Shown here in pieces: positions 1-48,287 of a stretch of DNA of 48,287 bases. Positions within the stretch are counted from its first letter, which is position 1; every line of letters starts with the position of its first letter. The translations under genes were made by a program, and so were the position numbers. Source of the DNA: a virus. Its lineage: Duplodnaviria > Caudoviricetes. The notes under the pieces were generated by a model, which searched no databases, was not told the DNA's origin, and saw nothing but the letters and a program-made list of their open reading frames with translations. The stretch is taken from positions 1 through 48,287 of the IMG/VR virus record IMGVR_UViG_3300049896_000006; one strand, written 5' to 3'.

Positions 1-125
1 TCACCCCCCCCCCTAATTCGCGCGCCCCCCCGTCTTGGGGCTCCCCCCCCTTCGCTGCTTTCGGTTGCTTATCGGCGCCGGCCGCCTGGGGGAGGGGACT
101 GGATTCGCGGCGGTCTGTCGCCCGT

Positions 126-356
126 TCAGAAGACCTTGCTCAGGAGTCCGCCGAGGAGGATGACGGCGACGATGATGACGACCTTCCATTCATCCCCCTG
201 CGGCATCTGCATCGCCTCGCTGACGATGTACTCCTCTTTGGGATACATGTCGTCATGGCGTTTCCGCCGGTGCTCTGCCCCGAATTCTTTGGCCTTCGAC
301 TTGCGTAGATACGGGGCTGAGGTCAGTTCGCACTTGGCGCATTCGTAGCGGTGCAT
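126..356 (-). CDS. Small CxxC/His protein with C-terminal TM helix
   Basis: MHRYECAKC...EHRRKRH, hydrophobic C-terminus; start re-called at ATG 356. Confidence 0.6.
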   Translation of the reverse strand: MHRYECAKCELTSAPYLRKSKAKEFGAEHRRKRHDDMYPKEEYIVSEAMQMPQGDEWKVVIIVAVILLGGLLSKVF

Positions 357-483
357 GAGCGGGTCCCCCTGGACGGATACTGCGGGTGAACGGTCGGTCT
401 CGTACGGTGCGCATCCACGGTAGCGGCACCGGGGCGTCCGGGGGGAGTCGACGGTCGGAGCGGGCGTCCGGGGCGGGCACGTG

Positions 484-518
484 AGAGGCCCGCCGCTCGG
501 TCGGAGCGACGGGCCTCT
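484..518. terminator. Stem-loop, possible terminator
   Basis: AGAGGCCCG...CGGGCCTCT inverted repeat downstream of 631..1713. Confidence 0.4.
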
Positions 519-630
519 TGGTACCGGTATGCGAGGTATGTCGGTTCGGTACCTCGATACCGGTATGGCTACGGGGCCCCTCTCGGGCGGGGGGAGTGGG
601 GGTCCTCTGACGCTCCCCCAGGCCGGCTGA

Positions 631-1713
631 TCACCCCACCTCGGTACGCCCCTCACCGGGGGCCGCCGTGGGGGCCGCTGCGGGGTGGTGGCTGCGGGCC
701 TGATCGAGGGGGTCAGCGGGGGTGGGAACGATGGCCAGATAGGGGGGTGCGCCGGGGGTGTTGTCGGGCACCAATCGAGGGGGCATTACGGGGGTTTTTC
801 CGAGGTCTTCCGCGAGGTCCTCGACGTGCACTCCGGGGGGCGTGACCGGCTTCCCTTCCAGGCGGAATTTCATCTGCGGCCGGACCGTGATTCCGGCCTT
901 CCCCAGGAACTCGGTCATGCGCTTTCGATCCCAGCCTTCGAGGGGCTGCTTCTCGCGCATTTTTTCGAGGAGATGGTCGACTGTCGCGCCGCGTCCTTTC
1001 GCGTCGAGATGACCGGCCGCTCCGGCTGTTACTTCATGCTCGACGAACTGCCGGATAGCGGCGCGCTGCGCGGGCCACGGATCGCTTTCGGTGTCGGTTT
1101 TCTGGTCCTCCTCCCCCGCCCCTTTTTCTTGATCGTTCTCGGTCGTGTCGTCGTCCTCGGTGAGCGGCGCCCAGTACGCCGCCGTGAGGCACCAGGCGAC
1201 GATCAGGCCGGGGACGACCCCGACGGCGTAGGGGGCGACGAGGCGGGCGATGACCGGCCCGACGCTGCCGAGGGCGGCGAGGGCCATGGCGAGGATGACG
1301 GCGCCGAGGGCGAACTGTTCGGCGGCGCTGGCCGGGCCCCCTGTCCGGCCGGTCGCCTTCGGTGCAGGCTTCTGTTCCTTCTCCTCGTCGTCCTGGTCGT
1401 CGCTGTCGACGGGCCCCTTCGTCATGTCGATCTTGGGCGGCTTCATGACGGCGGGGGCGGGGGCTGCGCCGGCGGCCTTGCGCAGGGCCTGCCAGAGGCC
1501 GCGCAGGATCATCATCGTCAGGACCGGGCTGCCCGCGCGGACGCGGGCTCCCAGCTCGCGCAGCGGCAGGAGCAGCTCCTCGCGCGCGGTCAGCCGTGCA
1601 GGTTCCTTCTCGACCGGTACGGGCTCGGCGTCCGCGGGGCCCGGCAGGGGCGCGGTCGTGGCCGTGGGCTCGTCGGGTTCGGACGGGTCCGGCGTGGTGA
1701 GGTCGACGTGCAT
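631..1713 (-). CDS. Membrane protein with possible C-terminal winged-helix domain
   Basis: Two hydrophobic segments, acidic linkers, helical/basic C-terminal domain. Confidence 0.65.
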   Translation of the reverse strand: MHVDLTTPDPSEPDEPTATTAPLPGPADAEPVPVEKEPARLTAREELLLPLRELGARVRAGSPVLTMMILRGLWQALRKAAGAAPAPAVMKPPKIDMTKGPVDSDDQDDEEKEQKPAPKATGRTGGPASAAEQFALGAVILAMALAALGSVGPVIARLVAPYAVGVVPGLIVAWCLTAAYWAPLTEDDDTTENDQEKGAGEEDQKTDTESDPWPAQRAAIRQFVEHEVTAGAAGHLDAKGRGATVDHLLEKMREKQPLEGWDRKRMTEFLGKAGITVRPQMKFRLEGKPVTPPGVHVEDLAEDLGKTPVMPPRLVPDNTPGAPPYLAIVPTPADPLDQARSHHPAAAPTAAPGEGRTEVG

Positions 1714-1714
1714 C

Positions 1715-2185
1715 TCAGCCTCCCGACATCTTCGCGGCGATCATCCGGATGATGCTGACGGGGATGCCGGGCACGCCACCGGCCTGCCCGGCGAGGACGG
1801 CCCCCGAGATGCTGAACAGGGCGGGCCAGATGACCCGGCTCCCCCAGGGCCATGCCCAGGCGATGAGGAGCAGGGCGACCGCGGAGCCGCCGAGGCCGGG
1901 GTCGCCCAGGCCGAGGCCTTCGGTCAGTCCTTTGCCGATCTCCCCGGCGGAGTCGCCGAAGTCGGCCCAGGTCCCGCCTGCGCCGATCCACAGGGTGGCG
2001 GTGACGAAGCCCCATTTGAGGGCCTGGTCCTTGTTGCCGATCTTGATGCGGTCGCTGCCCCGCAGGCCCGCGATCAGGCCGATCGTGGACAGGAAGGCGA
2101 GGCCGGTGAAGGTGATGGGGCCGAGGAACTGCATGCCGTTGATGCCCGGGACATCGGCGGCGGCGAGGAACGTCGAGGGGATCAC
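1715..2185 (-). CDS. Gly-rich multi-pass membrane protein
   Basis: Start re-called at GTG 2185; several hydrophobic segments. Confidence 0.7.
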   Translation of the reverse strand: MIPSTFLAAADVPGINGMQFLGPITFTGLAFLSTIGLIAGLRGSDRIKIGNKDQALKWGFVTATLWIGAGGTWADFGDSAGEIGKGLTEGLGLGDPGLGGSAVALLLIAWAWPWGSRVIWPALFSISGAVLAGQAGGVPGIPVSIIRMIAAKMSGG

Positions 2186-2196
2186 GGGTGCGCCTT

Positions 2197-3105
2197 TCAG
2201 ACGACGGGAGTGCTGCCGTACGGGAGGCAGGCGAGGAGGGCGGAGGCGAGCGGGACACGGGCCATCCAGCGGGCGGTCCAGTGCCAGTGGCGGACGCGTC
2301 GGTCGATGAGCCACCACAGGCCGGCGCAGATGCCGCCCGCGGTGATGAGCAGGCTGATCTGGTCGGGGCCGAGGCCCCATTGCTGGCCGTAGTCGTTGAG
2401 GTAGCCGACGGGCAGGGGGGCGAAGCGGCGGCCCAGCTCGGCCGCGCAGACGGTGAGGATGACGCGGCTGATCGGCGGGGCCGGGAGGATCGTCTGCACG
2501 GCTCCGGTGCCGGCGACCTTCCAGGCGGCCCAGCCCGCGCCGACCGCGAGGACGAGGCCGAAGGTGCCGACGGCGGCGTGCTCGGCGACGGGCAGGTACG
2601 CGGCGACGACGTCGGTCAGGCCGAAGGCGTAGCCGATGGCGGCGGCGCTGCCGTTGAACGCCACCATCTGGATGCGCCGGTCCTTCATCGCGGAGTCCGC
2701 AGCGGCCTCCACCCGCTTCCGCGTGGCCGACTTGGGCCGGGTGCTGCGCTTGGCGTCCTTGGTGGTCTTCTTGACGGGCTTGCCGGGGACCGGGCCGCTG
2801 GTCGGCGTGGGCTCCTTCGTCTCGTCTTCGGTGGTCTCGTCGGTCTCGTCCTGGTCGTCGTCGGCGGGTGCGGCCGTCGGGCTCGGGGCGGTCTCCCTCA
2901 GGATCGGCCGGCCGACGACCCACCAGTCCGTGATCCGCTTCGGCGGGTCCTGGGGCATAGGTGACGGAACCGTCGTGGCGGCCGGGATCGGCACGGCCGG
3001 GCTCTCGTCGTCTGCGGGCCGTGGGTCGGGATGGCCGACCGGGCGCACGCCCAGGCCGCCCAGCATCTTCTGAGTGAGGCGCTCGCGCGCGTCGGGCGGC
3101 GTCAC
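2197..3105 (-). CDS. Multi-pass membrane protein with disordered N-terminus
   Basis: GTGA overlap with upstream stop; hydrophobic C-terminal half. Confidence 0.7.
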   Translation of the reverse strand: MTPPDARERLTQKMLGGLGVRPVGHPDPRPADDESPAVPIPAATTVPSPMPQDPPKRITDWWVVGRPILRETAPSPTAAPADDDQDETDETTEDETKEPTPTSGPVPGKPVKKTTKDAKRSTRPKSATRKRVEAAADSAMKDRRIQMVAFNGSAAAIGYAFGLTDVVAAYLPVAEHAAVGTFGLVLAVGAGWAAWKVAGTGAVQTILPAPPISRVILTVCAAELGRRFAPLPVGYLNDYGQQWGLGPDQISLLITAGGICAGLWWLIDRRVRHWHWTARWMARVPLASALLACLPYGSTPVV

Positions 3106-3296
3106 TTGCCCCACCCCGCCATCAGGAAGTTGCCGACGGTCGGCACGAGCTGGATGAGGGCGAGCTGAACGCAGCCGGCCACTAGGCCGAACACGAGCAG
3201 GCGCCGGGCGATTCGCCAGCCGCAGCCCCACGCGGTCAGGGGGATGAGGATGGCGAGGACGGCGAGGAGCACGAGGGCGAAGTCGACGACGGTCAT
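3102..3296 (-). CDS. Small two-TM protein
   Basis: MTVVDFALVLLAVLAILIP...; tight operon spacing. Confidence 0.65.
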   Translation of the reverse strand: MTVVDFALVLLAVLAILIPLTAWGCGWRIARRLLVFGLVAGCVQLALIQLVPTVGNFLMAGWGK

Positions 3297-3301
3297 GACG
3301 G

Positions 3302-4093
3302 TCAGCTCCCGGTGTAGGAGGGCATGAGGCGGGCGGCGAGGTCGACGAAGTGCGGGCCACGCTGACGCGGAAGGTGCTCGCGGTCGAGGGCTCGCAGGTA
3401 GTCGCAGGCTTCGGTGGCCGGGACGATGCGCACGCCGGCGACGCGGAGGCGCTCGCCGGGGGCAAGGACGTCGCCGACCATGAGGAGGACGGTCACGGCC
3501 TGGACGGACAGCAGCCTGTTGATCGTCTTCGTCTCGTACCGGACTCCGTCGAGCCAGTCCGTGATGTCGCGCTGGCCGCGCATGAGGCGGCGGCCGTCGG
3601 CGATCCACAGGCGGTAGCGGGCCTGAGCCGACCACCACTTCGGGTCCAGGTTGTAGACGACGCCGCGGGGCGAGATCGCCAGGATGTCGACGTTGGCGGT
3701 GCCGCGCGGGAACCGGCGGTCGTACAGGAAGATCCAGCCCTCAGCGTTGAGTGGGGCGAGGAAGGCGGCCGCTGCCTGCTCCCCCTTGCCGCCGGCCTCG
3801 CACCGGGACGCGAGCTGTTCGGCGCGGGTGCTGATCCCAACGGCGGTGAGTAGGCGGACCCAAGGGGTGCGCAGGGCGCGGGCGCGGGCGAGGGAGGAGG
3901 CGCCGGCCTGACCGGCTGCGCCGGTGCTCGAGGTCGTCCGCTGTCGCGGGACCTTCGGCAGTAGGCGGAGCAGCGGGGTGAAGCGGGCGCGCTGGGTGTA
4001 GGCGGCGGCCGCGACGGCGGCGTAGGCCAGGAGGCCGGGCAGGCCGCCCACCTGAAGTGCGACACCCGCGACGAAGAGGGCGAGGTAGGGCAT
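3302..4093 (-). CDS. NERD (nuclease-related domain) protein with N-terminal membrane anchor
   Basis: GGKGE...ANVDILAISPRGV..LDPKWW resembles the NERD PD-(D/E)xK pattern; hydrophobic N-terminus. Confidence 0.8.
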   Translation of the reverse strand: MPYLALFVAGVALQVGGLPGLLAYAAVAAAAYTQRARFTPLLRLLPKVPRQRTTSSTGAAGQAGASSLARARALRTPWVRLLTAVGISTRAEQLASRCEAGGKGEQAAAAFLAPLNAEGWIFLYDRRFPRGTANVDILAISPRGVVYNLDPKWWSAQARYRLWIADGRRLMRGQRDITDWLDGVRYETKTINRLLSVQAVTVLLMVGDVLAPGERLRVAGVRIVPATEACDYLRALDREHLPRQRGPHFVDLAARLMPSYTGS

Positions 4094-4156
4094 GGGGGCT
4101 CCTTTCGAGGGGGCGGCGATGATCCGGGATTCCGGCGGGGTGGGGGTCCTGTGTCG

Positions 4157-4258
4157 TCACCTGCCGGTGAGGAGTTGACCGACGGTGGTGATCAGTAGGG
4201 CGAGGGCGCAGAGGGCGACGGCGCAGACGGCGAGGGAGCGGAGACGCCGGCCGGTCAC
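4157..4258 (-). CDS. 33-aa single-TM peptide (not in ORF track)
   Basis: MTGRRLRSLAVCAVALCALALLITTVGQLLTGR read by hand. Confidence 0.45.
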   Translation of the reverse strand: MTGRRLRSLAVCAVALCALALLITTVGQLLTGR

Positions 4259-4295
4259 CGGGCGTCCCTGGGGTCGGTCAGTTGGGCGAGGTCGA

Positions 4296-5501
4296 TCACG
4301 ATGACTTCCTTCGGGGACGGGCGCGGTGCTTGGGGTTCTCCTCGCGCTGCCTCGCGCGGCGGACGTTGTCGGCGAGGTTCGTGCTGTCGCCGTGGGCCTG
4401 GCGCACGAGGTCGGTGAGGGCCGCGTCGCTGATGTCCGGGTCCGCGTTGAGGGCGTTGCGGATGGTGGCTGCGCGGCTGTCGCCGAACAGCTCGGTGACG
4501 TTCGCGGGCAGCTTGGGTGACGGCCGCTTCCCGGACGTGTCCGTGTCCTGTCCGGACGGGTCGGGGACTGCGGCCGGGTTGGGTGCTGTGGCCTGGGCGG
4601 ACGGCTGTCCGGACAGGGGCGGCACGAGGGTCTGGGCGGGGGTCTGGGCGGGCGCCTGTCCGGCGCTGTGTCCGGTCTGTCCGGCCGGCTGGACGGGCGG
4701 CTGGGGGACGGGCAGGACCGGCGGCACCGGGTCGGGGATGACCGGGCCGGGTGCGGGTGCGGCCGCTTGCATGACCGGAGTCGGGGCGGGCAGTGCCGTC
4801 GTGGTCTCGGCGCTGGTCATGATCGCGCCCGCGGCCTGGTACTCGCGGCCCCCGACGGCGCGGTGCTGCTCCGCGATCCGGTTGAGGGCGGCGATGCGGC
4901 GGGCGAGCTTCGCCTGTCCGGCCGCTTCCTCCGCCTGGTCCTGGACCCAGTTCGCGATGCCCGCGCGCAGCGGGACGTCCTGTGCGTAGATCAGCAGGGC
5001 CCACAGTCCTTTGGCGAGGAGGTCCAGGCAGGCGCCTACTCCGCCGGCCAGGTCCTGGCCGTGGTCGTGGCCGTAGGTGAAGACGGCGGCCATGCTGATC
5101 GCGAGGGCGATCCAGCCGCCGACTCGCGCCGGTACCGCGCGCTTCGGGTCGGTCTGTGACAGGACCCATTCCAGGCCGAGGCAGGCCATCCATGTCGCGG
5201 TGAAGACGACCCCTACGCCGTAGCTGATGACCGGGTGGAGGATCTCGGACAGTTGCCCGCCAACGCTCGCGGTGGTCCCGATCACGGCGAGGCCGGTGAT
5301 CCCGATGGCGAGGCCGGTGACGCCCCGGATGATGACCCGGTCCCAGTCCCTGGGCGGCTGCGCCACGTACACCGTGTACGGCACATCCCGCGTCGAGGAT
5401 CGGCCGTCGATCACGGTCGTCTCCTGCCGGAACCTCGTCTCGGCCTTGTAGCGCACGCCCGGGATCCGCGGCTGCTGCTCGTCGCTGGTGGTGTCGTTCA
5501 C
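4296..5501 (-). CDS. Spd-like membrane protein: TM bundle, coiled coil, Pro-rich linker, C-terminal helical putative DNA-binding domain
   Basis: About 4-5 TM segments, helical AEEAAGQAKLARR stretch, PAP/QP linker, basic C-terminus; GAAAGG RBS before GTG 5501. Confidence 0.75.
   Translation of the reverse strand: MNDTTSDEQQPRIPGVRYKAETRFRQETTVIDGRSSTRDVPYTVYVAQPPRDWDRVIIRGVTGLAIGITGLAVIGTTASVGGQLSEILHPVISYGVGVVFTATWMACLGLEWVLSQTDPKRAVPARVGGWIALAISMAAVFTYGHDHGQDLAGGVGACLDLLAKGLWALLIYAQDVPLRAGIANWVQDQAEEAAGQAKLARRIAALNRIAEQHRAVGGREYQAAGAIMTSAETTTALPAPTPVMQAAAPAPGPVIPDPVPPVLPVPQPPVQPAGQTGHSAGQAPAQTPAQTLVPPLSGQPSAQATAPNPAAVPDPSGQDTDTSGKRPSPKLPANVTELFGDSRAATIRNALNADPDISDAALTDLVRQAHGDSTNLADNVRRARQREENPKHRARPRRKSS
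4530..4685. repeat. TGTCCGGACA-family cluster A
   Basis: CTGTCCGGACAG 4605-4616, TGTCCGGAC 4549, further TGTCCGG at 4657, 4669, 4678. Confidence 0.7.
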
Positions 5502-5590
5502 TGGTGTGCCTTTCGTGTCACAGAGCGATGGGCCGACCCGGGGTTCGTGAAGGAGGGGCACGAACCCGGGCCGGCCCGGTCTGGGATGGA

Positions 5591-5791
5591 TCAGTCGAAG
5601 GGGATCGAGCCCCGGTCTCCGTAGCGGCGGACGGTGTGCTTGTGGCGGTTGACGCGGTCTTTCCTGGCCGCCGCCTCCTTCTTGGCCTGCTTCGCGAGCT
5701 TCGCCCGGTCCTGCGTGGACGGGTTGGAGGGCCGGGGTTGCGAGGCACTCCCCCCACCGAGGGCGGCACGCAGTCCGTCACGGAACCCCAT
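5591..5791 (-). CDS. Small basic hypothetical protein
   Basis: 66-aa ORF, TGATG coupling. Confidence 0.6.
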   Translation of the reverse strand: MGFRDGLRAALGGGSASQPRPSNPSTQDRAKLAKQAKKEAAARKDRVNRHKHTVRRYGDRGSIPFD

Positions 5792-5928
5792 CAGCGACCA
5801 CCCGCCTGGGTACGGGAAGGCTTCGCGTTGACGCCGTCGATGCGTGCGTTGTCCGCGCCCATCCGGGAGTCCTCGCGTTGCTGGCGGCCGGCCTCGTACG
5901 CCTTCGCGGCGCGCTCCTGCTCGCTCAT
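5791..5928 (-). CDS. Small hypothetical protein
   Basis: ATGA overlap with upstream stop, GGAGG RBS. Confidence 0.55.
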   Translation of the reverse strand: MSEQERAAKAYEAGRQQREDSRMGADNARIDGVNAKPSRTQAGGR

Positions 5929-6236
5929 CGGCCTGCCTCCGCCGACAGCACGAGGACCAGCCGCTTGCCGTACTGGCCGCACGTCTCGCCCGCCTCGACG
6001 TCAGGAGCGAACTCCCGCAGTCCCGCGAGGACGGCCGCAGGCCAGCCCTTCGCCAGCTCCGCGGTCAGCCACTCGACGTGGTGCTGCTCGACCGGCGTGG
6101 TCGGCGACGTCTCGCGGAGGATGACCGACATCTCGTCGAGCTTCGCCTCGACGATCTCGCTCACCGTCAGCCCGGCCTCGGCGGCCTGAGCGAGGGTCAG
6201 CGTGGAGGCCATCCGGGCCGCCAGAGTGTTCGTCAT
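5925..6236 (-). CDS. Hypothetical protein
   Basis: MTNTLAARMAS...; overlapping start/stop. Confidence 0.6.
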   Translation of the reverse strand: MTNTLAARMASTLTLAQAAEAGLTVSEIVEAKLDEMSVILRETSPTTPVEQHHVEWLTAELAKGWPAAVLAGLREFAPDVEAGETCGQYGKRLVLVLSAEAGR

Positions 6237-6424
6237 CACGCGGCGACCGCCCTGGCCTGCTCCTGGCGCGGCTGCTGCGGGATGCGGGGCGTGTCGTCCG
6301 ACGGGCGCGGCCTCGGGATGATCGGGATCGCCCGCTCGTTCGCGTCGTCCTCCCACGCCGAACGGATGTCACCGGCGACGCCCTGGGGCGTACGGGAACG
6401 GAGATCAGTACTCTTCTGTGTCAT
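6236..6424 (-). CDS. Small hypothetical protein, first gene of left operon
   Basis: AGGAG RBS; downstream of the 6517 palindrome. Confidence 0.55.
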   Translation of the reverse strand: MTQKSTDLRSRTPQGVAGDIRSAWEDDANERAIPIIPRPRPSDDTPRIPQQPRQEQARAVAA

Positions 6425-6516
6425 GCGTCAGCTCCTGGTAGCTCAGGTTTCTGGCGCGGCCCCCGACCGTTGTTCTCAGGCTCCGGTCGGGGGCCGACTT
6501 GTAGGCGCGGAGTGGC

Positions 6517-6561
6517 GCCGATTGCCCAATCTACGGGACTCCCGTAAATTGGGCAATCGGC
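6517..6561. promoter_or_regulatory. 45-bp near-perfect palindrome containing divergent -10 boxes (operator/promoter)
   Basis: GCCGATTGCCCAATCTACGGGA-C-TCCCGTAAATTGGGCAATCGGC, one mismatch; TAAATT on + and TAGATT on -. Confidence 0.8.
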
Positions 6562-6581
6562 CACGGCAGAAAAGGGACCGG

Positions 6582-6920
6582 ATGGCCGACCAGCAGCCAG
6601 GCGGCGAGGAAGAGGTACAGCGCGTGTTCGACGCACTGGATGGCCTCAAGGCCATGAAGGATCCGAAGGCCCGCGCCAAGGCGATCAGCGCGTTTCTGCG
6701 GGAGCAGCAGCCTCGCCTCAGGGAGTTGAGCGAGCTGCGCCGTGCGTATGTCAAGGATGAGCGGAAGCGGAAAGTTCCACGCTGGAAGATCGCGGAGGAC
6801 ATCGGTGTGTCGGCCTCGACCGTCCAAGACATCGAGCAGGGCTATTCCGGCTCGGGCCGGGCCAGGCCGCCGAAGGGCGAGACTAAGCGTGCTGAAGCAG
6901 GAGAACCCGGAAGCGAGTAG
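6582..6920 (+). CDS. HTH transcriptional regulator divergent from membrane operon
   Basis: WKIAEDIGVSASTVQDIEQG helix-turn-helix; start ATG 6582. Confidence 0.8.
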   Translation: MADQQPGGEEEVQRVFDALDGLKAMKDPKARAKAISAFLREQQPRLRELSELRRAYVKDERKRKVPRWKIAEDIGVSASTVQDIEQGYSGSGRARPPKGETKRAEAGEPGSE

Positions 6921-6954
6921 GCCGACGGCCGACACCGCCTGATCCGGTGCAACT

Positions 6955-6987
6955 GAGGGCCCCGCCAGGGTGATCGGCGGGGCCCTC
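6955..6987 (+). terminator. Stem-loop terminator
   Basis: GAGGGCCCCGCC / GGCGGGGCCCTC 12-bp stem after HTH gene. Confidence 0.65.
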
Positions 6988-7190
6988 GGGTGTCCCCCAG
7001 GCCGCCGGGCGGGGGACGTGCAGGCCGCCGGTTGTGGTCCCGGGCTACGCGGTACCCCTGGGTACCAGGCGGGGCGCGGGCAGCGTCTGGCCGTGCGGGG
7101 TCAGCATGGCATAGGTGGACCGTGGTCCGTTTCGTTGCCGGATGGGATGGGGGTGCGCGTCTGGGGTTGGCCGGATATATATTCGAACTT

Positions 7191-7538
7191 GTGACCGATC
7201 CGTCTCGTCTGGAGCTGCTCCACTTCGCGCGCCGTGTCGTCGTCGAGCAGGCGACGGCGAGCCTGCGGCAGCTCGACGGATGGATCGCGGCGGAGGAGCG
7301 CCGGGAGGCTGAGCGTCGCCGTGGTGAGGAGATGCGGCCGCCGCCTCCCGGGTGGCTTCTCCAGTACGGGCTGAACCGCCAGAACGTTGACGCGGTGCAT
7401 GTGGGCGAGTGCTGGGCTGCAGCGAAGAGTGGGCGGTGCCGGGCGGTTTCGCGGGAACAGGCTCTGGATGCGTTGCGGCAGCAGGTTCCGGCGTGCGATC
7501 ACTGCCGGCCGGACACAGAGCTGGGTTTCCTGGAGTAG
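7191..7538 (+). CDS. DUF6233-like protein, probably leaderless
   Basis: VHVGECW...EQALDAL..VPACDHCRPDTELG; TATATT -10 7 nt before GTG. Confidence 0.75.
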   Translation: MTDPSRLELLHFARRVVVEQATASLRQLDGWIAAEERREAERRRGEEMRPPPPGWLLQYGLNRQNVDAVHVGECWAAAKSGRCRAVSREQALDALRQQVPACDHCRPDTELGFLE

Positions 7539-7551
7539 GGCTGATGCCGAG

Positions 7552-7573
7552 GAGGCCCCGCCGTTGGGGCCTC
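7552..7573. terminator. Hairpin between convergent genes
   Basis: GAGGCCCC / GGGGCCTC. Confidence 0.55.
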
Positions 7574-7581
7574 GTCTGTGT

Positions 7582-7869
7582 CTACCGGTGCCGGGGGCCG
7601 TCGGGATGGGGTTCCCAGACGTGGGAGGCGTGGTTGAGGCGTCGGATGCGGGACCAGGTCCAGACGGGTGCGCACTGGTAGGCCAGGGCTTCGGCGTGGC
7701 GGGCGTGGCGGGCGAAGCGCCGGCGTTTGAGGCGGCGGCGGATGGAGTGCGGGAGGTGGCGCATCAGTGGCCTGCCGGTCTCGTGGCGGGGGGGGGTGAG
7801 GCGGAGGACGGTGACGGGGACTTCGTGGACGCGGCGGGTGTCGTCTCCCCCGGCCCACCGGGCGCTCAC
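7582..7869 (-). CDS. Small basic hypothetical protein
   Basis: GTGA overlap with 7866 stop; start uncertain. Confidence 0.4.
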   Translation of the reverse strand: MSARWAGGDDTRRVHEVPVTVLRLTPPRHETGRPLMRHLPHSIRRRLKRRRFARHARHAEALAYQCAPVWTWSRIRRLNHASHVWEPHPDGPRHR

Positions 7870-9848
7870 GGGGTGGCCGGCGGGTCGAGGGGGCCGGGGT
7901 CCTTGAGCCAGGTCGCGAGGTTGGTCAGGGCGCGGTTGCGGGTGTCGCCTGTGCCGAGGGGGGATAGGCCGCGTTGGCGGGCGATGTACCTGGTGACGGT
8001 GGTGACGTCGGCGCGTAGCCAGTCGTACGCCTCCTTGTACCTGAGGGCGCGGGCGAGGGTGCGGCGGAGGAGGTCGGCACAGTCGGGGCGGTTGCAGGTG
8101 TGGGCGGTGCTGGGCGGGTCGTCCAGGACGGTGGTCGCGGCGTCGGGGCGGCGGCAGTCGTCGTGTGAGCAGGTGACGCAGCCCCCGGACCCGAGGAACA
8201 GGCCCTCGCGCCGGCAGGTGGGGCAGATCCCTGCGACGTGGGGGAAGGTCCAGTCCGCGGGGCCCTTGCCCGTCTGGATGCTGCGCCAGCGTTCGATGGT
8301 CTGGGGGTCGAGGTAGCCGGTGCGGGTGGCTTTGCCGCCGACGTCGGCGTGGACGGTGAAGTGGCCGAGGATGTCGGCGAGGGCGGTGGCGAGTTCGCCG
8401 ACCCGGGCGCGTAGGGCGGCGATCTCGCTGGTGTGGTCGGGGTGGTCGCCGCTTGGGGCGGATCCGCCCGGTGCGGGCAGGGTGGGGTTGTAGCGGGGCA
8501 TGGTGCGCAGGGCGTCGCTGATGGCGAGGGTGAGTTCCCAGTGGGCTGTCTCGCCGGGGCGGGACAGCTCGGTGTCGACAGTCGCGCGGATGACCTTCCG
8601 CTCGCGTTCGGTGTCGGTGAGTCCGTCGGGGCCGAGGTACGTGTCTTCGGCGGCCGGCGGGCCGGGCTCGTCGGGCGCGACCGCCGCGGTGTCCTCGTCG
8701 GGGCCGCGGGGCGTGGCGCGGGTGATCGCGGCGAACGCTTCGGCGAGGGCGGCGCCCATCTGCCGGCGGGGAACGCGTGCTGTCCACACTGTCCGGACAG
8801 TGTCCGGACAGGTTGTCCGGGCCGTGTCCGGGTCGTCCTCGCGGACAGGGTCCGGGTCGTTGTCCGGACACGCTGTCCGGACAATGTCCGTGCTGGTCAA
8901 GACGGGTGCGGTCGTGTCCGTGTCCAGGGCTGTCCGGGGGGTGTCCGGACTGTCCGTGTCCGGACACGTGTCCGGGGTGGTGCCCGGGTCGCCGTCCTTC
9001 CAGAAGAGGGTGCTGCCGTCTTGCGACGTGCCTTCGTGCCAGAGGCCGGGGGTGCCGTCGGGGTGCCGGTCGTGGTGCCGCTCGCAGCGGGCGCGGCCGT
9101 GGAACGGCTCCAGGCAGAGGGACGTGCAGGCCCACGCCTGCGGACGGTGGAGGCCGGTGCGGATACAGGGGCCGTCGCGGCCACAGTCGCAGTCGGCGCA
9201 CCGCCAGCAAAAGAGCTGGTCTAGGTAGTTGTCGTACACGACCGGGCCGCCGCCGCACACGCAACACAGGGCGGCGGCCGGGTACCTGCTCCCCTCGACG
9301 AGGTGCGTGCGGGCGTCGACGACCGCAGGGCGGGCGCTCTTGGGGCACTCGGGGTGCGGGTGGACTTCCTCGCCGTTCTCCTCGTAGCAGAGGCCGCAGT
9401 CGAGCAGCCGGGCGCGGGCCGCGGCGAGAGTCGCTTCAGCGCGCTCGTACCCGTCGTTGTCGGTCGCCGGGTCGAACTGCCACGGCTCGCCCTCGTCGTT
9501 CGTGATCAGGGACCAGCCGGTGAAGGCGCCGCGGTCGTCGGTGTGGACGGCGAGGGCGACGCCGCGGGGGTGGAGTGCGGTGCGGTTGATCAGCCATAGG
9601 AGGCCGCTGTTGCGGAGGTCGGTCCAGGGGCGGGGGGCGCCGGCCGGGCCGGGCTGGGGTTCGTTGGTCGGGGAGATGTCGAAGGCGGCGGGGAAGGTCT
9701 CGCGGCCGCCGCCGGGCGTCTCCAGGACGATGGACCACTGGTCCCATACCTCGGTGAGGCGGCCCTGCCAGACGCGGCGGGGGTCGTCGGGGTGCTTGAC
9801 CGTGACCCAGTGGTCGAGGAGGCCGGTGAGGGTCCGCAGGTCGTTCAC
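7866..9848 (-). CDS. Large mosaic hypothetical protein with several Cys/His clusters
   Basis: 660-aa ORF; CGLC, CCVC, CWRC, CPTC motifs; PDT repeats. Confidence 0.7.
   Translation of the reverse strand: MNDLRTLTGLLDHWVTVKHPDDPRRVWQGRLTEVWDQWSIVLETPGGGRETFPAAFDISPTNEPQPGPAGAPRPWTDLRNSGLLWLINRTALHPRGVALAVHTDDRGAFTGWSLITNDEGEPWQFDPATDNDGYERAEATLAAARARLLDCGLCYEENGEEVHPHPECPKSARPAVVDARTHLVEGSRYPAAALCCVCGGGPVVYDNYLDQLFCWRCADCDCGRDGPCIRTGLHRPQAWACTSLCLEPFHGRARCERHHDRHPDGTPGLWHEGTSQDGSTLFWKDGDPGTTPDTCPDTDSPDTPRTALDTDTTAPVLTSTDIVRTACPDNDPDPVREDDPDTARTTCPDTVRTVWTARVPRRQMGAALAEAFAAITRATPRGPDEDTAAVAPDEPGPPAAEDTYLGPDGLTDTERERKVIRATVDTELSRPGETAHWELTLAISDALRTMPRYNPTLPAPGGSAPSGDHPDHTSEIAALRARVGELATALADILGHFTVHADVGGKATRTGYLDPQTIERWRSIQTGKGPADWTFPHVAGICPTCRREGLFLGSGGCVTCSHDDCRRPDAATTVLDDPPSTAHTCNRPDCADLLRRTLARALRYKEAYDWLRADVTTVTRYIARQRGLSPLGTGDTRNRALTNLATWLKDPGPLDPPATP
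8781..8975. repeat. TGTCCGGACA-family cluster B
   Basis: Perfect 10-mers at 8790, 8801, 8861, 8874, 8957 plus many half-sites. Confidence 0.9.
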
Positions 9849-10258
9849 GGGCGTTCTGCCTTCTCGTCGGGGTCGTCGAGCGGAGGGAAGTCGAGCCAGC
9901 CGCGGAGGCGGTGCAGCCGCTGCCGGGGCCAGTGCCGGAAGAGGCGGGTGGCGTCCGCGGCCGCGAGAATCTCCGGGTCGGTCGAGCGGCGGACGGCGGC
10001 GAGGCAGGTCAGTACGTCGGCGTCGATCCAGACCGGGTCAGAGTGAGCGAGGCACGCGTCGGGCCGGTGCTCGCGGGAGGGCGGACAGACGAGTTCGGAC
10101 GGGCCGCCGGACATGCGCAGGACGACGAGGTCACAGTGCGGGTGCTCACTGATGCCGCCGGCCGCAATCTCGGCCAGTGCTTCCTCGGCGCTGCGGTGCG
10201 GGCGGTACTCGATCGCCGGGTCGTGAGAGAGGCACAGCGTGTAGTAGGTGCTGCTCAC
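9845..10258 (-). CDS. Hypothetical phage protein
   Basis: MSSTYYTLCLSHDPAI...; GTGA coupling. Confidence 0.65.
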   Translation of the reverse strand: MSSTYYTLCLSHDPAIEYRPHRSAEEALAEIAAGGISEHPHCDLVVLRMSGGPSELVCPPSREHRPDACLAHSDPVWIDADVLTCLAAVRRSTDPEILAAADATRLFRHWPRQRLHRLRGWLDFPPLDDPDEKAERP

Positions 10259-10446
10259 CGGGCGGTCCTCCCCTTGTCCAGGAGAAGGCGGGCGACCGTC
10301 TCGTGCACGTACTCGGGCCATCCCTGCAGAAGCTGTGTGAGGGCGTGGTGGTCGCCCTCAGCGGCGCGGCGGCGAAGGCCGTCGATGCGGAGGGCGGCGT
10401 CGATCTCGCCGCGGGTGATGCGGAGTACGGCGAGCAGGGCGGTCAT
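10255..10446 (-). CDS. Small hypothetical protein
   Basis: 63-aa ORF coupled at both ends. Confidence 0.6.
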   Translation of the reverse strand: MTALLAVLRITRGEIDAALRIDGLRRRAAEGDHHALTQLLQGWPEYVHETVARLLLDKGRTAR

Positions 10447-10970
10447 TCGGTCGCCTCGCTGTCGGCCGGTGGCGTCTCGGGCTGCGGGGCGCGCCGGCGT
10501 TCGCAGGCGTCTTCCTCGTCGTTGGTTTCGTGCGCCGCTTCACAGATGGGCATGGGCATGGGTTCGGGGGTGGGCCCGGGGTCGGGCCGTCCGTCGTCGT
10601 ACTGCCAGAGCGGGTGTTCGGGGCGGGCGGTGATGTGGAGGCATTCGAGGAGGTAGCGGGCGGCGTAGGTGCAGACCTCGGGGTGGAGCTCGATCGGGTA
10701 GGGGGTGGCGTTGTCGAGGGCGTGGGCGAGGGCCTCGACAGTCATCCCGCAGCCGGGTGGACACAGGGCCTCGTCCCAGCGGAACTCGCAGCGCTGGCAT
10801 TCGCGCTGCAGCCGTTCGGGCAGGGGGCCTCGGCGCAGGCGGCCGCCGTGGCTCTGGAGGAGCATGCCGGGGGCGAGTGCCGGCTGGTGTCTGGTGTCCG
10901 CCTCGGGGTTGCTGCACTTGGGGCAGGGGGTCTCGGTCCCGCTGTAGGGGGGCAGGATGGTGGCGGTCAT
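10443..10970 (-). CDS. Zinc-ribbon hypothetical protein
   Basis: CPKC...CQRC; ATGA coupling. Confidence 0.65.
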   Translation of the reverse strand: MTATILPPYSGTETPCPKCSNPEADTRHQPALAPGMLLQSHGGRLRRGPLPERLQRECQRCEFRWDEALCPPGCGMTVEALAHALDNATPYPIELHPEVCTYAARYLLECLHITARPEHPLWQYDDGRPDPGPTPEPMPMPICEAAHETNDEEDACERRRAPQPETPPADSEATE

Positions 10971-11329
10971 TCGTCGTCTCCAGCTTCGGCGAGGTAGTCG
11001 GACCGGCGGGGTGCGCCCTTGGGACAGGTGGCGTCGTGGGCTTCGCCGAAGGTTTCCCACCAGGTCTCGCAGGAGCACTGTTCGACGCGGGTCAGGCGGC
11101 GGGCGGCGCGGCGGGCCCGGAGGCGGGTGACCCAGGCGGGGCGTCCGGTCTCGTGGAGGTCGGCGCGGCTGATCTCGCGGACGAGGGCGGCGAGCGTGAT
11201 GGCCGCGATGGCGTACAGGGTGAGGGCGAGATCCCACCGGTCGAGGGTCGCCGCGAGAGTGCCGGCGCGCGCGGTGCCGAGGAGGACCAGGCCGTGGAGG
11301 CCGAACATGATCTTTCCGGTGAGAGTCAT
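10967..11329 (-). CDS. Membrane protein with C-terminal Cys/His cluster
   Basis: Two hydrophobic segments then CSCETWW..HDATC. Confidence 0.6.
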   Translation of the reverse strand: MTLTGKIMFGLHGLVLLGTARAGTLAATLDRWDLALTLYAIAAITLAALVREISRADLHETGRPAWVTRLRARRAARRLTRVEQCSCETWWETFGEAHDATCPKGAPRRSDYLAEAGDDE

Positions 11330-11423
11330 CTGGTCGGCCTCCTCATGGTGTGGCGGGCGCGGCGGGCGGCGTGCGGCACGGTGGCGAGCAGCGGCGCGGC
11401 GAGGATGAGGACGGTCAGGGCGT

Positions 11424-11840
11424 TCACTGTGCGGCCGCCGGGATGTCCATGCGGGGGACCTGGTCGAGGTACTTGGCGTACACGCTCTCGACGGCTTCAC
11501 GGACGGCGGCGGTCAGGACGCGGCGGAAGGCGGGTTCGAGGTGGCTGCCGGCGGCGATCTGTACGGCGATGTCCTCCCCGCGGGGGGTGCGCCAGAGGTG
11601 GGCGTGGATGGGTTCGAGGTCTGCGGCGCCCAGCTCGATCGCCCAGAGGGAGACGTCGGCTGCGCCCCGGACGAGGGCGATGACGCGGCGGGTGATCTCG
11701 TCGTGGTCCTTGCCGCCGGTGACCTGTGTGCAGGCGGGAAGGGTGCTGAGGAATCCGGCGACGTCGGCGGGGTGGGGGTGGCCGGCGAGTTGCTGGTGGA
11801 GGGCGGCGGCCGCCTGGTGGAGGTCGGTGGTGGTGGTCAT
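11424..11840 (-). CDS. Hypothetical protein
   Basis: MTTTTDLHQ...; ATGA coupling, AGGAG RBS. Confidence 0.6.
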   Translation of the reverse strand: MTTTTDLHQAAAALHQQLAGHPHPADVAGFLSTLPACTQVTGGKDHDEITRRVIALVRGAADVSLWAIELGAADLEPIHAHLWRTPRGEDIAVQIAAGSHLEPAFRRVLTAAVREAVESVYAKYLDQVPRMDIPAAAQ

Positions 11841-12457
11841 GGCTGCAGCTCCTGCGGGGTGGGGCGGTGGATGGCGGCCGCGAGGTCGACAGCGGCCTGG
11901 CTGAGGGAGTCCTGTACGAGGCCGCCCTCCTGGTGGACGGATTCGTATGCCTCGTGCAGGACGGCGGTGACGGCCCGGCCGAAGTCGGGGTTGACGGTGG
12001 CGATGTACGCGGCGTCGGCGGCGGCCTGCGGATGCCCGGCCGGGCCGGTGAGGGCGACGCAGTCGGTAGCGGTGGTGCCGCCTGCGACGAGTTCGGCGCC
12101 GGGTGCGGTGCCCTGGCTGACGGTCCAGCGGATACCGGTGGGCGGCCGGTAGGTCCACCGGCCGGGGGTGGCCCTGTTGACGAGGGCGAGGAGCGTGCTC
12201 TCGGCGGCCTGCAGCAGTTCGTCCGGGCGCGGCTGCGGGAGGGTGAGGCCGGCCGGGCCGTGGGCGAGGATGACGCGGGGGCGGCCGCGGACGCCGGAAC
12301 AGGCGGCGCAGTAGTCGGTGCCGCCGTTGGCGCGCCAGCCGTACGCCGCGGCGATCGTGCGGGCCTCGCCGATCGTCAGGGCGTCGGTCATGAGGGACTG
12401 GGCGCATGCCGATAAGCCGTGCACGGTGTTGCAGTGGAGCGAGATGCGGACGCTCAT
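11837..12457 (-). CDS. Zn-finger plus Ead/Ea22-like protein; contains a TTA codon
   Basis: ATPGRW...DAAYIATVNP motif; codon 15 is TTA (12413-12415). Confidence 0.65.
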   Translation of the reverse strand: MSVRISLHCNTVHGLSACAQSLMTDALTIGEARTIAAAYGWRANGGTDYCAACSGVRGRPRVILAHGPAGLTLPQPRPDELLQAAESTLLALVNRATPGRWTYRPPTGIRWTVSQGTAPGAELVAGGTTATDCVALTGPAGHPQAAADAAYIATVNPDFGRAVTAVLHEAYESVHQEGGLVQDSLSQAAVDLAAAIHRPTPQELQP

Positions 12458-13038
12458 GGCTGGATGACCCCGTGCTCGTCGACGCGCAGGGGTACGGGCT
12501 CCTCGGCGAGGTCCCTGGCAATCTTGAGGAGGGCGCGGCAGACGGCCCTCTCGCGTGGGTCCTCGACCGTCTGCTGATCGACGCGGTACAGGCTGACCCG
12601 GTCGGTCGCGGCGTAGATCAGCGCGGGTCCGTCGTCGACGCCGGGTAGCGGCGGCTTGCTGAAGTCCCCGATTTCCAGGGCGTGCACGGCCAGGGCGTGG
12701 CACACGCAGCGCTCGCGCGCATCGGTCGGGGCGGAGCGGTCGACCCAGGTGACGGTGCGGGTCTCGTTCGTTTCCGGGGTGATGTAGAAGAGGGCGGGGC
12801 CGCTCACGGCGAGTTGGAAGCCAGCGGCCCGCAGGGAGCCGACGAGGGGCCGGCCGACCAGGAATGCCCGGTGGACGGGAAGGCTCCAGCGGCTGTCTCC
12901 CACGACGGTGATCCTTTCGCCGTTCAGCTCGGTGACGGTCCCCACGACGGTGTCGGTGGTCGGCAGGGGGAGGGTGCCGCCGACGGTGTCGCCGACGTGG
13001 AGGGGGCGGCCTGCGGCGTCGAGGGTGCTGGTCGTCAT
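12454..13038 (-). CDS. Hypothetical protein with SH3/KOW-like N-terminus
   Basis: LDAAGRPLHVGDTVGG shared with 13171..13704; internal DxRERxVCxAL repeat. Confidence 0.65.
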   Translation of the reverse strand: MTTSTLDAAGRPLHVGDTVGGTLPLPTTDTVVGTVTELNGERITVVGDSRWSLPVHRAFLVGRPLVGSLRAAGFQLAVSGPALFYITPETNETRTVTWVDRSAPTDARERCVCHALAVHALEIGDFSKPPLPGVDDGPALIYAATDRVSLYRVDQQTVEDPRERAVCRALLKIARDLAEEPVPLRVDEHGVIQP

Positions 13039-13170
13039 CTGGGGTGCTCCTGGTGCTGTGGGGGTGTCGGGCCGCCCGCCGGACGCGGGCGGCCCCAGGG
13101 AGAGTTGGCGGGCGGACTGGTCGGCGTTGTGCGCGTGGCCGCGGAGGTCGGCGGCGGGGCGCCTTGGGTG

Positions 13171-13704
13171 TCAGTCGGGTGTGTCGGCGGGGGCGAGTGG
13201 CGCGTACGCGGTGTTGAAGTGCTCGGGGGTGCAGATGCGCATGACGCGGTGGTCGGGCGGGTGGAGCAGGAAGTAGCCGGGCGGGCAGATCTGCGGCGTG
13301 GGCTTGTGCTTGTGCAGGCGGATGAGGAGAGCGGTGCCGTCCGTGCCGACGATGGCGCCGACAAGGCGGCGGCCGACGAACGTGGCGGCCTCCTCGATGT
13401 CGTTGGGGTCGCCGCTCCAGCGCATGGTCGTGATGGGGCCGGCCACGGTGCGGACCTGCTGTCCCTGTATGGCCCGGCCGTAGATCAGGAAGAGGGTGCG
13501 GGCGGGGAGCCATACCGGGTCGCCGGTCTGTGGGGTCTTCTTGCCGGGCGGGGCCGCGGTGAGGACGGAGACGAGGACGCGGTGCTGTCCGACCTCGCGG
13601 ACCTCGCCGGTGACGGTGAACTGGCCGGGCTTGACGGTGATCCCGCCGACGGTGTCGCCGACGTGGACGGTGCGGCCTGCGGCGTCGAGGAGGGTGCGCG
13701 TCAT
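13171..13704 (-). CDS. Hypothetical protein, N-terminal paralogue of 12454..13038
   Basis: LDAAGRTVHVGDTVGG; AGGAG RBS. Confidence 0.65.
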   Translation of the reverse strand: MTRTLLDAAGRTVHVGDTVGGITVKPGQFTVTGEVREVGQHRVLVSVLTAAPPGKKTPQTGDPVWLPARTLFLIYGRAIQGQQVRTVAGPITTMRWSGDPNDIEEAATFVGRRLVGAIVGTDGTALLIRLHKHKPTPQICPPGYFLLHPPDHRVMRICTPEHFNTAYAPLAPADTPD

Positions 13705-13781
13705 GGGGGTTTCTCCTACGCTGGGGGGACGCGGGCCGCCCTTGTGTTCACCAAGGGCGGCCCGCTGCTGTGTCATCGGGG

Positions 13782-14783
13782 TCAGTCCTGCTCTTCGGGC
13801 TGGCCGGTGAGGGCTCGCCGGCAGCCGCCGCAGAGGGTGAGGCGGGTCGCCTGCTCGGTGGGCATGGGCGGTGAGGCGACGAACGCGCTCGGGCACAGGG
13901 TGCGGGCCGGGTTGGCCGGGTCGACGGCGTGTTTCGTCGTGCGGTTCACGGACCGGCTGTTGAAGACGTAGGCCCGGACCTGCGGGGTGCGCGGGGGTTC
14001 TCCGCCCCAGTGCCCGCCGGCGTCGCAGTACACGCAGTGCCAGCGGCCGGCCTCGTCGGTCTTGTAGAAGTGCGGGCCCAGCTGGACCGGGTCGCTGACG
14101 GAGAGGTAGGACCCGGTGCGGTTCTGCGGACACTGGCCCTGGTCGATGCGGGCCGGGACCGATACGTTGCCGGTCGTCCAGGCGCACTGGGCGCGGTGGT
14201 CGTTGAGTCCGCGCTGCGCGGCTGTCTCGGTGGAGAAGCGGCAGATGCTGGGGTAGCCGCAGCCGCCGGTCTCGGTCAGGCACTGCCAGGACCAGGTGCT
14301 CCCTGTCAGGAACACGGGCTTCGGCTCGTCGGCAGCGGGTTCCGTCTCGCGGGCCTCAGCGTCGGCGACCTTGATTGCGGCGTCGGCGCGGGCGTACCAG
14401 ACGGCCCGGCGGAACGGCGACAGGGTGACCCAGGGCTGACGACGTGCCATCTCCACCAGCGTGGAGTAGAGGGCGGCGGCGTAGCGTTCCCGGCGCTCCT
14501 CGTCGGGGGTTGCCGGGGCGAGGTCCGGGACGGGGGTCGGCTCGCCCTTGATCCAGGCGGCGAGGGCCTCGGCGTATACCTGGCCGGCGGTTGCCGCGTG
14601 CTGCTCCAGGGCCTCGGCGTCTTCGCGAAGTCCGGCGAGATGGGGGGCGAAGCGGTGGACGGCGTCGCCCAGCGGTCCGGGCATGATCTTGGCGAGGGTG
14701 GCTGGGGTGCGGGTGATGCCGTGGCCGGGGTCGAGGCACAGGGCGAGGAACTCGCGCACGGTGGTGGAGTTGCTGAGGTCCAT
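13782..14783 (-). CDS. Hypothetical mosaic protein with Cys clusters
   Basis: MDLSNSTTVREF...; TAATG coupling. Confidence 0.6.
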   Translation of the reverse strand: MDLSNSTTVREFLALCLDPGHGITRTPATLAKIMPGPLGDAVHRFAPHLAGLREDAEALEQHAATAGQVYAEALAAWIKGEPTPVPDLAPATPDEERRERYAAALYSTLVEMARRQPWVTLSPFRRAVWYARADAAIKVADAEARETEPAADEPKPVFLTGSTWSWQCLTETGGCGYPSICRFSTETAAQRGLNDHRAQCAWTTGNVSVPARIDQGQCPQNRTGSYLSVSDPVQLGPHFYKTDEAGRWHCVYCDAGGHWGGEPPRTPQVRAYVFNSRSVNRTTKHAVDPANPARTLCPSAFVASPPMPTEQATRLTLCGGCRRALTGQPEEQD

Positions 14784-15268
14784 TACGGGGTCTTCCTGTT
14801 GAGGAGTTCGGGGCCGACGCCGAGCCAGCGCGGCACTCCGGGCTGGGGGGTCCGGCCGGTGCGCTGGGCGGCGACTTCGAGGAGGCGGCGGATGCCGGCC
14901 CGTCGGGTCTCGTCGCAGCGGACACCGGCGGTGACGTCGGCGAGGACGGGGCGGAGCGGGTGGGCGTCGATACGGACGCGGCCGCGCCAGGTACGGCGCT
15001 GGTGCAGGTCGGTGATGTGGGCGTGGTCGGCGCAGTCGAGGCCGCGGGCGAGGGCCTCGCGGTCGATGCGGTCGCCCAGCTCGACGCCGCCGGCGGTCCA
15101 GGCGTACCGGATGCGGAGGCCGCCGTCGGGCAGGGGGAAGACGATGACGAGGAACGTCTCGGGGTCGTGCTGGCCGGCGATGCTGGAGACGACGGCGAGC
15201 TGTGCCGGGCGCAGGTCGTCGGTGGGGGTGAGCAGGGCGGGCGGGTCGGTGACGGTGGGAGTGGTCAC
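14783..15268 (-). CDS. Hypothetical protein
   Basis: 161-aa ORF, coupled at both ends. Confidence 0.65.
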   Translation of the reverse strand: MTTPTVTDPPALLTPTDDLRPAQLAVVSSIAGQHDPETFLVIVFPLPDGGLRIRYAWTAGGVELGDRIDREALARGLDCADHAHITDLHQRRTWRGRVRIDAHPLRPVLADVTAGVRCDETRRAGIRRLLEVAAQRTGRTPQPGVPRWLGVGPELLNRKTP

Positions 15269-15735
15269 GGGGTGGGCTCCTCTCCGCGGGCGGCACGCTG
15301 CTCGCGGACGATCTCGGTAGCGGTGACGACGGCCAGTTCGTAGAGCGCGAGCAGGCCCCAGACCAGCTGGGGGCCCTCGCTGCCGGCGGAGTGGACGAGG
15401 GCGCGGAACAGGGCCTCGGCGGCGTCGTGGTCGCGGTTCGCCCAGGCGGTCGTGAACTGGGCGGTGAAGGCCTGCTCGGGCGGGAACACGTCGATCGAGC
15501 CGGTCTCACCGGTCTCGACGTTGTCGACGCTGATGACGAACTGGCCGGCGGGCTGGTCGCGGCGGGTGAGGAAGGACGCGGTCTCGGCGAGCATGCAGGC
15601 CAGGGCGTAGCAACTGCCGATGCTCTCGCTGATCAGCGGGATCAGGAGGTCGATCCCGCCGGGTGTGTCACCGGTGACGCCGTGCGCGAGGGCCGTGTTG
15701 ACGATCTCCGCTGCCTCTTCGTGAGTCGTGGTCAC
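15265..15735 (-). CDS. Hypothetical helical protein, paralogue of 18794..19237
   Basis: AFTAQFTTAWANRDHDAAEALFRAL. Confidence 0.65.
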   Translation of the reverse strand: MTTTHEEAAEIVNTALAHGVTGDTPGGIDLLIPLISESIGSCYALACMLAETASFLTRRDQPAGQFVISVDNVETGETGSIDVFPPEQAFTAQFTTAWANRDHDAAEALFRALVHSAGSEGPQLVWGLLALYELAVVTATEIVREQRAARGEEPTP

Positions 15736-15738
15736 GGG

Positions 15739-16287
15739 TCAGTCCTCCTGTTCCCATGTCGTGCCGCAGTCGTCGTCGTGGTCGTCTTCGTGGCCGGCGT
15801 CGAGCTGGCAGAAGACCTCTGACCCGACGCTGTTGTGGTTCATGTCGTCGCAGACCTGCGGTGCCGGGATCGGCGGCGGCACGGGGGCGCGCCTGCGGCG
15901 GCGGCGCTTGCAGGGGCCGACCAGGCCGGCGCCCCGCTCGAACTCGGTCAGGACGCGGGCGAGGCGGCGGGCCTCAGCACGGGCGGCACGGCGGGCCCTC
16001 ATGCGGGCGATGGTCTGCGCCGGCGTCGGCCGGACCCATCCGTGCGGGCCCGCCGAGCTGATCACGTCCCGGGCACCGTGCTGGTAGGCGGGCCGTCCGC
16101 ACCAGCGGCAGCCGTGCGGCAGGGGCGGGCTCCCGTCGGGGAACCTGATCGGGCCGTGTCTCATGCCGGTCTGGCGGTCGGTCACCCAGGGCCGCCCAGA
16201 GGCCGTGAGCGATGCCACGGATTCGAGGAACAGGGGCATGCAGTGCTCACCTTCGTCGGGATCGGGGGTGGGGCGGGGGGCGGTCAT
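15739..16287 (-). CDS. Hypothetical protein with CRWC..H..H motif
   Basis: ATGA coupling at 16287. Confidence 0.6.
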   Translation of the reverse strand: MTAPRPTPDPDEGEHCMPLFLESVASLTASGRPWVTDRQTGMRHGPIRFPDGSPPLPHGCRWCGRPAYQHGARDVISSAGPHGWVRPTPAQTIARMRARRAARAEARRLARVLTEFERGAGLVGPCKRRRRRRAPVPPPIPAPQVCDDMNHNSVGSEVFCQLDAGHEDDHDDDCGTTWEQED

Positions 16288-16706
16288 TTCGAGTCCCGCA
16301 GGTCGGTGTCCTTGCGGCAGAGCAGGACGGCGCGGGCGACAGCTTGAGGGCCGTAGCGGGCTTCGGCGGCCGGCCATCCCTCGGCCGCGACGGCCGCGCA
16401 GATGTCGGCGACAGAGGCGGCCTCGAGGGCGCCTGCCTGCTCCGCGAGCTGGCCGGCCCGCTGGTGCTGGGCGCAGATCAGACAGGCCCCGCCCGCGGCC
16501 GGGTCGACAGGCACCGCGGGGTGGAAGCGGCAGCCCGACGGGCCCAGTGCGGCGCGGGCGGCGAGGAGCAGACGGCGGGCCTGGTCCAGGTCGGTGAGGA
16601 TCTCGTCGAGCTGGTCGGGGGCCGTGGCGAACAGGGCGAGCCGGTCGCCGTGCTCCCCCAGGACGCGCAAGGCGTCGGCCAGGTCGGTCGTGTCGAGGTG
16701 CATCAT
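16284..16706 (-). CDS. Hypothetical protein downstream of replication initiator
   Basis: MMHLDTTDL...CRFH..CLIC; TGATG coupling. Confidence 0.6.
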   Translation of the reverse strand: MMHLDTTDLADALRVLGEHGDRLALFATAPDQLDEILTDLDQARRLLLAARAALGPSGCRFHPAVPVDPAAGGACLICAQHQRAGQLAEQAGALEAASVADICAAVAAEGWPAAEARYGPQAVARAVLLCRKDTDLRDSK

Positions 16707-18085
16707 CAGTGGTTCGCCTCCTCGGTGATCTCGTGAGGGGCGGGCTCGGGGGCCTGCTCGTCCTCGTAGGGCGCTGTGTCGTAGCCGTCGGGGGTCGGGG
16801 GCTCCTCGTCGTCCCAGGGCGCCTCGTCGGCCGCGTAGGCGGTCGGGGCGTCGACGCGGAGGGCGTCCGTCTGGAGGCTGGCGGCGAGAAGCTCGAACGC
16901 GGCGCGCGTCTGGGCGGCGCACTTCCAGCACTGGAGGGTTTCCGGCGGCGCGGTGTACCGGTCGGTGTAGCAACCGGTGCACGTCCACGTCGGCTCGGGC
17001 CCGCGCTGCTGCGGCATCGACGAGGGCGCCCGCTCGCCGCGGCGGTGGCTGTCCTTGCGGCCCTCACAGGCCCGGCAGGCGACACCGGTGTCCAGCATCA
17101 CGCCGTCCTCGCACCCGAGGTCCGGGCACTCACCGGCCCGCAACAGGGCGTGCACGACGCCCAGCGGCCTAGCCAGACCCTCGCCGTCCCGGAGCGCCTT
17201 GGCGTACCCGTGGCGCGCCCAGCGGCGGCCCATGCGGTCGGCAAGCTGATCGGGCGTCCGGCCGACGAGTTGCTTCACGATGGCCTGCTGAACAGAGGTC
17301 GGCAGGTGGCGGTCCATCAGGCGCTTGTCGCGCAGTTCCTCGACGAGTCCCTCAGGCAGGGCGTCTTCGATCATCGCCACGGCGGCGGCCTGCTCGCGGG
17401 TCAGCTTCACCTTCGACGGGCGGGTCTTTCCTGCCGCGGCGGAGCCGCCTCGCGCATCGCACGCGCTACTACCCGCAGAGGCCCTACGGGCGTCACCAGC
17501 GCTTCGCGCCGAAGGCGCCGTGTCGTTCTGGTTCAAAGAGGTGTGGTTAGTAGAGGTCTGGTTAGAGCCCTCTTTTTGGGGATATGGGTCCCCCGCTTTT
17601 TGGGGGGAGGGGTGTCCCTCTTTTTGGGGGGACCCCTCCTGACCTGCCGGACGAGTCTGCGCCGTGGCCATGGACCATTCGGCCCAACGGCCGTCGACGT
17701 CGTCTTCCCTGGTTCCGTAGAAGTCGCTCAGGGACGTCGGGCCGGTGTAGCCGATCGGCGGGTTGAAGCGCAGGACATACCGGTACGCGCGGCCCTTCGG
17801 CGTGGCGATCTCCTCGATACGCACTGCGCCGGCCTTCTCCAGTGCCCTGGTGTAGGGCGTCACCTTGTCACTGCGGCCCAGCTGGAGGGCGCGGGCGATC
17901 GACGCCTGTCCGGGGAAGGCGACGCGCCGACGACCGTCCTTCGGCGCATGCATCGCCAGGAAGGCGTACTCACGTACCGACTGAGCCTTCAGCTCCGGGT
18001 GCAGCGTGATCCAGTCCGGGACCTGAGCAAAGCCGGTCGGCCAGTCGTCGGCCACTCCGACCTCATCCGCCGCATAGTCAGCCAC
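16706..18085 (-). CDS. Replication initiator with N-terminal winged HTH
   Basis: FAQVPDWI...AFPGQASIARALQLG..RALEKAGAV; GAGGAGG RBS before GTG 18085; internal iterons. Confidence 0.75.
   Translation of the reverse strand: MADYAADEVGVADDWPTGFAQVPDWITLHPELKAQSVREYAFLAMHAPKDGRRRVAFPGQASIARALQLGRSDKVTPYTRALEKAGAVRIEEIATPKGRAYRYVLRFNPPIGYTGPTSLSDFYGTREDDVDGRWAEWSMATAQTRPAGQEGSPQKEGHPSPQKAGDPYPQKEGSNQTSTNHTSLNQNDTAPSARSAGDARRASAGSSACDARGGSAAAGKTRPSKVKLTREQAAAVAMIEDALPEGLVEELRDKRLMDRHLPTSVQQAIVKQLVGRTPDQLADRMGRRWARHGYAKALRDGEGLARPLGVVHALLRAGECPDLGCEDGVMLDTGVACRACEGRKDSHRRGERAPSSMPQQRGPEPTWTCTGCYTDRYTAPPETLQCWKCAAQTRAAFELLAASLQTDALRVDAPTAYAADEAPWDDEEPPTPDGYDTAPYEDEQAPEPAPHEITEEANH
17525..17629. repeat. 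Putative replication origin: three iterons at 24-bp period plus AT-richer TGGTT repeats
   Basis: CCC(T/G)CTTTTTGGGG at 17568, 17592, 17616; three TGGTT at 15-bp period immediately left. Confidence 0.75.
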
Positions 18086-18113
18086 CAGAGAACACCTCCT
18101 CTCAAGATCAACC

Positions 18114-18218
18114 TTTGTGGCCACAAAACTAGAACGTTCGTGGCCACAAAGCAAGCTGTCCGGCGTGTCGTTTGTGGCCCCAAAAGCAGGCACGTTCGGC
18201 TTGATCTCTGTGGCCACG
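18114..18218. promoter_or_regulatory. Four GTGGCCAC-type palindromic operators between rep and RHH gene
   Basis: TTTGTGGCCACAAA 18114, CGTGGCCACAAA 18139, TTTGTGGCCCCAAAA 18171, TGTGGCCACG 18209. Confidence 0.8.
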
Positions 18219-18797
18219 AGCCTTACCCTCGACGCCATGACGACGCAGGCCGAGACGGACGACTACGACACCCAGCGCAAGTTCCGCGCGCCCGATGACG
18301 AGTGGGAACCGTTCCTGGCCGCGACCCGCGCCCAGCACCCTGAGGGCCGTAGCCCGCGTGGCGCCGTCCTTCGCGAGTTCATCCGCTGGTACATGCGGCG
18401 CCCCGGCGCAAAGCTTCCGGCCCGCCCGCCGGCCGGCCCCTGGTCGACGCCCGAGGCGACCTGACACTCCGTTCGTCCGGGCCGAGGTCGCCGGTGCCCC
18501 GTCGCCCTCCTGCCGCGCCGGGTCGTCGGCCAGGGTGAGCAGGCCCAGGCACCGCGTGAGCGGTTCTTCCGGCTCGGGCCGGCAGGTCGCGGCGTGCGGG
18601 ACGTGGAGCCGTTCCCAGCCGCACAGCGGCAGCTCGGCCGTGGGCGTACGCGACAGCCAGGTACCGCGGCCGTCCCGCGACACGGCGCGCGTGCCGAGGC
18701 TGCTCGGCGAGGCATCGACGGCCTGCCTCTTACCGGCCTCGGTGATCGTCCACCGGATCGCGGCGCCGCATACCCGGCACAGCGCGGGCTTGTTCAT
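18129..18797 (-). CDS. Zn-binding phage protein; 3' part overlaps the antisense RHH gene
   Basis: CRVCGAAIRW...HVPHAATC; C-terminal read-through looks non-specific. Confidence 0.55.
   Translation of the reverse strand: MNKPALCRVCGAAIRWTITEAGKRQAVDASPSSLGTRAVSRDGRGTWLSRTPTAELPLCGWERLHVPHAATCRPEPEEPLTRCLGLLTLADDPARQEGDGAPATSARTNGVSGRLGRRPGAGRRAGRKLCAGAPHVPADELAKDGATRATALRVLGAGRGQERFPLVIGRAELALGVVVVRLGLRRHGVEGKARGHRDQAERACFWGHKRHAGQLALWPRTF
18237..18464 (+). CDS. Ribbon-helix-helix-like small regulator, probably leaderless
   Basis: RKFRAPDDEWEPF...AVLREFIRWY; TACCCT -10 7 nt before ATG. Confidence 0.7.
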   Translation: MTTQAETDDYDTQRKFRAPDDEWEPFLAATRAQHPEGRSPRGAVLREFIRWYMRRPGAKLPARPPAGPWSTPEAT

Positions 18798-19237
18798 CCG
18801 CCCCCGCCCCCCGGCTCCGTCACGTCCCGGCACAGGGCCGCGATATCGCTGAACAGCCGCGCGACAGCCCGCACCCGGGTGCACTCGTCGCCGGCCTTCA
18901 GCAACGCCACGTAGTGCGCTCTCGCCGTGTCCCTCTCGCCGTTGGCGTGCGCGACGAGGAACCGCACCGAGAACGCCGCCGCCGGGTCGTCCTGGCCCGG
19001 CCGTAGCTCCTGAATCCCCCAGCTCTCACCGTTCGCGAAGATCGGGGCCCGTCCGCCGGCCCGCTTCAACAGGGCCTTGCGGCCGCCCTCAGCGAAGCCG
19101 CAGCACAGGCCGTAGACCCGCTGTACGTCGCCGTCCTGGAGCAGCCGGTGCAGGATCGTCGCGGCCTCCGCCGACCGGTCGCCGACGGCCAGGGCGAGGG
19201 CCTTGAGTGCGAGTTCGGACGCCTCGCGGTCGCTCAT
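18794..19237 (-). CDS. Hypothetical helical protein, paralogue of 15265..15735
   Basis: AFSVRFLVAHANGERDTARAHYVAL. Confidence 0.65.
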   Translation of the reverse strand: MSDREASELALKALALAVGDRSAEAATILHRLLQDGDVQRVYGLCCGFAEGGRKALLKRAGGRAPIFANGESWGIQELRPGQDDPAAAFSVRFLVAHANGERDTARAHYVALLKAGDECTRVRAVARLFSDIAALCRDVTEPGGGGG

Positions 19238-19893
19238 CACAGGTCGGTCCCGGGGAGCAGCTCCAGCGCGCGCTCGTACTGGACGGCCAGGATGCTGTGT
19301 GCACGCTCCGGGTTGGTGTCCTGGTCGGCCTCGGCGCGCAGGATCTCCAGCCCGGACACCATGCCGTCGAGGGCCTCCGGGTACGTCGCCCGCCGGCCGC
19401 GCGTCCACCAGCTCACCTCGAACGGATTGCGGAAGCCGAACAGGTCCCGGCCCCGCTGCCGGTTCCACTCCTGTGTCGTGTAGACGGCGCAGACACCGGG
19501 GTTGCGCAGGCACATGTTCCCGTCCGGCTCTACGGCCGCCTCGGGGATGCCGGTCTTCCGGCGGCGCATGGTCGGGTTGGTCAGGAAGGGACACGCCTGG
19601 ACGGCGAATTCGGCGCATGTCCGGTGCGACGGCGGCTCAGGCGAGACGCGATTCACCAGGCACATCGGGCCGATCACGAAGGCGCCGTACGGGCCGAGGG
19701 GCAGGTCGCACAGGAAGCACAGCCGCATCTCGCTCGCCCGCCGGATGGCGTCGGTGCTGGCGATGCGGTGGTCCGGCTGTCCGTCGACGTCCGCCGCGAA
19801 AGCCGGAACGATCCGGCCGTGCCGGTCGCGGGGCCGCAGTGCGAGCCGCGCGGGCGGGATGGGCAGAACGGTGGGGAGGGTGGGGTCGGGCAT
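19237..19893 (-). CDS. Cys/His-rich phage protein
   Basis: LCFLCD...EPPSHRTCAEFAVQACPFL; start re-called at ATG 19893. Confidence 0.7.
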   Translation of the reverse strand: MPDPTLPTVLPIPPARLALRPRDRHGRIVPAFAADVDGQPDHRIASTDAIRRASEMRLCFLCDLPLGPYGAFVIGPMCLVNRVSPEPPSHRTCAEFAVQACPFLTNPTMRRRKTGIPEAAVEPDGNMCLRNPGVCAVYTTQEWNRQRGRDLFGFRNPFEVSWWTRGRRATYPEALDGMVSGLEILRAEADQDTNPERAHSILAVQYERALELLPGTDL

Positions 19894-19918
19894 GACGGTG
19901 TGGGCTCCCGAGTAGGGG

Positions 19919-20062
19919 TCAGCGGCGGGGGCGGAGCGGGTTGACGAGGAGGACCGCGGTGACGACCGCGCCGACCGTCCACCACTGCGGCGTCGGATCG
20001 ACCAGGTACGTCGCGGCGGCGCACAGGACACCGGCCCCGACCGACTCAAGGCGTTCGCGCAC
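19919..20062 (-). CDS. 47-aa membrane peptide (not in ORF track)
   Basis: MRERLESVGAGVLCAAATYLVDPTPQWWTVGAVVTAVLLVNPLRPRR read by hand. Confidence 0.5.
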   Translation of the reverse strand: MRERLESVGAGVLCAAATYLVDPTPQWWTVGAVVTAVLLVNPLRPRR

Positions 20063-20063
20063 G

Positions 20064-20435
20064 TCAGCAGCTGTCCGTGTCGAGGTCGATGACGACGTGG
20101 TTCGGGCCGTGTCCGTCGCCGCGGTGCGGGGTCGTCGAGGGCCTCGGGGCAGCCGACCGCGCCGGCGTCGGTGCAGCGCCCTTCGACAGCGACGTCCGCG
20201 GGCGACGGTGCTCGCCCTCAGCAGCAGGAGCAGCGGGCCGGGCGGCCGGGGCAGCGGGCCGGGCAGGCGCCGGCGGGGCGGGCCGGGCTGCCACAGCGAC
20301 GGGCATGATGCCCGTCGACGGTGCCCAGCCGCGGGCGCAGTCCTCGACGTCGCCCTCGTCGAGACAGGCGGCCAGCAGCACCACCGCGACGACGACGAGG
20401 GTCAGGCCGAAAGCCAGGTACTTGAGCAAGATCAT
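20064..20435 (-). CDS. Putative lipoprotein / secreted Pro-Ala-rich protein
   Basis: Signal-like hydrophobic stretch ending in LLAAC lipobox. Confidence 0.55.
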   Translation of the reverse strand: MILLKYLAFGLTLVVVAVVLLAACLDEGDVEDCARGWAPSTGIMPVAVAARPAPPAPARPAAPAARPAAPAAEGEHRRPRTSLSKGAAPTPARSAAPRPSTTPHRGDGHGPNHVVIDLDTDSC

Positions 20436-20520
20436 GAGGGGGCCTCTTCCGGGGCTGGAGGGGAGGGGCGTCCAGGCCGCCCCAGGGAAACGGGCGGCCT
20501 GGACGATCGGGGGGGGTGGA

Positions 20521-20718
20521 TCAGTCGGCCTTCGGCGGGCGTCGCCTGGCCCCACCGCGGGGCCGAAGCTGCGTCTCGACATCGAGGAGCAGGGCGTGGA
20601 CCGTGCCGTACGACAGCCGGTGACGGGCCGCCAGGTTCCGGATGGACGACCCGGCGTAGTAGTCGCGCTGCATGGCCAGGGCCAGGGGCCGCCGGCCCTC
20701 AGGCGGGATGCGAGTCAT
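20521..20718 (-). CDS. Small HTH protein
   Basis: YYAGSSIRNLAARHRLSYGTVHALL. Confidence 0.75.
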   Translation of the reverse strand: MTRIPPEGRRPLALAMQRDYYAGSSIRNLAARHRLSYGTVHALLLDVETQLRPRGGARRRPPKAD

Positions 20719-20948
20719 GTGGTGGGGAGCCTTTCGTTCTCGTAGGCGGCCGCGTAGTCCGCGACCTGGTCGGCGATGGCCGCCTCGGCGCAGACCTTGT
20801 GGGCGGGCTTGCCCTTGCTGTCGAGCAGGCGTGTCATCGCCTCGCAGTACCGGCACCTGCGGTCCACACCGCCCCAGTGCCAGGAACTGGACCAGTCGAG
20901 GAGACCGGCCGCGGGCGGCACCGGCTTCTGCGGCTCACGCCGCGGCAC
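20715..20948 (-). CDS. Small Zn-finger protein
   Basis: CRYC...HKVC. Confidence 0.6.
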   Translation of the reverse strand: MPRREPQKPVPPAAGLLDWSSSWHWGGVDRRCRYCEAMTRLLDSKGKPAHKVCAEAAIADQVADYAAAYENERLPTT

Positions 20949-21237
20949 GGGGACCCTCCCGGGTCCGTCTCTGCGCCATGGCCTCCCGCCGCTCGTCCGG
21001 GGTGAGGCCGCCCCAGATACCGTCTCGCTCGCCGTGGTCGAGGGCGTGCGACAGACAGTCGCCGACCACCGGGCACTGCCGGCAGACAGCCTTGGCTGCG
21101 GCGACGGTGAACAGATCGGCGCCGGTGTACCCCTGCGGATGGAACGTGTCGGCCGGCTCGTAGCCGCGACAAGCGGCGTCGTCCGCCCAGTACCGGGGGC
21201 GTTCCACGGTGTCCGGGGCGTGGTGGCTGTTGCGCAT
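20935..21237 (-). CDS. whiB: WhiB-family (Wbl) Fe-S transcription factor
   Basis: AAC...AKAVCRQCPVVGDC..AL...GIWGGLTPDERR; four Cys and the G(V/I)WGG turn. Confidence 0.92.
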   Translation of the reverse strand: MRNSHHAPDTVERPRYWADDAACRGYEPADTFHPQGYTGADLFTVAAAKAVCRQCPVVGDCLSHALDHGERDGIWGGLTPDERREAMAQRRTREGPRAAA

Positions 21238-21518
21238 CAGTGACCTCCATCCTGGCCGCGTCCGGACACGTCCGGACACGCGTCCGCGGACATGTCCGGA
21301 CGTGTGTCCGGGCAGGTCAGCGGCTTGAGCGGGCCGCGCTGCGAGCGGAGCGCGGACAGTGTCCGGACACGGGCCCGGACACTGTCCGGGAGTGTCCGGG
21401 TCAGGGCGACACCCGCCCCGATAGCGGCGAAGGGCGGCCCCCACCAATGCACCCGGTCAACCGCGGCCGAGACAGCCTCCGCGTACTCCAGCCACAGGAG
21501 CCCCAGGGTCAGCCACAT
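21237..21518 (-). CDS. Small membrane protein carrying repeat cluster C
   Basis: Hydrophobic N-terminal half; PDT repeats; coupled to whiB. Confidence 0.5.
   Translation of the reverse strand: MWLTLGLLWLEYAEAVSAAVDRVHWWGPPFAAIGAGVALTRTLPDSVRARVRTLSALRSQRGPLKPLTCPDTRPDMSADACPDVSGRGQDGGH
21258..21400. repeat. TGTCCGGACA-family cluster C
   Basis: GTCCGGACAC at 21260 and 21270, TGTCCGGAC 21293, TGTCCGGACA 21360, half-sites. Confidence 0.85.
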
Positions 21519-22150
21519 GCCGGCACCCCCTTCTCACGCCAGCGCCTCGCACTCTCCGGACAGCAGCCCAGACGCCGCGCGAGGTCCTCCGTCGTCATCT
21601 CCGGGTCAGCGAACGGGGCCGCGAACTTGCGCTCCTCCGGGCGCAGCGGCGGGTACGGCGCCCGCCCGCGAAGGGCGCGCCTGATCGCCACCAGGTCCAT
21701 CCCCCGGTACGTCCCGCCCACCGGCAGATCGGTCAGCGTCTCGATGACCCCGCGGGCCTCGTCCCGCATCACCCGGTCCCGCTGGTGTCTGCCCTCGACA
21801 CAGCGGAACACCTGGCAGCTACGGTTCAGGCGGCCGACCGGTTCCCGACCGAAGTGCAGCCGGAACGCAACCCGGTAGGCACTCTCGTTGCCGACCAGCG
21901 GAGTGCCGTCGGGACTCTTGTTGCCCTTCCACCGCCGGTGGCCGCCCGCAACCCGGACCGTCGACGCCTCGAACCGCGCCAGGTCCCACGCCGGCCGACA
22001 GCCGATCCAGTACTTCGGGATGCCGAGATCCTCACGGACAGCGGCGACACTGCGCACCGAAACCCTCAGCCGCCGGGCCACCTCACGGTTCGACAGCGGG
22101 CCCTCAGCCTTCAACAGCCGGGCGATCTTCTCCCACACCGCCTCTTTCAC
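21509..22150 (-). CDS. HTH + degenerate HNH-like domain + HTH protein
   Basis: SNREVARRLRVS; SAYRVAFRLHFG..C....CVEGRH; EDLARRLGCCPESARRW. Confidence 0.7.
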   Translation of the reverse strand: MKEAVWEKIARLLKAEGPLSNREVARRLRVSVRSVAAVREDLGIPKYWIGCRPAWDLARFEASTVRVAGGHRRWKGNKSPDGTPLVGNESAYRVAFRLHFGREPVGRLNRSCQVFRCVEGRHQRDRVMRDEARGVIETLTDLPVGGTYRGMDLVAIRRALRGRAPYPPLRPEERKFAAPFADPEMTTEDLARRLGCCPESARRWREKGVPACG

Positions 22151-22590
22151 TCCGCCTCCCGGGCACGCTCGCGCATGATCCGGTCCGACAGGTGCAGGCC
22201 CTCGACACAGGTGGCAAGGACGCACTCGACACGGACAGGGCCCTCAGGCTCCTCTCCGTACTCCAGCCGCCACGCCACCCGATACGCCGACTCTTCCCGG
22301 GAGAACATGGGGATGCCGTCCCGGCTGCGCCGACCCAGCCACTCCCGGTGACCCTCGGCCGTCACGATCGAGAGGGCTTCGAACTCATCCCGCTCCCGCT
22401 TCTGCAGCGGCCGTGCGAGCCGCACCGTGGGCTCGGGGATGGGGAAGGACGGCATCCTCAGGTCGCTGCGCACCCGCGCGACGAACCCGGGCGCACAGTC
22501 CAGCCGCGCGGCGACCTCGGTGTCACAGACGTGCTCGCGGGCCAGGATCCAGGCCACGCCCTCCCAGCTCGCCCGCCCCGGCGCCGTCAC
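22147..22590 (-). CDS. HTH + degenerate HNH-like domain protein
   Basis: DTEVAARLDC; SAYRVAWRLEYG..C....CVEGLHL. Confidence 0.7.
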   Translation of the reverse strand: MTAPGRASWEGVAWILAREHVCDTEVAARLDCAPGFVARVRSDLRMPSFPIPEPTVRLARPLQKRERDEFEALSIVTAEGHREWLGRRSRDGIPMFSREESAYRVAWRLEYGEEPEGPVRVECVLATCVEGLHLSDRIMRERAREAE

Positions 22591-23297
22591 AGCGCACCGC
22601 CCGCACCGAGCGACCGCCGGTCAGCCGGCCGCGCCGGGTTACGCACCTGCGTCAGCACGACATCGTCATCGAAGACGGCCGTGGTGTTCGCCTGCGCGTA
22701 CAGCGTCACCCCGGGCAGATCGCTCGGAGTCAGTCCGGTGTGCCTGTTCGCCAGACTGTCCATGGGCACCGTGACCAGCCGATCGACCCTGCGGCCGACG
22801 ACGACGACCCGCGCCGTCCTCGCCCGCACGTCGACGTCATGCACGATGACCGGCGTCGCCTGCCTCACCTCACGCCGGGCAGCGAGGTACAGCCGCCCGA
22901 ACTCCGTCACCCGCACCGGCCCGCTCGCATCGACGTAGCGGCGCGACTGGAGGATGCGCAGCCCCTCCGGGTCGCTCACCACGTCGCCCGCCGCAACGGC
23001 CGCCAGGAGCGCACCCAGCGGGTCAGGCAGCGGCCGTTCCGTCGCCGCGGTGACGGCCCTGATCCGTACCGCCCGCCAGGCCAGCGACCCGTGCGCGGTC
23101 TCCGACGAGCAGGGACAGTTCACGACCGTCGCCCGGTCCTCATCCGCCGCGCTCCCCGCGCACGCCGACACCGACGCCCTCCCCCGCTCACACAGGGCCG
23201 CCGTGCAGCAGCCGCAGTTCGCACAGGGCGAGCCCCCCGGCCGGACGTACATCGGGCCGAAGGGCTCGACCATGCCCACCTCGTCGTTGTCGTTCAT
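22587..23297 (-). CDS. Cys-rich hypothetical protein
   Basis: CANCGCCTAALC; start re-called at ATG 23297. Confidence 0.6.
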   Translation of the reverse strand: MNDNDEVGMVEPFGPMYVRPGGSPCANCGCCTAALCERGRASVSACAGSAADEDRATVVNCPCSSETAHGSLAWRAVRIRAVTAATERPLPDPLGALLAAVAAGDVVSDPEGLRILQSRRYVDASGPVRVTEFGRLYLAARREVRQATPVIVHDVDVRARTARVVVVGRRVDRLVTVPMDSLANRHTGLTPSDLPGVTLYAQANTTAVFDDDVVLTQVRNPARPADRRSLGAGGAL

Positions 23298-23439
23298 CAG
23301 CCACCTGCCGGACAGTCGTGAAGGAAGGAGATGCCGGCCGGGGCCGCCGCGCGCAGGCCTACGGCCTCGAGGACCTGGGGCGAACAGCCAGGCTGCCGCC
23401 CAGACCCGAAGGTCTGAGCGGCAGCGATAAGGCGGGGCG

Positions 23440-24195
23440 TCACCGGGGATCACCCGGGCGCGGGGCCGGGATGAACGGCCAGTCGTACAGGCCGGTGTCG
23501 ACGTCCCCACCGGTCCGCGCCAGGTGGGCGCGCAGGCTCGCCGTCTGCTCCCGCGCCCACACAGCCTGGTCCTCGTGCAGATCCCCCAGGCTGCGGTGGG
23601 CGAGCCACAGGTAGCGCCGGCCGATCGCATGCACAACCCCGCATGCCGTACGGGCGTCCGTCTCAGCCTGATGCGGTGTGCCCGTGACCTTCACGCACCA
23701 GTGCGTGGCGAGCGCCCCAAGGTTGCGCGGGCCCTTGCGGTACCGGTCGACCCGCTTGTCGAGGACCCGGGGATCGAGAACGACCGGCGTCGACCGCCCC
23801 CAGTCCGTCGACCGGCCCCACAGCGAGCGCACGCCGTACCGCTCGCACTCCCGCTCCAGGATCGTGAAGTCGAAACTCGCGCTCATCGCGACCAGGGGCA
23901 GCCCCTGAGCCGCATACCCGGCGAGGGCCGCGGTGATCGCCGTGACCACCTCGGCGGCCGGGCGGCCCGCAGAGCGGGCCACCTCGGTCGTGATGCCGTG
24001 GATGCCGGCGGCGTCGTCGGGGATGTCCATCCCGCCGACGTCCGACAGCCAGGTCAGGGGGACGGTCGGCATCCCGCCGCCCCACCGCACCACAGCACCC
24101 GTGACGATCCGGGCCGACGCGAGGTCGACCCCCGTCGTCTCCAGGTCGAAGCCGATCAGCGGCTTACGGGTCCAGTCCGGACGGGGCGCCATCAC
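23440..24195 (-). CDS. DEDDh 3'-5' exonuclease (DnaQ-like)
   Basis: FDLETTG, FDFTIL, HQAETDA. Confidence 0.9.
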   Translation of the reverse strand: MMAPRPDWTRKPLIGFDLETTGVDLASARIVTGAVVRWGGGMPTVPLTWLSDVGGMDIPDDAAGIHGITTEVARSAGRPAAEVVTAITAALAGYAAQGLPLVAMSASFDFTILERECERYGVRSLWGRSTDWGRSTPVVLDPRVLDKRVDRYRKGPRNLGALATHWCVKVTGTPHQAETDARTACGVVHAIGRRYLWLAHRSLGDLHEDQAVWAREQTASLRAHLARTGGDVDTGLYDWPFIPAPRPGDPR

Positions 24196-25208
24196 ACGCC
24201 CGCCTTCCGGCCGCCGCGGGCCTTCTTGACCCCGCCGCGCCCGCGCCGGTCAGCCCGGCGCCGCGCCGTCGCCCGCTTCCGCTCCAGGGCCGGGGAGGAT
24301 GCCGCCGGGGCCTGGCCGGCCTCGGCCGCCGCAGCCGCCGCGTCCGCCGCCGCCAGGAGCGCAGCAGACTCGCCGTACGACGCCTCGACAACCTGCACCC
24401 GACCCGCATCACCCGCGTCGTCCACCGCGGCCAGTTCCCGCACCTCAGCCGACATCGGGACCGTCCGGGGCAGACGACGCAGCGCCGTCTTCTCCCACAT
24501 CCGCAGGAAGTCCGTGTGCCAGAACGACGACCGGCTGCCGTCCGCCTCGGCCCGCTGGTAGGCGTCGCTGTACTCGTCGCGGATCGCCTCAGCGGCCGCA
24601 CGGGTCAGCACGATCACCTGCGACCGCCCGCCCCCCTTCATCCACGCGAAGGCGTAGACCATGACGACGTCGCCCCGCTCCGCCTCCGTGAGGCCGAGGG
24701 CGGGCTTGTGCACCACGTCGTGCGGGACGGGCGCGGTCGGCGTGATCTCGAAGAAGTCCGCCTCGTACACGGGCTGGACGTGGACCGACTCCACCCGCCC
24801 CGACCGGTGCATCAGCTCGATGTAGCCGCGGTACATCGGGACGAAGACGGCCGTCGTCCCCTCGGCCTTGATGACGGCCTGCTGTCCGTCCGGCACGAGG
24901 CCGAACTGCGCGCAGGCCAGGAGGGCCTGACGCACCGACGCCGGCGTGCAGCGCTGAAGTTGCGGGATAGCGGCGCGGACAGCGGCGAAGAACACCGCGC
25001 GGTCGACGCACGCCGGGAGGGCCTCGCCGAACTCCTCGGTGTACTTCGCCAGGAGGGCCAGGGCCTTACGGTCCCGCGCCGGGACGACCTCCTCGTGCCC
25101 CTGCACGGCGCCCAGCTCAGCAGGGGCGTCCGGCGCCTGGTCGTGCTGCTCGACATCGCTGGCCGCGAGCCGGGCCGCGCGCAGACGAGACTTCAGGTCG
25201 GTGCTCAT
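24192..25208 (-). CDS. recT: RecT-family single-strand annealing protein
   Basis: CTPASV..ALLACAQFGL.P, MYRGYIELMHRSG, MWEKTALRRL; next to YqaJ. Confidence 0.88.
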   Translation of the reverse strand: MSTDLKSRLRAARLAASDVEQHDQAPDAPAELGAVQGHEEVVPARDRKALALLAKYTEEFGEALPACVDRAVFFAAVRAAIPQLQRCTPASVRQALLACAQFGLVPDGQQAVIKAEGTTAVFVPMYRGYIELMHRSGRVESVHVQPVYEADFFEITPTAPVPHDVVHKPALGLTEAERGDVVMVYAFAWMKGGGRSQVIVLTRAAAEAIRDEYSDAYQRAEADGSRSSFWHTDFLRMWEKTALRRLPRTVPMSAEVRELAAVDDAGDAGRVQVVEASYGESAALLAAADAAAAAAEAGQAPAASSPALERKRATARRRADRRGRGGVKKARGGRKAGV

Positions 25209-26404
25209 CGGGTACTCGCCTTCTTGGGCTTGGTGATGCGGAGTTGCCTGGCACGGCACAGCCGGTACTCGTCGGGCGACTCGGCCTTGACCCGGTCCAT
25301 GTCGAGGGCCTCGACCTGGTGCGTGAACCGCTTCGCCAGATCGGGATAGCCGGCGTTGTAGCGCTTCGCCGAGAAGGTGCTGTTCTGCTTGTTCGTCCAC
25401 ACGACCCGGCCGGCCGCCTGCACAATCTCGGCGTCACCGGTCAGCAGCCGCATCTCGTTCTGGACCTTGCGGAGCTGCTCCTCGGCCTCCTCGACCCGGG
25501 CGCGCATCCGGCCCTCCCGCTCCACGAGAGGCAGGGCCTTCTCGGCGGGGACGTCGATGACCTTCTCGGGCTCGACCTCCCACAGCCGGGCCAGCAGGCT
25601 CGTGGTCGCTTCCAGGCCATCAGCGGGCGGCGGGAACCCCTCGACGATGTGCCGCTGATACCAGCCCTCGCAGTACTCCACGATCTCCGCGATGATCTCC
25701 TCGTCCCGCTCGATCCGGAACCAGCGGAGCTTGTTCCCGCCGACGAGAGCGGCGACATAACCGTGGTCCCAGCCGCCGACCGCGAGGTACCAGTGGAGCT
25801 GGAGCAGGGGCCCGTCCGGGACGCCGTCCTCCCAGTCCTCCGCCTGGTACTCGCTGCGGTTCTTGACCTCCAGCGGGGCGACAATGTTGCCCTCAGCGTC
25901 GAGGACGTACCTGTCGACGTTCGCCCGCATCCACGGCCGCTCCAGGTTCGCGATCATCCCCGCAGGCATGCGCGTCTTGAGGCCGGACCGCTTCGTGAAC
26001 ATCCGCGCTACGAAGGTCTCGATCTCGCGGCCGATCTCGGCGGGCTCCGTCTCGCGGAACGTCGGCCGGCCGTGCTTCTCCTCGAACACATGCCGGGGGC
26101 TGGACCACTTCCCGGCCAGGCCGAAGATCGACGCGACGTCCGACCCGCCGATGCCCTCACGGCGGATGGCCTCCCACTTCGCGCGGGACGCCCGGCGGCC
26201 GAGGATGAGCCGTGCCTGCGGTGCCTCCTGTACGGGCACCCGCCGGGCGGCCGGGACCGCCCCACGACCCGCACGGCCGGCGGGCCCCGTGGACTTCTGG
26301 CGGCGAGGACGGACAGTCGGCGAGGACAGCCGCACCGCCCCGGAGGGGGCCTCCGAAGAGGCCCCGCTACGGGTGTCGGTCTCCATCAGGCTGAGCTGCA
26401 TCAC
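25205..26404 (-). CDS. YqaJ-like viral recombinase/exonuclease
   Basis: RREGIGGSDVASIFG, ANVDR, LEVKN, QLHWYLAV. Confidence 0.9.
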   Translation of the reverse strand: MMQLSLMETDTRSGASSEAPSGAVRLSSPTVRPRRQKSTGPAGRAGRGAVPAARRVPVQEAPQARLILGRRASRAKWEAIRREGIGGSDVASIFGLAGKWSSPRHVFEEKHGRPTFRETEPAEIGREIETFVARMFTKRSGLKTRMPAGMIANLERPWMRANVDRYVLDAEGNIVAPLEVKNRSEYQAEDWEDGVPDGPLLQLHWYLAVGGWDHGYVAALVGGNKLRWFRIERDEEIIAEIVEYCEGWYQRHIVEGFPPPADGLEATTSLLARLWEVEPEKVIDVPAEKALPLVEREGRMRARVEEAEEQLRKVQNEMRLLTGDAEIVQAAGRVVWTNKQNSTFSAKRYNAGYPDLAKRFTHQVEALDMDRVKAESPDEYRLCRARQLRITKPKKASTR

Positions 26405-27195
26405 AGCGCACCCCCGCGGGTGTCCTGGATGCCGGTGCGGTCGGTGTCACGGTCGTTGAGGTACACGGCCACGGACCGGGCCAGCATGCCGCCCCTGACC
26501 GTGCTGCCGTTCGCGTAGGCCCGGATCACCTCGGCCTCCCACACGTGGCCGGCCTGCTCCAGGACGTCAGCCGCAGCGTGCGCCCGGACCATGCGGTCGT
26601 CCGCGACGAGATCACCGATCAGGTCGACCGCCGTGGCGAACAGCCCGCCGGGGACACCCCGCATCCGGTACACCCTCGGCAGCAGCCGCTTCAGCAGGGC
26701 CTCACGCTCCTGCGCCTCGGCCAGGACAGTCACGTACGCGTCCTGATGACCACACGCGTTGTGCCAGGTGTCACAGGAGTGCGTGGCGCCGTCGCGCACG
26801 AACCGCGTCGAGTTCACCTTGCCCCTCAGGCCACCGCACCGCGGGCAGGTCGCCGAGATGACGACCGTCCTGATCTCCACCAGCTCATCGCGACCTTCCG
26901 GCCCGTAGTCGGGCACCCGGACGGTCAGGTTGTCGGGGAGCGGCTCAAGCTCGACGGCGCCGACCATGTACCGCACCCACACGGCCGCGCCGTCCGGGTG
27001 GATCGCCGCATAGGCGTCATAGAAGCCCGCCGGGCAGTACGCCTTGAGCTTCCCCGTGCGGACCTGCTGAACGATGCCGTCGGCGCTCTGCCTCGCCGGG
27101 TAGACGGACACCGGCACCCAGACACCAGGGGTCTGACGCGCCGCCTCAGCAGCCGCGATGTGATCGGCCCGGGGGCCGTGCCACCTGCCGCTCAC
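26401..27195 (-). CDS. Hypothetical protein with CPRC motif
   Basis: GTGA coupling at 27195. Confidence 0.65.
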   Translation of the reverse strand: MSGRWHGPRADHIAAAEAARQTPGVWVPVSVYPARQSADGIVQQVRTGKLKAYCPAGFYDAYAAIHPDGAAVWVRYMVGAVELEPLPDNLTVRVPDYGPEGRDELVEIRTVVISATCPRCGGLRGKVNSTRFVRDGATHSCDTWHNACGHQDAYVTVLAEAQEREALLKRLLPRVYRMRGVPGGLFATAVDLIGDLVADDRMVRAHAAADVLEQAGHVWEAEVIRAYANGSTVRGGMLARSVAVYLNDRDTDRTGIQDTRGGAL

Positions 27196-27338
27196 TTCGT
27201 GCCTCCGGTGTTCTCGCCGTTGCTGCGGGTCTGTCGGGCCAGTCCGGCCACCAGGGCCTTGCGCACCCTGACCGTGCCGGGCCTGCGCAGCGGGGCGCAC
27301 AGGCGGCAGTGCGACGCCCTGTGGGTGCAGGTGCTCAC
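27192..27338 (-). CDS. 48-aa Cys/His peptide (not in ORF track)
   Basis: MSTCTHRASHCRLCAP...; GTGA-coupled at both ends. Confidence 0.5.
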   Translation of the reverse strand: MSTCTHRASHCRLCAPLRRPGTVRVRKALVAGLARQTRSNGENTGGTK

Positions 27339-27493
27339 GCGTCCTCACCGCCCTCGGGGCCGCGCTGCTGCGGGATCGTCACGCCGTCGGCCGGCCGGGC
27401 CAGCTGCTTGCGTCCCAGGGCCACAGCGGCGGGCAGGGCCATGAACGCGCCCAGGGCGAGCAGGACGATGAGCGTCGAGAAGATGTCCTTCAC
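27335..27493 (-). CDS. 52-aa single-TM protein (not in ORF track)
   Basis: MKDIFSTLIVLLALGAFMALPAAVALG...; GTGA-coupled. Confidence 0.55.
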   Translation of the reverse strand: MKDIFSTLIVLLALGAFMALPAAVALGRKQLARPADGVTIPQQRGPEGGEDA

Positions 27494-27879
27494 GCGACAC
27501 CCCCGGGGAGGCACACGACGGTGCCGAGACGGCGGCCGGCGAGCAGGTCGCGCAGGTCGCTGCTGGTGAGTCCGCGGGCGTCGGGGAGCGGGTAGCTCGC
27601 GGATACCTGCACCGGAACACCGCAGTAGACGGCGACGAGGTGAGAGGCACCCTGCCGGTCGTCCCCGATGGTCGCGGTCGAGCGGGCGACGGTGCCGCCC
27701 GTGACAGCGGCGACAGCGTCGACGAGTTCGCCGCGGCCGTCCTGCCCGACGTGGTCGCCGGTCAGTACGCCCGCGTCCCCGCCGATCGTCCAGACGATCG
27801 CACTGAGTTCCGGGTGAGCCGTCAGCAGTTCTACGAGGGCGGCTGCTGCCGCGAGTTGGGGGCTAGAATCGCGCTTCAT
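27490..27879 (-). CDS. Hypothetical early protein
   Basis: 129-aa ORF with GAGGGA RBS. Confidence 0.65.
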   Translation of the reverse strand: MKRDSSPQLAAAAALVELLTAHPELSAIVWTIGGDAGVLTGDHVGQDGRGELVDAVAAVTGGTVARSTATIGDDRQGASHLVAVYCGVPVQVSASYPLPDARGLTSSDLRDLLAGRRLGTVVCLPGGVA

Positions 27880-27964
27880 GGTCGGTCCCTCTGTTCACGG
27901 TGATTGAGGTGACTGGGTGGCGGGGCTGTCGGGACCGGGCAAGGGTTCGGCAGCCCCGTCGCTG

Positions 27965-28264
27965 TTAGCCGGCGCGCTTGGTGCGCTTGGCCCCGGAGGG
28001 CCTCACGGACCGCAGGCGGGTGACAGCGGGGGTCTCGCCCGCAAGCTCCGCCGTGTCGGCGGGAGCGGCGGGGACGACGGTGAAAAGGCGCATCGCGATG
28101 CGCAGCTCACAGGGGCACAGGACGCGCTGATCCCCGAACTTCTGGTGAGGGATCTTGCGGAGGTTCTCTTTCAGCAGCCGCTCGCGGCAGCCGAGTCGGG
28201 CCGCTGCCTCCTCCGTGCTGATGTTCTGCACGTCCTCGCACGAGCAGTGCCGCCGCGCGTTCAC
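27965..28264 (-). CDS. Excisionase-like HTH protein
   Basis: STEEAAARLGCRERLL....IPHQKFG; directly after the Cro-like gene. Confidence 0.65.
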   Translation of the reverse strand: MNARRHCSCEDVQNISTEEAAARLGCRERLLKENLRKIPHQKFGDQRVLCPCELRIAMRLFTVVPAAPADTAELAGETPAVTRLRSVRPSGAKRTKRAG

Positions 28265-28494
28265 GACGCGGCCTCCTGCGGCTCGTCGGTGTCGAGGATG
28301 AGGCGGTCCATCGGCGAGCCGTACGCCCTCGCGAGGCGGCGAACGGTCGCCAGCCTCGGCGCCGTCCGGCCCGCCATGTTCCGCGAGAGCGTGGACCGGT
28401 CGACGCCGGCGTGTGCCGCGATCTCCTGGTCCGTCTCGTGGCCGCGCTGGGCGGCCAGTTCTCGAAGGACGTCCGCGGCCAATTTCAGCGACAC
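28261..28494 (-). CDS. Cro-like XRE HTH regulator
   Basis: QEIAAHAGVDRSTLSRNMAGRTAP; divergent from repressor. Confidence 0.85.
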   Translation of the reverse strand: MSLKLAADVLRELAAQRGHETDQEIAAHAGVDRSTLSRNMAGRTAPRLATVRRLARAYGSPMDRLILDTDEPQEAAS

Positions 28495-28511
28495 GGCGAC
28501 CCCTCCCTTCG

Positions 28512-28696
28512 TGTGCAGCAGTGCACATGATGTGCATGCATGCACACCATAGATCATGTGCATGCATGCACACCATCAAAGACACAAGGGGATCGATTAG
28601 TGTGACTTACTGGGTGCCAAACGGCGCACACAGGGCTCGCTACCAGCAGTGATTCACTACACGCGCCCCCACCTGCGGGTAGTGCACGCATGCACA
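28512..28696. promoter_or_regulatory. Immunity operators TGTGCA-N4-TGCACA (four copies)
   Basis: Perfect TGTGCATGCATGCACA at 28531 and 28557; variants at 28512 and 28681. Confidence 0.85.
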
Positions 28697-28780
28697 TCGC
28701 CGCGGGGCATCCAGAGGGCGCTAGCCTCGCTGCATGCGGAGCAAGGAATCCCCCGATCGGACCTGGTGACGGAGGTGCAA

Positions 28781-29254
28781 ATGAACTCACCCGCGCCAGA
28801 GGCCGACCAGACCACGGCCGAGCGATTCGGCGAGGTCATCCATCACCTCGCCAGGCAGGCCGGCTACGACATGGACCGCGGTGGCACCGGACGCGCACAG
28901 CTCGCCGAACAGACGGGCGCGACCGTCCAGACCGTCGGCCGATGGCTGAAAGGTGAAGTCCTCCCCGGGCTGACCCAGTACCAGCACATCGCCAAGGCCC
29001 TGAATGTCACGGTCATAGACCTCCTTGAGGCGGCCGGGATCATCCCCCAAACAGAGCACAACCGTGGCGCAAATCAGCCTGTACTCTCACGACTTCAGCC
29101 ACCCGTCACACCAGCGACGGCCGCGGATCTGCTCGGGGTTACACACCCGACCATCCGCAACATGCTGCTCCCGTCGATGGAACAGGCACAGCGGCTACAG
29201 GAAGATTTCGATCGTCACGGCGCAGGCGGGGAGGCTGCCGTAGCAAGGGGGTAA
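28781..29254 (+). CDS. Immunity repressor (XRE HTH)
   Basis: AQLAEQTGATVQTVGRWLKGEVLP; GGAGG RBS before ATG 28781. Confidence 0.85.
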   Translation: MNSPAPEADQTTAERFGEVIHHLARQAGYDMDRGGTGRAQLAEQTGATVQTVGRWLKGEVLPGLTQYQHIAKALNVTVIDLLEAAGIIPQTEHNRGANQPVLSRLQPPVTPATAADLLGVTHPTIRNMLLPSMEQAQRLQEDFDRHGAGGEAAVARG

Positions 29255-29259
29255 CCCGC

Positions 29260-29859
29260 ATGACGCAGCGATTCCCACACGGCCGTACGGCTGTGGCCGT
29301 CACCGGCGTACTCGCCGGCGGCGTGATCGTCGCAGCACTACCGCAAGATCACAGACCCAACGACGTCGACCCTACCGGCATCATGGTGGCCGTCTCGACC
29401 GCCGTAGCCCTCGTCGCGATCAAACGATGGCTCAGGCAGCACGAAGACAGGACCAAGGCCGACGTCCGCTCACTCGCTGAGCACCACACCCTCAGGTCTG
29501 AGGAACTGGACCGGAGGGAACGAGCACTCGCCACCCGCGAGACGATCGCCGCGCGCCGTGAGGCCACCCACGCCCTACGCATGCGCAGCCTGGCCAGCAC
29601 CCTCGACACCGCCCGCGCCCAGCTCGCCGAGAAGACCACCGCGCTGGAGACGCTGGAAGCGGCATACAACGTGACCAGGAAGGACTACAACGCGTTGGTC
29701 GAGCACGTCTTGCGCGACGGCTACGACCGGTTCGTCACCGACACTGAGGGCCCGCACAAGCCGATCCAGCCCGACCTGCCGCGCCAGGCCGACGAGCACC
29801 GGCGCGGCACCGCCCCCGTCACCATCCTCAGGTCACGGGAGCACCACGGCTCAGCCTGA
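29260..29859 (+). CDS. Two-TM coiled-coil protein downstream of repressor
   Basis: Two hydrophobic segments then long helical region; 5 nt after repressor stop. Confidence 0.7.
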   Translation: MTQRFPHGRTAVAVTGVLAGGVIVAALPQDHRPNDVDPTGIMVAVSTAVALVAIKRWLRQHEDRTKADVRSLAEHHTLRSEELDRRERALATRETIAARREATHALRMRSLASTLDTARAQLAEKTTALETLEAAYNVTRKDYNALVEHVLRDGYDRFVTDTEGPHKPIQPDLPRQADEHRRGTAPVTILRSREHHGSA

Positions 29860-31677
29860 ACCGCCCGCTCCCTCCGCAGCGTCCACCCCTGTCCCGCCCC
29901 TGACCCCGGCGAGGGCAGGGTTCATCTCGCAGATCTGCAGCGCGATGATGCACGCGTTTCCGTACTCGCGGATCACGTCCGACCGGGAGAAGCCCCACGC
30001 CTCCACCTCGGTCTCTACGCCGTCCTCACGCCACGCCACCCGCGACAGGGCAGGCTCCTCGGTGTAGCCAGCTTCCCACTCCCACACCGTCCGCACCGTC
30101 GGCTCGTGCTGGTCGCCCCGGCCTCCGTCGGCGAGGACACCGTCAGGCCCGTACACCGCCGGCCCGATCGCCCAGATCTGCACCCGCTCAGCCGCCTCGC
30201 GCCGCACGTCCTTCTCACCGTTGCCGTGCTGCCGCACCCACCAGTCGACCGTCCACGTCTCCCGCTCGGGGTCACTGCCCCGGTCGAGCGCCCACTGCTG
30301 CGCCACGGCGTCCCGGTCGGCGACCTTCCACCAGCCCTGTACGGTCCCGTCCGGCAGGTGCATCACGTGGACCCGCCGGCCCCGCTGCTGGTCCTCGTCG
30401 GGCCGCTCACCGTCCGGGACGTCGTCCCACAGCTCATCCTCGACGAGCGGGCCGCGTAGCGAGTCGTCGATGACCTTCATCGCGTCGTCGTCCGCCTCGG
30501 GCAGCAAGTGTCCGTAGGTGTCGGACGTGGTCTTGATCGACTCGTGTCCGAGCCGCACCTTCACGTACTCCATGCCGCGCCCCTGCGACAGCAGCACTGC
30601 GGCGTGGCTGTGCCTGAGGTCGTGGAAGGTCGGGCACTTCCACTCCGAGACCAGGCCGGCGACCTTTGCCTTCTCGACGGCCCGCATCCACCGGTCGTAG
30701 AACGTGCTGTAGGGCAGCCGCTCGCCGTCGCCGCTGTGGAAGATCAGGGCGTTCTGGCGGGCCTTGCTGCCCGGCTTGACGCCCTGCTCGATCAGGTCCT
30801 CCCACGCGAGCGGCGACACCCGTAGCGACCGCCTGGAGGCTTTCGTCTTCGGCTTGCCGAGGTAGTAGCCGCGTTCCTTGTTCCGCTTCCACGCCCGCGT
30901 GACCCTGATCCGAGGGTGGCCGGCCTGGCTGGTCACAGCGTGCCGGTGAGCGAGCGCCGTGACCTCGCCCCACCGCATCCCCGTGGCGTATGTGAACCGG
31001 ACCAGCCGCTGATCCTCAGGCCGGGCCAGGAAGCTGACGATGCCCTCGACCTCGTCCGGCTCCAGGAAGTTGATGTCCTCGCCGTCGTCGTCCTCCACCC
31101 CGTCGTCGTCGGTCCGGGGCAGCGCGACGACCTTGCATGGGTTGCGGTCCCTCAGCGGCGGTTCATGCTGCACGGCCTCTTTCAGGATGCTCGACAGCAG
31201 CCCGTGCAGGTTCTTGATCGTCTTGGGAGACATGAGCTTGCGCACCGAGCCGCGCCACACGAACGTGGCCGCGAGCATGTTGACCCACTGCTGGACCGTC
31301 CGTTTGCAGAAGTGATCCGTCGACCGGATGTCGCAGTTCCCGAACGTCGGCAGGATGTACGCCGCCAGGTCGCGCCGGCAGTCGTCCCGGTAGCGCTCCT
31401 CGATCCCGGTCCGGTTGTCGATGCACTCCATGGCGAAGGTCCGAAACAGGAAGGCCTCCTCGCCCGGGTCCTCGCTGATGTAGCCCTTGCCCTTGACCCA
31501 GCCGATCGGCCAGTCCTGCCCGGCGGCATTGACGGCGTCGCAGAAGATCTCGGCCGATTCCTCGTCGTCGAACCGCTCAGTCTGCTGGGGCGCCTTTCTG
31601 GACCCGCCGAGGCGCCATTTCACCTGGTAGCTGGTGATCTCTTCGGCCTTGTTTCTCCGGGGTGTGACGTACGCCAT
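29851..31677 (-). CDS. int: Tyrosine integrase with long C-terminal extension
   Basis: TGMRWGE, KTK, FHDLRHSH, LGHES, TYGH; TACCTT -10 6 nt before ATG 31677 suggests leaderless start. Confidence 0.95.
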   Translation of the reverse strand: MAYVTPRRNKAEEITSYQVKWRLGGSRKAPQQTERFDDEESAEIFCDAVNAAGQDWPIGWVKGKGYISEDPGEEAFLFRTFAMECIDNRTGIEERYRDDCRRDLAAYILPTFGNCDIRSTDHFCKRTVQQWVNMLAATFVWRGSVRKLMSPKTIKNLHGLLSSILKEAVQHEPPLRDRNPCKVVALPRTDDDGVEDDDGEDINFLEPDEVEGIVSFLARPEDQRLVRFTYATGMRWGEVTALAHRHAVTSQAGHPRIRVTRAWKRNKERGYYLGKPKTKASRRSLRVSPLAWEDLIEQGVKPGSKARQNALIFHSGDGERLPYSTFYDRWMRAVEKAKVAGLVSEWKCPTFHDLRHSHAAVLLSQGRGMEYVKVRLGHESIKTTSDTYGHLLPEADDDAMKVIDDSLRGPLVEDELWDDVPDGERPDEDQQRGRRVHVMHLPDGTVQGWWKVADRDAVAQQWALDRGSDPERETWTVDWWVRQHGNGEKDVRREAAERVQIWAIGPAVYGPDGVLADGGRGDQHEPTVRTVWEWEAGYTEEPALSRVAWREDGVETEVEAWGFSRSDVIREYGNACIIALQICEMNPALAGVRGGTGVDAAEGAGGSG

Positions 31678-31695
31678 GACGGCAAGGTAGGGCCT

Positions 31696-31934
31696 CGTGC
31701 TCCCACCGTGCTCCCAAGGTGCAGCAAAGGAATAGGCGCCTACCCGCTGTCGCAGCAGGTCAGACGCCATACCAGGAGATGTGCCCGGAACCGGACTTGA
31801 ACCCTTACCGCTCGGGCCGCTGACCTGCGACGACACACTGACCTGGTACGGAGCCTCCCGGATTCCCCCGGATTCCTGCACACTCACCCGCATCCGGCCC
31901 CCGGTGCTCTCACGATTGGGAGCACCGGGAGCAC
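31696..31934. other. attP: tRNA-derived core flanked by arm-type repeats
   Basis: CGTGCTCCCA at 31696 and 31707; GTGCTCTCA 31904; inverted TGGGAGCAC 31917 and CGGGAGCAC 31926; GCAGGTCAG 31755 / CTGACCTGC 31820 symmetric about the core. Confidence 0.8.
31781..31803 (-). other. att core = 3' fragment of a tRNA, probably tRNA-Leu(UAA) bldA
   Basis: GGTTCAAGTCCGGTTCCGGGCAC = T-loop plus acceptor 3' strand; 5' part of the tRNA absent; bldA match is from memory. Confidence 0.75.
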
Positions 31935-32021
31935 ACCCGACAGGACGAGATCTCTCAACAGATGTCCCCAGGAAATCGTGGGCGTGCATCCATGAGGTGC
32001 CCGTCTCGCGGGTAACGGAAA

Positions 32022-32052
32022 GTGGGCCCGGCAGTAAGGATGCCGGGCCCAC
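32022..32052. terminator. Stem-loop beside attP
   Basis: GTGGGCCCGGCA / TGCCGGGCCCAC 12-bp stem. Confidence 0.6.
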
Positions 32053-32279
32053 CTCTGCGCGGCCCCAGTCCCGCTTATGCGGAGCAAGGAGTGGAGCCGC
32101 GAGCCGCCGGTCTCCCCCAGGAGCACAGCGGCGCTGATGGCGGGAACCAGTCGGCTGGTCCCGCGCTGATAGCCATTCTCACGCCGGGGCGCAGACCAGG
32201 GGGGCGAAATGCCAAAATGCGCCGCGAACGTGTGATCCAACCCGATCCTGTGCGAACCGGCCGACGCGGTCACACACGC

Positions 32280-32314
32280 CGCGGGCCCCGGTGCGACGTC
32301 GCCCGGGGCCCGCG
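32280..32314 (-). terminator. Stem-loop after JmjC gene
   Basis: CGCGGGCCCCGG / CCGGGGCCCGCG. Confidence 0.6.
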
Positions 32315-32378
32315 TGCTACTCACCGGTCAGGCCGCACCATGGACTAGTGCGGGTTGTCGTCACCGGCCGCGAACGGG

Positions 32379-33281
32379 TCAGGTCGTGTACTCGCGATCC
32401 CTCAGGGCGGCCTCACGGACGAGTGGGGCGAGCAACTCCGCGTCGAGGCCGCCGAGGTAGGCGACCAGGCGCGCGCGCGTCTGGTCGAGGTGACCGGCCA
32501 GGCCGTCACCGAGGAGGCCGGAGGGCCGCAGCACCCGCCGGAACACCGGATCGTCCAGCGCGCCGGCAAGGAGCTGCTCAGCCAGCCAGTACGGCGTGCG
32601 CTCCCGGACAGCGAACGTCAGGTGCACGCTGTCCCCGCCGTCCGGCGGCACGGCTGGGTTGTGGACCCAGCCGCGCGGCAGGAGCAGCGTCTGCCCCGGC
32701 TCCAGGTCGACCACCATGTCCGGGCCGGCCGCCTCCCACCCGGGGAGCCACTCCTTCTGCCACACCCGCCACGACTCGGCGAACTCGCGCATCGGCGCGT
32801 CGACGACCGGCCGCCACAGCTCCCACCGCTTCACGCCCGCGATCTGGACGACGACGGCCAGTTGCTGATCCCAGTGGTGGGTGAGGCCCTGGCAGCCCGC
32901 GGGGGTGAGGAAGGCGTGCACGTACGTCGAATAGCCGGTCTCCTGCTGGATGCCACGGCACGCCTGGTACAGGACGGGGATGACGCGCTGTGCGTGGCCC
33001 AGCCGCACGGTGAAGCCAGCCTCGTACAGGCCGCGGAGCTTCTTCCCGCACGTACGCCCAGCCTCCGTGAACGCGGCCTGCGTGATCGACGGGTGGGGCG
33101 TCTTCACCACGGCGATCTCCGGGGCCGGGTAGCACCCCGAGTCGATGTACTCGTTCAGCAGGTCCGCGGTGATGACGCTGTCCACAGCGCAGCCGCCCCG
33201 CCGGTAGACCACCGGCTCGGTCGGCCACTGCGCCATGAGGTCGTCAACGCCCTGAGCGGGCAGCAGCTGGTGCAGCGACAT
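32379..33281 (-). CDS. JmjC/cupin 2OG-Fe(II) oxygenase (YcfD/RoxA-like)
   Basis: FLTP...GLTHHWD..VVQIAGVKRW...LLLPRGWVH gives HxD...H triad; AAGGAG RBS. Confidence 0.9.
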   Translation of the reverse strand: MSLHQLLPAQGVDDLMAQWPTEPVVYRRGGCAVDSVITADLLNEYIDSGCYPAPEIAVVKTPHPSITQAAFTEAGRTCGKKLRGLYEAGFTVRLGHAQRVIPVLYQACRGIQQETGYSTYVHAFLTPAGCQGLTHHWDQQLAVVVQIAGVKRWELWRPVVDAPMREFAESWRVWQKEWLPGWEAAGPDMVVDLEPGQTLLLPRGWVHNPAVPPDGGDSVHLTFAVRERTPYWLAEQLLAGALDDPVFRRVLRPSGLLGDGLAGHLDQTRARLVAYLGGLDAELLAPLVREAALRDREYTT

Positions 33282-33307
33282 CGCTTCTCCTTCACGCGGA
33301 GAGGGGA

Positions 33308-33745
33308 TCAGGGTCGAGGGCAGGCAAGTTCTGGAAGGTGGCGGTTCACGCAGGCGACGACGGAAAAGGACGCCAGCGCCCTGGACTGTGTCCAGTAGCC
33401 CCACGACACGTCCACACCGTGACCGAGGGCCTCGACGGCGTACGCGGCCTTCGCCTCCAGGTCGACGTACGCCTGCTTACCGTCCTCGCCCTCCATCGGG
33501 GGGTTGGCCGCGTACTGCTTCTCCATCCAGCGGACGGCCTCGCCCGGGTCCGTCCACGTCCCCGCGACCTGGTTGCGGCGCATCAGCCAGTGGCCGGTGC
33601 GCACCGGCGGCATCTTCGACCTGAGGAACGCCTCGGTGTGCGGGTCGCCGGGCGTCGTACCGGGGCGGCGCATAGCCTCCCGGGCGTACTCCGCACCGCT
33701 GCCGACCCAGGGACCGAAACCGTGCAAGTGACCTGACCAGTCCAC
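33308..33745 (-). CDS. Trp-rich hypothetical protein
   Basis: 145-aa ORF, AAAGGTGA RBS. Confidence 0.7.
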   Translation of the reverse strand: MDWSGHLHGFGPWVGSGAEYAREAMRRPGTTPGDPHTEAFLRSKMPPVRTGHWLMRRNQVAGTWTDPGEAVRWMEKQYAANPPMEGEDGKQAYVDLEAKAAYAVEALGHGVDVSWGYWTQSRALASFSVVACVNRHLPELACPRP

Positions 33746-33768
33746 GTGTTCACCTTTCGAGGGAGCGA

Positions 33769-33804
33769 GAGCGGGCCCCGGCCGCCGTCAGCCGGGGCCC
33801 GCTC
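33769..33804 (-). terminator. Stem-loop after DUF397 gene
   Basis: GAGCGGGCCCCGGC / GCCGGGGCCCGCTC 14-bp stem. Confidence 0.6.
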
Positions 33805-33832
33805 AGAGGTCCTGCGGGGTCAGAGCGTAGAG

Positions 33833-34063
33833 CTACGCACTGACAACGCCCGGCCCGTCGGTGAAGAAGGCGCGCAGCTCGTCACCCGTGAAGCGCAGCA
33901 CCATGCCGGCGCCGCCGTCCTTGCTGTCGCGGAGCGCGAACGCGTCGACAGCGCCGGGGATGCGCGCCACCTCGACGCACGTCTCGTTGTCGCCGCCCTG
34001 GTTGCCGCCGCACATCGAGGTGTACTCGGCGCCGTCCAGCGACAGCTCGTAAAGGTTTTCCAC
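33833..34063 (-). CDS. DUF397 (BldB/Scr2-like) small protein
   Basis: CVEVA...LRDSK...LRFT..EL.AF; AAGGAG RBS before GTG 34063. Confidence 0.85.
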   Translation of the reverse strand: MENLYELSLDGAEYTSMCGGNQGGDNETCVEVARIPGAVDAFALRDSKDGGAGMVLRFTGDELRAFFTDGPGVVSA

Positions 34064-34185
34064 GGAACACTCCTTCGTGTCAGGCCCCGGGAACCAGCCC
34101 CCGGGACTGTCCGAACCCCCCGGGCGGAGGGCTGGGCCCGCCCACACCCCGGGAACGGGGAGGACACCGGAGTGTGGGCGGGAGT

Positions 34186-34272
34186 TCATCGGTGGAGCAG
34201 GGAGTAACCGACGGACCCCATCCAGGCGGCCACCGACAGCGCCAGGAGCGCCTGTTGAGCGGCTGTCCTCAC
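34186..34272 (-). CDS. 28-aa hydrophobic peptide (not in ORF track)
   Basis: MRTAAQQALLALSVAAWMGSVGYSLLHR; GTGA overlap with HATPase stop. Confidence 0.4.
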   Translation of the reverse strand: MRTAAQQALLALSVAAWMGSVGYSLLHR

Positions 34273-34682
34273 GGGACGACGTCCAGGTGTGCCCAGACCC
34301 GCTTGCCCCAGTGCAGGCGGTCTGTGCCCCACTCCACGGCGAGCGTGTCGACGAGGACCAGGCCCCGCCCGTGCTCCATGCCGGCCGCCCGGCCAGCGAG
34401 GAGGGCGGGCATGATCCTGCTGCAGTCGGTCACCGCGATCCGTACGCCCGCCGGGCGGCGCGTCACGGTCAGCCGCAGCGACGTCCCCCTCGCGTGCACG
34501 ACCGCGTTCGTGACCAGCTCCGAGCAGACCAGGGCCGCATCGTCCACCAGGACGTCGAGGCTCCAGCAGGCGAGCGCCTCGACGGTCAGCCGCCGGGCCT
34601 TCGGTACGGCCGCCCGCTCACGGCCGAGGGACTCGGTGTAGGCGGGAGCCCCGATCCCGACAGCCCTCGCGGCCAGCATCAT
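34269..34682 (-). CDS. HATPase_c anti-sigma-like ATP-binding protein (RsbW/AbaA-like)
   Basis: SELVTNAVVHA, IAVTD, EHGRGLVLV, GKRVWA. Confidence 0.9.
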   Translation of the reverse strand: MMLAARAVGIGAPAYTESLGRERAAVPKARRLTVEALACWSLDVLVDDAALVCSELVTNAVVHARGTSLRLTVTRRPAGVRIAVTDCSRIMPALLAGRAAGMEHGRGLVLVDTLAVEWGTDRLHWGKRVWAHLDVVP

Positions 34683-35239
34683 GAGCCCCCTCCCCACTCT
34701 TCCCGCGCCGCACGGACCCGGCCGATCTCCGCGACCATGGCCAGCCGACCGGGCTGACACAGATCGCCCGGCCCATGCATCGCCACCGACCAGTAGGAGA
34801 GACCCACACCGGGCGCGAACAGGGCGGGCGAGGGCACGACGAGGGCGGACTGCCGGCCGAGGAACGTCGTGCTCTCCGCGGCCCAGTCGTGCTCAGCGCT
34901 CGCCGGGACCAGCGCGTAGTAGCGGCCTTCCCTCACCTCATGGAAGACGCCGCCGCCCTCAAGCGACTCGTCGAGGTAGACGGCGACCTTCACCGGGTTG
35001 CTCGTGCCGGCGGCCGCATGGACCAGCCAGTCGGGCAGGCAGACCGCCGAGAACAGCGTGCCGCAGTTGAGCAGGGCGCGGCCGGTGTCAACCCAGTTCT
35101 CACGCGCCTGCTCCAGATCGTGAGCGGCCTGCAGCAGCCATGTCCCGGCCGCCGCCGCCCGTTCCTCCGGGCTCACGTCCCGTGGTGCGGGCGGATTCCC
35201 GCCCACCGTTAGTCGCGGCTCGCGCGCTGATGTCGCCAT
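34679..35239 (-). CDS. Hypothetical protein, possibly primase-polymerase-like fold
   Basis: FSAVCLP...GGVFH...YYALVP...LVVPSP; ATGA-coupled to HATPase. Confidence 0.65.
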   Translation of the reverse strand: MATSAREPRLTVGGNPPAPRDVSPEERAAAAGTWLLQAAHDLEQARENWVDTGRALLNCGTLFSAVCLPDWLVHAAAGTSNPVKVAVYLDESLEGGGVFHEVREGRYYALVPASAEHDWAAESTTFLGRQSALVVPSPALFAPGVGLSYWSVAMHGPGDLCQPGRLAMVAEIGRVRAAREEWGGGS

Positions 35240-35372
35240 GGTGAAGCCCCCAACCGGCTCTGACGTTTGCAGTGATGGCGAGTACAACGGGCATTACCCT
35301 GAGTCAACTAGTACCGGCACAGGGCAACCTGTATAACCCGGTATAACGCCCTGGTTGGGAGGGTGGAGCACC

Positions 35373-36770
35373 ATGACAGATCACACTCGCGCGCGTAACG
35401 AGAAGCTGCACGAGGCCCTGAAGCAGGCCGATCTGACGTACGAACAGCTCGCGTCGATGGTCCGTCAGATCGCAGCCGGATGCGGCACCGAGCTGCGCAC
35501 GAACAGGTCCGCTGTCGGGTACTGGATAAGGGGCAACGACCCCGAGCCCGTGACGGCGACGTACATTGCTGAGGCGATCTCTCGCAGACTCGGCCGTCAC
35601 CTCACACCCAGCGACCTGGGGTTCAGGACTCCTGAACCGGACCGGGCCCGAGAGGCCGAGGTTGGGTTGGCCATCGGACCCGATCCAGTGGCCATGCTAC
35701 GGCGCATCGGGGAGGCAGACATCAACCGCAGGAAGATTTTGACAGGGGCGGCCTACAGCGTCGCCGCGGCGGCCCTGCCGCTGGGACGCGCCGAGGCCGC
35801 TGAGGCCCAGGCCAGAGCAACGACCGCCGCAGGACGCCTAGTCGGCGAGACAGACGTCGCCACCGTCCGGTCCATGCTGCGTGCCTTCACCGCGATCGAC
35901 GAAAGCCAGGGCGGCCGGCACGGCCGGTCAGCCGTCGTGCAGTACCTCCGCAGCGACGTCGCCGACCTCACCCGGGGTCGGTTCCTCAAAGAGTCCACCC
36001 GCGCCGACGCCCTCACCGCCGCCGCCGCGCTCACCTTCCTCGCCGGATGGAAGGCATACGACGCCGGCGAACACGGACTCGCCCAGCGCTACTACCTCCA
36101 GGCCCTCGGCCTGACCCGCGAGGCCGACCACCCACTGCACCAGGCATGGGTCCTGCGGATCATGGCGCACAACGGCATGGACGTCGACCAGCCCGCGCAC
36201 ACCCTCGACCTCGCGGACGCCGCTCTAGACCTCGCAAAGGACCGCGCGGACCCAGGCATGCTGTCCATGTTCGTCATCTGCCGCGCGCGAGCGCTCAGCT
36301 ACGCAGGCCGGGGCGCCGAGGCGGTCAGCGAGATCCGCCGCGCGCAGGACCTCGCAACGCGCGACGCCACCGGAGAGATCCCGTACTGGACGGCCCTCTT
36401 CGGACCGCCCCGCGCCGCCGTCTCGTCCCACGCGGCGAAGGTCTTCCGCACCCTGAGGGACCACGCCAACGCAGAGAAGCAGTACGGGGCGGCCGGCCGT
36501 GGCTACAGCCGCGCCGACGGCGGCCTCTCCCGCATCACCGCACTGTCCCTCGCCTCACAGGGCAAGGAACAGGCCGCACAGGGCCACCTGGAGCAGGCAT
36601 GCGGCACCTGGGACCAGGCCCTCACGTTCTTCGAGGGCGTCTACTCCGACCGCGCCGTCAAGCAGGTCGCAGGCATCCGCCGACAACTCGCCACGTTCGA
36701 GCGGCGAGGCGTGCGCGCTGCAGCGGAACTCGACGAGCGGGCCCGCACCTGGCAGTCCTGCTACGCCTGA
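35373..36770 (+). CDS. NsdA-like XRE-HTH + TPR-like transcriptional regulator
   Basis: RNEKL..AL...LASMV...SAVGYWIRG..P; INRRKIL; AGWKAYDAGEHGLAQRYYLQAL. Confidence 0.8.
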   Translation: MTDHTRARNEKLHEALKQADLTYEQLASMVRQIAAGCGTELRTNRSAVGYWIRGNDPEPVTATYIAEAISRRLGRHLTPSDLGFRTPEPDRAREAEVGLAIGPDPVAMLRRIGEADINRRKILTGAAYSVAAAALPLGRAEAAEAQARATTAAGRLVGETDVATVRSMLRAFTAIDESQGGRHGRSAVVQYLRSDVADLTRGRFLKESTRADALTAAAALTFLAGWKAYDAGEHGLAQRYYLQALGLTREADHPLHQAWVLRIMAHNGMDVDQPAHTLDLADAALDLAKDRADPGMLSMFVICRARALSYAGRGAEAVSEIRRAQDLATRDATGEIPYWTALFGPPRAAVSSHAAKVFRTLRDHANAEKQYGAAGRGYSRADGGLSRITALSLASQGKEQAAQGHLEQACGTWDQALTFFEGVYSDRAVKQVAGIRRQLATFERRGVRAAAELDERARTWQSCYA

Positions 36771-36776
36771 AGCCAC

Positions 36777-36798
36777 TGTCAGAGGCAGGCCGTAACGT
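36777..36798 (+). promoter_or_regulatory. PafBC/RecA-NDp-type DNA-damage promoter
   Basis: TGTCAG-N10-TAACGT, ATG 6 nt downstream. Confidence 0.65.
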
Positions 36799-36804
36799 GT
36801 GGGC

Positions 36805-36975
36805 ATGCCCCCCGCACAGACCCGCCCGGGTCCGGCCTGCCCTGCCCCGGAGGACATCAACAATGAGATCCGCCGCCTGATGACCCTGCCTCCCACCCCA
36901 GCCCGGACCGCCGAGTACGGCCGACTCCTCTGGCTGTGGGCTGCGGCCGCCGAAGATCTGGACGAAGCCGCCTGA
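36805..36975 (+). CDS. 56-aa hypothetical protein (not in ORF track)
   Basis: MPPAQTRPG...INNEIRRLM...EYGRLLWLWAAA; promoter before, hairpin after. Confidence 0.65.
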   Translation: MPPAQTRPGPACPAPEDINNEIRRLMTLPPTPARTAEYGRLLWLWAAAAEDLDEAA

Positions 36976-36982
36976 ACAGCGC

Positions 36983-37013
36983 TGGACCCCGCCCCGAGAC
37001 CGGGCGGGGTCCA
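36983..37013. terminator. Stem-loop between convergent genes
   Basis: TGGACCCCGCCC / GGGCGGGGTCCA. Confidence 0.65.
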
Positions 37014-37058
37014 ACTCGCACCTATGACGCCGTCACCATACGGGCACACATCCGCCCT

Positions 37059-37346
37059 TCACGTGAGGACCAGCGTCCGCCACGACTCCGGGCGTGGCGC
37101 GAGCTTGAACGCCTGAGACAGACAGAACACCGCCAGCACCGGCGCCGGCATCACCGCTTGAGCCCGCGCGCAGTCCAGGCACGAGACCTGACCCGTCCGC
37201 GTGCACACCCGCCGTCTCTCCTCGTCGACGGCGTGCGCCATCACCGGGTGCTCGCAGCGAGGGCACTGCGGGAGCCGGCCCCGCTCGATCTGGTCCAGCG
37301 CCCGGCCGACACTCAGGCGCAGCCGCCGCTTCCTGTGGACCTTCAT
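37059..37346 (-). CDS. Small Zn-finger protein
   Basis: CPRCEH...C...CLDC; AAGGAG RBS. Confidence 0.6.
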   Translation of the reverse strand: MKVHRKRRLRLSVGRALDQIERGRLPQCPRCEHPVMAHAVDEERRRVCTRTGQVSCLDCARAQAVMPAPVLAVFCLSQAFKLAPRPESWRTLVLT

Positions 37347-37744
37347 GACGCTCCTTGCGTGGGGATCTTCCGGCCCGGGTGCACGGCGGCGAAGTGGTCA
37401 CGGATAGCGGTCTCGATCCGGGCACGCATGACGGCCGCCCGCTCGTCGGCGCGTTCCGTGAGGACCTGGCCGATACTGCCGAGGTCGTCGACCCGGATAC
37501 TGAACGGCTCACACAGCCACTCGCCCACGTCCTCGACGTGCGCCCAGCCACAGCCAAGCGCACACGGGTACCGGGCCTCGCCGCACCAGCCGAAGGGCTT
37601 GCCCTGCGGGTACTCGGGCATCGGGATGATCGTGGGCTCGGGCCGCGGTGCATCCCGAGCCGCTTCCAGCATCGCGAGGTCCTCGGCCGGTGACCGCTGC
37701 GGCAGGCGGGCGAGGAACTCGTCAAGCTCCGAGACCTCAGCCAC
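37343..37744 (-). CDS. Hypothetical protein
   Basis: CALGCGW...H...H; start re-called at GTG 37744. Confidence 0.55.
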   Translation of the reverse strand: MAEVSELDEFLARLPQRSPAEDLAMLEAARDAPRPEPTIIPMPEYPQGKPFGWCGEARYPCALGCGWAHVEDVGEWLCEPFSIRVDDLGSIGQVLTERADERAAVMRARIETAIRDHFAAVHPGRKIPTQGAS

Positions 37745-37967
37745 GACGGCCGCCGAACAGAAGAGCGCCCCGCTGAACGGGGGAATCAGCGAGGCGTGAC
37801 GCCAGCATGGCACCGCCCTCGACGTCAGGGGCGAGAACGCCAAAACTGCGGAGGGCATCGCTCACGATCGTCCGCTGGCCGTGCTCCGTGAGGTCGATCA
37901 GGCAGCTGCCTTCCGCGCCGGCGCTGATGGCGTCCACGTCATGCTGTGTCAGGTGAAGAGTCGTCAT
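37737..37967 (-). CDS. Small hypothetical protein
   Basis: GGAGG RBS; 76 aa. Confidence 0.55.
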   Translation of the reverse strand: MTTLHLTQHDVDAISAGAEGSCLIDLTEHGQRTIVSDALRSFGVLAPDVEGGAMLASRLADSPVQRGALLFGGRRG

Positions 37968-38051
37968 CGTTTCCTCCCGCGTGCGAGCAGCGGCACAGCA
38001 TGCCAGAAACGGCAGGCCGTCCGCCCCCGGCGCGAGGGGCGGACGGCGGTC

Positions 38052-38447
38052 TCAGACCCCGGCAGGCGGGGGCGGATGCGGGGGTTCGCCGTCGCGCTGC
38101 CGGCACTGGTCGTCATCCGCCGGCAGCATCCGGGCAAGCTGACAGTTCACCAGGTCGACCGCGTCTCTCAGGGACTCCCCACTGTTCGGCTGCAACTCAT
38201 GGTGTACGCCCTGCATACGGGCCTCAATGCCCTGCACGCGAGCCAGGACGCCGGGCCGGGCCGGGACCCCCGGACGGCCCTCCTGTCCGTACCAGTCGTC
38301 AAAGAACTGGTTGACCCGCCGACCGATCCGGACGGCCGCGCGCACGAACCGCCACAGGCCCGTGCCCAGGCTGATGACCACCGTCGCGACGGTCGCCCAC
38401 ACGAGGGCGGCGTCGAGGGCCGGGATCCCGGTGGGGTCGGGCATCAC
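38052..38447 (-). CDS. Single-TM lysis-cassette protein
   Basis: TM then DDWYG..RPGVPARPGV...ELQPNSGESLRDAV; GTGA-coupled to holin. Confidence 0.7.
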   Translation of the reverse strand: MMPDPTGIPALDAALVWATVATVVISLGTGLWRFVRAAVRIGRRVNQFFDDWYGQEGRPGVPARPGVLARVQGIEARMQGVHHELQPNSGESLRDAVDLVNCQLARMLPADDDQCRQRDGEPPHPPPPAGV

Positions 38448-38671
38448 CGGCGTGCCATCCGTGGCGTGTGCCGGGCGAGCCACCCCGCACGGAAGCTGAG
38501 CCCGGCAGGGATCAGCGCAAGAAACGGCGCGGTCACCATGTCAGGGATCCCCGTGACCAGCTGGATACCGCGGTGGCCGGCCGCGATGACCGTGAGCAAG
38601 CTCGCCGTCGCCAGATACGCCACGGTCGCCGCGACGGTCACCTTCGTCTCCACCGGCGCATGCCTGGACAC
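38444..38671 (-). CDS. Holin
   Basis: APVETKVT.A..AYL, two TM segments, GWLARHTPR; directly after endolysin. Confidence 0.75.
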   Translation of the reverse strand: MSRHAPVETKVTVAATVAYLATASLLTVIAAGHRGIQLVTGIPDMVTAPFLALIPAGLSFRAGWLARHTPRMARR

Positions 38672-38675
38672 CCGC

Positions 38676-39563
38676 TCACCCACCCGGCGTCTGGAGCGCG
38701 TCACCGAGGACGTCGAGGGCAGCGCGCGCGCCGGCCTCCGCCGCGGCCTTGGCCTCCTCGACCGTCAGCCCGCCACCCGCCACCAGCTTGGCGAGCACGG
38801 CATCCTGAGCGGCGCCCTGGGCGAGGACCTGCCGAACCCCGGCCTCGAGCCCGCGCACTCTCTTCCCCTCATCGAGCAGGATCGAAGCGGGCGCCCACTG
38901 CGGGTTGTCCTTCGTCGTCCACTCCGGAGGGACAGCAACCACACCGTCCGTCAGCCACGCTGCGCGCGCGATGCCGGCCAGCACGCCGTCGACGACCTTC
39001 TTGATCTCTGCGTCCGTGAGTGCCACGGTCTCCCCTCTCACCCGGGCGACGATCCCCGGGAACACGACCTGCTTGAACTGAGCGATCCGGGCGCCGCCGG
39101 GGCACTTGGTGCCGCCCGACGACCACTGAGGGAACATCGAGTGCCACCCGTACCCGGGGTCGCTGTGCGTGCGGCACAGCCGCAGGGGGACAGTCGGATG
39201 CGTCTCGTGCACCCACGCCCCGAACCGGATCAGGGTCTCGATCTGCGCGCCCGTCCACGGATCCGTGTGGTCAAGGTTGCTCGCCGTCTCCACCGACACC
39301 GCTCCGGTCCCATCCGCCCGCAGGTTCGCGCCCGCGTTCGCGTCCGCCCTCGTCTGCGTCCCGATGAACTGGGCCACCGACCCGTCGTATCCGACCGCGA
39401 GATGGCTCTCTAGGTTCGTGCTGTCCCGCCAGTACTCGTACGTACGCCCCGGCGTCCAGGGCGCGGCCAGGCTGTGCGCGATGAGCTGCGTCGGGACGAT
39501 CGCCGGCTGATCGTCGCTCTCGGGCTGGAGCTCCAGCCGCTTCGCACCCGCCCACCAGGCCAT
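38676..39563 (-). CDS. Endolysin, N-acetylmuramoyl-L-alanine amidase type 2
   Basis: LIAHS, ESHLAV, SVET, GWH...KCPG Zn ligands; start ATG 39563. Confidence 0.88.
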   Translation of the reverse strand: MAWWAGAKRLELQPESDDQPAIVPTQLIAHSLAAPWTPGRTYEYWRDSTNLESHLAVGYDGSVAQFIGTQTRADANAGANLRADGTGAVSVETASNLDHTDPWTGAQIETLIRFGAWVHETHPTVPLRLCRTHSDPGYGWHSMFPQWSSGGTKCPGGARIAQFKQVVFPGIVARVRGETVALTDAEIKKVVDGVLAGIARAAWLTDGVVAVPPEWTTKDNPQWAPASILLDEGKRVRGLEAGVRQVLAQGAAQDAVLAKLVAGGGLTVEEAKAAAEAGARAALDVLGDALQTPGG

Positions 39564-39835
39564 CAGACACGCTCCCAGTCGTCGGCGAGGGCATCGGTCT
39601 GGCTGATCACCCACGGCACGAAGTCGCCCCCGACGGTGCGGAGCATCAGGTACGGCAGGAACCGGCACACGGTCCCCTCCACGAGGCCCGTCGCCGCCGC
39701 GGTGTTCGAGTTGATGGGGATGCCGTCGGGGTAGCCCGCCTGGTGCACGACCCACATGCCCGTACCGTTCCACCCCGCCCGCGTGATGCGGGCACCGTCC
39801 CTGACCGCCGCGCGCAGCGCCTCCCCGATGTCCAC
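39563..39835 (-). CDS. DUF2829 / Tad2-like protein
   Basis: 90 aa; IGEAL...G.RITRAGWNG.GMW...PYLM...VPW..SQTDALADDW. Confidence 0.85.
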   Translation of the reverse strand: MDIGEALRAAVRDGARITRAGWNGTGMWVVHQAGYPDGIPINSNTAAATGLVEGTVCRFLPYLMLRTVGGDFVPWVISQTDALADDWERV

Positions 39836-39836
39836 C

Positions 39837-40121
39837 TCAGCTCTCCATCTGGTGCCCGGACAGGCGGGCCGCGGTCTCCTCGGGGATGCCGACCGCGCAG
39901 AGCGCCTCGTAGTCGCCCTGCGTCCGGCGCCGGTCCTCCGCAGCGAGGCCGCCCACATACTCCTCGTGCGCCGTGGTGATCCCGGCGAGCAGCTTGGCGT
40001 GCTCCTTCTCGCTGATCCTGGCCATGCCCTCGGGCACGGCCACGGAGTCGGCGCCGCCGTTCGTGACGACCGTCTTCACCGCCCCGCTGGCGGCCTTGAA
40101 GTACAGGGTGGTCTCGCTCAC
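39837..40121 (-). CDS. Small tail-fibre partner/chaperone-like protein, copy 2
   Basis: Paralogue of 41111..41419; follows fibre-like gene. Confidence 0.7.
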   Translation of the reverse strand: MSETTLYFKAASGAVKTVVTNGGADSVAVPEGMARISEKEHAKLLAGITTAHEEYVGGLAAEDRRRTQGDYEALCAVGIPEETAARLSGHQMES

Positions 40122-40133
40122 GCGGTGCCTCCT

Positions 40134-41051
40134 CTACAGGTTGAAAATGAACGCGCGGTGGGCAACCTGGATGCGGCTGTACGTCGCCCCTCCGAACCCG
40201 CCGCCGAGACGGATATCGATCGAGTCGTTGACGTTCCCACCTGCGGGAATCGTCGCGTTGAAGACCTTCGTCACCTGCACGTGGACGTCGTTCATGGTGG
40301 TTGTGCCTTTGTTCTCCATCCGCACCATGTCGTCGTTGTTCAGGGAGTAGATCCCGCCCGAGTTCGCCGGCAGCGTCAGGTCGACGTCCAGCTCGATCTC
40401 AGTGATGAGGAACGCCGGCCGACAGGCGTCCGGGTTCGCGATCGGCATCGTGTCGGTCTCGATCGTCACCTGTAGAGCGGCCGGCACCGCCACGTCGGCG
40501 TAGTTCGTCGTGCTGAACTGCTGCTGGAAAGTCGCCTGGGACCGCGGCTCGCCGCGCAGGGTCCCGGTGTCGTCGCAGTAGACCCGCCCAGCGTTCGCCT
40601 CAACGTCGCACGCATACGGCCACGCTCCGACCGCGACGGCGAGAGGATCACCCACCGCCCCCGTGCCGGTGAGCCCGCAATCCGTCGTCACGTTGGCGCC
40701 GCCCGTCGCAGCGATCACACCCGTGACCGGGTCGTAGTCGATCCCGGGCCCCTCGGACAGACACTCCCGCACCGACGCGCAGTCGGTATCGACGTACAGC
40801 CCGCCGTCCGGCGCGAACTCCACCAGGTTGCCCGGGGCCGGGGACAGCCGCGCCGAGATGATCCCCGACGTCTGGTTGTACGCCGCGCCCTTGCCTGCCG
40901 ACATACACGGCCGTACCTGCTCGCAGTCGATCGTGTCGATAGCGACGACGTACGGGCTCCCCGGCGTACCACTGCCGGTGACGCTCACGCCCGTACCGGC
41001 CTGCACCGAACAGTTACAGGTCTCGACCGCGGAACAGCCACAGCGTGCCAA
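40134..41051 (-). CDS. Cys-rich tail fibre-like protein, copy 2
   Basis: TTG start gives MARCGC..., matching 41431..42555; about 1.5 internal repeats. Confidence 0.75.
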   Translation of the reverse strand: MARCGCSAVETCNCSVQAGTGVSVTGSGTPGSPYVVAIDTIDCEQVRPCMSAGKGAAYNQTSGIISARLSPAPGNLVEFAPDGGLYVDTDCASVRECLSEGPGIDYDPVTGVIAATGGANVTTDCGLTGTGAVGDPLAVAVGAWPYACDVEANAGRVYCDDTGTLRGEPRSQATFQQQFSTTNYADVAVPAALQVTIETDTMPIANPDACRPAFLITEIELDVDLTLPANSGGIYSLNNDDMVRMENKGTTTMNDVHVQVTKVFNATIPAGGNVNDSIDIRLGGGFGGATYSRIQVAHRAFIFNL

Positions 41052-41079
41052 GGGGTATCTCCCGCACCTCGGAAGTCGC

Positions 41080-41113
41080 CCGGCCCACAACCAGCGGCAG
41101 CACAAGGAGTCTA
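41080..41113 (-). promoter_or_regulatory. -10 box plus 17-bp leader motif
   Basis: TAGACT-N11-CGCTGGTTGTGGGCCGG; motif ends 29 nt from start. Confidence 0.8.
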
Positions 41114-41419
41114 CGGCGTGACGACCCCGGCCCCCGCGTCGAGCGAGGCGAGCCCCGACAACCGCCGCGCCGTCACCTCGGGGATGCCGCAGGCCCGCAG
41201 GGCGTCGAAGTCGTCCGTGGCCCGCCGCCGATCGTCCGCGGTGATCGCCGCCACACGCGCCGCCCTCGCCTCGGTCATCACCGCGAGCAACTGGTCATGC
41301 TCCTCCACCGTGATCCTGGTCATACCCTCAGGCGGCACCACCTCGTCCTCACCGGCCGAGGTAGTGATGCGCTTCACCGCTCCCTCGTCACTGCGGAAGT
41401 ACAGAATGCTGTCGGTCAC
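41111..41419 (-). CDS. Small tail-fibre partner/chaperone-like protein, copy 1
   Basis: MTDSILYFRS...GIPEVTARRLSG. Confidence 0.7.
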   Translation of the reverse strand: MTDSILYFRSDEGAVKRITTSAGEDEVVPPEGMTRITVEEHDQLLAVMTEARAARVAAITADDRRRATDDFDALRACGIPEVTARRLSGLASLDAGAGVVTP

Positions 41420-41430
41420 TTGCGCGCCCC

Positions 41431-42555
41431 TTACAGGCTGAAGACCCACGCGCGGTGGATCGTCTGGATACGGGAGTACGTCGCCCCGCCGAAGCCCCCG
41501 CCGATACGGACCTCGATCGGGTCGACGATCGCGCCGCCCGCCGGGATCGTCGCCCGGAAGACCTTCGTGACTTGCCAGTGGACGTCATTCATCAGGGCGG
41601 CGCCCCTGTTCTCCATCCGCACCATGTCATCGGCCGCGATGCCATAGATCCCGCCCGAGTTCGCGGGCAGGTCCATGTCGACGTCGACCTCCGTCTCGAT
41701 GATCACGATGGCCTCCCGGCACGGGTCCGGGTTGGGGATGGCCAGGTTGTCGGTGACGATCGTCACCGTCGCCCCCGCCGGGACCGGCACATTGGCGAAG
41801 TTCGTGACGTCGAACTGCTGCACAAAGCTGGCCTGACCGCGTGGCTCGCTGCGGAGTAGCCCCGCGCTGTCGCAGTACACGAGACCGGCGCCATCGTCGA
41901 CGGGGCAGGGCAGCGTCCAAGGGCTCGTGGCGGCGGTCACCGGCGTAGCCGCCGAGCCGTCACCTGTGAGGCCACAGCCGGTGGTCACCGTCGCGGGCGG
42001 GACGAACAAGCCGCCGTCTCCGCCGAAGGTGACTGTGTTACCGACGTCGGTCGACGGGCGGGCCGAGACGACACCGGTCGCCGGCACGAACGCCGCACCC
42101 TGCCCGGCCGAGATGCACGCGCGGACCGTGGCACAGTCGACCGCCCCGGCCGCAGCGAACAGGCCGCCGTCCCCGCCGAAGGTGACCGTGTTCCCCGGGT
42201 CCGTCGACGGCCGGGCAGAGATCTGCCCAGTGACCGGGTCGTAGTCGATACCCGGGCCCTCGCTCAGGCAGGACCGCACCGACGCACAGTCCGTCTCGAC
42301 GAACAGCCCGCCGTCCCCGCCGAACTCCACCAGGTTGCCCGGGTCGGTCGAAGGCCGCGCCGAGACCACGCCGCTCGCCGCACTGTAGGCCGCACCGTTG
42401 CCGGCCGAGATGCACGGTCGGACAGCCGAACAGGGAGGGTCGTCCGCGCTCACCACGAACGGGTTCGTCGACGAGCCGCTACCCGTGACAGTCGTCCCCG
42501 TCCCGGCCTCGACGAAGCAATTGCAGGAGCCGCCTCCACATCCGCACCTCGCCAT
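41431..42555 (-). CDS. Cys-rich tail fibre-like protein, copy 1
   Basis: Three repeats of about 48-51 aa (CxxVRxC...SARPSTDxGN...GGDGGLF); beta-rich C-terminus. Confidence 0.78.
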   Translation of the reverse strand: MARCGCGGGSCNCFVEAGTGTTVTGSGSSTNPFVVSADDPPCSAVRPCISAGNGAAYSAASGVVSARPSTDPGNLVEFGGDGGLFVETDCASVRSCLSEGPGIDYDPVTGQISARPSTDPGNTVTFGGDGGLFAAAGAVDCATVRACISAGQGAAFVPATGVVSARPSTDVGNTVTFGGDGGLFVPPATVTTGCGLTGDGSAATPVTAATSPWTLPCPVDDGAGLVYCDSAGLLRSEPRGQASFVQQFDVTNFANVPVPAGATVTIVTDNLAIPNPDPCREAIVIIETEVDVDMDLPANSGGIYGIAADDMVRMENRGAALMNDVHWQVTKVFRATIPAGGAIVDPIEVRIGGGFGGATYSRIQTIHRAWVFSL

Positions 42556-42584
42556 GGGGTCACCTCTTCCGTGATGGACGAGGC

Positions 42585-42618
42585 CCGGCCCACAACCAGC
42601 GGCGTCCCGACGAGTCTA
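42585..42618 (-). promoter_or_regulatory. -10 box plus 17-bp leader motif
   Basis: TAGACT-N11-CGCTGGTTGTGGGCCGG; 30 nt from ATG 42555. Confidence 0.8.
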
Positions 42619-42619
42619 C

Positions 42620-42800
42620 GGGCGGACACCGCCCGGACATTGTCCGGACAGTGCCCGCGGAGGTGTCCGCCCATGTCCGCCCGCCGTGTCCGGCAACCCT
42701 GTGACCAGCGCGGACACTGTCCCGGACACCGTGTCCGCAAGCTGTCCGGAGCGGTGTCCTACGGACACTGTGTCCAGGCCGTTCGGACACCGTGTCCGGA
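42620..42800. repeat. TGTCCGGACA-family cluster D (intergenic)
   Basis: TGTCCGGACA 42641 and more than ten TGTCC/GGACA half-sites. Confidence 0.85.
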
Positions 42801-43488
42801 TCAGCCGAACAACTCCACGATTACCACTCCGCCGCCGCCCGCAGTCCCGTTGACGGTGGCACCGTTCCGGGCGAAGGCGCCGGCCGCACCGCCGCCGAAA
42901 CCTCGGGGGCCACCGCCGCCGCCGTTCGAGGAGCGCTGAGCACCGCCGTGCCCAAGGTGCGACTCGCCGCCCTGCCCGGACTGGCCCTCCCCACCCGACA
43001 GCCTGAGCGCCCCTCCGCTCGCGCCACCGCCGAGGCGGATCTCACCGGTCCCCGCGAGCGGCGCAGCGACCCCGGAGAACGCGGCCGGGGTCGTCCCCGT
43101 CGTCATACCGATCGTGCCGCCCAGGCCGCCCGGGGCGACAGCGAAGCCGCCGAAGGACGACGGCCCGCCGGCCCCGCCAGCGGTGTCGAAGTCGCCCGCG
43201 ACCCCGCCGGCACCGACCGTGACGTTCTCGCTGGCGCCCAGGGCGGACGCGTCGAGGAAGGATTCGCTGTATCCGCCGCCTGTCACGCCGACCGTCGCGA
43301 CCAGCACCCCCGCCCTGGACCTTGACGCGCACGTGAGCCAGCCATGGATAGTCGGCCTTCTCGAACGTCGTCGTCCCCGGGTCGGAGAAGACCAGGACGT
43401 CACGCAGCCCCATACTCCCCGGGACCAGGCACAGACTGCCGTCGTCGTCGACCGTGAAGTAGGTACTGCAAACGCAAACAGACGCCAA
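42801..43488 (-). pseudogene. Gly-rich tail protein gene split by a frameshift near 43280-43310
   Basis: N-terminus MASVCVC...VKVQGGG in one frame, GGGYSES...GGVVIVELFG in another. Confidence 0.7.
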
Positions 43489-43515
43489 AGCTCAACCCAC
43501 CGTAATTGGTTGAGT

Positions 43516-43549
43516 CCGGCCCAAAACCAGCGACTTCAGCAGCAGGGTA
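43516..43549 (-). promoter_or_regulatory. -10 box plus 17-bp leader motif (one mismatch)
   Basis: TACCCT-N11-CGCTGGTTTTGGGCCGG; 28 nt from TTG 43488. Confidence 0.75.
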
Positions 43550-43634
43550 CGACGCGCAAGGGAGCGTATGGGAGCGTAAGGGAATACGAGCAGGGCCCTC
43601 CCCGTGTGGGAAAGGCCCTGTCGCGGAGGTCTGA

Positions 43635-44375
43635 CTAGCTGTCGAGCCACCCCCAGTTCCTACCGCTGATCGCGTTGCTGATCGTGGTCGGGTGGACGTC
43701 GTAAGCGACAGCCAGAGCAGCCTGCGTCGCACTCCTCTCTCGGTGCTGCTGCCGGATCGAACGGACGTCCTCGGCCGTCAGCAGGTGCTTCCCGTTCCGC
43801 TCGCCCCGGTTACTCCGGTCTGCCTCGATCATGTCGACCATGTTCTGCTCGTGGTCGCCGAGGTACAGGTGCCGGATGCTGATGCATCCCTCGTCGCCGC
43901 GGTGGCAGGTGTGCAGGACGTGCGCCTCTCCCGGGTCGCCGTTGGCGATCATCCAGACCGCGCGGGAAGCCGTCATGGACTGGCTCAGGTACGAGACAGA
44001 CACCCTTCCGCCGTCCGGGCCCGGGACGAGGAAACACACGTCATGCGTGACGGCCGCGCCCTGGTGGAGCAGCGCTTGCACCTCGCCGTGCGGGCGGCGC
44101 ACCACCTTCACCATGGTGGGGTCGCCGTGCCTGGTGGCGCGGATGTCGTGCTTGTCGCACATCGGGTTGGCGGTGGTCAGCCTGCGCGTGGCCTTGGTCG
44201 GGCACTGCACGCCGTTCTCGGCAACCGTGCACCGCTTGGTCTCCGCTGTGGTCCAGCGGCGTGAGAGGTGCCTCTTCGAGGCTTGCCGGCATTTGTTCGC
44301 CTTGCACACCCGGGCGTCTTTGCGCATCCCGGAGATGTCGACTGCGCAGATCGCGCATGCCCTAGCCTGTGTCAC
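43635..44375 (-). CDS. Free-standing HNH endonuclease with N-terminal Cys clusters and C-terminal HTH
   Basis: ASRAVW..ANG...VLHTC....C....HL..GDHEQN; QAALAVAYDVHPTTISNAISG; AGGAG RBS. Confidence 0.85.
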   Translation of the reverse strand: MTQARACAICAVDISGMRKDARVCKANKCRQASKRHLSRRWTTAETKRCTVAENGVQCPTKATRRLTTANPMCDKHDIRATRHGDPTMVKVVRRPHGEVQALLHQGAAVTHDVCFLVPGPDGGRVSVSYLSQSMTASRAVWMIANGDPGEAHVLHTCHRGDEGCISIRHLYLGDHEQNMVDMIEADRSNRGERNGKHLLTAEDVRSIRQQHRERSATQAALAVAYDVHPTTISNAISGRNWGWLDS

Positions 44376-44461
44376 GTGTCGACTCCTACTCAGTCGGCCA
44401 TGCGGCCCCCCGCACCTGGTGCCAACCTCGCGGGGGGTCGCTGTCGTTGGATATAACGAGG

Positions 44462-44914
44462 TCAGCGCCCTTGCGGTTCCGGGGCAGGCATGGCGACGAC
44501 GTGCACCCGGACGCCCTCGCCGACGGGCAGCCCGACCGGCACCCGCCACACCCTCAGCACCGCGTGCGACGCCTCCGCCTCCTCCCACACGGCGAGGACC
44601 GTCATCGCCCCGTCCGGGTCGGGGTCCACCGCGGTCGCGGTCAGGATCGGCGCCACGGCGAAGGGCTCGTCGTACGTCCACCTGGCCCGCCCGTCCTCCT
44701 CGGTGACCAGCACCGCAGCCGCCCCCGCAGGGCCCCCGGGCGGACCGGCCGGACCCGGCGCCCCTCGCGGCCCCCGCGGCCCCTCCACCGGCGACGCAGC
44801 CGCGCCCTTGCCCCGGCCTCGCCCCGTCGGCCGGGACCGCCGGTCGAGATCCCTCAGGAGCCCGCCCAACACGTTGCCCTGCATCCGCCGGCTAGGTCCG
44901 CCTCGTCGCGCCAT
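44462..44914 (-). CDS. Minor tail protein with short collagen-like stretch
   Basis: GPRGPRGAPGPAGPPG; TGATG-coupled. Confidence 0.65.
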   Translation of the reverse strand: MARRGGPSRRMQGNVLGGLLRDLDRRSRPTGRGRGKGAAASPVEGPRGPRGAPGPAGPPGGPAGAAAVLVTEEDGRARWTYDEPFAVAPILTATAVDPDPDGAMTVLAVWEEAEASHAVLRVWRVPVGLPVGEGVRVHVVAMPAPEPQGR

Positions 44915-45954
44915 CAGGACGTCTCCGCTCCGGTCACCGCTACCTGTACCTGCACGCTCTCACTGCCCGGACTGTCCCCGTCCCCGCCCGTCTCGGTCAC
45001 GGTCACGCCAACGATCTTGAGCCGCTGTCCGATCCGCCGGCAGGTGAGCGCACTCGTGATGTCGAGGCACCAGCCGGGCACCAGCTGTGCAACATCGATC
45101 GCCGCCTGAGGGGACAGGGTCACCTGCTGCGAGTCGATGAACACCGGGACCGGCAGGGACGAGCGAAGCTTCGCGGCCGCGACCGCCGCGGCCGACGCAT
45201 CGTCAGGGATCGACGACTCCTCTACGTACCGCTCCAACAGCCCGTAGTACTCGTGCGACCCGCCGGCCGACCCCAGGACCTCCCCGTCGTCGTCCCCCGC
45301 GACGACCCACCTGGTGCCCAGAGACGTACCATCCTCGGCGACCACCAGGCCCTCAGGGAAGTCGGCGTCGTCGAGCCGGCCGACGCTCGCCGAATGGTCC
45401 TCAGGCAGCAGGACGATCGTCGGCCCGATGACGGTGAAGTCGATGCCCGTGTCAGCGAGGTCGAGCAGATGGTCAAGGGTCTGCCCGACGTCCTCAATGT
45501 ACGAGCGCGACCCCTTGACCTTCGCCGGGCCCACGACCTGCACCGTGTGCCCCGGGTCGTCCGGGGCAAAGCCATCCTCAATCAGGGCCTCGGCCACGGT
45601 CATCAGGTCGACGTCCGTGAACGTCATATCGGAATGGGGCACCCTGCGGGCCAGCCACGCACTGATGTCCTGCGCGAACAGCTCCACCTCGCCGTACCGC
45701 CACTCGACGTTGATGATCGGGCCGACCCAGACCAGCACCCCGTCCCGGAAGATGACCAGCGAATGTCTCCAGGAACGGACCTCGCCCAAACGCTCACAGC
45801 AATCACCCTGAGGATTGATCACGACCCGGGCCGTGCTGGTCTCGTCCAGTGCACGAGTCCACTCGATCTCGGTCAGGACTTCCGCCTCAGCGATCGTGCC
45901 GCCCGTCCGGTCAACGATTCTCGCGGTGTTCGTGCCGCATCCAGCGACGGCCAC
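44914..45954 (-). CDS. Minor tail / baseplate hub-like protein
   Basis: LVIFRDG.LVWVGPI, YYGLLER; position after Dit-like gene; start re-called at GTG 45954. Confidence 0.75.
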   Translation of the reverse strand: MAVAGCGTNTARIVDRTGGTIAEAEVLTEIEWTRALDETSTARVVINPQGDCCERLGEVRSWRHSLVIFRDGVLVWVGPIINVEWRYGEVELFAQDISAWLARRVPHSDMTFTDVDLMTVAEALIEDGFAPDDPGHTVQVVGPAKVKGSRSYIEDVGQTLDHLLDLADTGIDFTVIGPTIVLLPEDHSASVGRLDDADFPEGLVVAEDGTSLGTRWVVAGDDDGEVLGSAGGSHEYYGLLERYVEESSIPDDASAAAVAAAKLRSSLPVPVFIDSQQVTLSPQAAIDVAQLVPGWCLDITSALTCRRIGQRLKIVGVTVTETGGDGDSPGSESVQVQVAVTGAETS

Positions 45955-45983
45955 GGCCGGACCTCCCCACACGGGTAAGAGGT

Positions 45984-46014
45984 CCGGCCCACAACCAGCG
46001 ACAGCGCCAGCGTA
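45984..46014 (-). promoter_or_regulatory. -10 box plus 17-bp leader motif
   Basis: TACGCT-N8-CGCTGGTTGTGGGCCGG; 30 nt from GTG 45954. Confidence 0.8.
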
Positions 46015-46026
46015 GCCAGGCGCCAG

Positions 46027-47463
46027 TCAGAAGCCTCTGCCGGACAGGCTCAGCTTGAAGAGGGCGTCAGCAGCCGGCGGGTTGGCCACGTCGGTTTCCA
46101 GGCAGACCACATAGCGGGAGCAGTCCATCTGAGGGAAGGTCAGCGGGCCGCCATCAAGTCCGTAGACATCAGGGCTGGTCTCGCAGGTGCCGCCGCACTC
46201 GACGATCGCCCGCCCGACCTGGCCGTCCAGGGTCACGGCCCCGCTGGCCGGAACGTACGTGAGGAAGTACGCCGCCAGCGGCGAGCAACGCTTCTGGTCG
46301 GCGATCTCCTCGCAGCTCAGCGCCTCCTCGTCCTCGGTCCGCTCATAGATCGTGATCGATACGTTCCGCAGGTCCTTGCTCCCCGCTCGGACGGTGATCG
46401 TGGGAGTGTCGACGGACCATGCCGGGCAGTCGGTCAGGTCGACGTCACAGCACTGCCGTTCCACGGCGAGGGGCAGGCAGTAGCAGGTGCTCAGTTCCGC
46501 GACGGTCGGCGGGGTCGGCGGCTGGCACTTGTCGTCGCTGCACGTCACGGTCGCGTCCACGCACTCGGCGAACCGGCACGTCGCATCGCACGGGTCCTCT
46601 TCGTCGTCCACGGGCCAGGTGAGGCCCGTACAGGCGGCGTTCACCACCGGGGCCGCGATGCCCGTCCCCGAGCAGCTGTCGACAACGTCGACGCACAGGG
46701 TGCTGGTGTTCGTCTCGCCCTTGATGCACCAGGTGATGCACGAGGTGCTCGCGTCCAGGGGCAGCCGGGACTCCAGGACGGGCAGGCTGTCCGTCCACAA
46801 CCAGGGCGTAGCGGCGACCAGCGTGAACTCCACCGTGAGGATGTCCGCGCCGCTGGAGCACTCGCCGCCGGCGGTGCAACCGTCGCCGACCCGCTCGATC
46901 ACCCGCGGCCCGTCGACCAGGGCGACCCGGCGCAGCGTCCGGCGGTGCGTCTCTGTGAAACACAGCTCAGTCATCTCCTCCTCGGGGCAGCACGCGTACA
47001 GCTCGACACAGTCGCCGTCGCACGCATTCTTCGCGCAGCCCTGGAGAGCCTCCTGCAGCCAATGAAATCCGTACTCCACACCGCAGCAGGACGCACCCAG
47101 GAGGATGCCGGTGACGACGATCGTGCGGGGGAGGACACGGGCCGGCCCGAGGACGCCGCCCCCGGTGATCGCGTTCGTCACGGACCGGGCGACGGGGTAC
47201 TCGTCGAGCCCTTCCATGGACAGGACGAGGAAGCCGGCGAAGTCCTCGCTCTCGGGGACGGCCGGGTCGTACCAGGGGGCGAGGTCGGTCGCCGGGTCGA
47301 CGTACGGTTCATCCCCGAGCATCTCGGCCGTGAGGGTGGGGCAGACACAGACCGCCGCCTGCGACAGGGGCGAGCCGACAGCCTCGGCTTGCAAATACGC
47401 GTTGAGCCGCACCGCGTTGGCGATCTCGACCCCGCCGAGGGTGAAGTAGTCAAGGAGCGGCAC
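46027..47463 (-). CDS. Cys-rich distal-tail-like protein
   Basis: First minus-strand gene after tape measure; YFTLGGVEIAN..RL.AY, VEFTLVAATPW. Confidence 0.75.
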   Translation of the reverse strand: MPLLDYFTLGGVEIANAVRLNAYLQAEAVGSPLSQAAVCVCPTLTAEMLGDEPYVDPATDLAPWYDPAVPESEDFAGFLVLSMEGLDEYPVARSVTNAITGGGVLGPARVLPRTIVVTGILLGASCCGVEYGFHWLQEALQGCAKNACDGDCVELYACCPEEEMTELCFTETHRRTLRRVALVDGPRVIERVGDGCTAGGECSSGADILTVEFTLVAATPWLWTDSLPVLESRLPLDASTSCITWCIKGETNTSTLCVDVVDSCSGTGIAAPVVNAACTGLTWPVDDEEDPCDATCRFAECVDATVTCSDDKCQPPTPPTVAELSTCYCLPLAVERQCCDVDLTDCPAWSVDTPTITVRAGSKDLRNVSITIYERTEDEEALSCEEIADQKRCSPLAAYFLTYVPASGAVTLDGQVGRAIVECGGTCETSPDVYGLDGGPLTFPQMDCSRYVVCLETDVANPPAADALFKLSLSGRGF

Positions 47464-47492
47464 GAGCCAGCCTTCCGCGCTGTGCTGACGGC

Positions 47493-47525
47493 CCGGCCCA
47501 CAACCAGCGGCGCGCGCTCAGTGTA
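47493..47525 (-). promoter_or_regulatory. -10 box plus 17-bp leader motif
   Basis: TACACT-N10-CGCTGGTTGTGGGCCGG; 30 nt from GTG 47463. Confidence 0.8.
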
Positions 47526-47590
47526 GGTGCGCTACCGCCCGCCCCCCTGTTCGCCAGGTACCAGCGGTGATGGTCGGGCATCCTGAGCAC

Positions 47591-47833
47591 ATGAGCACAG
47601 ACGCGCCGGAGATGTTCCTTTTCGACCTGCCTGCCGGTGCCACGGTCGCGGCCGTGGACATGCCGGCGGGTCCGGTCCAGTGTTCCGAGTGCCCTCGCAT
47701 GCTGACCTCCGAGAAGTCGATCGCGGCAGGGGTCGGCCCGGGGTGCGCCGCCAAGCTGGGCCGGGTCGTCATCGTCGCGCAGCGCCGTGCCGGCGCCCGC
47801 CGTCGGCGCCGCCAGGGCACGGCCGCAGCCTGA
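47591..47833 (+). CDS. DUF6011-like Zn-binding protein, antisense to tail operon
   Basis: CSECPRMLTSEKSIAAGVGPGC. Confidence 0.75.
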   Translation: MSTDAPEMFLFDLPAGATVAAVDMPAGPVQCSECPRMLTSEKSIAAGVGPGCAAKLGRVVIVAQRRAGARRRRRQGTAAA

Positions 47834-47887
47834 CCCGCGCCTTGGATTCATCGCGCCGGCGTCGGCCTCACGTCTTCGGACCGAAGG

Positions 47888-48287
47888 TCACAGGCCACTC
47901 CCCGCGAGGGCAAGCCGGTTCGCGACCCGGTGAGCTGTCGCCCGAGCGTTGCCTACCTCGCTGATGTGGAAGGTGTTGCTCACCGTGGCACCCGAGGCCG
48001 CAGCCTGCCCGCCCGTACCGCGGCCGCCGGCCGCCGGACGCCTCGCCGCCGCTGTCTCCTGTCCGCGCTGCTGCGCCCGCTGAGCGCGCGTCAGCGGGAT
48101 CACGGTGTCGGACGGCAGGCTCCCGGCAAGGCCGGGCATCCCCGAGAACTCCGAAGCGACCGCCGAGACAACACCCCTCGCCGCGGTGCGGGCCGCGACC
48201 TGGAGCGCAGCCATCCTGCTGAGGAGGCCGCCGTGCAGGCCAGCCCCGGTCATCTCGCCGATCCGGTGGAACACGTGCGACGGGCTG
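47888..48287 (-). CDS. Tape measure protein C-terminus (runs off window)
   Basis: SPSHVFHRIGEMTGAGLHGG motif; position upstream of tail genes. Confidence 0.7.
   Translation of the reverse strand, partial: SPSHVFHRIGEMTGAGLHGGLLSRMAALQVAARTAARGVVSAVASEFSGMPGLAGSLPSDTVIPLTRAQRAQQRGQETAAARRPAAGGRGTGGQAAASGATVSNTFHISEVGNARATAHRVANRLALAGSGL

Follow-up and report, generated by a model that had tools for sequence, protein, structure and literature searches.

What does a tailed phage of filamentous soil bacteria gain from a repressor-controlled block of small membrane-protein genes, and is this block related to the operons through which Streptomyces plasmids spread? Known spreading depends on TraB, pSVH1 SpdB2 is required for it and forms pores, most Spd functions are unknown, and actinophage homologues of SpdB2 have been suggested as possibly aiding the spread of phage DNA (PMC4447253). 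Our literature search found no paper on the cassette described here.

Layout of the locus

The window, by which we mean the whole stretch of DNA analysed (48,287 nucleotides), is an entire contig carrying integrase, RecT/YqaJ, amidase and minor tail genes, in keeping with the tailed-phage setting proposed by a sequence-only reading of this DNA. Head genes are absent and the genome is partial; contigs from two soil runs gave no extension of the window's left end. Twelve open reading frames of 33-401 aa occupy the minus strand at 126-6424, with a GC3 of 0.79-0.95 in the 11 measured. The same reading had described a dozen coupled membrane genes: the number holds and eight of the twelve have a hydrophobic segment (Kyte-Doolittle >=1.6), but coupling is only partial, with overlaps at four of the 11 junctions, a mini-ORF bridging one more, gaps of 1-11 nt at three and gaps of 63, 89 and 274 nt at three others. 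The operon's first four genes are soluble, and its last, found in 20 of 49 sequences, lies behind a 15-pair hairpin and possibly has its own transcript.

5591..6424, minus strand: four small coupled soluble genes (66, 45, 103 and 62 aa), which differ among relatives
484..518, minus strand: hairpin of 15 pairs (-32.2 kcal/mol), candidate terminator in the interval between the repeat array and gene D
126..356, minus strand: gene D, 76 aa, with a CxxC...H-x3/4-H zinc-finger-like motif and a C-terminal membrane segment; phrog_32136

A putative repressor, its operator and the leader

6582..6920, plus strand: helix-turn-helix (HTH) protein, 112 aa, likely autorepressor of both promoters, with a divergent homologue in 21 loci
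6517..6561, either strand: palindrome of 45 bp, candidate operator spanning two divergent promoter-like sites
6953..6989, plus strand: hairpin past the HTH gene, with no U tract, candidate terminator (-39.1 kcal/mol for 6941-7000)
6457..6496, minus strand: conserved leader stem of 13 pairs, with 99.2% of cells paired in 10 sequences

The divergent HTH gene and the palindrome that separates it from the operon are both as first read. The palindrome has 22-nt arms with 95% complementarity and scores 19; the best of 200 resampled sequences scores 13, and none (0/200) reaches 19. Within it lie two overlapping promoter-like sites, TTGCCC-N17-TAAATT on the plus strand and TTGCCC-N17-TAGATT on the minus strand; a sigma-70 scan returned no promoter, both sites matching 8 of 12 positions, below the bar of the scan, and a looser promoter pattern is present in both directions in 8 of 21 loci. 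The HTH gene matches Pfam HTH_23 at E 2e-4, not reaching the cut-off, and is not of the GntR class. Among relatives the operator core varies together with the HTH recognition helix, which supports the view that the two behave as repressor and operator and agrees with the self-regulation first proposed. The hairpin behind the HTH gene is likewise real, with a comparable one in only 9 of 21 loci, the window's own included. The operon leader holds a second conserved hairpin, absent from the earlier reading, in which four pairs are changed on both sides among the 10 sequences; an Rfam search returned a single row at chance level.

An SpdB-like protein without kil-kor partners

4296..5501, minus strand: SpdB-like protein, 401 aa, distant homologue of pIJ101 SpdB
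4255..4299, minus strand: 14-codon ORF, candidate coupling peptide, with GTGA at both ends, which overlaps both the stop of SpdB and the start that follows
4157..4258, minus strand: membrane peptide, 33 aa
3102..3296, minus strand: membrane peptide, 64 aa, with two segments

The largest product of the operon has four membrane segments, a coiled segment, a Pro-rich linker and a small C-terminal domain. It aligns to pIJ101 SpdB in HHalign at 90.9% (E 1.1e-6, 132 columns, 22% identity), its family also matches that protein at 27.9 bits, and PF27080 SpdB_N is recorded on its relatives. On this profile evidence we assign it as a distant member of the pIJ101-type SpdB family with a four-segment membrane domain, the likeness being limited to the membrane part. 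No match was found to pJV1 SpdB2, to DUF2637 proteins or to SpdB C-termini; the C-terminal domain itself, conserved in 20 loci, did not match the ends of pIJ101 SpdB or pJV1 SpdB2, for which the templates were single sequences. The profile comparison proposed earlier is positive for SpdB and negative for SpdA, pJV1 SpdB2, KilB and DUF2637 proteins.

The cassette shares with pIJ101 SpdB and the pSVH1 spdB3-spd79-spdB2 genes a four-segment membrane domain, coupled small membrane genes and a divergent repressor. It differs from those operons in having no match to tra/traB, spdA, orf66 or kilB, in its small HTH repressor that is not GntR, and in genes A, B, C and D and a NERD protein that match no pIJ101 or pJV1 protein. 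Cassette profiles likewise found no match among pIJ101 KilB, SpdA, Tra and KorA or the pJV1 Spd and Tra proteins, and the HTH protein aligns to KorB in HHalign at 2.2% (43 columns, 30% identity), a weak likeness. As no Tra/KilA, KilB, KorA or TraB homologue was matched, the HTH protein is not GntR and the KorB likeness is weak, we dropped the kil-kor label under which the locus was first placed.

Genes A and B and a membrane-anchored NERD protein

2197..3105, minus strand: gene A, 302 aa, with a Pro/acidic N-terminus and a C-terminal membrane domain
1715..2185, minus strand: gene B, 156 aa, all-helical membrane protein rich in glycine, in 30/49 sequences
3302..4093, minus strand: NERD nuclease-like protein, membrane-anchored; PF08378 at E 3.3e-8, above the cut-off

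Pfam, PHROGs and NCBIfam gave no family name for A, B or C. Homologues of gene A occur in 28 of 49 sequences and reach pSNA1 (tblastn E 6e-7), while gene B is modelled as six helices (pLDDT 86.6) with no clear match in fold searches (best Z 5.9). The earlier reading did not mention the NERD protein, which has the full catalytic set: residues E105, D136, D150 and K152 are present and invariant in 14/14 cassette homologues, a count that omits one differently placed copy (L039). By domain and catalytic E, D and DxK, the product is assigned to the NERD / PD-(D/E)xK nucleases.

An invariant catalytic site beside many small membrane proteins would suit exclusion or defence, in which the membrane proteins would keep out related phages or plasmids, DNA that enters would be cut by the tethered nuclease, and the repeat array described below would label self; swappable specificity would also be typical of exclusion groups. 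We consider this role unlikely, as a repressor site over both promoter-like sites should keep expression low in an established lysogen, and as NERD is an optional part of the cassette, present in only 14 examined cassettes and in 0/10 further plasmid loci.

Protein C and the repeat array behind its gene

631..1713, minus strand: gene C, 360 aa, with two membrane segments, an acidic linker and a C-terminal predicted winged helix (residues ~211-305)
520..565, either strand: repeat array, candidate clt-like binding site of C, with ATACC/GTACC words in both orientations
577..601, minus strand: CCCCACTCCCC...GAGAGGGG element ahead of the repeats, a variant form of the motif conserved after C

The C-terminal domain of C is found in 42 of 49 sequences. 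Its fold model is modest (pLDDT 67.8); the best rows of a structure search (Z 7.2-5) carry titles mostly of winged-helix-type chains, three of ten Atlas rows are actinobacterial FtsK-type proteins below the bar for naming, and Foldseek returned none at E<=0.001. From this model C is predicted to be a membrane-anchored protein with a DNA-binding winged-helix domain. HHalign comparison of the domain with TraB C-termini gives <=1.8%, no sequence match, and among its listed homologues, at least 120 proteins of 184-485 aa, none has an FtsK family on record.

Directly behind C, the array packs 8 TACC/GGTA words into 60 nt, against at most 4 elsewhere in the window. This winged-helix and repeat-array module is a further feature that the earlier reading lacks. 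An array stands behind the C domain in 23 of 50 loci and behind five other domains in 0-4 of 20-41. Tested by locus, the array of the window itself is borderline (p 0.049). A frequency-weighted score took the place of a first, cruder generic repeat score under which only 2 of 52 regions were significant; L051 and L022 were left out of the array analyses as duplicates. A CCCTCCCC-type motif occurs in 34 of 52 regions behind C and in 118 of 2951 background windows; the GCAGGTC motif is missing from the window's own array. Only 26 of 52 top words lie mostly beyond the C stop codon; words of the CAAC class, with most of those of the GGAGA class, fall inside the C protein tail, where they could be repeats at the protein level. 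This analysis left out 8 unlabelled regions, two of them paralogue copies.

The array word follows the domain. Among 31 rows, the winged-helix tree calls for 4 changes of repeat word (minimum 3; 13.0 when shuffled) and the SpdB tree for 11 (12.9 when shuffled), in a test that took in only loci having SpdB and a word label and whose word classes were picked after inspection. A label-free Mantel test links the array to the C domain (r 0.40, p 0.001); for SpdB, A and B the link is not significant. In one phage pair, L012 (GGAGA class) and L013 (CAAC class), the flanks are 92-99% alike while the domain and array are 44-49% alike, from which we conclude that the two exchanged domain and array jointly. 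As domain and array are adjacent, linkage alone suffices for their joint travel. Exchange of the domain with its own array makes it likely that the block holds on to the DNA of its own phage at the membrane.

Comparison with traB-clt and the question of a motor

In the traB-clt pairs of pJV1, pSVH1 and pWTY27 (PMC3583192), the membrane-anchored protein likewise has a winged helix at its end and is followed by element-specific short repeats, and in pJV1 the repeat array lies directly behind traB, as the array here lies behind C. TraB recognises short direct repeats by way of its winged helix, and it binds clt-like sites elsewhere as well (PMC3583192, PMC3218068). C differs in having no ATPase domain and no sequence match to TraB C-termini. 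By analogy, C and its candidate binding array mirror traB-clt minus the motor.

FtsK family matches number 0 among the 64 window proteins, confirming for this partial genome that no FtsK-type TraB is visible. A traB gene left of the window, where the sequence-only reading had pointed, is improbable, since complete relatives mostly have no FtsK: PF01580 was found in 2 of 21 near-complete viral relatives, outside the cassette, with a sensitivity limited in that pJV1 TraB itself falls below the cut-off. When pJV1 TraB served as query, its sole match was to itself and pIJ101 Tra was missed, so this search is uninformative on absence.

The array might instead be a clt-like site for the TraB of a co-resident conjugative element, with the cassette giving Spd partners only. 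Binding of TraB to such sites elsewhere, noted above, and the relaxases on several cassette plasmids, which look mobilisable, would fit; the tracking of the array word with the cassette's own winged helix is unexpected for a foreign reader protein, and we regard this arrangement as quite unlikely.

Occurrence in phages and plasmids

The A-B-C-D core is found in many phages and also in plasmids, where it stands under a GntR repressor. Single-protein locus scans found nothing; alignments were needed. In dozens of phages the cassette frames are open and in conserved order at 30-60% identity, often immediately upstream of terminase, which together with the matched repressor and operator makes a decaying plasmid remnant of no use to the phage scarcely credible; the variants from a second soil run that might suggest decay (9 silent, 11 changing) are too few and shallow to show selection. 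The phage TurkishDelight and the phage-like plasmid pSITFR-21c share SpdB-A-B-C, the HTH gene and the palindrome, and the C domain is found in gp26 of phage VWB (E 6.5e-15), together with an array of TCTCCC words. The SpdB profile matched nothing in VWB or phiC31, and phiC31 was matched by no cassette profile. In the smaller phages, the pair of membrane genes lying between SpdB and C reaches only 1.9% and 5.1% in HHalign and is not assignable to A or B.

On plasmids with the GntR-opposed layout, the A-B-C core lies opposite GntR in 15 of 15 inspected Streptomyces plasmids, and in the last set of plasmid loci A and B matched in 10/10 and C in 9/10. A DUF2637 gene also occurs beside the core on such plasmids. 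With the SpdB homologue, this upholds the resemblance to spd loci first noted. In pSNA1, pEN2701 and larger Streptomyces plasmids the genes follow the same A-B-C(-D) order with an array behind C; operons of this type differ in their GntR repressor, in the absence of NERD and in an SpdB slot filled by an SpdB2-like or DUF2637 protein unmatched by the SpdB profile. TraB is not detectable in small core-bearing plasmids such as pSNA1.

A model for the cassette

We propose, as a reading with an even chance of being correct, that the block is a motor-less relative of spread operons, in which C would hold phage DNA by its own array at a membrane site of the SpdB type, to be distributed in the mycelium. 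The HTH protein would repress both overlapping promoters, and the operon would fire once the DNA enters repressor-free cytoplasm, as is thought for spread operons, either after infection or on crossing into a new compartment. SpdB, A and B would form a channel or scaffold, and the predicted winged helix of C would bind the array right behind its gene, tethering the phage DNA to this Spd-type complex and allowing its distribution. A motor, if one is used at all, would have to be lent by the host or by a co-resident element, and the NERD nuclease would be an optional accessory. A more tentative extension is that Streptomyces phages and TraB-less plasmids share this as a second, motor-free way of spreading, with C and the swappable array loading the DNA of their own element onto an SpdB/A/B channel so that neighbouring hyphal compartments are colonised without virions.

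The same anatomy would serve a membrane tether without passage, with C and the array acting like a centromere and anchor that position or segregate replicating phage or plasmid DNA along the membrane within one compartment and into branches or spores, for which the absence of a motor fits as none is needed. Phage phi29 offers a parallel in p16.7, a DNA-binding protein anchored in the membrane through which replicating DNA is distributed. Plasmid SpdA2, which binds a palindrome, serves stability and not spread (PMC4170104). This alternative is doubtful, given that the leading gene is akin to a spread protein, that the spread protein SpdB2 makes pores, and that a ParB-family gene is carried by pSITFR-21c and a ParA gene by two cassette plasmids, so that partition is often already provided. 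As for the motor-less spread operon that we favour, help with spread from a phage SpdB has already been suggested (PMC4447253); the module of the predicted C winged helix and array is new here.

The domain and array pair offers a handle in the form of a 46-bp site, a 100-residue domain and natural swap pairs that predict specificity, and phage VWB and plasmid pSNA1 (9.4 kb) are cultured carriers. These results bear on how a phage copes when its host grows as a mycelium of many compartments, and on the role of Spd proteins. If spread without TraB proves true, the view of TraB as the driver of all Streptomyces DNA spreading would need revision.

The cassette and its proteins

The membrane-gene cassette is real and conserved, and is of the Spd kind with new features, while the kil-kor likeness also offered for it in the sequence-only reading is not supported. 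The operon described there is borne out by 12 minus-strand genes, eight of them hydrophobic, and a 14-codon ORF running from 6424 to 126, although the junctions, said to be coupled, are so only in part. The first four genes encode soluble proteins, and the last lies 274 nt beyond the others, behind a hairpin.

Features of the cassette and its surroundings
6582-6920, divergent from the cassette: HTH gene
6517-6561: palindrome
6457-6496: leader stem
4296-5501, minus: SpdB-like protein
4255-4299, minus: 14-codon ORF overlapping both the stop of SpdB and the start of the following gene
3302-4093, minus: NERD protein
2197-3105, minus: A
1715-2185, minus: B
631-1713, minus: C
520-565, past the C stop codon: repeat array
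126-356, minus: D

The 401-aa SpdB-like protein is distantly homologous to pIJ101 SpdB (HHalign 90.9%, E 1.1e-6, 132 columns), and Pfam SpdB_N is found on many of its relatives; it gave no match to pJV1 SpdB2 or DUF2637 proteins. KilB, SpdA, Tra and KorA are all without match to the cassette proteins and the KorB match is weak. The NERD protein carries a membrane anchor, and its E-D-DxK residues are the same in all 14 homologues compared. Neither A nor B, both membrane proteins, could be assigned to a named family, and the good model of B (pLDDT 86.6) returned no clear structural match in a fold search. In plasmid pSSFR2 (L008, 18359-20068) the two are annotated as a single protein with the end of A in another frame, possibly through a frameshift in the record.

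C combines two membrane segments with a C-terminal domain modelled as a winged helix (pLDDT 67.8), for which the best structure match is a LOTUS domain (Z 7.2, rmsd 2.5, 69 aligned), a Z below 8 being too low for a family name. Most lower-ranked matches are, by title, what we take to be winged-helix types; three of the 10 Atlas structures are actinobacterial FtsK-type proteins, below the naming bar, and no sequence link of the domain to TraB ends was found. A second winged-helix paralogue, with no array behind it, follows C in two related loci (L017, 14784-15515; L046, 14688-15428). In plasmid pSNA1 the C homologue, its frame ending at 5141, is unannotated and a short opposite-strand ORF is listed instead. 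D is a zinc-finger-like membrane peptide.

Control of the cassette

The palindrome, on which self-regulation had been proposed, is beyond chance, as none of 200 resamples reaches its score. It holds TTGCCC-N17-TAAATT and, on the opposite strand, TTGCCC-N17-TAGATT, both presumably akin to Streptomyces housekeeping promoters; a strict promoter scan called neither. In 21 loci, counting the window, a homologous HTH gene is transcribed divergently from the cassette, and in most a palindrome stands directly before it. Compared by eye across related loci, the core of the palindrome varies with the recognition helix, STVQDIE-type helices pairing with TAYGGGAsTCCCRTA, GAVQNIE with GTATGCCATGGCATAC and ERAQQI with AACCCTAGGGCTTG...CAAGCCCTAGGGTT, as would be expected for a repressor and operator pair. 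The leader stem, which separates the promoter-like site from the start of the cassette genes, is conserved across 10 aligned sequences, four of its pairs showing substitutions on both sides, and could be an RNA hairpin or a DNA inverted repeat, possibly an attenuator or stabiliser. The cassette might serve exclusion, which would fit the NERD nuclease, but this is improbable given that neither the repression logic nor the patchy presence of NERD agrees with it.

A repeat array follows the predicted winged-helix domain

The part of gene C that encodes the winged helix is followed by a repeat array, which in the window amounts to eight TACC/GGTA words within 60 nt; elsewhere the maximum is four. 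A first, generic repeat score missed it, finding only 2 of 52 regions, whereas a frequency-weighted score places 21 of 52 above their own locus background (p<=0.05). The pooled 95th percentile is passed by 23 of 50 regions behind the domain, compared with 0-4 of 20-41 where the region follows SpdB, A, B, D or the HTH domain. GCAGGTC occurs in 35 of 52 regions behind the domain against 408 of 2951 in the background, and is absent from the window's own array; for the CCCTCCCC-type motif the counts are 34 of 52 and 118 of 2951. CAAC arrays and most of the GGAGA ones are located within the protein tail. Away from the cassette, a 660-aa ORF contains direct and inverted repeats of TGTCCGGAC type at 8785-8996.

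The array tracks the domain. Using word classes picked post hoc, after inspection, a region shares its class with its nearest winged-helix neighbour in 40 of 44 labelled regions (shuffled mean 11, maximum 24), and over 31 loci the word requires four changes on the winged-helix tree, whereas the SpdB tree requires 11. A label-free test, run on 34 loci after dereplication, links array to domain (r 0.40, p 0.001) and shows no significant association with SpdB, A or B, bearing in mind that adjacent elements co-travel regardless. Between loci L012 and L013 the likeness is 99% for SpdB and 96% for B, against 29% for the domain, with DNA similarity falling from 92-99% to 44-49% across domain and array and then recovering. 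The layout is that of pJV1, where repeats stand immediately behind traB. That a foreign TraB uses the array is about as improbable as exclusion, since it leaves the array's tracking of C unexplained.

Distribution and setting

An SpdB alignment search gave 33 viral and seven genomic loci. Of 49 gene-called sequences, 44 have SpdB, 42 the C domain, 30 B, 28 A and 20 D; the SpdB count is circular, as SpdB itself was the main query by which the sequences were collected. Many smaller phages carry the block a few genes upstream of a terminase-like ATPase. Plasmids pSNA1, pEN2701, pSSFR2 and others have the A-B-C core facing a GntR gene, and their operon usually includes a DUF2637 or SpdB2-like gene; the survey covered 14 of 19 plasmid hits. 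One 16.3-kb circular plasmid (L061, NZ_CP108186) has a terminase-family gene, primase genes and a GntR/A-B/DUF2637 operon, and is possibly a satellite.

The FtsK/TraB profile PF01580, a blunt test because pJV1 TraB itself scores below cut-off, matches in 5 of 43 records (three above cut-off), in 2 of 21 near-complete viral records and, weakly, in 5 of ten further plasmids, none above cut-off or within the operon. It adjoins SpdB only in L041 (10909-12666), a viral record without A, B or C in which a TraB-like FtsK protein comes immediately after SpdB, a motor-bearing counterpart. A Walker A pattern able to detect pIJ101 Tra and pJV1 TraB has no match in pSNA1, pEN2701 or NZ_CP108187. The distribution of the cassette therefore appears largely independent of TraB.

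The window is a whole viral contig of 48,287 bp (G+C ~70%), ending 125 nt beyond the last cassette gene. It has a tyrosine integrase, RecT/YqaJ, WhiB, an amidase and minor tail genes; profile annotation of its proteins found no head genes. Of 37 related records, 14 match a tail-region protein (46027-47463), phage TurkishDelight and pSITFR-21c among them. Streptomyces or close kin account for the named relatives, from which we infer a streptomycete host. Immediately upstream of the amidase gene is a Tad2-like anti-defence domain (39563-39835, minus; PF11195, E 6.8e-21). Adjoining the integrase (32379-36770) are a JmjC protein, DUF397, a HATPase_c-like protein and a divergent 465-aa unnamed gene, which we take to resemble a regulatory trio of host type that the phage has as cargo. 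ARAGORN calls a possibly spurious tRNA-Gln (38246-38334, minus) within a 130-aa ORF (38052-38444).

A model for the cassette

We propose a model in which the cassette would be switched on once the DNA reaches repressor-free cytoplasm and in which, most likely, C binds its own array, so that a membrane complex made up of SpdB, A and B would hold the element's DNA. There is about an even chance that the tethered DNA then crosses cross-walls; that it is merely positioned and segregated, with no crossing, is rather unlikely, if clearly more credible than exclusion. Our literature search, with subscription papers mostly outside its scope, including the original pSNA1, pEN2701 and VWB reports, found neither cassette nor array described. 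One paper notes SpdB2 homologues on some actinophages, which might help phage DNA to spread (PMC4447253). The general idea of phage-borne, SpdB-type spread is already in print, and the pairing of domain and array makes it directly testable.

Follow-up and report, generated by a model that had tools for sequence, protein, structure and literature searches.

The closest described counterparts of the locus considered here are the Spd proteins of Streptomyces plasmids. SpdA and SpdA2, which are 117-163 aa in length, bind the palindrome CGTCACGTGACG (PMC4170104). SpdB2 has been reported, in the portion of the source available, as a non-specific DNA binder, and the same portion proposes that SpdB2 homologues on actinophages aid the spread of phage DNA (PMC4447253). 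The window, a stretch of 48,287 nucleotides from a soil Streptomyces phage genome, encodes an SpdB-like protein and contains four dense arrays of TGTCC/GGACA half-sites, which are evenly phased and far above chance. These arrays offer candidate cis sites for the spread role speculated for phage SpdB, along with natural variants and a residue predicted to set specificity. This long-open idea thus becomes directly testable in cultured material, such as TurkishDelight, pSITFR-21c, and several sequenced lysogens.

A preliminary description had placed dense arrays at about 4.6, 8.9, 21.3, and 42.7 kb, in three genes and one intergenic gap, and this was confirmed. Array A (4538-4682; none of the arrays is assigned a strand) has 8 half-sites and occupies codons 274-322 of the SpdB-like gene 4296-5501, in a Pro/Ala linker between the membrane helices and coiled coil and the helical tail, as had been claimed. 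Array B (8781-8973), with 21 half-sites, is within a 660-aa ORF (7866-9848). Array C (21210-21397) has 12 half-sites and runs from the 3' end of a 93-aa membrane ORF (21237-21518) into the start of whiB. The 17 half-sites of array D (42624-42797) are intergenic, extending from the stop of a tail gene (42801-43403) to a -10-like TAGACT element; a σ70 scan found no promoter near this array. The positions of arrays B, C, and D are matched in relatives. All eight perfect copies of TGTCCGGACA in the window fall inside the arrays (4606, 8790, 8801, 8861, 8874, 8957, 21360, and 42641); five are in array B, and array A, with one, is the weakest of the four.

The clustering test against randomised sequence that the preliminary description had proposed was run with 300 Markov simulations (orders 3 to 5, 100 each). 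The simulated maximum was 6 half-sites in the densest 200-bp window, with the palindrome occurring at most 3 times, and the arrays exceed all simulations. As also noted earlier, the arrays occupy differing reading frames, with GGACA mostly in frame 0 in array A and in frame 2 in array B. GC3 is lowered inside the arrays (0.85 vs 0.92; 0.79 vs 0.93). Contigs from the probable source run agree with the window across all of arrays A to C, and in a second soil run array A carries two substitutions, neither of them within a half-site.

Two features of the arrays are new here: a unit phase of 11-12 bp and one asymmetric core per array. In 116 arrays from 46 sources, same-strand unit spacings peak at 11-12, 21-24, 33-34, and 44-45 bp, and the phase of the window arrays was reached by none of 2000 permutations. 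The core, TGTCC-NN-GCWGGTCR, is found once in each of the four window arrays: in degenerate form in A (CGTCC-GC-CCAGGCCA, 4589-4603, minus strand), and as TGTCC-GT-GCTGGTCA in B (8885-8899, plus strand), TGTCC-GG-GCAGGTCA in C (21305-21319, plus strand), and TGTCC-GC-GCTGGTCA in D (42702-42716, minus strand). With up to one mismatch allowed, it is present at offset +2 in 58 of the 116 arrays, and it is common to arrays of many units and elements. The literature covered, mostly open-access main texts with the original SpdB2, VWB, and phiC31 papers outside it, yielded no account of the arrays or the core.

The 401-aa product of 4296-5501 (minus strand) is, by profile comparison, a homologue of SpdB and not of SpdA. 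HHalign matches it to pIJ101 SpdB at 93.5% (E 2.4e-7, 131 columns), an HMM search gives E 1.3e-8, and PF27080 (SpdB_N) is found on 32 of 50 homologues. A β-hairpin (residues 18-47) is followed by four hydrophobic segments at 56-173 and a modelled long helix at 180-232, which is the SpdB-type layout of four transmembrane helices and a coiled coil; then come a disordered linker and a tail (343-388) with three predicted helices. The tail has weak matches to HTH-like folds (best VIA Z 5.5; Foldseek E >2), and profile comparison with the tail of pIJ101 SpdB gave no match (E 0.73). Pfam scans returned no meaningful family for the protein or its tail, a PDB sequence search with the protein nothing relevant, Foldseek with the full model no match at E 0.001, and a single-sequence search for the locus no match. 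The precedent first offered for this protein, an SpdA-type membrane protein, had conflated two systems. SpdA binds the different palindrome CGTCACGTGACG, which has 2 copies in pIJ101 and none in the window. Identity with SpdA/sps is ruled out by protein size, by domain placement, and by the absence of this palindrome.

The surrounding genes, all on the minus strand, make up a membrane-gene operon. A NERD-domain nuclease with an N-terminal hydrophobic segment (3302-4093) lies downstream of spdB, as it does in many relatives. Other members are a membrane protein with a C-terminal hydrophobic bundle (2197-3465, whose true start is uncertain and lies inside the ORF), a small membrane protein (1715-2185, start read from the sequence), and a membrane protein with a conserved C-terminal domain (631-1713), the last large gene of the operon. 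The last of these had been put forward as a second possible binder of the arrays, a role that it fits poorly: in relatives, the 3' end of this gene bears its own array, built on a different unit. It was also considered as a motor-less TraB. Among the 120 longer homologues listed of 132, none exceeds 485 aa or has a Pfam domain; the match to the pIJ101 Tra C-terminus is 0.3%, FtsK-named Atlas rows reach a TM of at most 0.31, and TraB identity is not supported.

Other repeats of the window are distinct from the arrays. The rep gene (16706-18238) holds repeats of the CCCCAAAAAG type and no TGTCC array, and the cI/cro gap has CATGCA repeats (28512-28570) rather than the array motif. Scans of the window, which is a partial genome, found no ParA/ParB gene and no actin-like gene; ParB-like genes are present in two relatives, pSITFR-21c and TurkishDelight.

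In eight near-complete relatives with main-clade spdB, merged array sites number 4-6 and fall at matching loci, although the array sequences themselves are visibly different. Arrays are absent from four tail-related phages without spdB, namely G026 and G027 (searched whole) and phiSAJS1 and Mischief19 (50 kb each); a six-site cluster in phiSAJS1 is ordinary coding sequence with neither palindrome nor core. Of 33 (overlapping) array matches in five host genomes, 30 are no further than about 100 kb from the spdB locus, as are all 5 core matches; the host chromosomes are almost free of arrays, which are confined to the prophage. The circular phage-plasmid pSITFR-21c has six arrays in the 87 kb examined, and the same units and core recur in the linker of a homologue on a Protofrankia plasmid (E 7e-50), where a Walker-A protein is encoded two genes downstream. 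At 22 of 53 homologue loci, the 3' part of the gene contains at least 5 half-sites; at the other 31, the gene has fewer than 5 TGTCC half-sites. Phage SF3 has an spdB homologue and no array in the 60.9 kb searched. Three phages with clade-2 spdB (G023, G024, G025; clades from a quick tree and FastTree trees) have local arrays only, indicating that array dispersal also tracks the phage backbone. Four of the 11 array- or core-bearing records that are at least 90% complete have no spdB match (G015, G016, G010, G020); the sequences of G015 and G016 stop before the operon, and G010 is unrelated.

The arrays also vary with the tail of the protein, a covariation that had been suggested as a check. 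The covarying position is in the third tail helix, Ala383 in the window. Proteins with Thr, Ser, or Ala here accompany TGTCC units, and those with Tyr accompany CGTCC, CATCC, or GATCC. The unit changes together in all arrays of one genome (CGTCCG/CATCCG in G014, YGTCCC in TurkishDelight), and clade-2 Tyr proteins have GATCCG-rich arrays in the 3' halves of their own genes. The TG fraction is 0.14-0.31 in 4 Tyr genomes vs 0.25-0.87 in 31 others (p=0.002, which overstates the case because the Tyr genomes, whose tails group together, are not independent); G006 (Thr, 0.28) and TurkishDelight (Leu, 0.25) are exceptions that overlap the Tyr range. In G011, a membrane domain 92-98% like those of L118 and G022 is joined, from within the linker onward, to a Tyr tail of the G014 type, which matches the distant G011 arrays; recombination in the repeat-rich linker could be an alternative source of this crossover. 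That the unit shifts genome-wide with one helix-3 residue points to the tail as the predicted binder. Together, the conserved positions, the helical phase, the absence of arrays without the gene, and the covariation lend comparative support to the proposal that genome-wide arrays are tied to the membrane protein.

In the favoured interpretation, to which we give about even weight, the arrays are likely docking sites for the SpdB-like protein, which would tether phage DNA to the membrane at several points for spread through hyphae. Each array sets its TGTCC units at helical-turn spacing about one asymmetric core, and these units are likely sites for the three-helix tail. The tail would act as an HTH that reads the unit, with position 383 in helix 3 setting the first bases of that unit, and a membrane oligomer would bind many phased units together. 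A second protein, architectural and probably of host origin, would bind the core, since the core also sits in arrays with other units. The TGACCWGC core recurs in origins and operators as well as in spd arrays, and could be the signature of an architectural protein general to the hosts. Tethered to the membrane at several points, the phage genome would likely be helped in its passage between hyphal compartments, although this purpose is the weakest step of the scheme. For the TraB/clt precedent of the preliminary description, no TraB was found: FtsK/TraB (PF01580) was detected in none of 10 relatives and not in the window (52% complete), and a search with pIJ101 Tra matched only G027 and Mischief19. 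A putative 8-bp clt repeat, to which no weight is given here, has 9 copies in the window, 4 of them in or near arrays. With no motor of the phage's own, its DNA would have to be moved by a translocase of the host or of a plasmid, or else pass passively through an Spd pore.

The binder evidence applies equally if the same protein anchors the excised genome at the membrane for lytic replication, or for retention of circular copies in branches and spores, rather than for spread. This is somewhat improbable, and the lack of a motor suits it. In addition, the available parts of the sources describe phi29 p16.7 as organising membrane-associated replication (PMC11476376) and CGP3 AlpA as binding 24 alpS repeats and being required for efficient replication (PMC4446434); sps/SpdA2 influences stability, not spread (PMC4170104); and pSITFR-21c, with its six arrays, is a circular phage-plasmid. 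Against an anchor stand the homology to a plasmid spread protein, the operon with several membrane genes, and the fact that pSITFR-21c and TurkishDelight have ParB-like genes of their own. It is unlikely that the arrays are instead operators or transcription roadblocks of a soluble phage regulator (WhiB, Cro, another backbone gene, or the small HTH_58 protein encoded downstream of whiB at 20521-20856, minus strand), with the spdB link reflecting shared ancestry. That arrays C and D lie directly beside likely promoters or gene starts counts against SpdB docking: C covers the whiB start, D ends at TAGACT, and other arrays precede gene starts. HTH_58 is found in 8 of 9 array-positive genomes, and in Mischief19, which lacks spdB, dispersed GCATGC arrays contain the same core. 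However, G013 has six arrays and no HTH_58 match, G025 has the HTH protein and no dispersed arrays, and WhiB is present in 5 of the 7 genomes that have no dispersed arrays. Furthermore, A, B, and a capsid-protease array lie deep in coding linkers, and the unit follows the SpdB helix, while the cI/cro operator is the different CATGCA repeat.

Mimicry of host or plasmid loading sites, either clt-like sites for a co-resident TraB or those of a nucleoid protein, on which the phage would hitch-hike, is quite improbable for the arrays as a whole, and plausible for the core alone. It would be consistent with the missing motor, with a core common to many units and elements, and with the same units in a plasmid with a TraB-like gene. 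Yet a fixed host reader does not predict a unit that drifts in concert in each phage, with that phage's own helix, nor does the near absence of arrays from host chromosomes favour one. There is only a very slight chance that palindromes expanded neutrally or selfishly and are tolerated because linkers and gaps, where the arrays do occur, are under low constraint. Doubled TGTCCGGACA is found in 67 viral stretches, many of them non-actinobacterial, as such expansion would allow; however, a control palindrome is found in 5, and helical phase, a single core at fixed offset, positions that match while the sequence differs, the concerted change of units, the reduced GC3, and confinement to prophage all argue against it.

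Returning to docking by the SpdB-like protein, a broader formulation is tentative and on the doubtful side: a large family of temperate Streptomyces phages may use a motor-less, plasmid-derived Spd apparatus to move their DNA through hyphal cross-walls without lysis. In it, SpdB would read a phage-specific code, set by one helix-3 residue, in 4-8 phased, genome-tiled arrays, and the core that organises each array would bind an IHF-like factor of actinobacteria not described so far. If docking by SpdB is right, phages of filamentous bacteria could place their DNA within the mycelium, or shift it there, without a pump of their own.

Among known systems, SpdB (pIJ101) and SpdB2 (pSVH1) share with the phage protein the four-helix membrane domain, the coiled coil, a small helical C-terminal domain, and a membrane-gene operon. 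The phage system differs in belonging to a temperate tailed phage, in that no TraB was found, and in a tail unmatched to that of pIJ101. SpdB2 is described, in the part of the source available, as binding non-specifically, whereas the phage protein would have sequence-specific arrays genome-wide (PMC4447253). SpdA2/sps of pIJ101 is similar in having a short palindrome within the binder's own coding DNA and a stability role (PMC4170104). However, SpdA (117-163 aa) has an N-terminal DNA-binding region, unlike the 401-aa phage protein with its four hydrophobic helices and C-terminal domain, and sps is 12 bp, in 1-3 copies at one locus, rather than 8-21 half-sites of another unit at several loci (PMC4170104). 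AlpA/alpS of CGP3 (PMC4446434), with a 24-repeat cluster, and phi29 p16.7 (PMC11476376) are comparable, as far as the available parts of these sources go, as phage proteins that position DNA or organise replication at the membrane; AlpA, in the same part, is a soluble adaptor for actin with alpS at one locus, and no homology was seen. Gbn, a GATC-binding nucleoid protein, was considered as a relative and not retained; spdB appears in the available part of PMC9239103 solely as a regulated gene. Finally, clt/TraB of Streptomyces plasmids, as covered in the available part of PMC4447253, likewise joins DNA to a membrane complex through clustered short repeats, but the direct 8-bp repeats of clt occupy a single locus and are read by an FtsK-like motor, and the phage units lie at several loci in both orientations, with no motor found. 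In the phage, sites every 6-40 kb would replace the single clt site of the motor-driven plasmid.

The window, an entire virus record of 48,287 bases rated 52% complete and with 71% G+C, is a temperate tailed phage of the Streptomyces type. It encodes a tyrosine integrase, a cI/cro pair, an excisionase, YqaJ/RecT, a DnaQ-like exonuclease, WhiB, a putative replication initiator, and lysis and tail genes. TurkishDelight, its closest cultured relative by tail protein (58%), has a similar gene order. Between the integrase and the lysis genes is an accessory block (32379-36770) encoding a JmjC protein, DUF397, a HATPase_c protein, and a 471-aa regulator, and a gene with a Tad2-like (anti-Thoeris) domain (39563-39958; Pfam E 1.6e-19) adjoins the lysin gene. 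The stretch 40134-42555 has a pair of tail-fibre-like paralogues, each with a small gene behind it that is likewise paralogous (DNA repeats about 76% identical). CATGCA/TGCACA palindromic repeats at 28512-28570, between cro (28261-28563) and cI (28649-29254), are likely immunity operators; similar clusters occur in the records G001, G012, and G014. Upstream of tail genes a GCTGGTTGTGGGCCGG-like element occurs four times (41071, 42576, 43507, 45975), twice with TAGACT in front; also present in relatives, it is a possible late-promoter or RNA element.

All 8 window copies of perfect TGTCCGGACA lie inside four clusters, arrays A (4538-4682), B (8781-8973), C (21210-21397), and D (42624-42797), which contain 8, 21, 12, and 17 TGTCC/GGACA half-sites. 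The preliminary description had called these clusters dense and placed the signal at the level of DNA, and both points hold: the densest 200-bp window in 300 Markov simulations contained at most 6 half-sites, and three arrays are genic, in differing frames, while one is intergenic. GC3 is lower inside the arrays (A, 0.85 versus 0.92; B, 0.79 versus 0.93). Positions 4200-21600 are identical in long contig pieces of the probable source run, and in a second soil run array A has two substitutions, neither in a half-site. The arrays are a real DNA signal under selection; that they are neutral repeats is extremely improbable. The word TGTCCGGACA alone is not diagnostic, since doubled copies occur in 67 viral stretches, many of them non-actinobacterial contigs, versus 5 for a control palindrome. 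TGTCC/GGACA arrays in five non-actinobacterial viral contigs (L032, L041, L043, L054, L061), often flanking a CCCC-TATA-GGGG-like palindrome, look origin-like.

Phasing and a core make up an anatomy that the preliminary description missed. For 1014 half-sites, drawn from 116 arrays of 46 sources after exclusion of two duplicate loci and four control records, same-strand spacing peaks at 11-12, 21-24, 33-34, and 44-45 bp, and the phase observed in the window arrays was reached by 0 of 2000 permutations. Each window array has one TGTCC-NN-GCWGGTCR core, degenerate in A; the single further match, also degenerate, lies outside the arrays at 3510. In relatives, the exact octamer (GCWGGTCR) follows a half-site at a distance of 2 bases in 24 cases and of 13-14 bases in 22, with two occurrences elsewhere; if up to one mismatch is allowed, a copy stands at +2 in 58 of the 116 arrays. 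Because the same octamer recurs within arrays of other units (GGAAC, GGAGA, GTAGC; 6 of 37 inspected stretches) and in other elements, as beside the window rep repeats at 17640, the core would be read by a second, probably host, factor, which may be analogous to IHF.

In the linker of the putative initiator (16706-18238), three CCCCAAAAAG-type repeats directly adjoin a GCAGGTCA core (17560-17650) and are likely origin iterons; the putative initiator of TurkishDelight, gp71, has a GTCAC/GTGAC cluster of sps-like half-sites in its linker (L002 7159-7289). The spdB linker of pIJ101 (L301 2982-3006) contains a TGACCTGC core and then two GTCAC words (the sps half-site) 12 bp apart, which could be chance. 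In an spdB homologue on a Protofrankia plasmid (L300 9641-10609), the linker contains both GTCC/GGAC units and a GCAGGTCA core, and a Walker-A protein gene lies downstream. In phage Mischief19, a TGACCTGC core lies within each of the dispersed arrays, whose units are GCATGC or GCAAC (L164 11596, 34151, 34382, 35919).

In the 401-residue product of 4296-5501 (minus strand), four hydrophobic helices are followed by a long helix, then by a disordered linker whose DNA carries array A, and finally by a three-helix tail, which resembles HTH domains weakly and has conserved arginines in helix 3. Its membrane part is homologous to pIJ101 SpdB, and PF27080 (SpdB_N) is present in 32 of 50 homologues. 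The gene is the first of an operon that also encodes other membrane proteins and a NERD nuclease. Neither the window (52% complete) nor 10 relatives yielded an FtsK/TraB, and a search with pIJ101 Tra matched only G027 and Mischief19, which encode a TraB-like translocase but no member of this SpdB family and are without TGTCC arrays. A second protein-array pair at 631-1713 is suggested by relatives: at the place matching the 3' end of this gene they have an array of TCTCC/GGAGA units that shares the core (L076 14265, L082 14444, G001 59096). In the window itself, GGTAC/ATACC words cluster at 510-570, and the 3' end of the gene has C-run repeats (region 510-780).

Eight near-complete relatives (83-119 kb) with main-clade spdB have 4-6 array sites after merging, separated by 2-42 kb. 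The sites recur at particular loci: within spdB, at whiB and site B, in the linker of the capsid protease, behind the tail gene, and downstream of the membrane operon. In the circular phage-plasmid pSITFR-21c, the analysis covered 87 of 103.5 kb, which contain six arrays. Arrays of at least 5 TGTCC half-sites occur at 7 of 31 tail-gene loci, 6 of these at the D position, and are missing at the other 24; the array sequences visibly differ while the units are the same. Neither spdB nor TGTCC arrays were found in G026, G027, or the 50 kb analysed of each of phiSAJS1 and Mischief19. An spdB match was present in 9 of 20 array- or core-bearing records searched. The rest include G020, the unrelated G010, and G003, G007, G015, and G016, whose sequences stop within or short of the operon. 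Just after array B, gene 7866-9848 has a short strand-helix motif (ARVPRR..GAALAEAF), also in TurkishDelight gp87 and pSITFR-21c, which may be a small element for DNA binding or dimerisation.

Within a genome the unit changes in every array together, a pattern that points to a single reader encoded by the phage. The preliminary description cited SpdA-type membrane proteins as a precedent; covariation of the array motif with the C-terminal domain of 4296-5501 is found in part. The unit follows residue 383 (Ala in the window): with rows of <14 sites and five duplicates dropped, the main-clade TG-unit fraction is 0.14-0.31 with Tyr (4 genomes) and 0.25-0.87 with other residues (31). In clade 2, where most of the proteins have Tyr, the 3' halves of the spdB genes themselves contain GATCCG-rich or TGTCCT arrays. 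G011 SpdB, whose membrane domain is 92-98% identical to L118/G022, switches in the linker to a G014-type tail that matches the distant arrays of G011; L092 has a similar switch. Several findings speak against such a link: the Tyr tails are interrelated; the fractions of G006 and TurkishDelight overlap those of the Tyr genomes; at 31 of 53 homologue loci the gene contains <5 half-sites; SF3 encodes the protein but has no array in 60.9 kb; and clade-2 phages are without dispersed arrays. A rival binder, HTH_58 (20521-20856), is missing in G013, which has six arrays, yet present in G025, which has no dispersed arrays.

In the most likely mechanism, the SpdB-like protein would form an oligomer in the membrane that grips the phased units on one helix face, and the core would organise the complex, so that the phage genome may be held at several points. 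Given the plasmid homology and operon context of the protein, the arrays and SpdB may well serve spread between hyphal compartments, the reading that we favour at about an even chance. Membrane anchoring for replication or inheritance is a close rival, though somewhat unlikely, and a role as transcriptional operators is less probable still. That the arrays mimic host or plasmid sites is very doubtful; of 33 overlapping palindrome-plus-half-site matches in five host genomes, 30 fall no more than about 100 kb from the spdB locus, as do 5 of 5 core matches, and a reversed control pattern had 0 matches.

The literature searched, with most subscription papers outside its scope, gave no account of these arrays or the core. 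SpdA2 is described as binding sps, CGTCACGTGACG, and affecting stability (PMC4170104), and SpdB2 as having four predicted membrane helices and binding DNA non-specifically; its homologues on some actinophages might assist phage DNA spread (PMC4447253). AlpA/alpS and p16.7 are reported to position or organise phage DNA (PMC4446434, PMC11476376). With no motor found and membership in neither the sps nor the clt class, the window system would work most like sps or clt joined to an SpdB protein.

What the first reader, a model, noticed from the sequence alone, without database searches (positions are those of the whole stretch)
31696..31934. Intact attP whose core matches the 3' end of bldA tRNA-Leu(UAA)
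Seen: minus-strand GGTTCAAGTCCGGTTCCGGGCAC with arm repeats on both sides and phage genes on both flanks, so this is attP and the DNA is free or excised. The acceptor strand TCCGGGC needs a tRNA starting GCCCGGA, which as I recall is Streptomyces bldA. Known: bldA is the only tRNA reading UUA and gates sporulation and antibiotic genes. Inference: integration replaces the bldA 3' end and trailer and could alter development.
Basis: partly seen in the sequence, partly recalled or inferred. Interest (0 to 1): 0.8.

Follow-up and report, generated by a model that had tools for sequence, protein, structure and literature searches.

The report
Phages integrating into Streptomyces bldA tRNA
A soil phage carries an intact attachment site copying the end of bldA, the rare-codon tRNA gene that times Streptomyces sporulation and antibiotic production; related prophages sit in that gene and usually rebuild it exactly, so an effect on development is likely small, except perhaps where they leave a changed base.

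Summary
Confirmed. Window 31781-31803 (-) is an attP core flanked by arm repeats, 104 bp before a tyrosine integrase. It equals positions 52-74 of Streptomyces tRNA-Leu(UAA), bldA. Related integrases lie just downstream of a bldA gene in 41 of 78 genome loci. Twelve elements between the two core copies carry this phage's minor tail gene; 11 are 82-126 kb. Chymera, the published resident prophage of S. venezuelae, has the same type of site.

The developmental claim is weakly supported. In 30 of 37 attL/attR pairs the rebuilt tRNA (positions 54-73) is identical; only the trailer changes. In 7 it is altered (pair 49:65, base 57, once the discriminator). Six of those 7 genomes carry a short-armed UUA tRNA of likely element origin, against 3 of the 30 unaltered (related phages, not independent). 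This window holds no such tRNA.

Ten literature searches found no description of bldA as attB, only one uncommented supplementary row. This scan noted the target before on other DNA (e1-5921600). The mechanism is known; the target is little noticed and testable in a model strain.

The parts
31781..31803 (-). attP common core = tRNA-Leu(UAA) positions 52-74 (T-loop, 3' T-stem with U65 at 31790, 3' acceptor strand, discriminator A73 at 31782); no CCA encoded
31821..31828 (-). left half of the core-bracketing inverted repeat (GCAGGTCA); a looser form is at 29 of 32 attR and 0 of 32 attL; likely an accessory-protein site (inferred)
31755..31762 (-). right half of the core-bracketing inverted repeat (TGACCTGC); a looser form is at 32 of 32 attL and 3 of 32 attR
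31735..31768 (-). hairpin in the phage trailer that would follow bldA after integration (-26.9 kcal/mol, z -2.96); possible terminator; not conserved (Chymera z +0.33)
31697..31715 (-). P' arm: two direct GGGAGCAC repeats, predicted integrase arm sites, over the -35 region of the int promoter; tandem arm motif in 46 of 56 related sites
31918..31934 (+). P arm: two arm repeats in inverted orientation; arm-type repeats 231-257 nt before the int start in 6 of the 7 free attP forms listed
31684..31689 (-). TAnnnT -10-like hexamer 6 nt before the int ATG; predicted leaderless int promoter (50 of 56 related loci, Shine-Dalgarno-like motif in 1 of 56)
29851..31677 (-). tyrosine integrase, 608 aa, PF00589; R235, K277, H352, R355, H378 and Y388 invariant in 36 homologues; extra C-terminal domain (aa ~428-595) of no known family
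27965..28264 (-). excisionase (PHROG 1840, E 7e-11)
28261..29254 (.). divergent Cro-like and repressor HTH genes (immunity switch)
32020..32055 (-). strong hairpin (z -6.4) between the cargo genes and attP; likely terminator

Best explanation
This is the intact attachment site of a temperate Streptomyces phage whose tyrosine integrase is predicted to insert the genome into the T-loop of bldA, as related prophages are seen to have done, with the phage's copy of the tRNA 3' end rebuilding the gene so that UUA reading likely continues. Shown: the core, the arms, the integrase, and attL/attR pairs in relatives. Inferred steps follow. Strand exchange falls between positions 54 and 65, likely the 7-base T-loop. 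Everything 3' of it comes from the phage, so this phage (U65) would leave an A49 host unchanged and give a G49 host a G49:U65 wobble. CCA is added after trimming, as in most of these genes. The trailer becomes phage DNA. int is likely expressed from its own leaderless promoter under the arm sites rather than from the bldA promoter. bldA is likely used because it is a conserved single-copy tRNA gene, and not in order to switch development.
For: 41 of 78 GTDB loci with a related integrase have tRNA-Leu(TAA) just upstream on the same strand, mostly 98-106 nt away, and 3 more have the core. 37 attL/attR pairs were compared; 30 are identical over positions 54-73. In all 6 pairs that differ at 65, attR keeps the Watson-Crick partner of the host's base 49. 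In G021 and G023 identity starts at T54. Together these bound the crossover. The core pattern occurs once in 274 of 301 Streptomyces genomes, and 29 of 148 listed genes carry this exact 23-mer with A49 (hand count). The window's minor tail gene lies between the two core copies in 12 genomes. Chymera's attP is split at the core in G068, with tRNA-Leu(TAA) at attL and identical cores. CCA is not encoded at either att site in 18 of 32 pairs.
Against: No lysogen of this exact phage was found. The closest integrases (65-86% identity, P0002-P0011) have no site data, and those with mapped sites are mostly 48-58% identical. 7 of 37 pairs are not restored exactly, and one lysogen (G025) has lost the 5' part of bldA at attL. 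A nested subclade has moved to a terminator hairpin, so integrase kinship alone does not fix the target; here the window's own core decides it. No expression or recombination data exist.
Confidence: 0.85

Rival explanations
1. Integration tunes bldA. The swapped 3' strand or trailer changes the amount or activity of the UUA tRNA, and so shifts sporulation or antibiotic output in some lysogens, with an element-borne short-armed UUA tRNA covering the damage.
For: Non-Watson-Crick 49:65 pairs occur in 5 of 41 attL tRNAs against 1 of 140 listed single-copy genes (Fisher p 0.002, background hand-counted from the first 150 listed matches). One lysogen has discriminator A73 changed to G (L026). G49:U65 binds EF-Tu about 0.5 kcal/mol tighter than G49:C65 in E. 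coli and yeast tRNAs (PMC3239215 Table 2). Short-armed UAA tRNA is present in 6 of 7 altered against 3 of 30 unaltered genomes, and in 5 of 6 against 1 of 8 within the large-prophage family.
Against: The genomes are related: about 3-4 integrase lineages, so the p values overstate the case. ARAGORN was run on only part of the unaltered set, so 3 of 30 may be low. G:U also occurs with no element in view (G205). Trailer folding does not differ (mean -17.0 vs -20.2 kcal/mol, p 0.09; terminator-like hairpins 16 vs 12 of 37). This window has no such tRNA. No phenotype data exist.
Confidence: 0.2
2. The phage uses bldA to read the host's developmental state: readthrough from the late-rising bldA transcript drives int, or key phage genes need UUA decoding.
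For: int lies about 100 nt downstream of bldA on the same strand in lysogens. Chymera's trailer has no strong hairpin. UUA-dependent control is proposed for phage Hau3 terminase (PMC10732093 passages).
Against: int has its own -10-like element before the ATG in 50 of 56 loci. The window's trailer folds into a terminator-like hairpin. Only 1 of 74 predicted window genes has a TTA codon. TTA is in 3 of 79 integrase frames extracted, some of them broken.
Confidence: 0.1
3. The DNA is not free phage but the junction between two tandem prophage copies, or a collapsed assembly.
For: Tandem junctions occur at bldA in relatives (L020/L099; G043, G044). The record is linear and 52% complete.
Against: No host-joined contig or loose end at the core is listed in either run (5 loose ends were not shown). 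Six other free-form att sites of this clade share the layout.
Confidence: 0.07

Closest known systems
Streptomyces phage Chymera (KU958700), resident prophage of S. venezuelae (PMC10117723 passage)
   Same: Integrase 52% identical over aa 1-409. Same attP layout and bldA-type core with U65. Integrated at tRNA-Leu(TAA) in G068.
   Different: Chymera is 34.7 kb with a 428-aa integrase and no C-terminal domain. The window belongs to a family of 82-126 kb prophages with integrases of about 600 aa. The passages read do not name Chymera's target.
tRNA-targeting Streptomyces elements: phages VWB and RP3 (tRNA-Arg; PMC8724576 table); pSAM2 and SLP1 (tRNA genes; PMC2440964 listing)
   Same: Site-specific integration into a tRNA gene; duplication of the 3' end restores it (the general rule is recalled).
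   Different: The target is the single UUA-reading tRNA, a developmental gene. None of the integrases in the table passage read uses it.
Bacillus SPbeta / skin-type prophages that interrupt a sporulation gene (SPbeta cited in PMC10117723; mechanism recalled)
   Same: The prophage sits in a gene needed for development.
   Different: Those elements break the gene and must excise. Here the gene is rebuilt on insertion (30 of 37 pairs identical), so no excision switch is needed.
Proteobacterial prophages at tRNA-Leu(TAA)
   Same: The same 3' motif is duplicated at prophage ends (L002/L005, L003/L008).
   Different: Their integrases are distant (25% identity where detected), their duplication starts near the anticodon loop, and TTA is not known to be regulatory there (recalled).

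Membership tests
Tyrosine integrase (lambda-Int-like) | Catalytic R-K-H-R-H/W-Y residues in a PF00589 domain | tested here: met
   PF00589 E 2e-22; R235, K277, H352, R355, H378, Y388 invariant in 36 homologues
Tyrosine integrase (lambda-Int-like) | attP with a central core and arm-type sites on both sides | tested here: met
   arms partition to attL and attR in lysogens
Tyrosine integrase (lambda-Int-like) | Recombination activity and arm-site binding | not testable with these tools
   needs an integration assay
tRNA-3'-end-targeting integrative element | attP duplicates the tRNA 3' end and restores the gene at attL | tested here: met
   full tRNA-Leu(TAA) at attL in 41 loci; 30 of 37 pairs identical over positions 54-73
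tRNA-3'-end-targeting integrative element | Crossover in the T-loop | tested here: met
   identity starts at G52 or T54 and position 65 follows the phage; the exact bonds were not mapped
bldA as attB | Core matches tRNA-Leu(UAA) better than any other host site | tested here: met
   single match in 274 of 301 genomes; other sites at 2-3 mismatches in 5 genomes; 0 mismatches only to tRNA-Leu(TAA) among collected tRNAs
bldA as attB | A lysogen of this very phage at bldA | tested here: inconclusive
   none found; only relatives
Developmentally excised gene-interrupting prophage (SPbeta/skin type) | Integration inactivates the target gene | tested here: not met
   gene rebuilt; exceptions are single-base changes in 7 of 37 and one deletion in G025
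Temperate tailed phage | Tail, lysis, repressor, excisionase and integrase genes | tested here: met
   head and terminase genes are not in the 52%-complete record

The most novel reading that the evidence does not exclude
A family of large Streptomyces prophages edits the host's developmental tRNA on entry (49:65 wobble or mismatch, even the leucine discriminator), and the members that damage it bring their own short-armed UUA tRNA. Control of UUA decoding, and so the timing of sporulation and antibiotic genes, would pass from the host promoter to the prophage. The main model strain for Streptomyces development would have been studied all along with a prophage-made bldA end.
Probability: 0.2. 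Interest if true: 0.8.

Novelty: new variant of a known kind. Interest (0 to 1): 0.5.

Why it matters
bldA decides when TTA-containing developmental and antibiotic genes are translated. Elements sit in it in up to about 4% of Streptomyces species representatives (13 of 300 have a second copy of the 3' end; 8 of these were inspected, and one is a second whole gene). They include Chymera, reported as resident in S. venezuelae, so curing or swapping it is a ready test of whether a prophage alters UUA decoding. The int-attP pair is also a candidate integration vector with a site present in nearly every Streptomyces genome. If integration is neutral, as most pairs suggest, the finding is a new address for a textbook mechanism.

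Tried and rejected
The single-protein scan of viral contigs found nothing; the alignment did. ARAGORN's tRNA-Gln at 38246-38334 was rejected: it lies inside a holin-like reading frame and Rfam finds nothing. The 733-aa ORF from 32052 was rejected as the integrase start, because homologues align from 31677. The sigma-70 scan found no promoter or minus-strand terminator near attP; it is ill suited to Streptomyces. No TTA enrichment was seen. Trailer folding showed no difference. No RNA holder was listed. The C-terminal domain matched nothing clearly: ESM Atlas had no usable hit; Foldseek PDB and BFVD had none at E<=0.001; VIA-align best was Z 5.1, rmsd 3.4 over 68 residues to Tic22. This does not show a new fold. 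The careful tree did not finish, so the quick tree was used, with broken integrases left out. Two of 34 pairs were dropped (a tandem junction; two whole bldA genes). A strict pattern for the short tRNA hit 1 of 301 genomes; it is too narrow to give a background rate, as it missed G321. Literature searches (one search was for EF-Tu) gave no paper describing bldA as an attachment site. Passages read without such a statement: PMC4705527, PMC10023795, PMC10117723, PMC10732093, PMC7460540, PMC9513070, PMC12924846, PMC8724576, PMC8653842, PMC13350457, PMC1934918, PMC10126417. The PMC10023795 supplement (cut when stored) has one uncommented row with tRNA-Leu(taa) beside a S. griseofuscus prophage. 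Subscription journals are not covered.

Full report
Observation. The minus-strand 23-mer is at 31781-31803 and is unique in the window (0.01 expected by chance). It lies 104 bp before the ATG of a 608-aa tyrosine integrase (29851-31677). Two arm-type octamers lie on each side in opposite orientations, and an 8-bp inverted pair brackets the core. Beyond int come repressor, Cro-like and excisionase genes. On the other side, about 6 kb of cargo precedes the lysis and tail genes. The record is a linear IMG/VR virus contig, 52% complete. A short contig of a second soil study also spans the core. An attP in unintegrated DNA is the simplest reading; a tandem-prophage junction cannot be excluded.

Target. 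An alignment of 36 homologues fetched 78 GTDB loci. In 41, a full tRNA-Leu(TAA) ends just upstream of int on the same strand. In 3 more only the core is present. Thirteen belong to a hairpin-site group, 16 distant ones (36-42% identity) sit at His, Met or Ser tRNAs, 3 are an Embleya-type group and 2 are unassigned. In 44 genomes searched, 37 have two or more copies of the core. The second copy has the left inverted-repeat motif and host DNA behind it, as an attR should. In an even sample of 301 Streptomyces genomes the core pattern occurs once in 274, twice or more in 14 (one is the seed) and not at all in 13. That this tRNA is bldA, the sole efficient UUA reader, is stated in PMC1934918 and PMC8724576 (passages).

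Family. The window's minor tail protein hits 17 of 57 genomes. In 12 the hit lies between the two core copies on one contig, and 11 of these elements are 82-126 kb. A second group of 35-51 kb prophages has integrases of 408-431 aa. Chymera is one: its attP has a bldA-type core. G068 carries Chymera DNA at 100% identity, split at the core over 34.8 kb, with tRNA-Leu(TAA) at attL. PMC10117723 calls Chymera the integrated prophage of S. venezuelae and has no mention of bldA in its main text (passages). I therefore infer that this model strain's bldA ends in prophage DNA.

What integration does to the tRNA. Among 37 attL/attR pairs, positions 54-73 are identical in 30. Seven differ: position 65 in 6, position 57 in 2, position 73 in 1. 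In all six position-65 cases attR holds the Watson-Crick partner of the host's base 49, so the crossover is 5' of 65. In two genomes identity begins at T54. The result is five G:U wobbles and one A:C mismatch. Such pairs are rare otherwise: 1 of 140 listed single-copy genes against 5 of 41 attL genes (hand count of the first 150 of 298 matches). The one background case has no element in view. This phage has U65. It matches 29 of 148 listed genes exactly and would make G49:U65 in the commoner G49 type. That change is worth about 0.5 kcal/mol of EF-Tu binding in other tRNAs (PMC3239215, Table 2 passage). The trailer is always replaced, with a median of 3 identical bases after A73. It is no less structured on average, and this phage's trailer forms a terminator-like hairpin.

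A lead. An earlier scan note (e1-5921600) reported a large prophage in bldA with its own short-armed UUA tRNA. A pattern hit 8 of 56 genomes, and ARAGORN on 20 fetched element regions added G007. The tRNAs are 76-77 nt with a C3:G70 pair and A73, so they lack the alanine mark (the identity rule is recalled). Six of 7 genomes with altered bldA carry one, against 3 of 30 unaltered (p 0.0002). Within the large-prophage family it is 5 of 6 against 1 of 8 (p 0.026). The cases fall in about 3-4 related lineages, and the unaltered set was searched less thoroughly, so this is a hypothesis: a spare UUA tRNA relaxes selection for exact repair. The window has none in the segment where relatives carry it. 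That would fit a host that this phage leaves unchanged.

int expression. TAnnnT lies 6-8 nt before the int ATG in 50 of 56 loci, and a Shine-Dalgarno-like motif in 1. The tandem arm sites sit just upstream. I infer a leaderless transcript and autorepression by arm-bound integrase, so int need not depend on the bldA promoter. TTA codons are nearly absent (1 of 74 predicted genes).

Integrase tail. Residues ~428-595 fold confidently (pLDDT 91) and have no Pfam family. Homologues occur alone (150-175 aa) and fused to an unrelated SAM-type integrase, P0140. No structural match was clear. Short integrases use the same site without it, so it is not needed for bldA targeting; an accessory regulatory role is a guess.

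Verdict. The feature is real and the target is correct. The mechanism is the known tRNA-restoring integration. The target was not described in the papers I could search (one uncommented supplementary row), and this scan met it before on other DNA. Interest is moderate, because a model strain makes the effect on development directly testable.

Noticed in passing
window 29854-30405 (-), integrase aa ~428-595: Well-folded domain of no known family, also found stand-alone and fused to an unrelated integrase class (P0140); goes mostly with the large prophages.
   Followed up: partly
L028, L029, L030, L031, L037, L042, L043, L047, L057, L066, L073, L079, L085 (about 5865-5915 in L028); free form L176: A subclade nested among bldA integrases (SH-aLRT 100, quick tree; 9 of the 13 were in the tree) has moved to a terminator-like hairpin after an aldehyde dehydrogenase-like gene (named by eye). 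The hairpin shares an 8-base stretch with the right half of the bldA core.
   Followed up: partly
L153:12898-12974, L154:3619-3694, L263-L270, L274:7358-7433: Short-armed (76-77 nt) UAA-anticodon tRNAs in bldA-site elements, enriched where the rebuilt bldA is altered.
   Followed up: partly
L052:5780-6003 (G025): A 71-nt deletion removes the 5' part of bldA at attL of a 116-kb element, and no bldA motif is found elsewhere in that draft genome: a possible natural bldA null, or an assembly error.
   Followed up: partly
L026:5874-5900 (G008): The rebuilt bldA has G instead of A at the discriminator position 73; the genome has one bldA motif and a short-armed UAA tRNA.
   Followed up: partly
L164 (G225 C2); L039: Second whole bldA-type genes, on a 399-kb contig and on a 3-kb contig next to an integrase.
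   Followed up: no
G043, G044 (L132-L137); L020/L099: Tandem or stacked elements at bldA.
   Followed up: no
L072, L074, L076, L188: Embleya-type integrases with both core-bracketing motifs and a tRNA-like T-arm sequence on the opposite strand, inside host genomes.
   Followed up: no
window 32379-36770: Cargo block next to attP: JmjC oxygenase, DUF397, HATPase_c_2 protein and a 465-aa XRE-like regulator; parts recur in related prophages such as L284.
   Followed up: no
window 20935-21237 (-): WhiB-like regulator.
   Followed up: no
window 11837-12457 (-): The only predicted gene with a TTA codon (codon 15).
   Followed up: no
window 38246-38334 (-): ARAGORN tRNA-Gln call inside a holin-like gene; likely false.
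   Followed up: yes
window 631-5561 (-): Membrane-protein genes resembling plasmid spread loci; already noted by the scan (e1-10024440).
   Followed up: no
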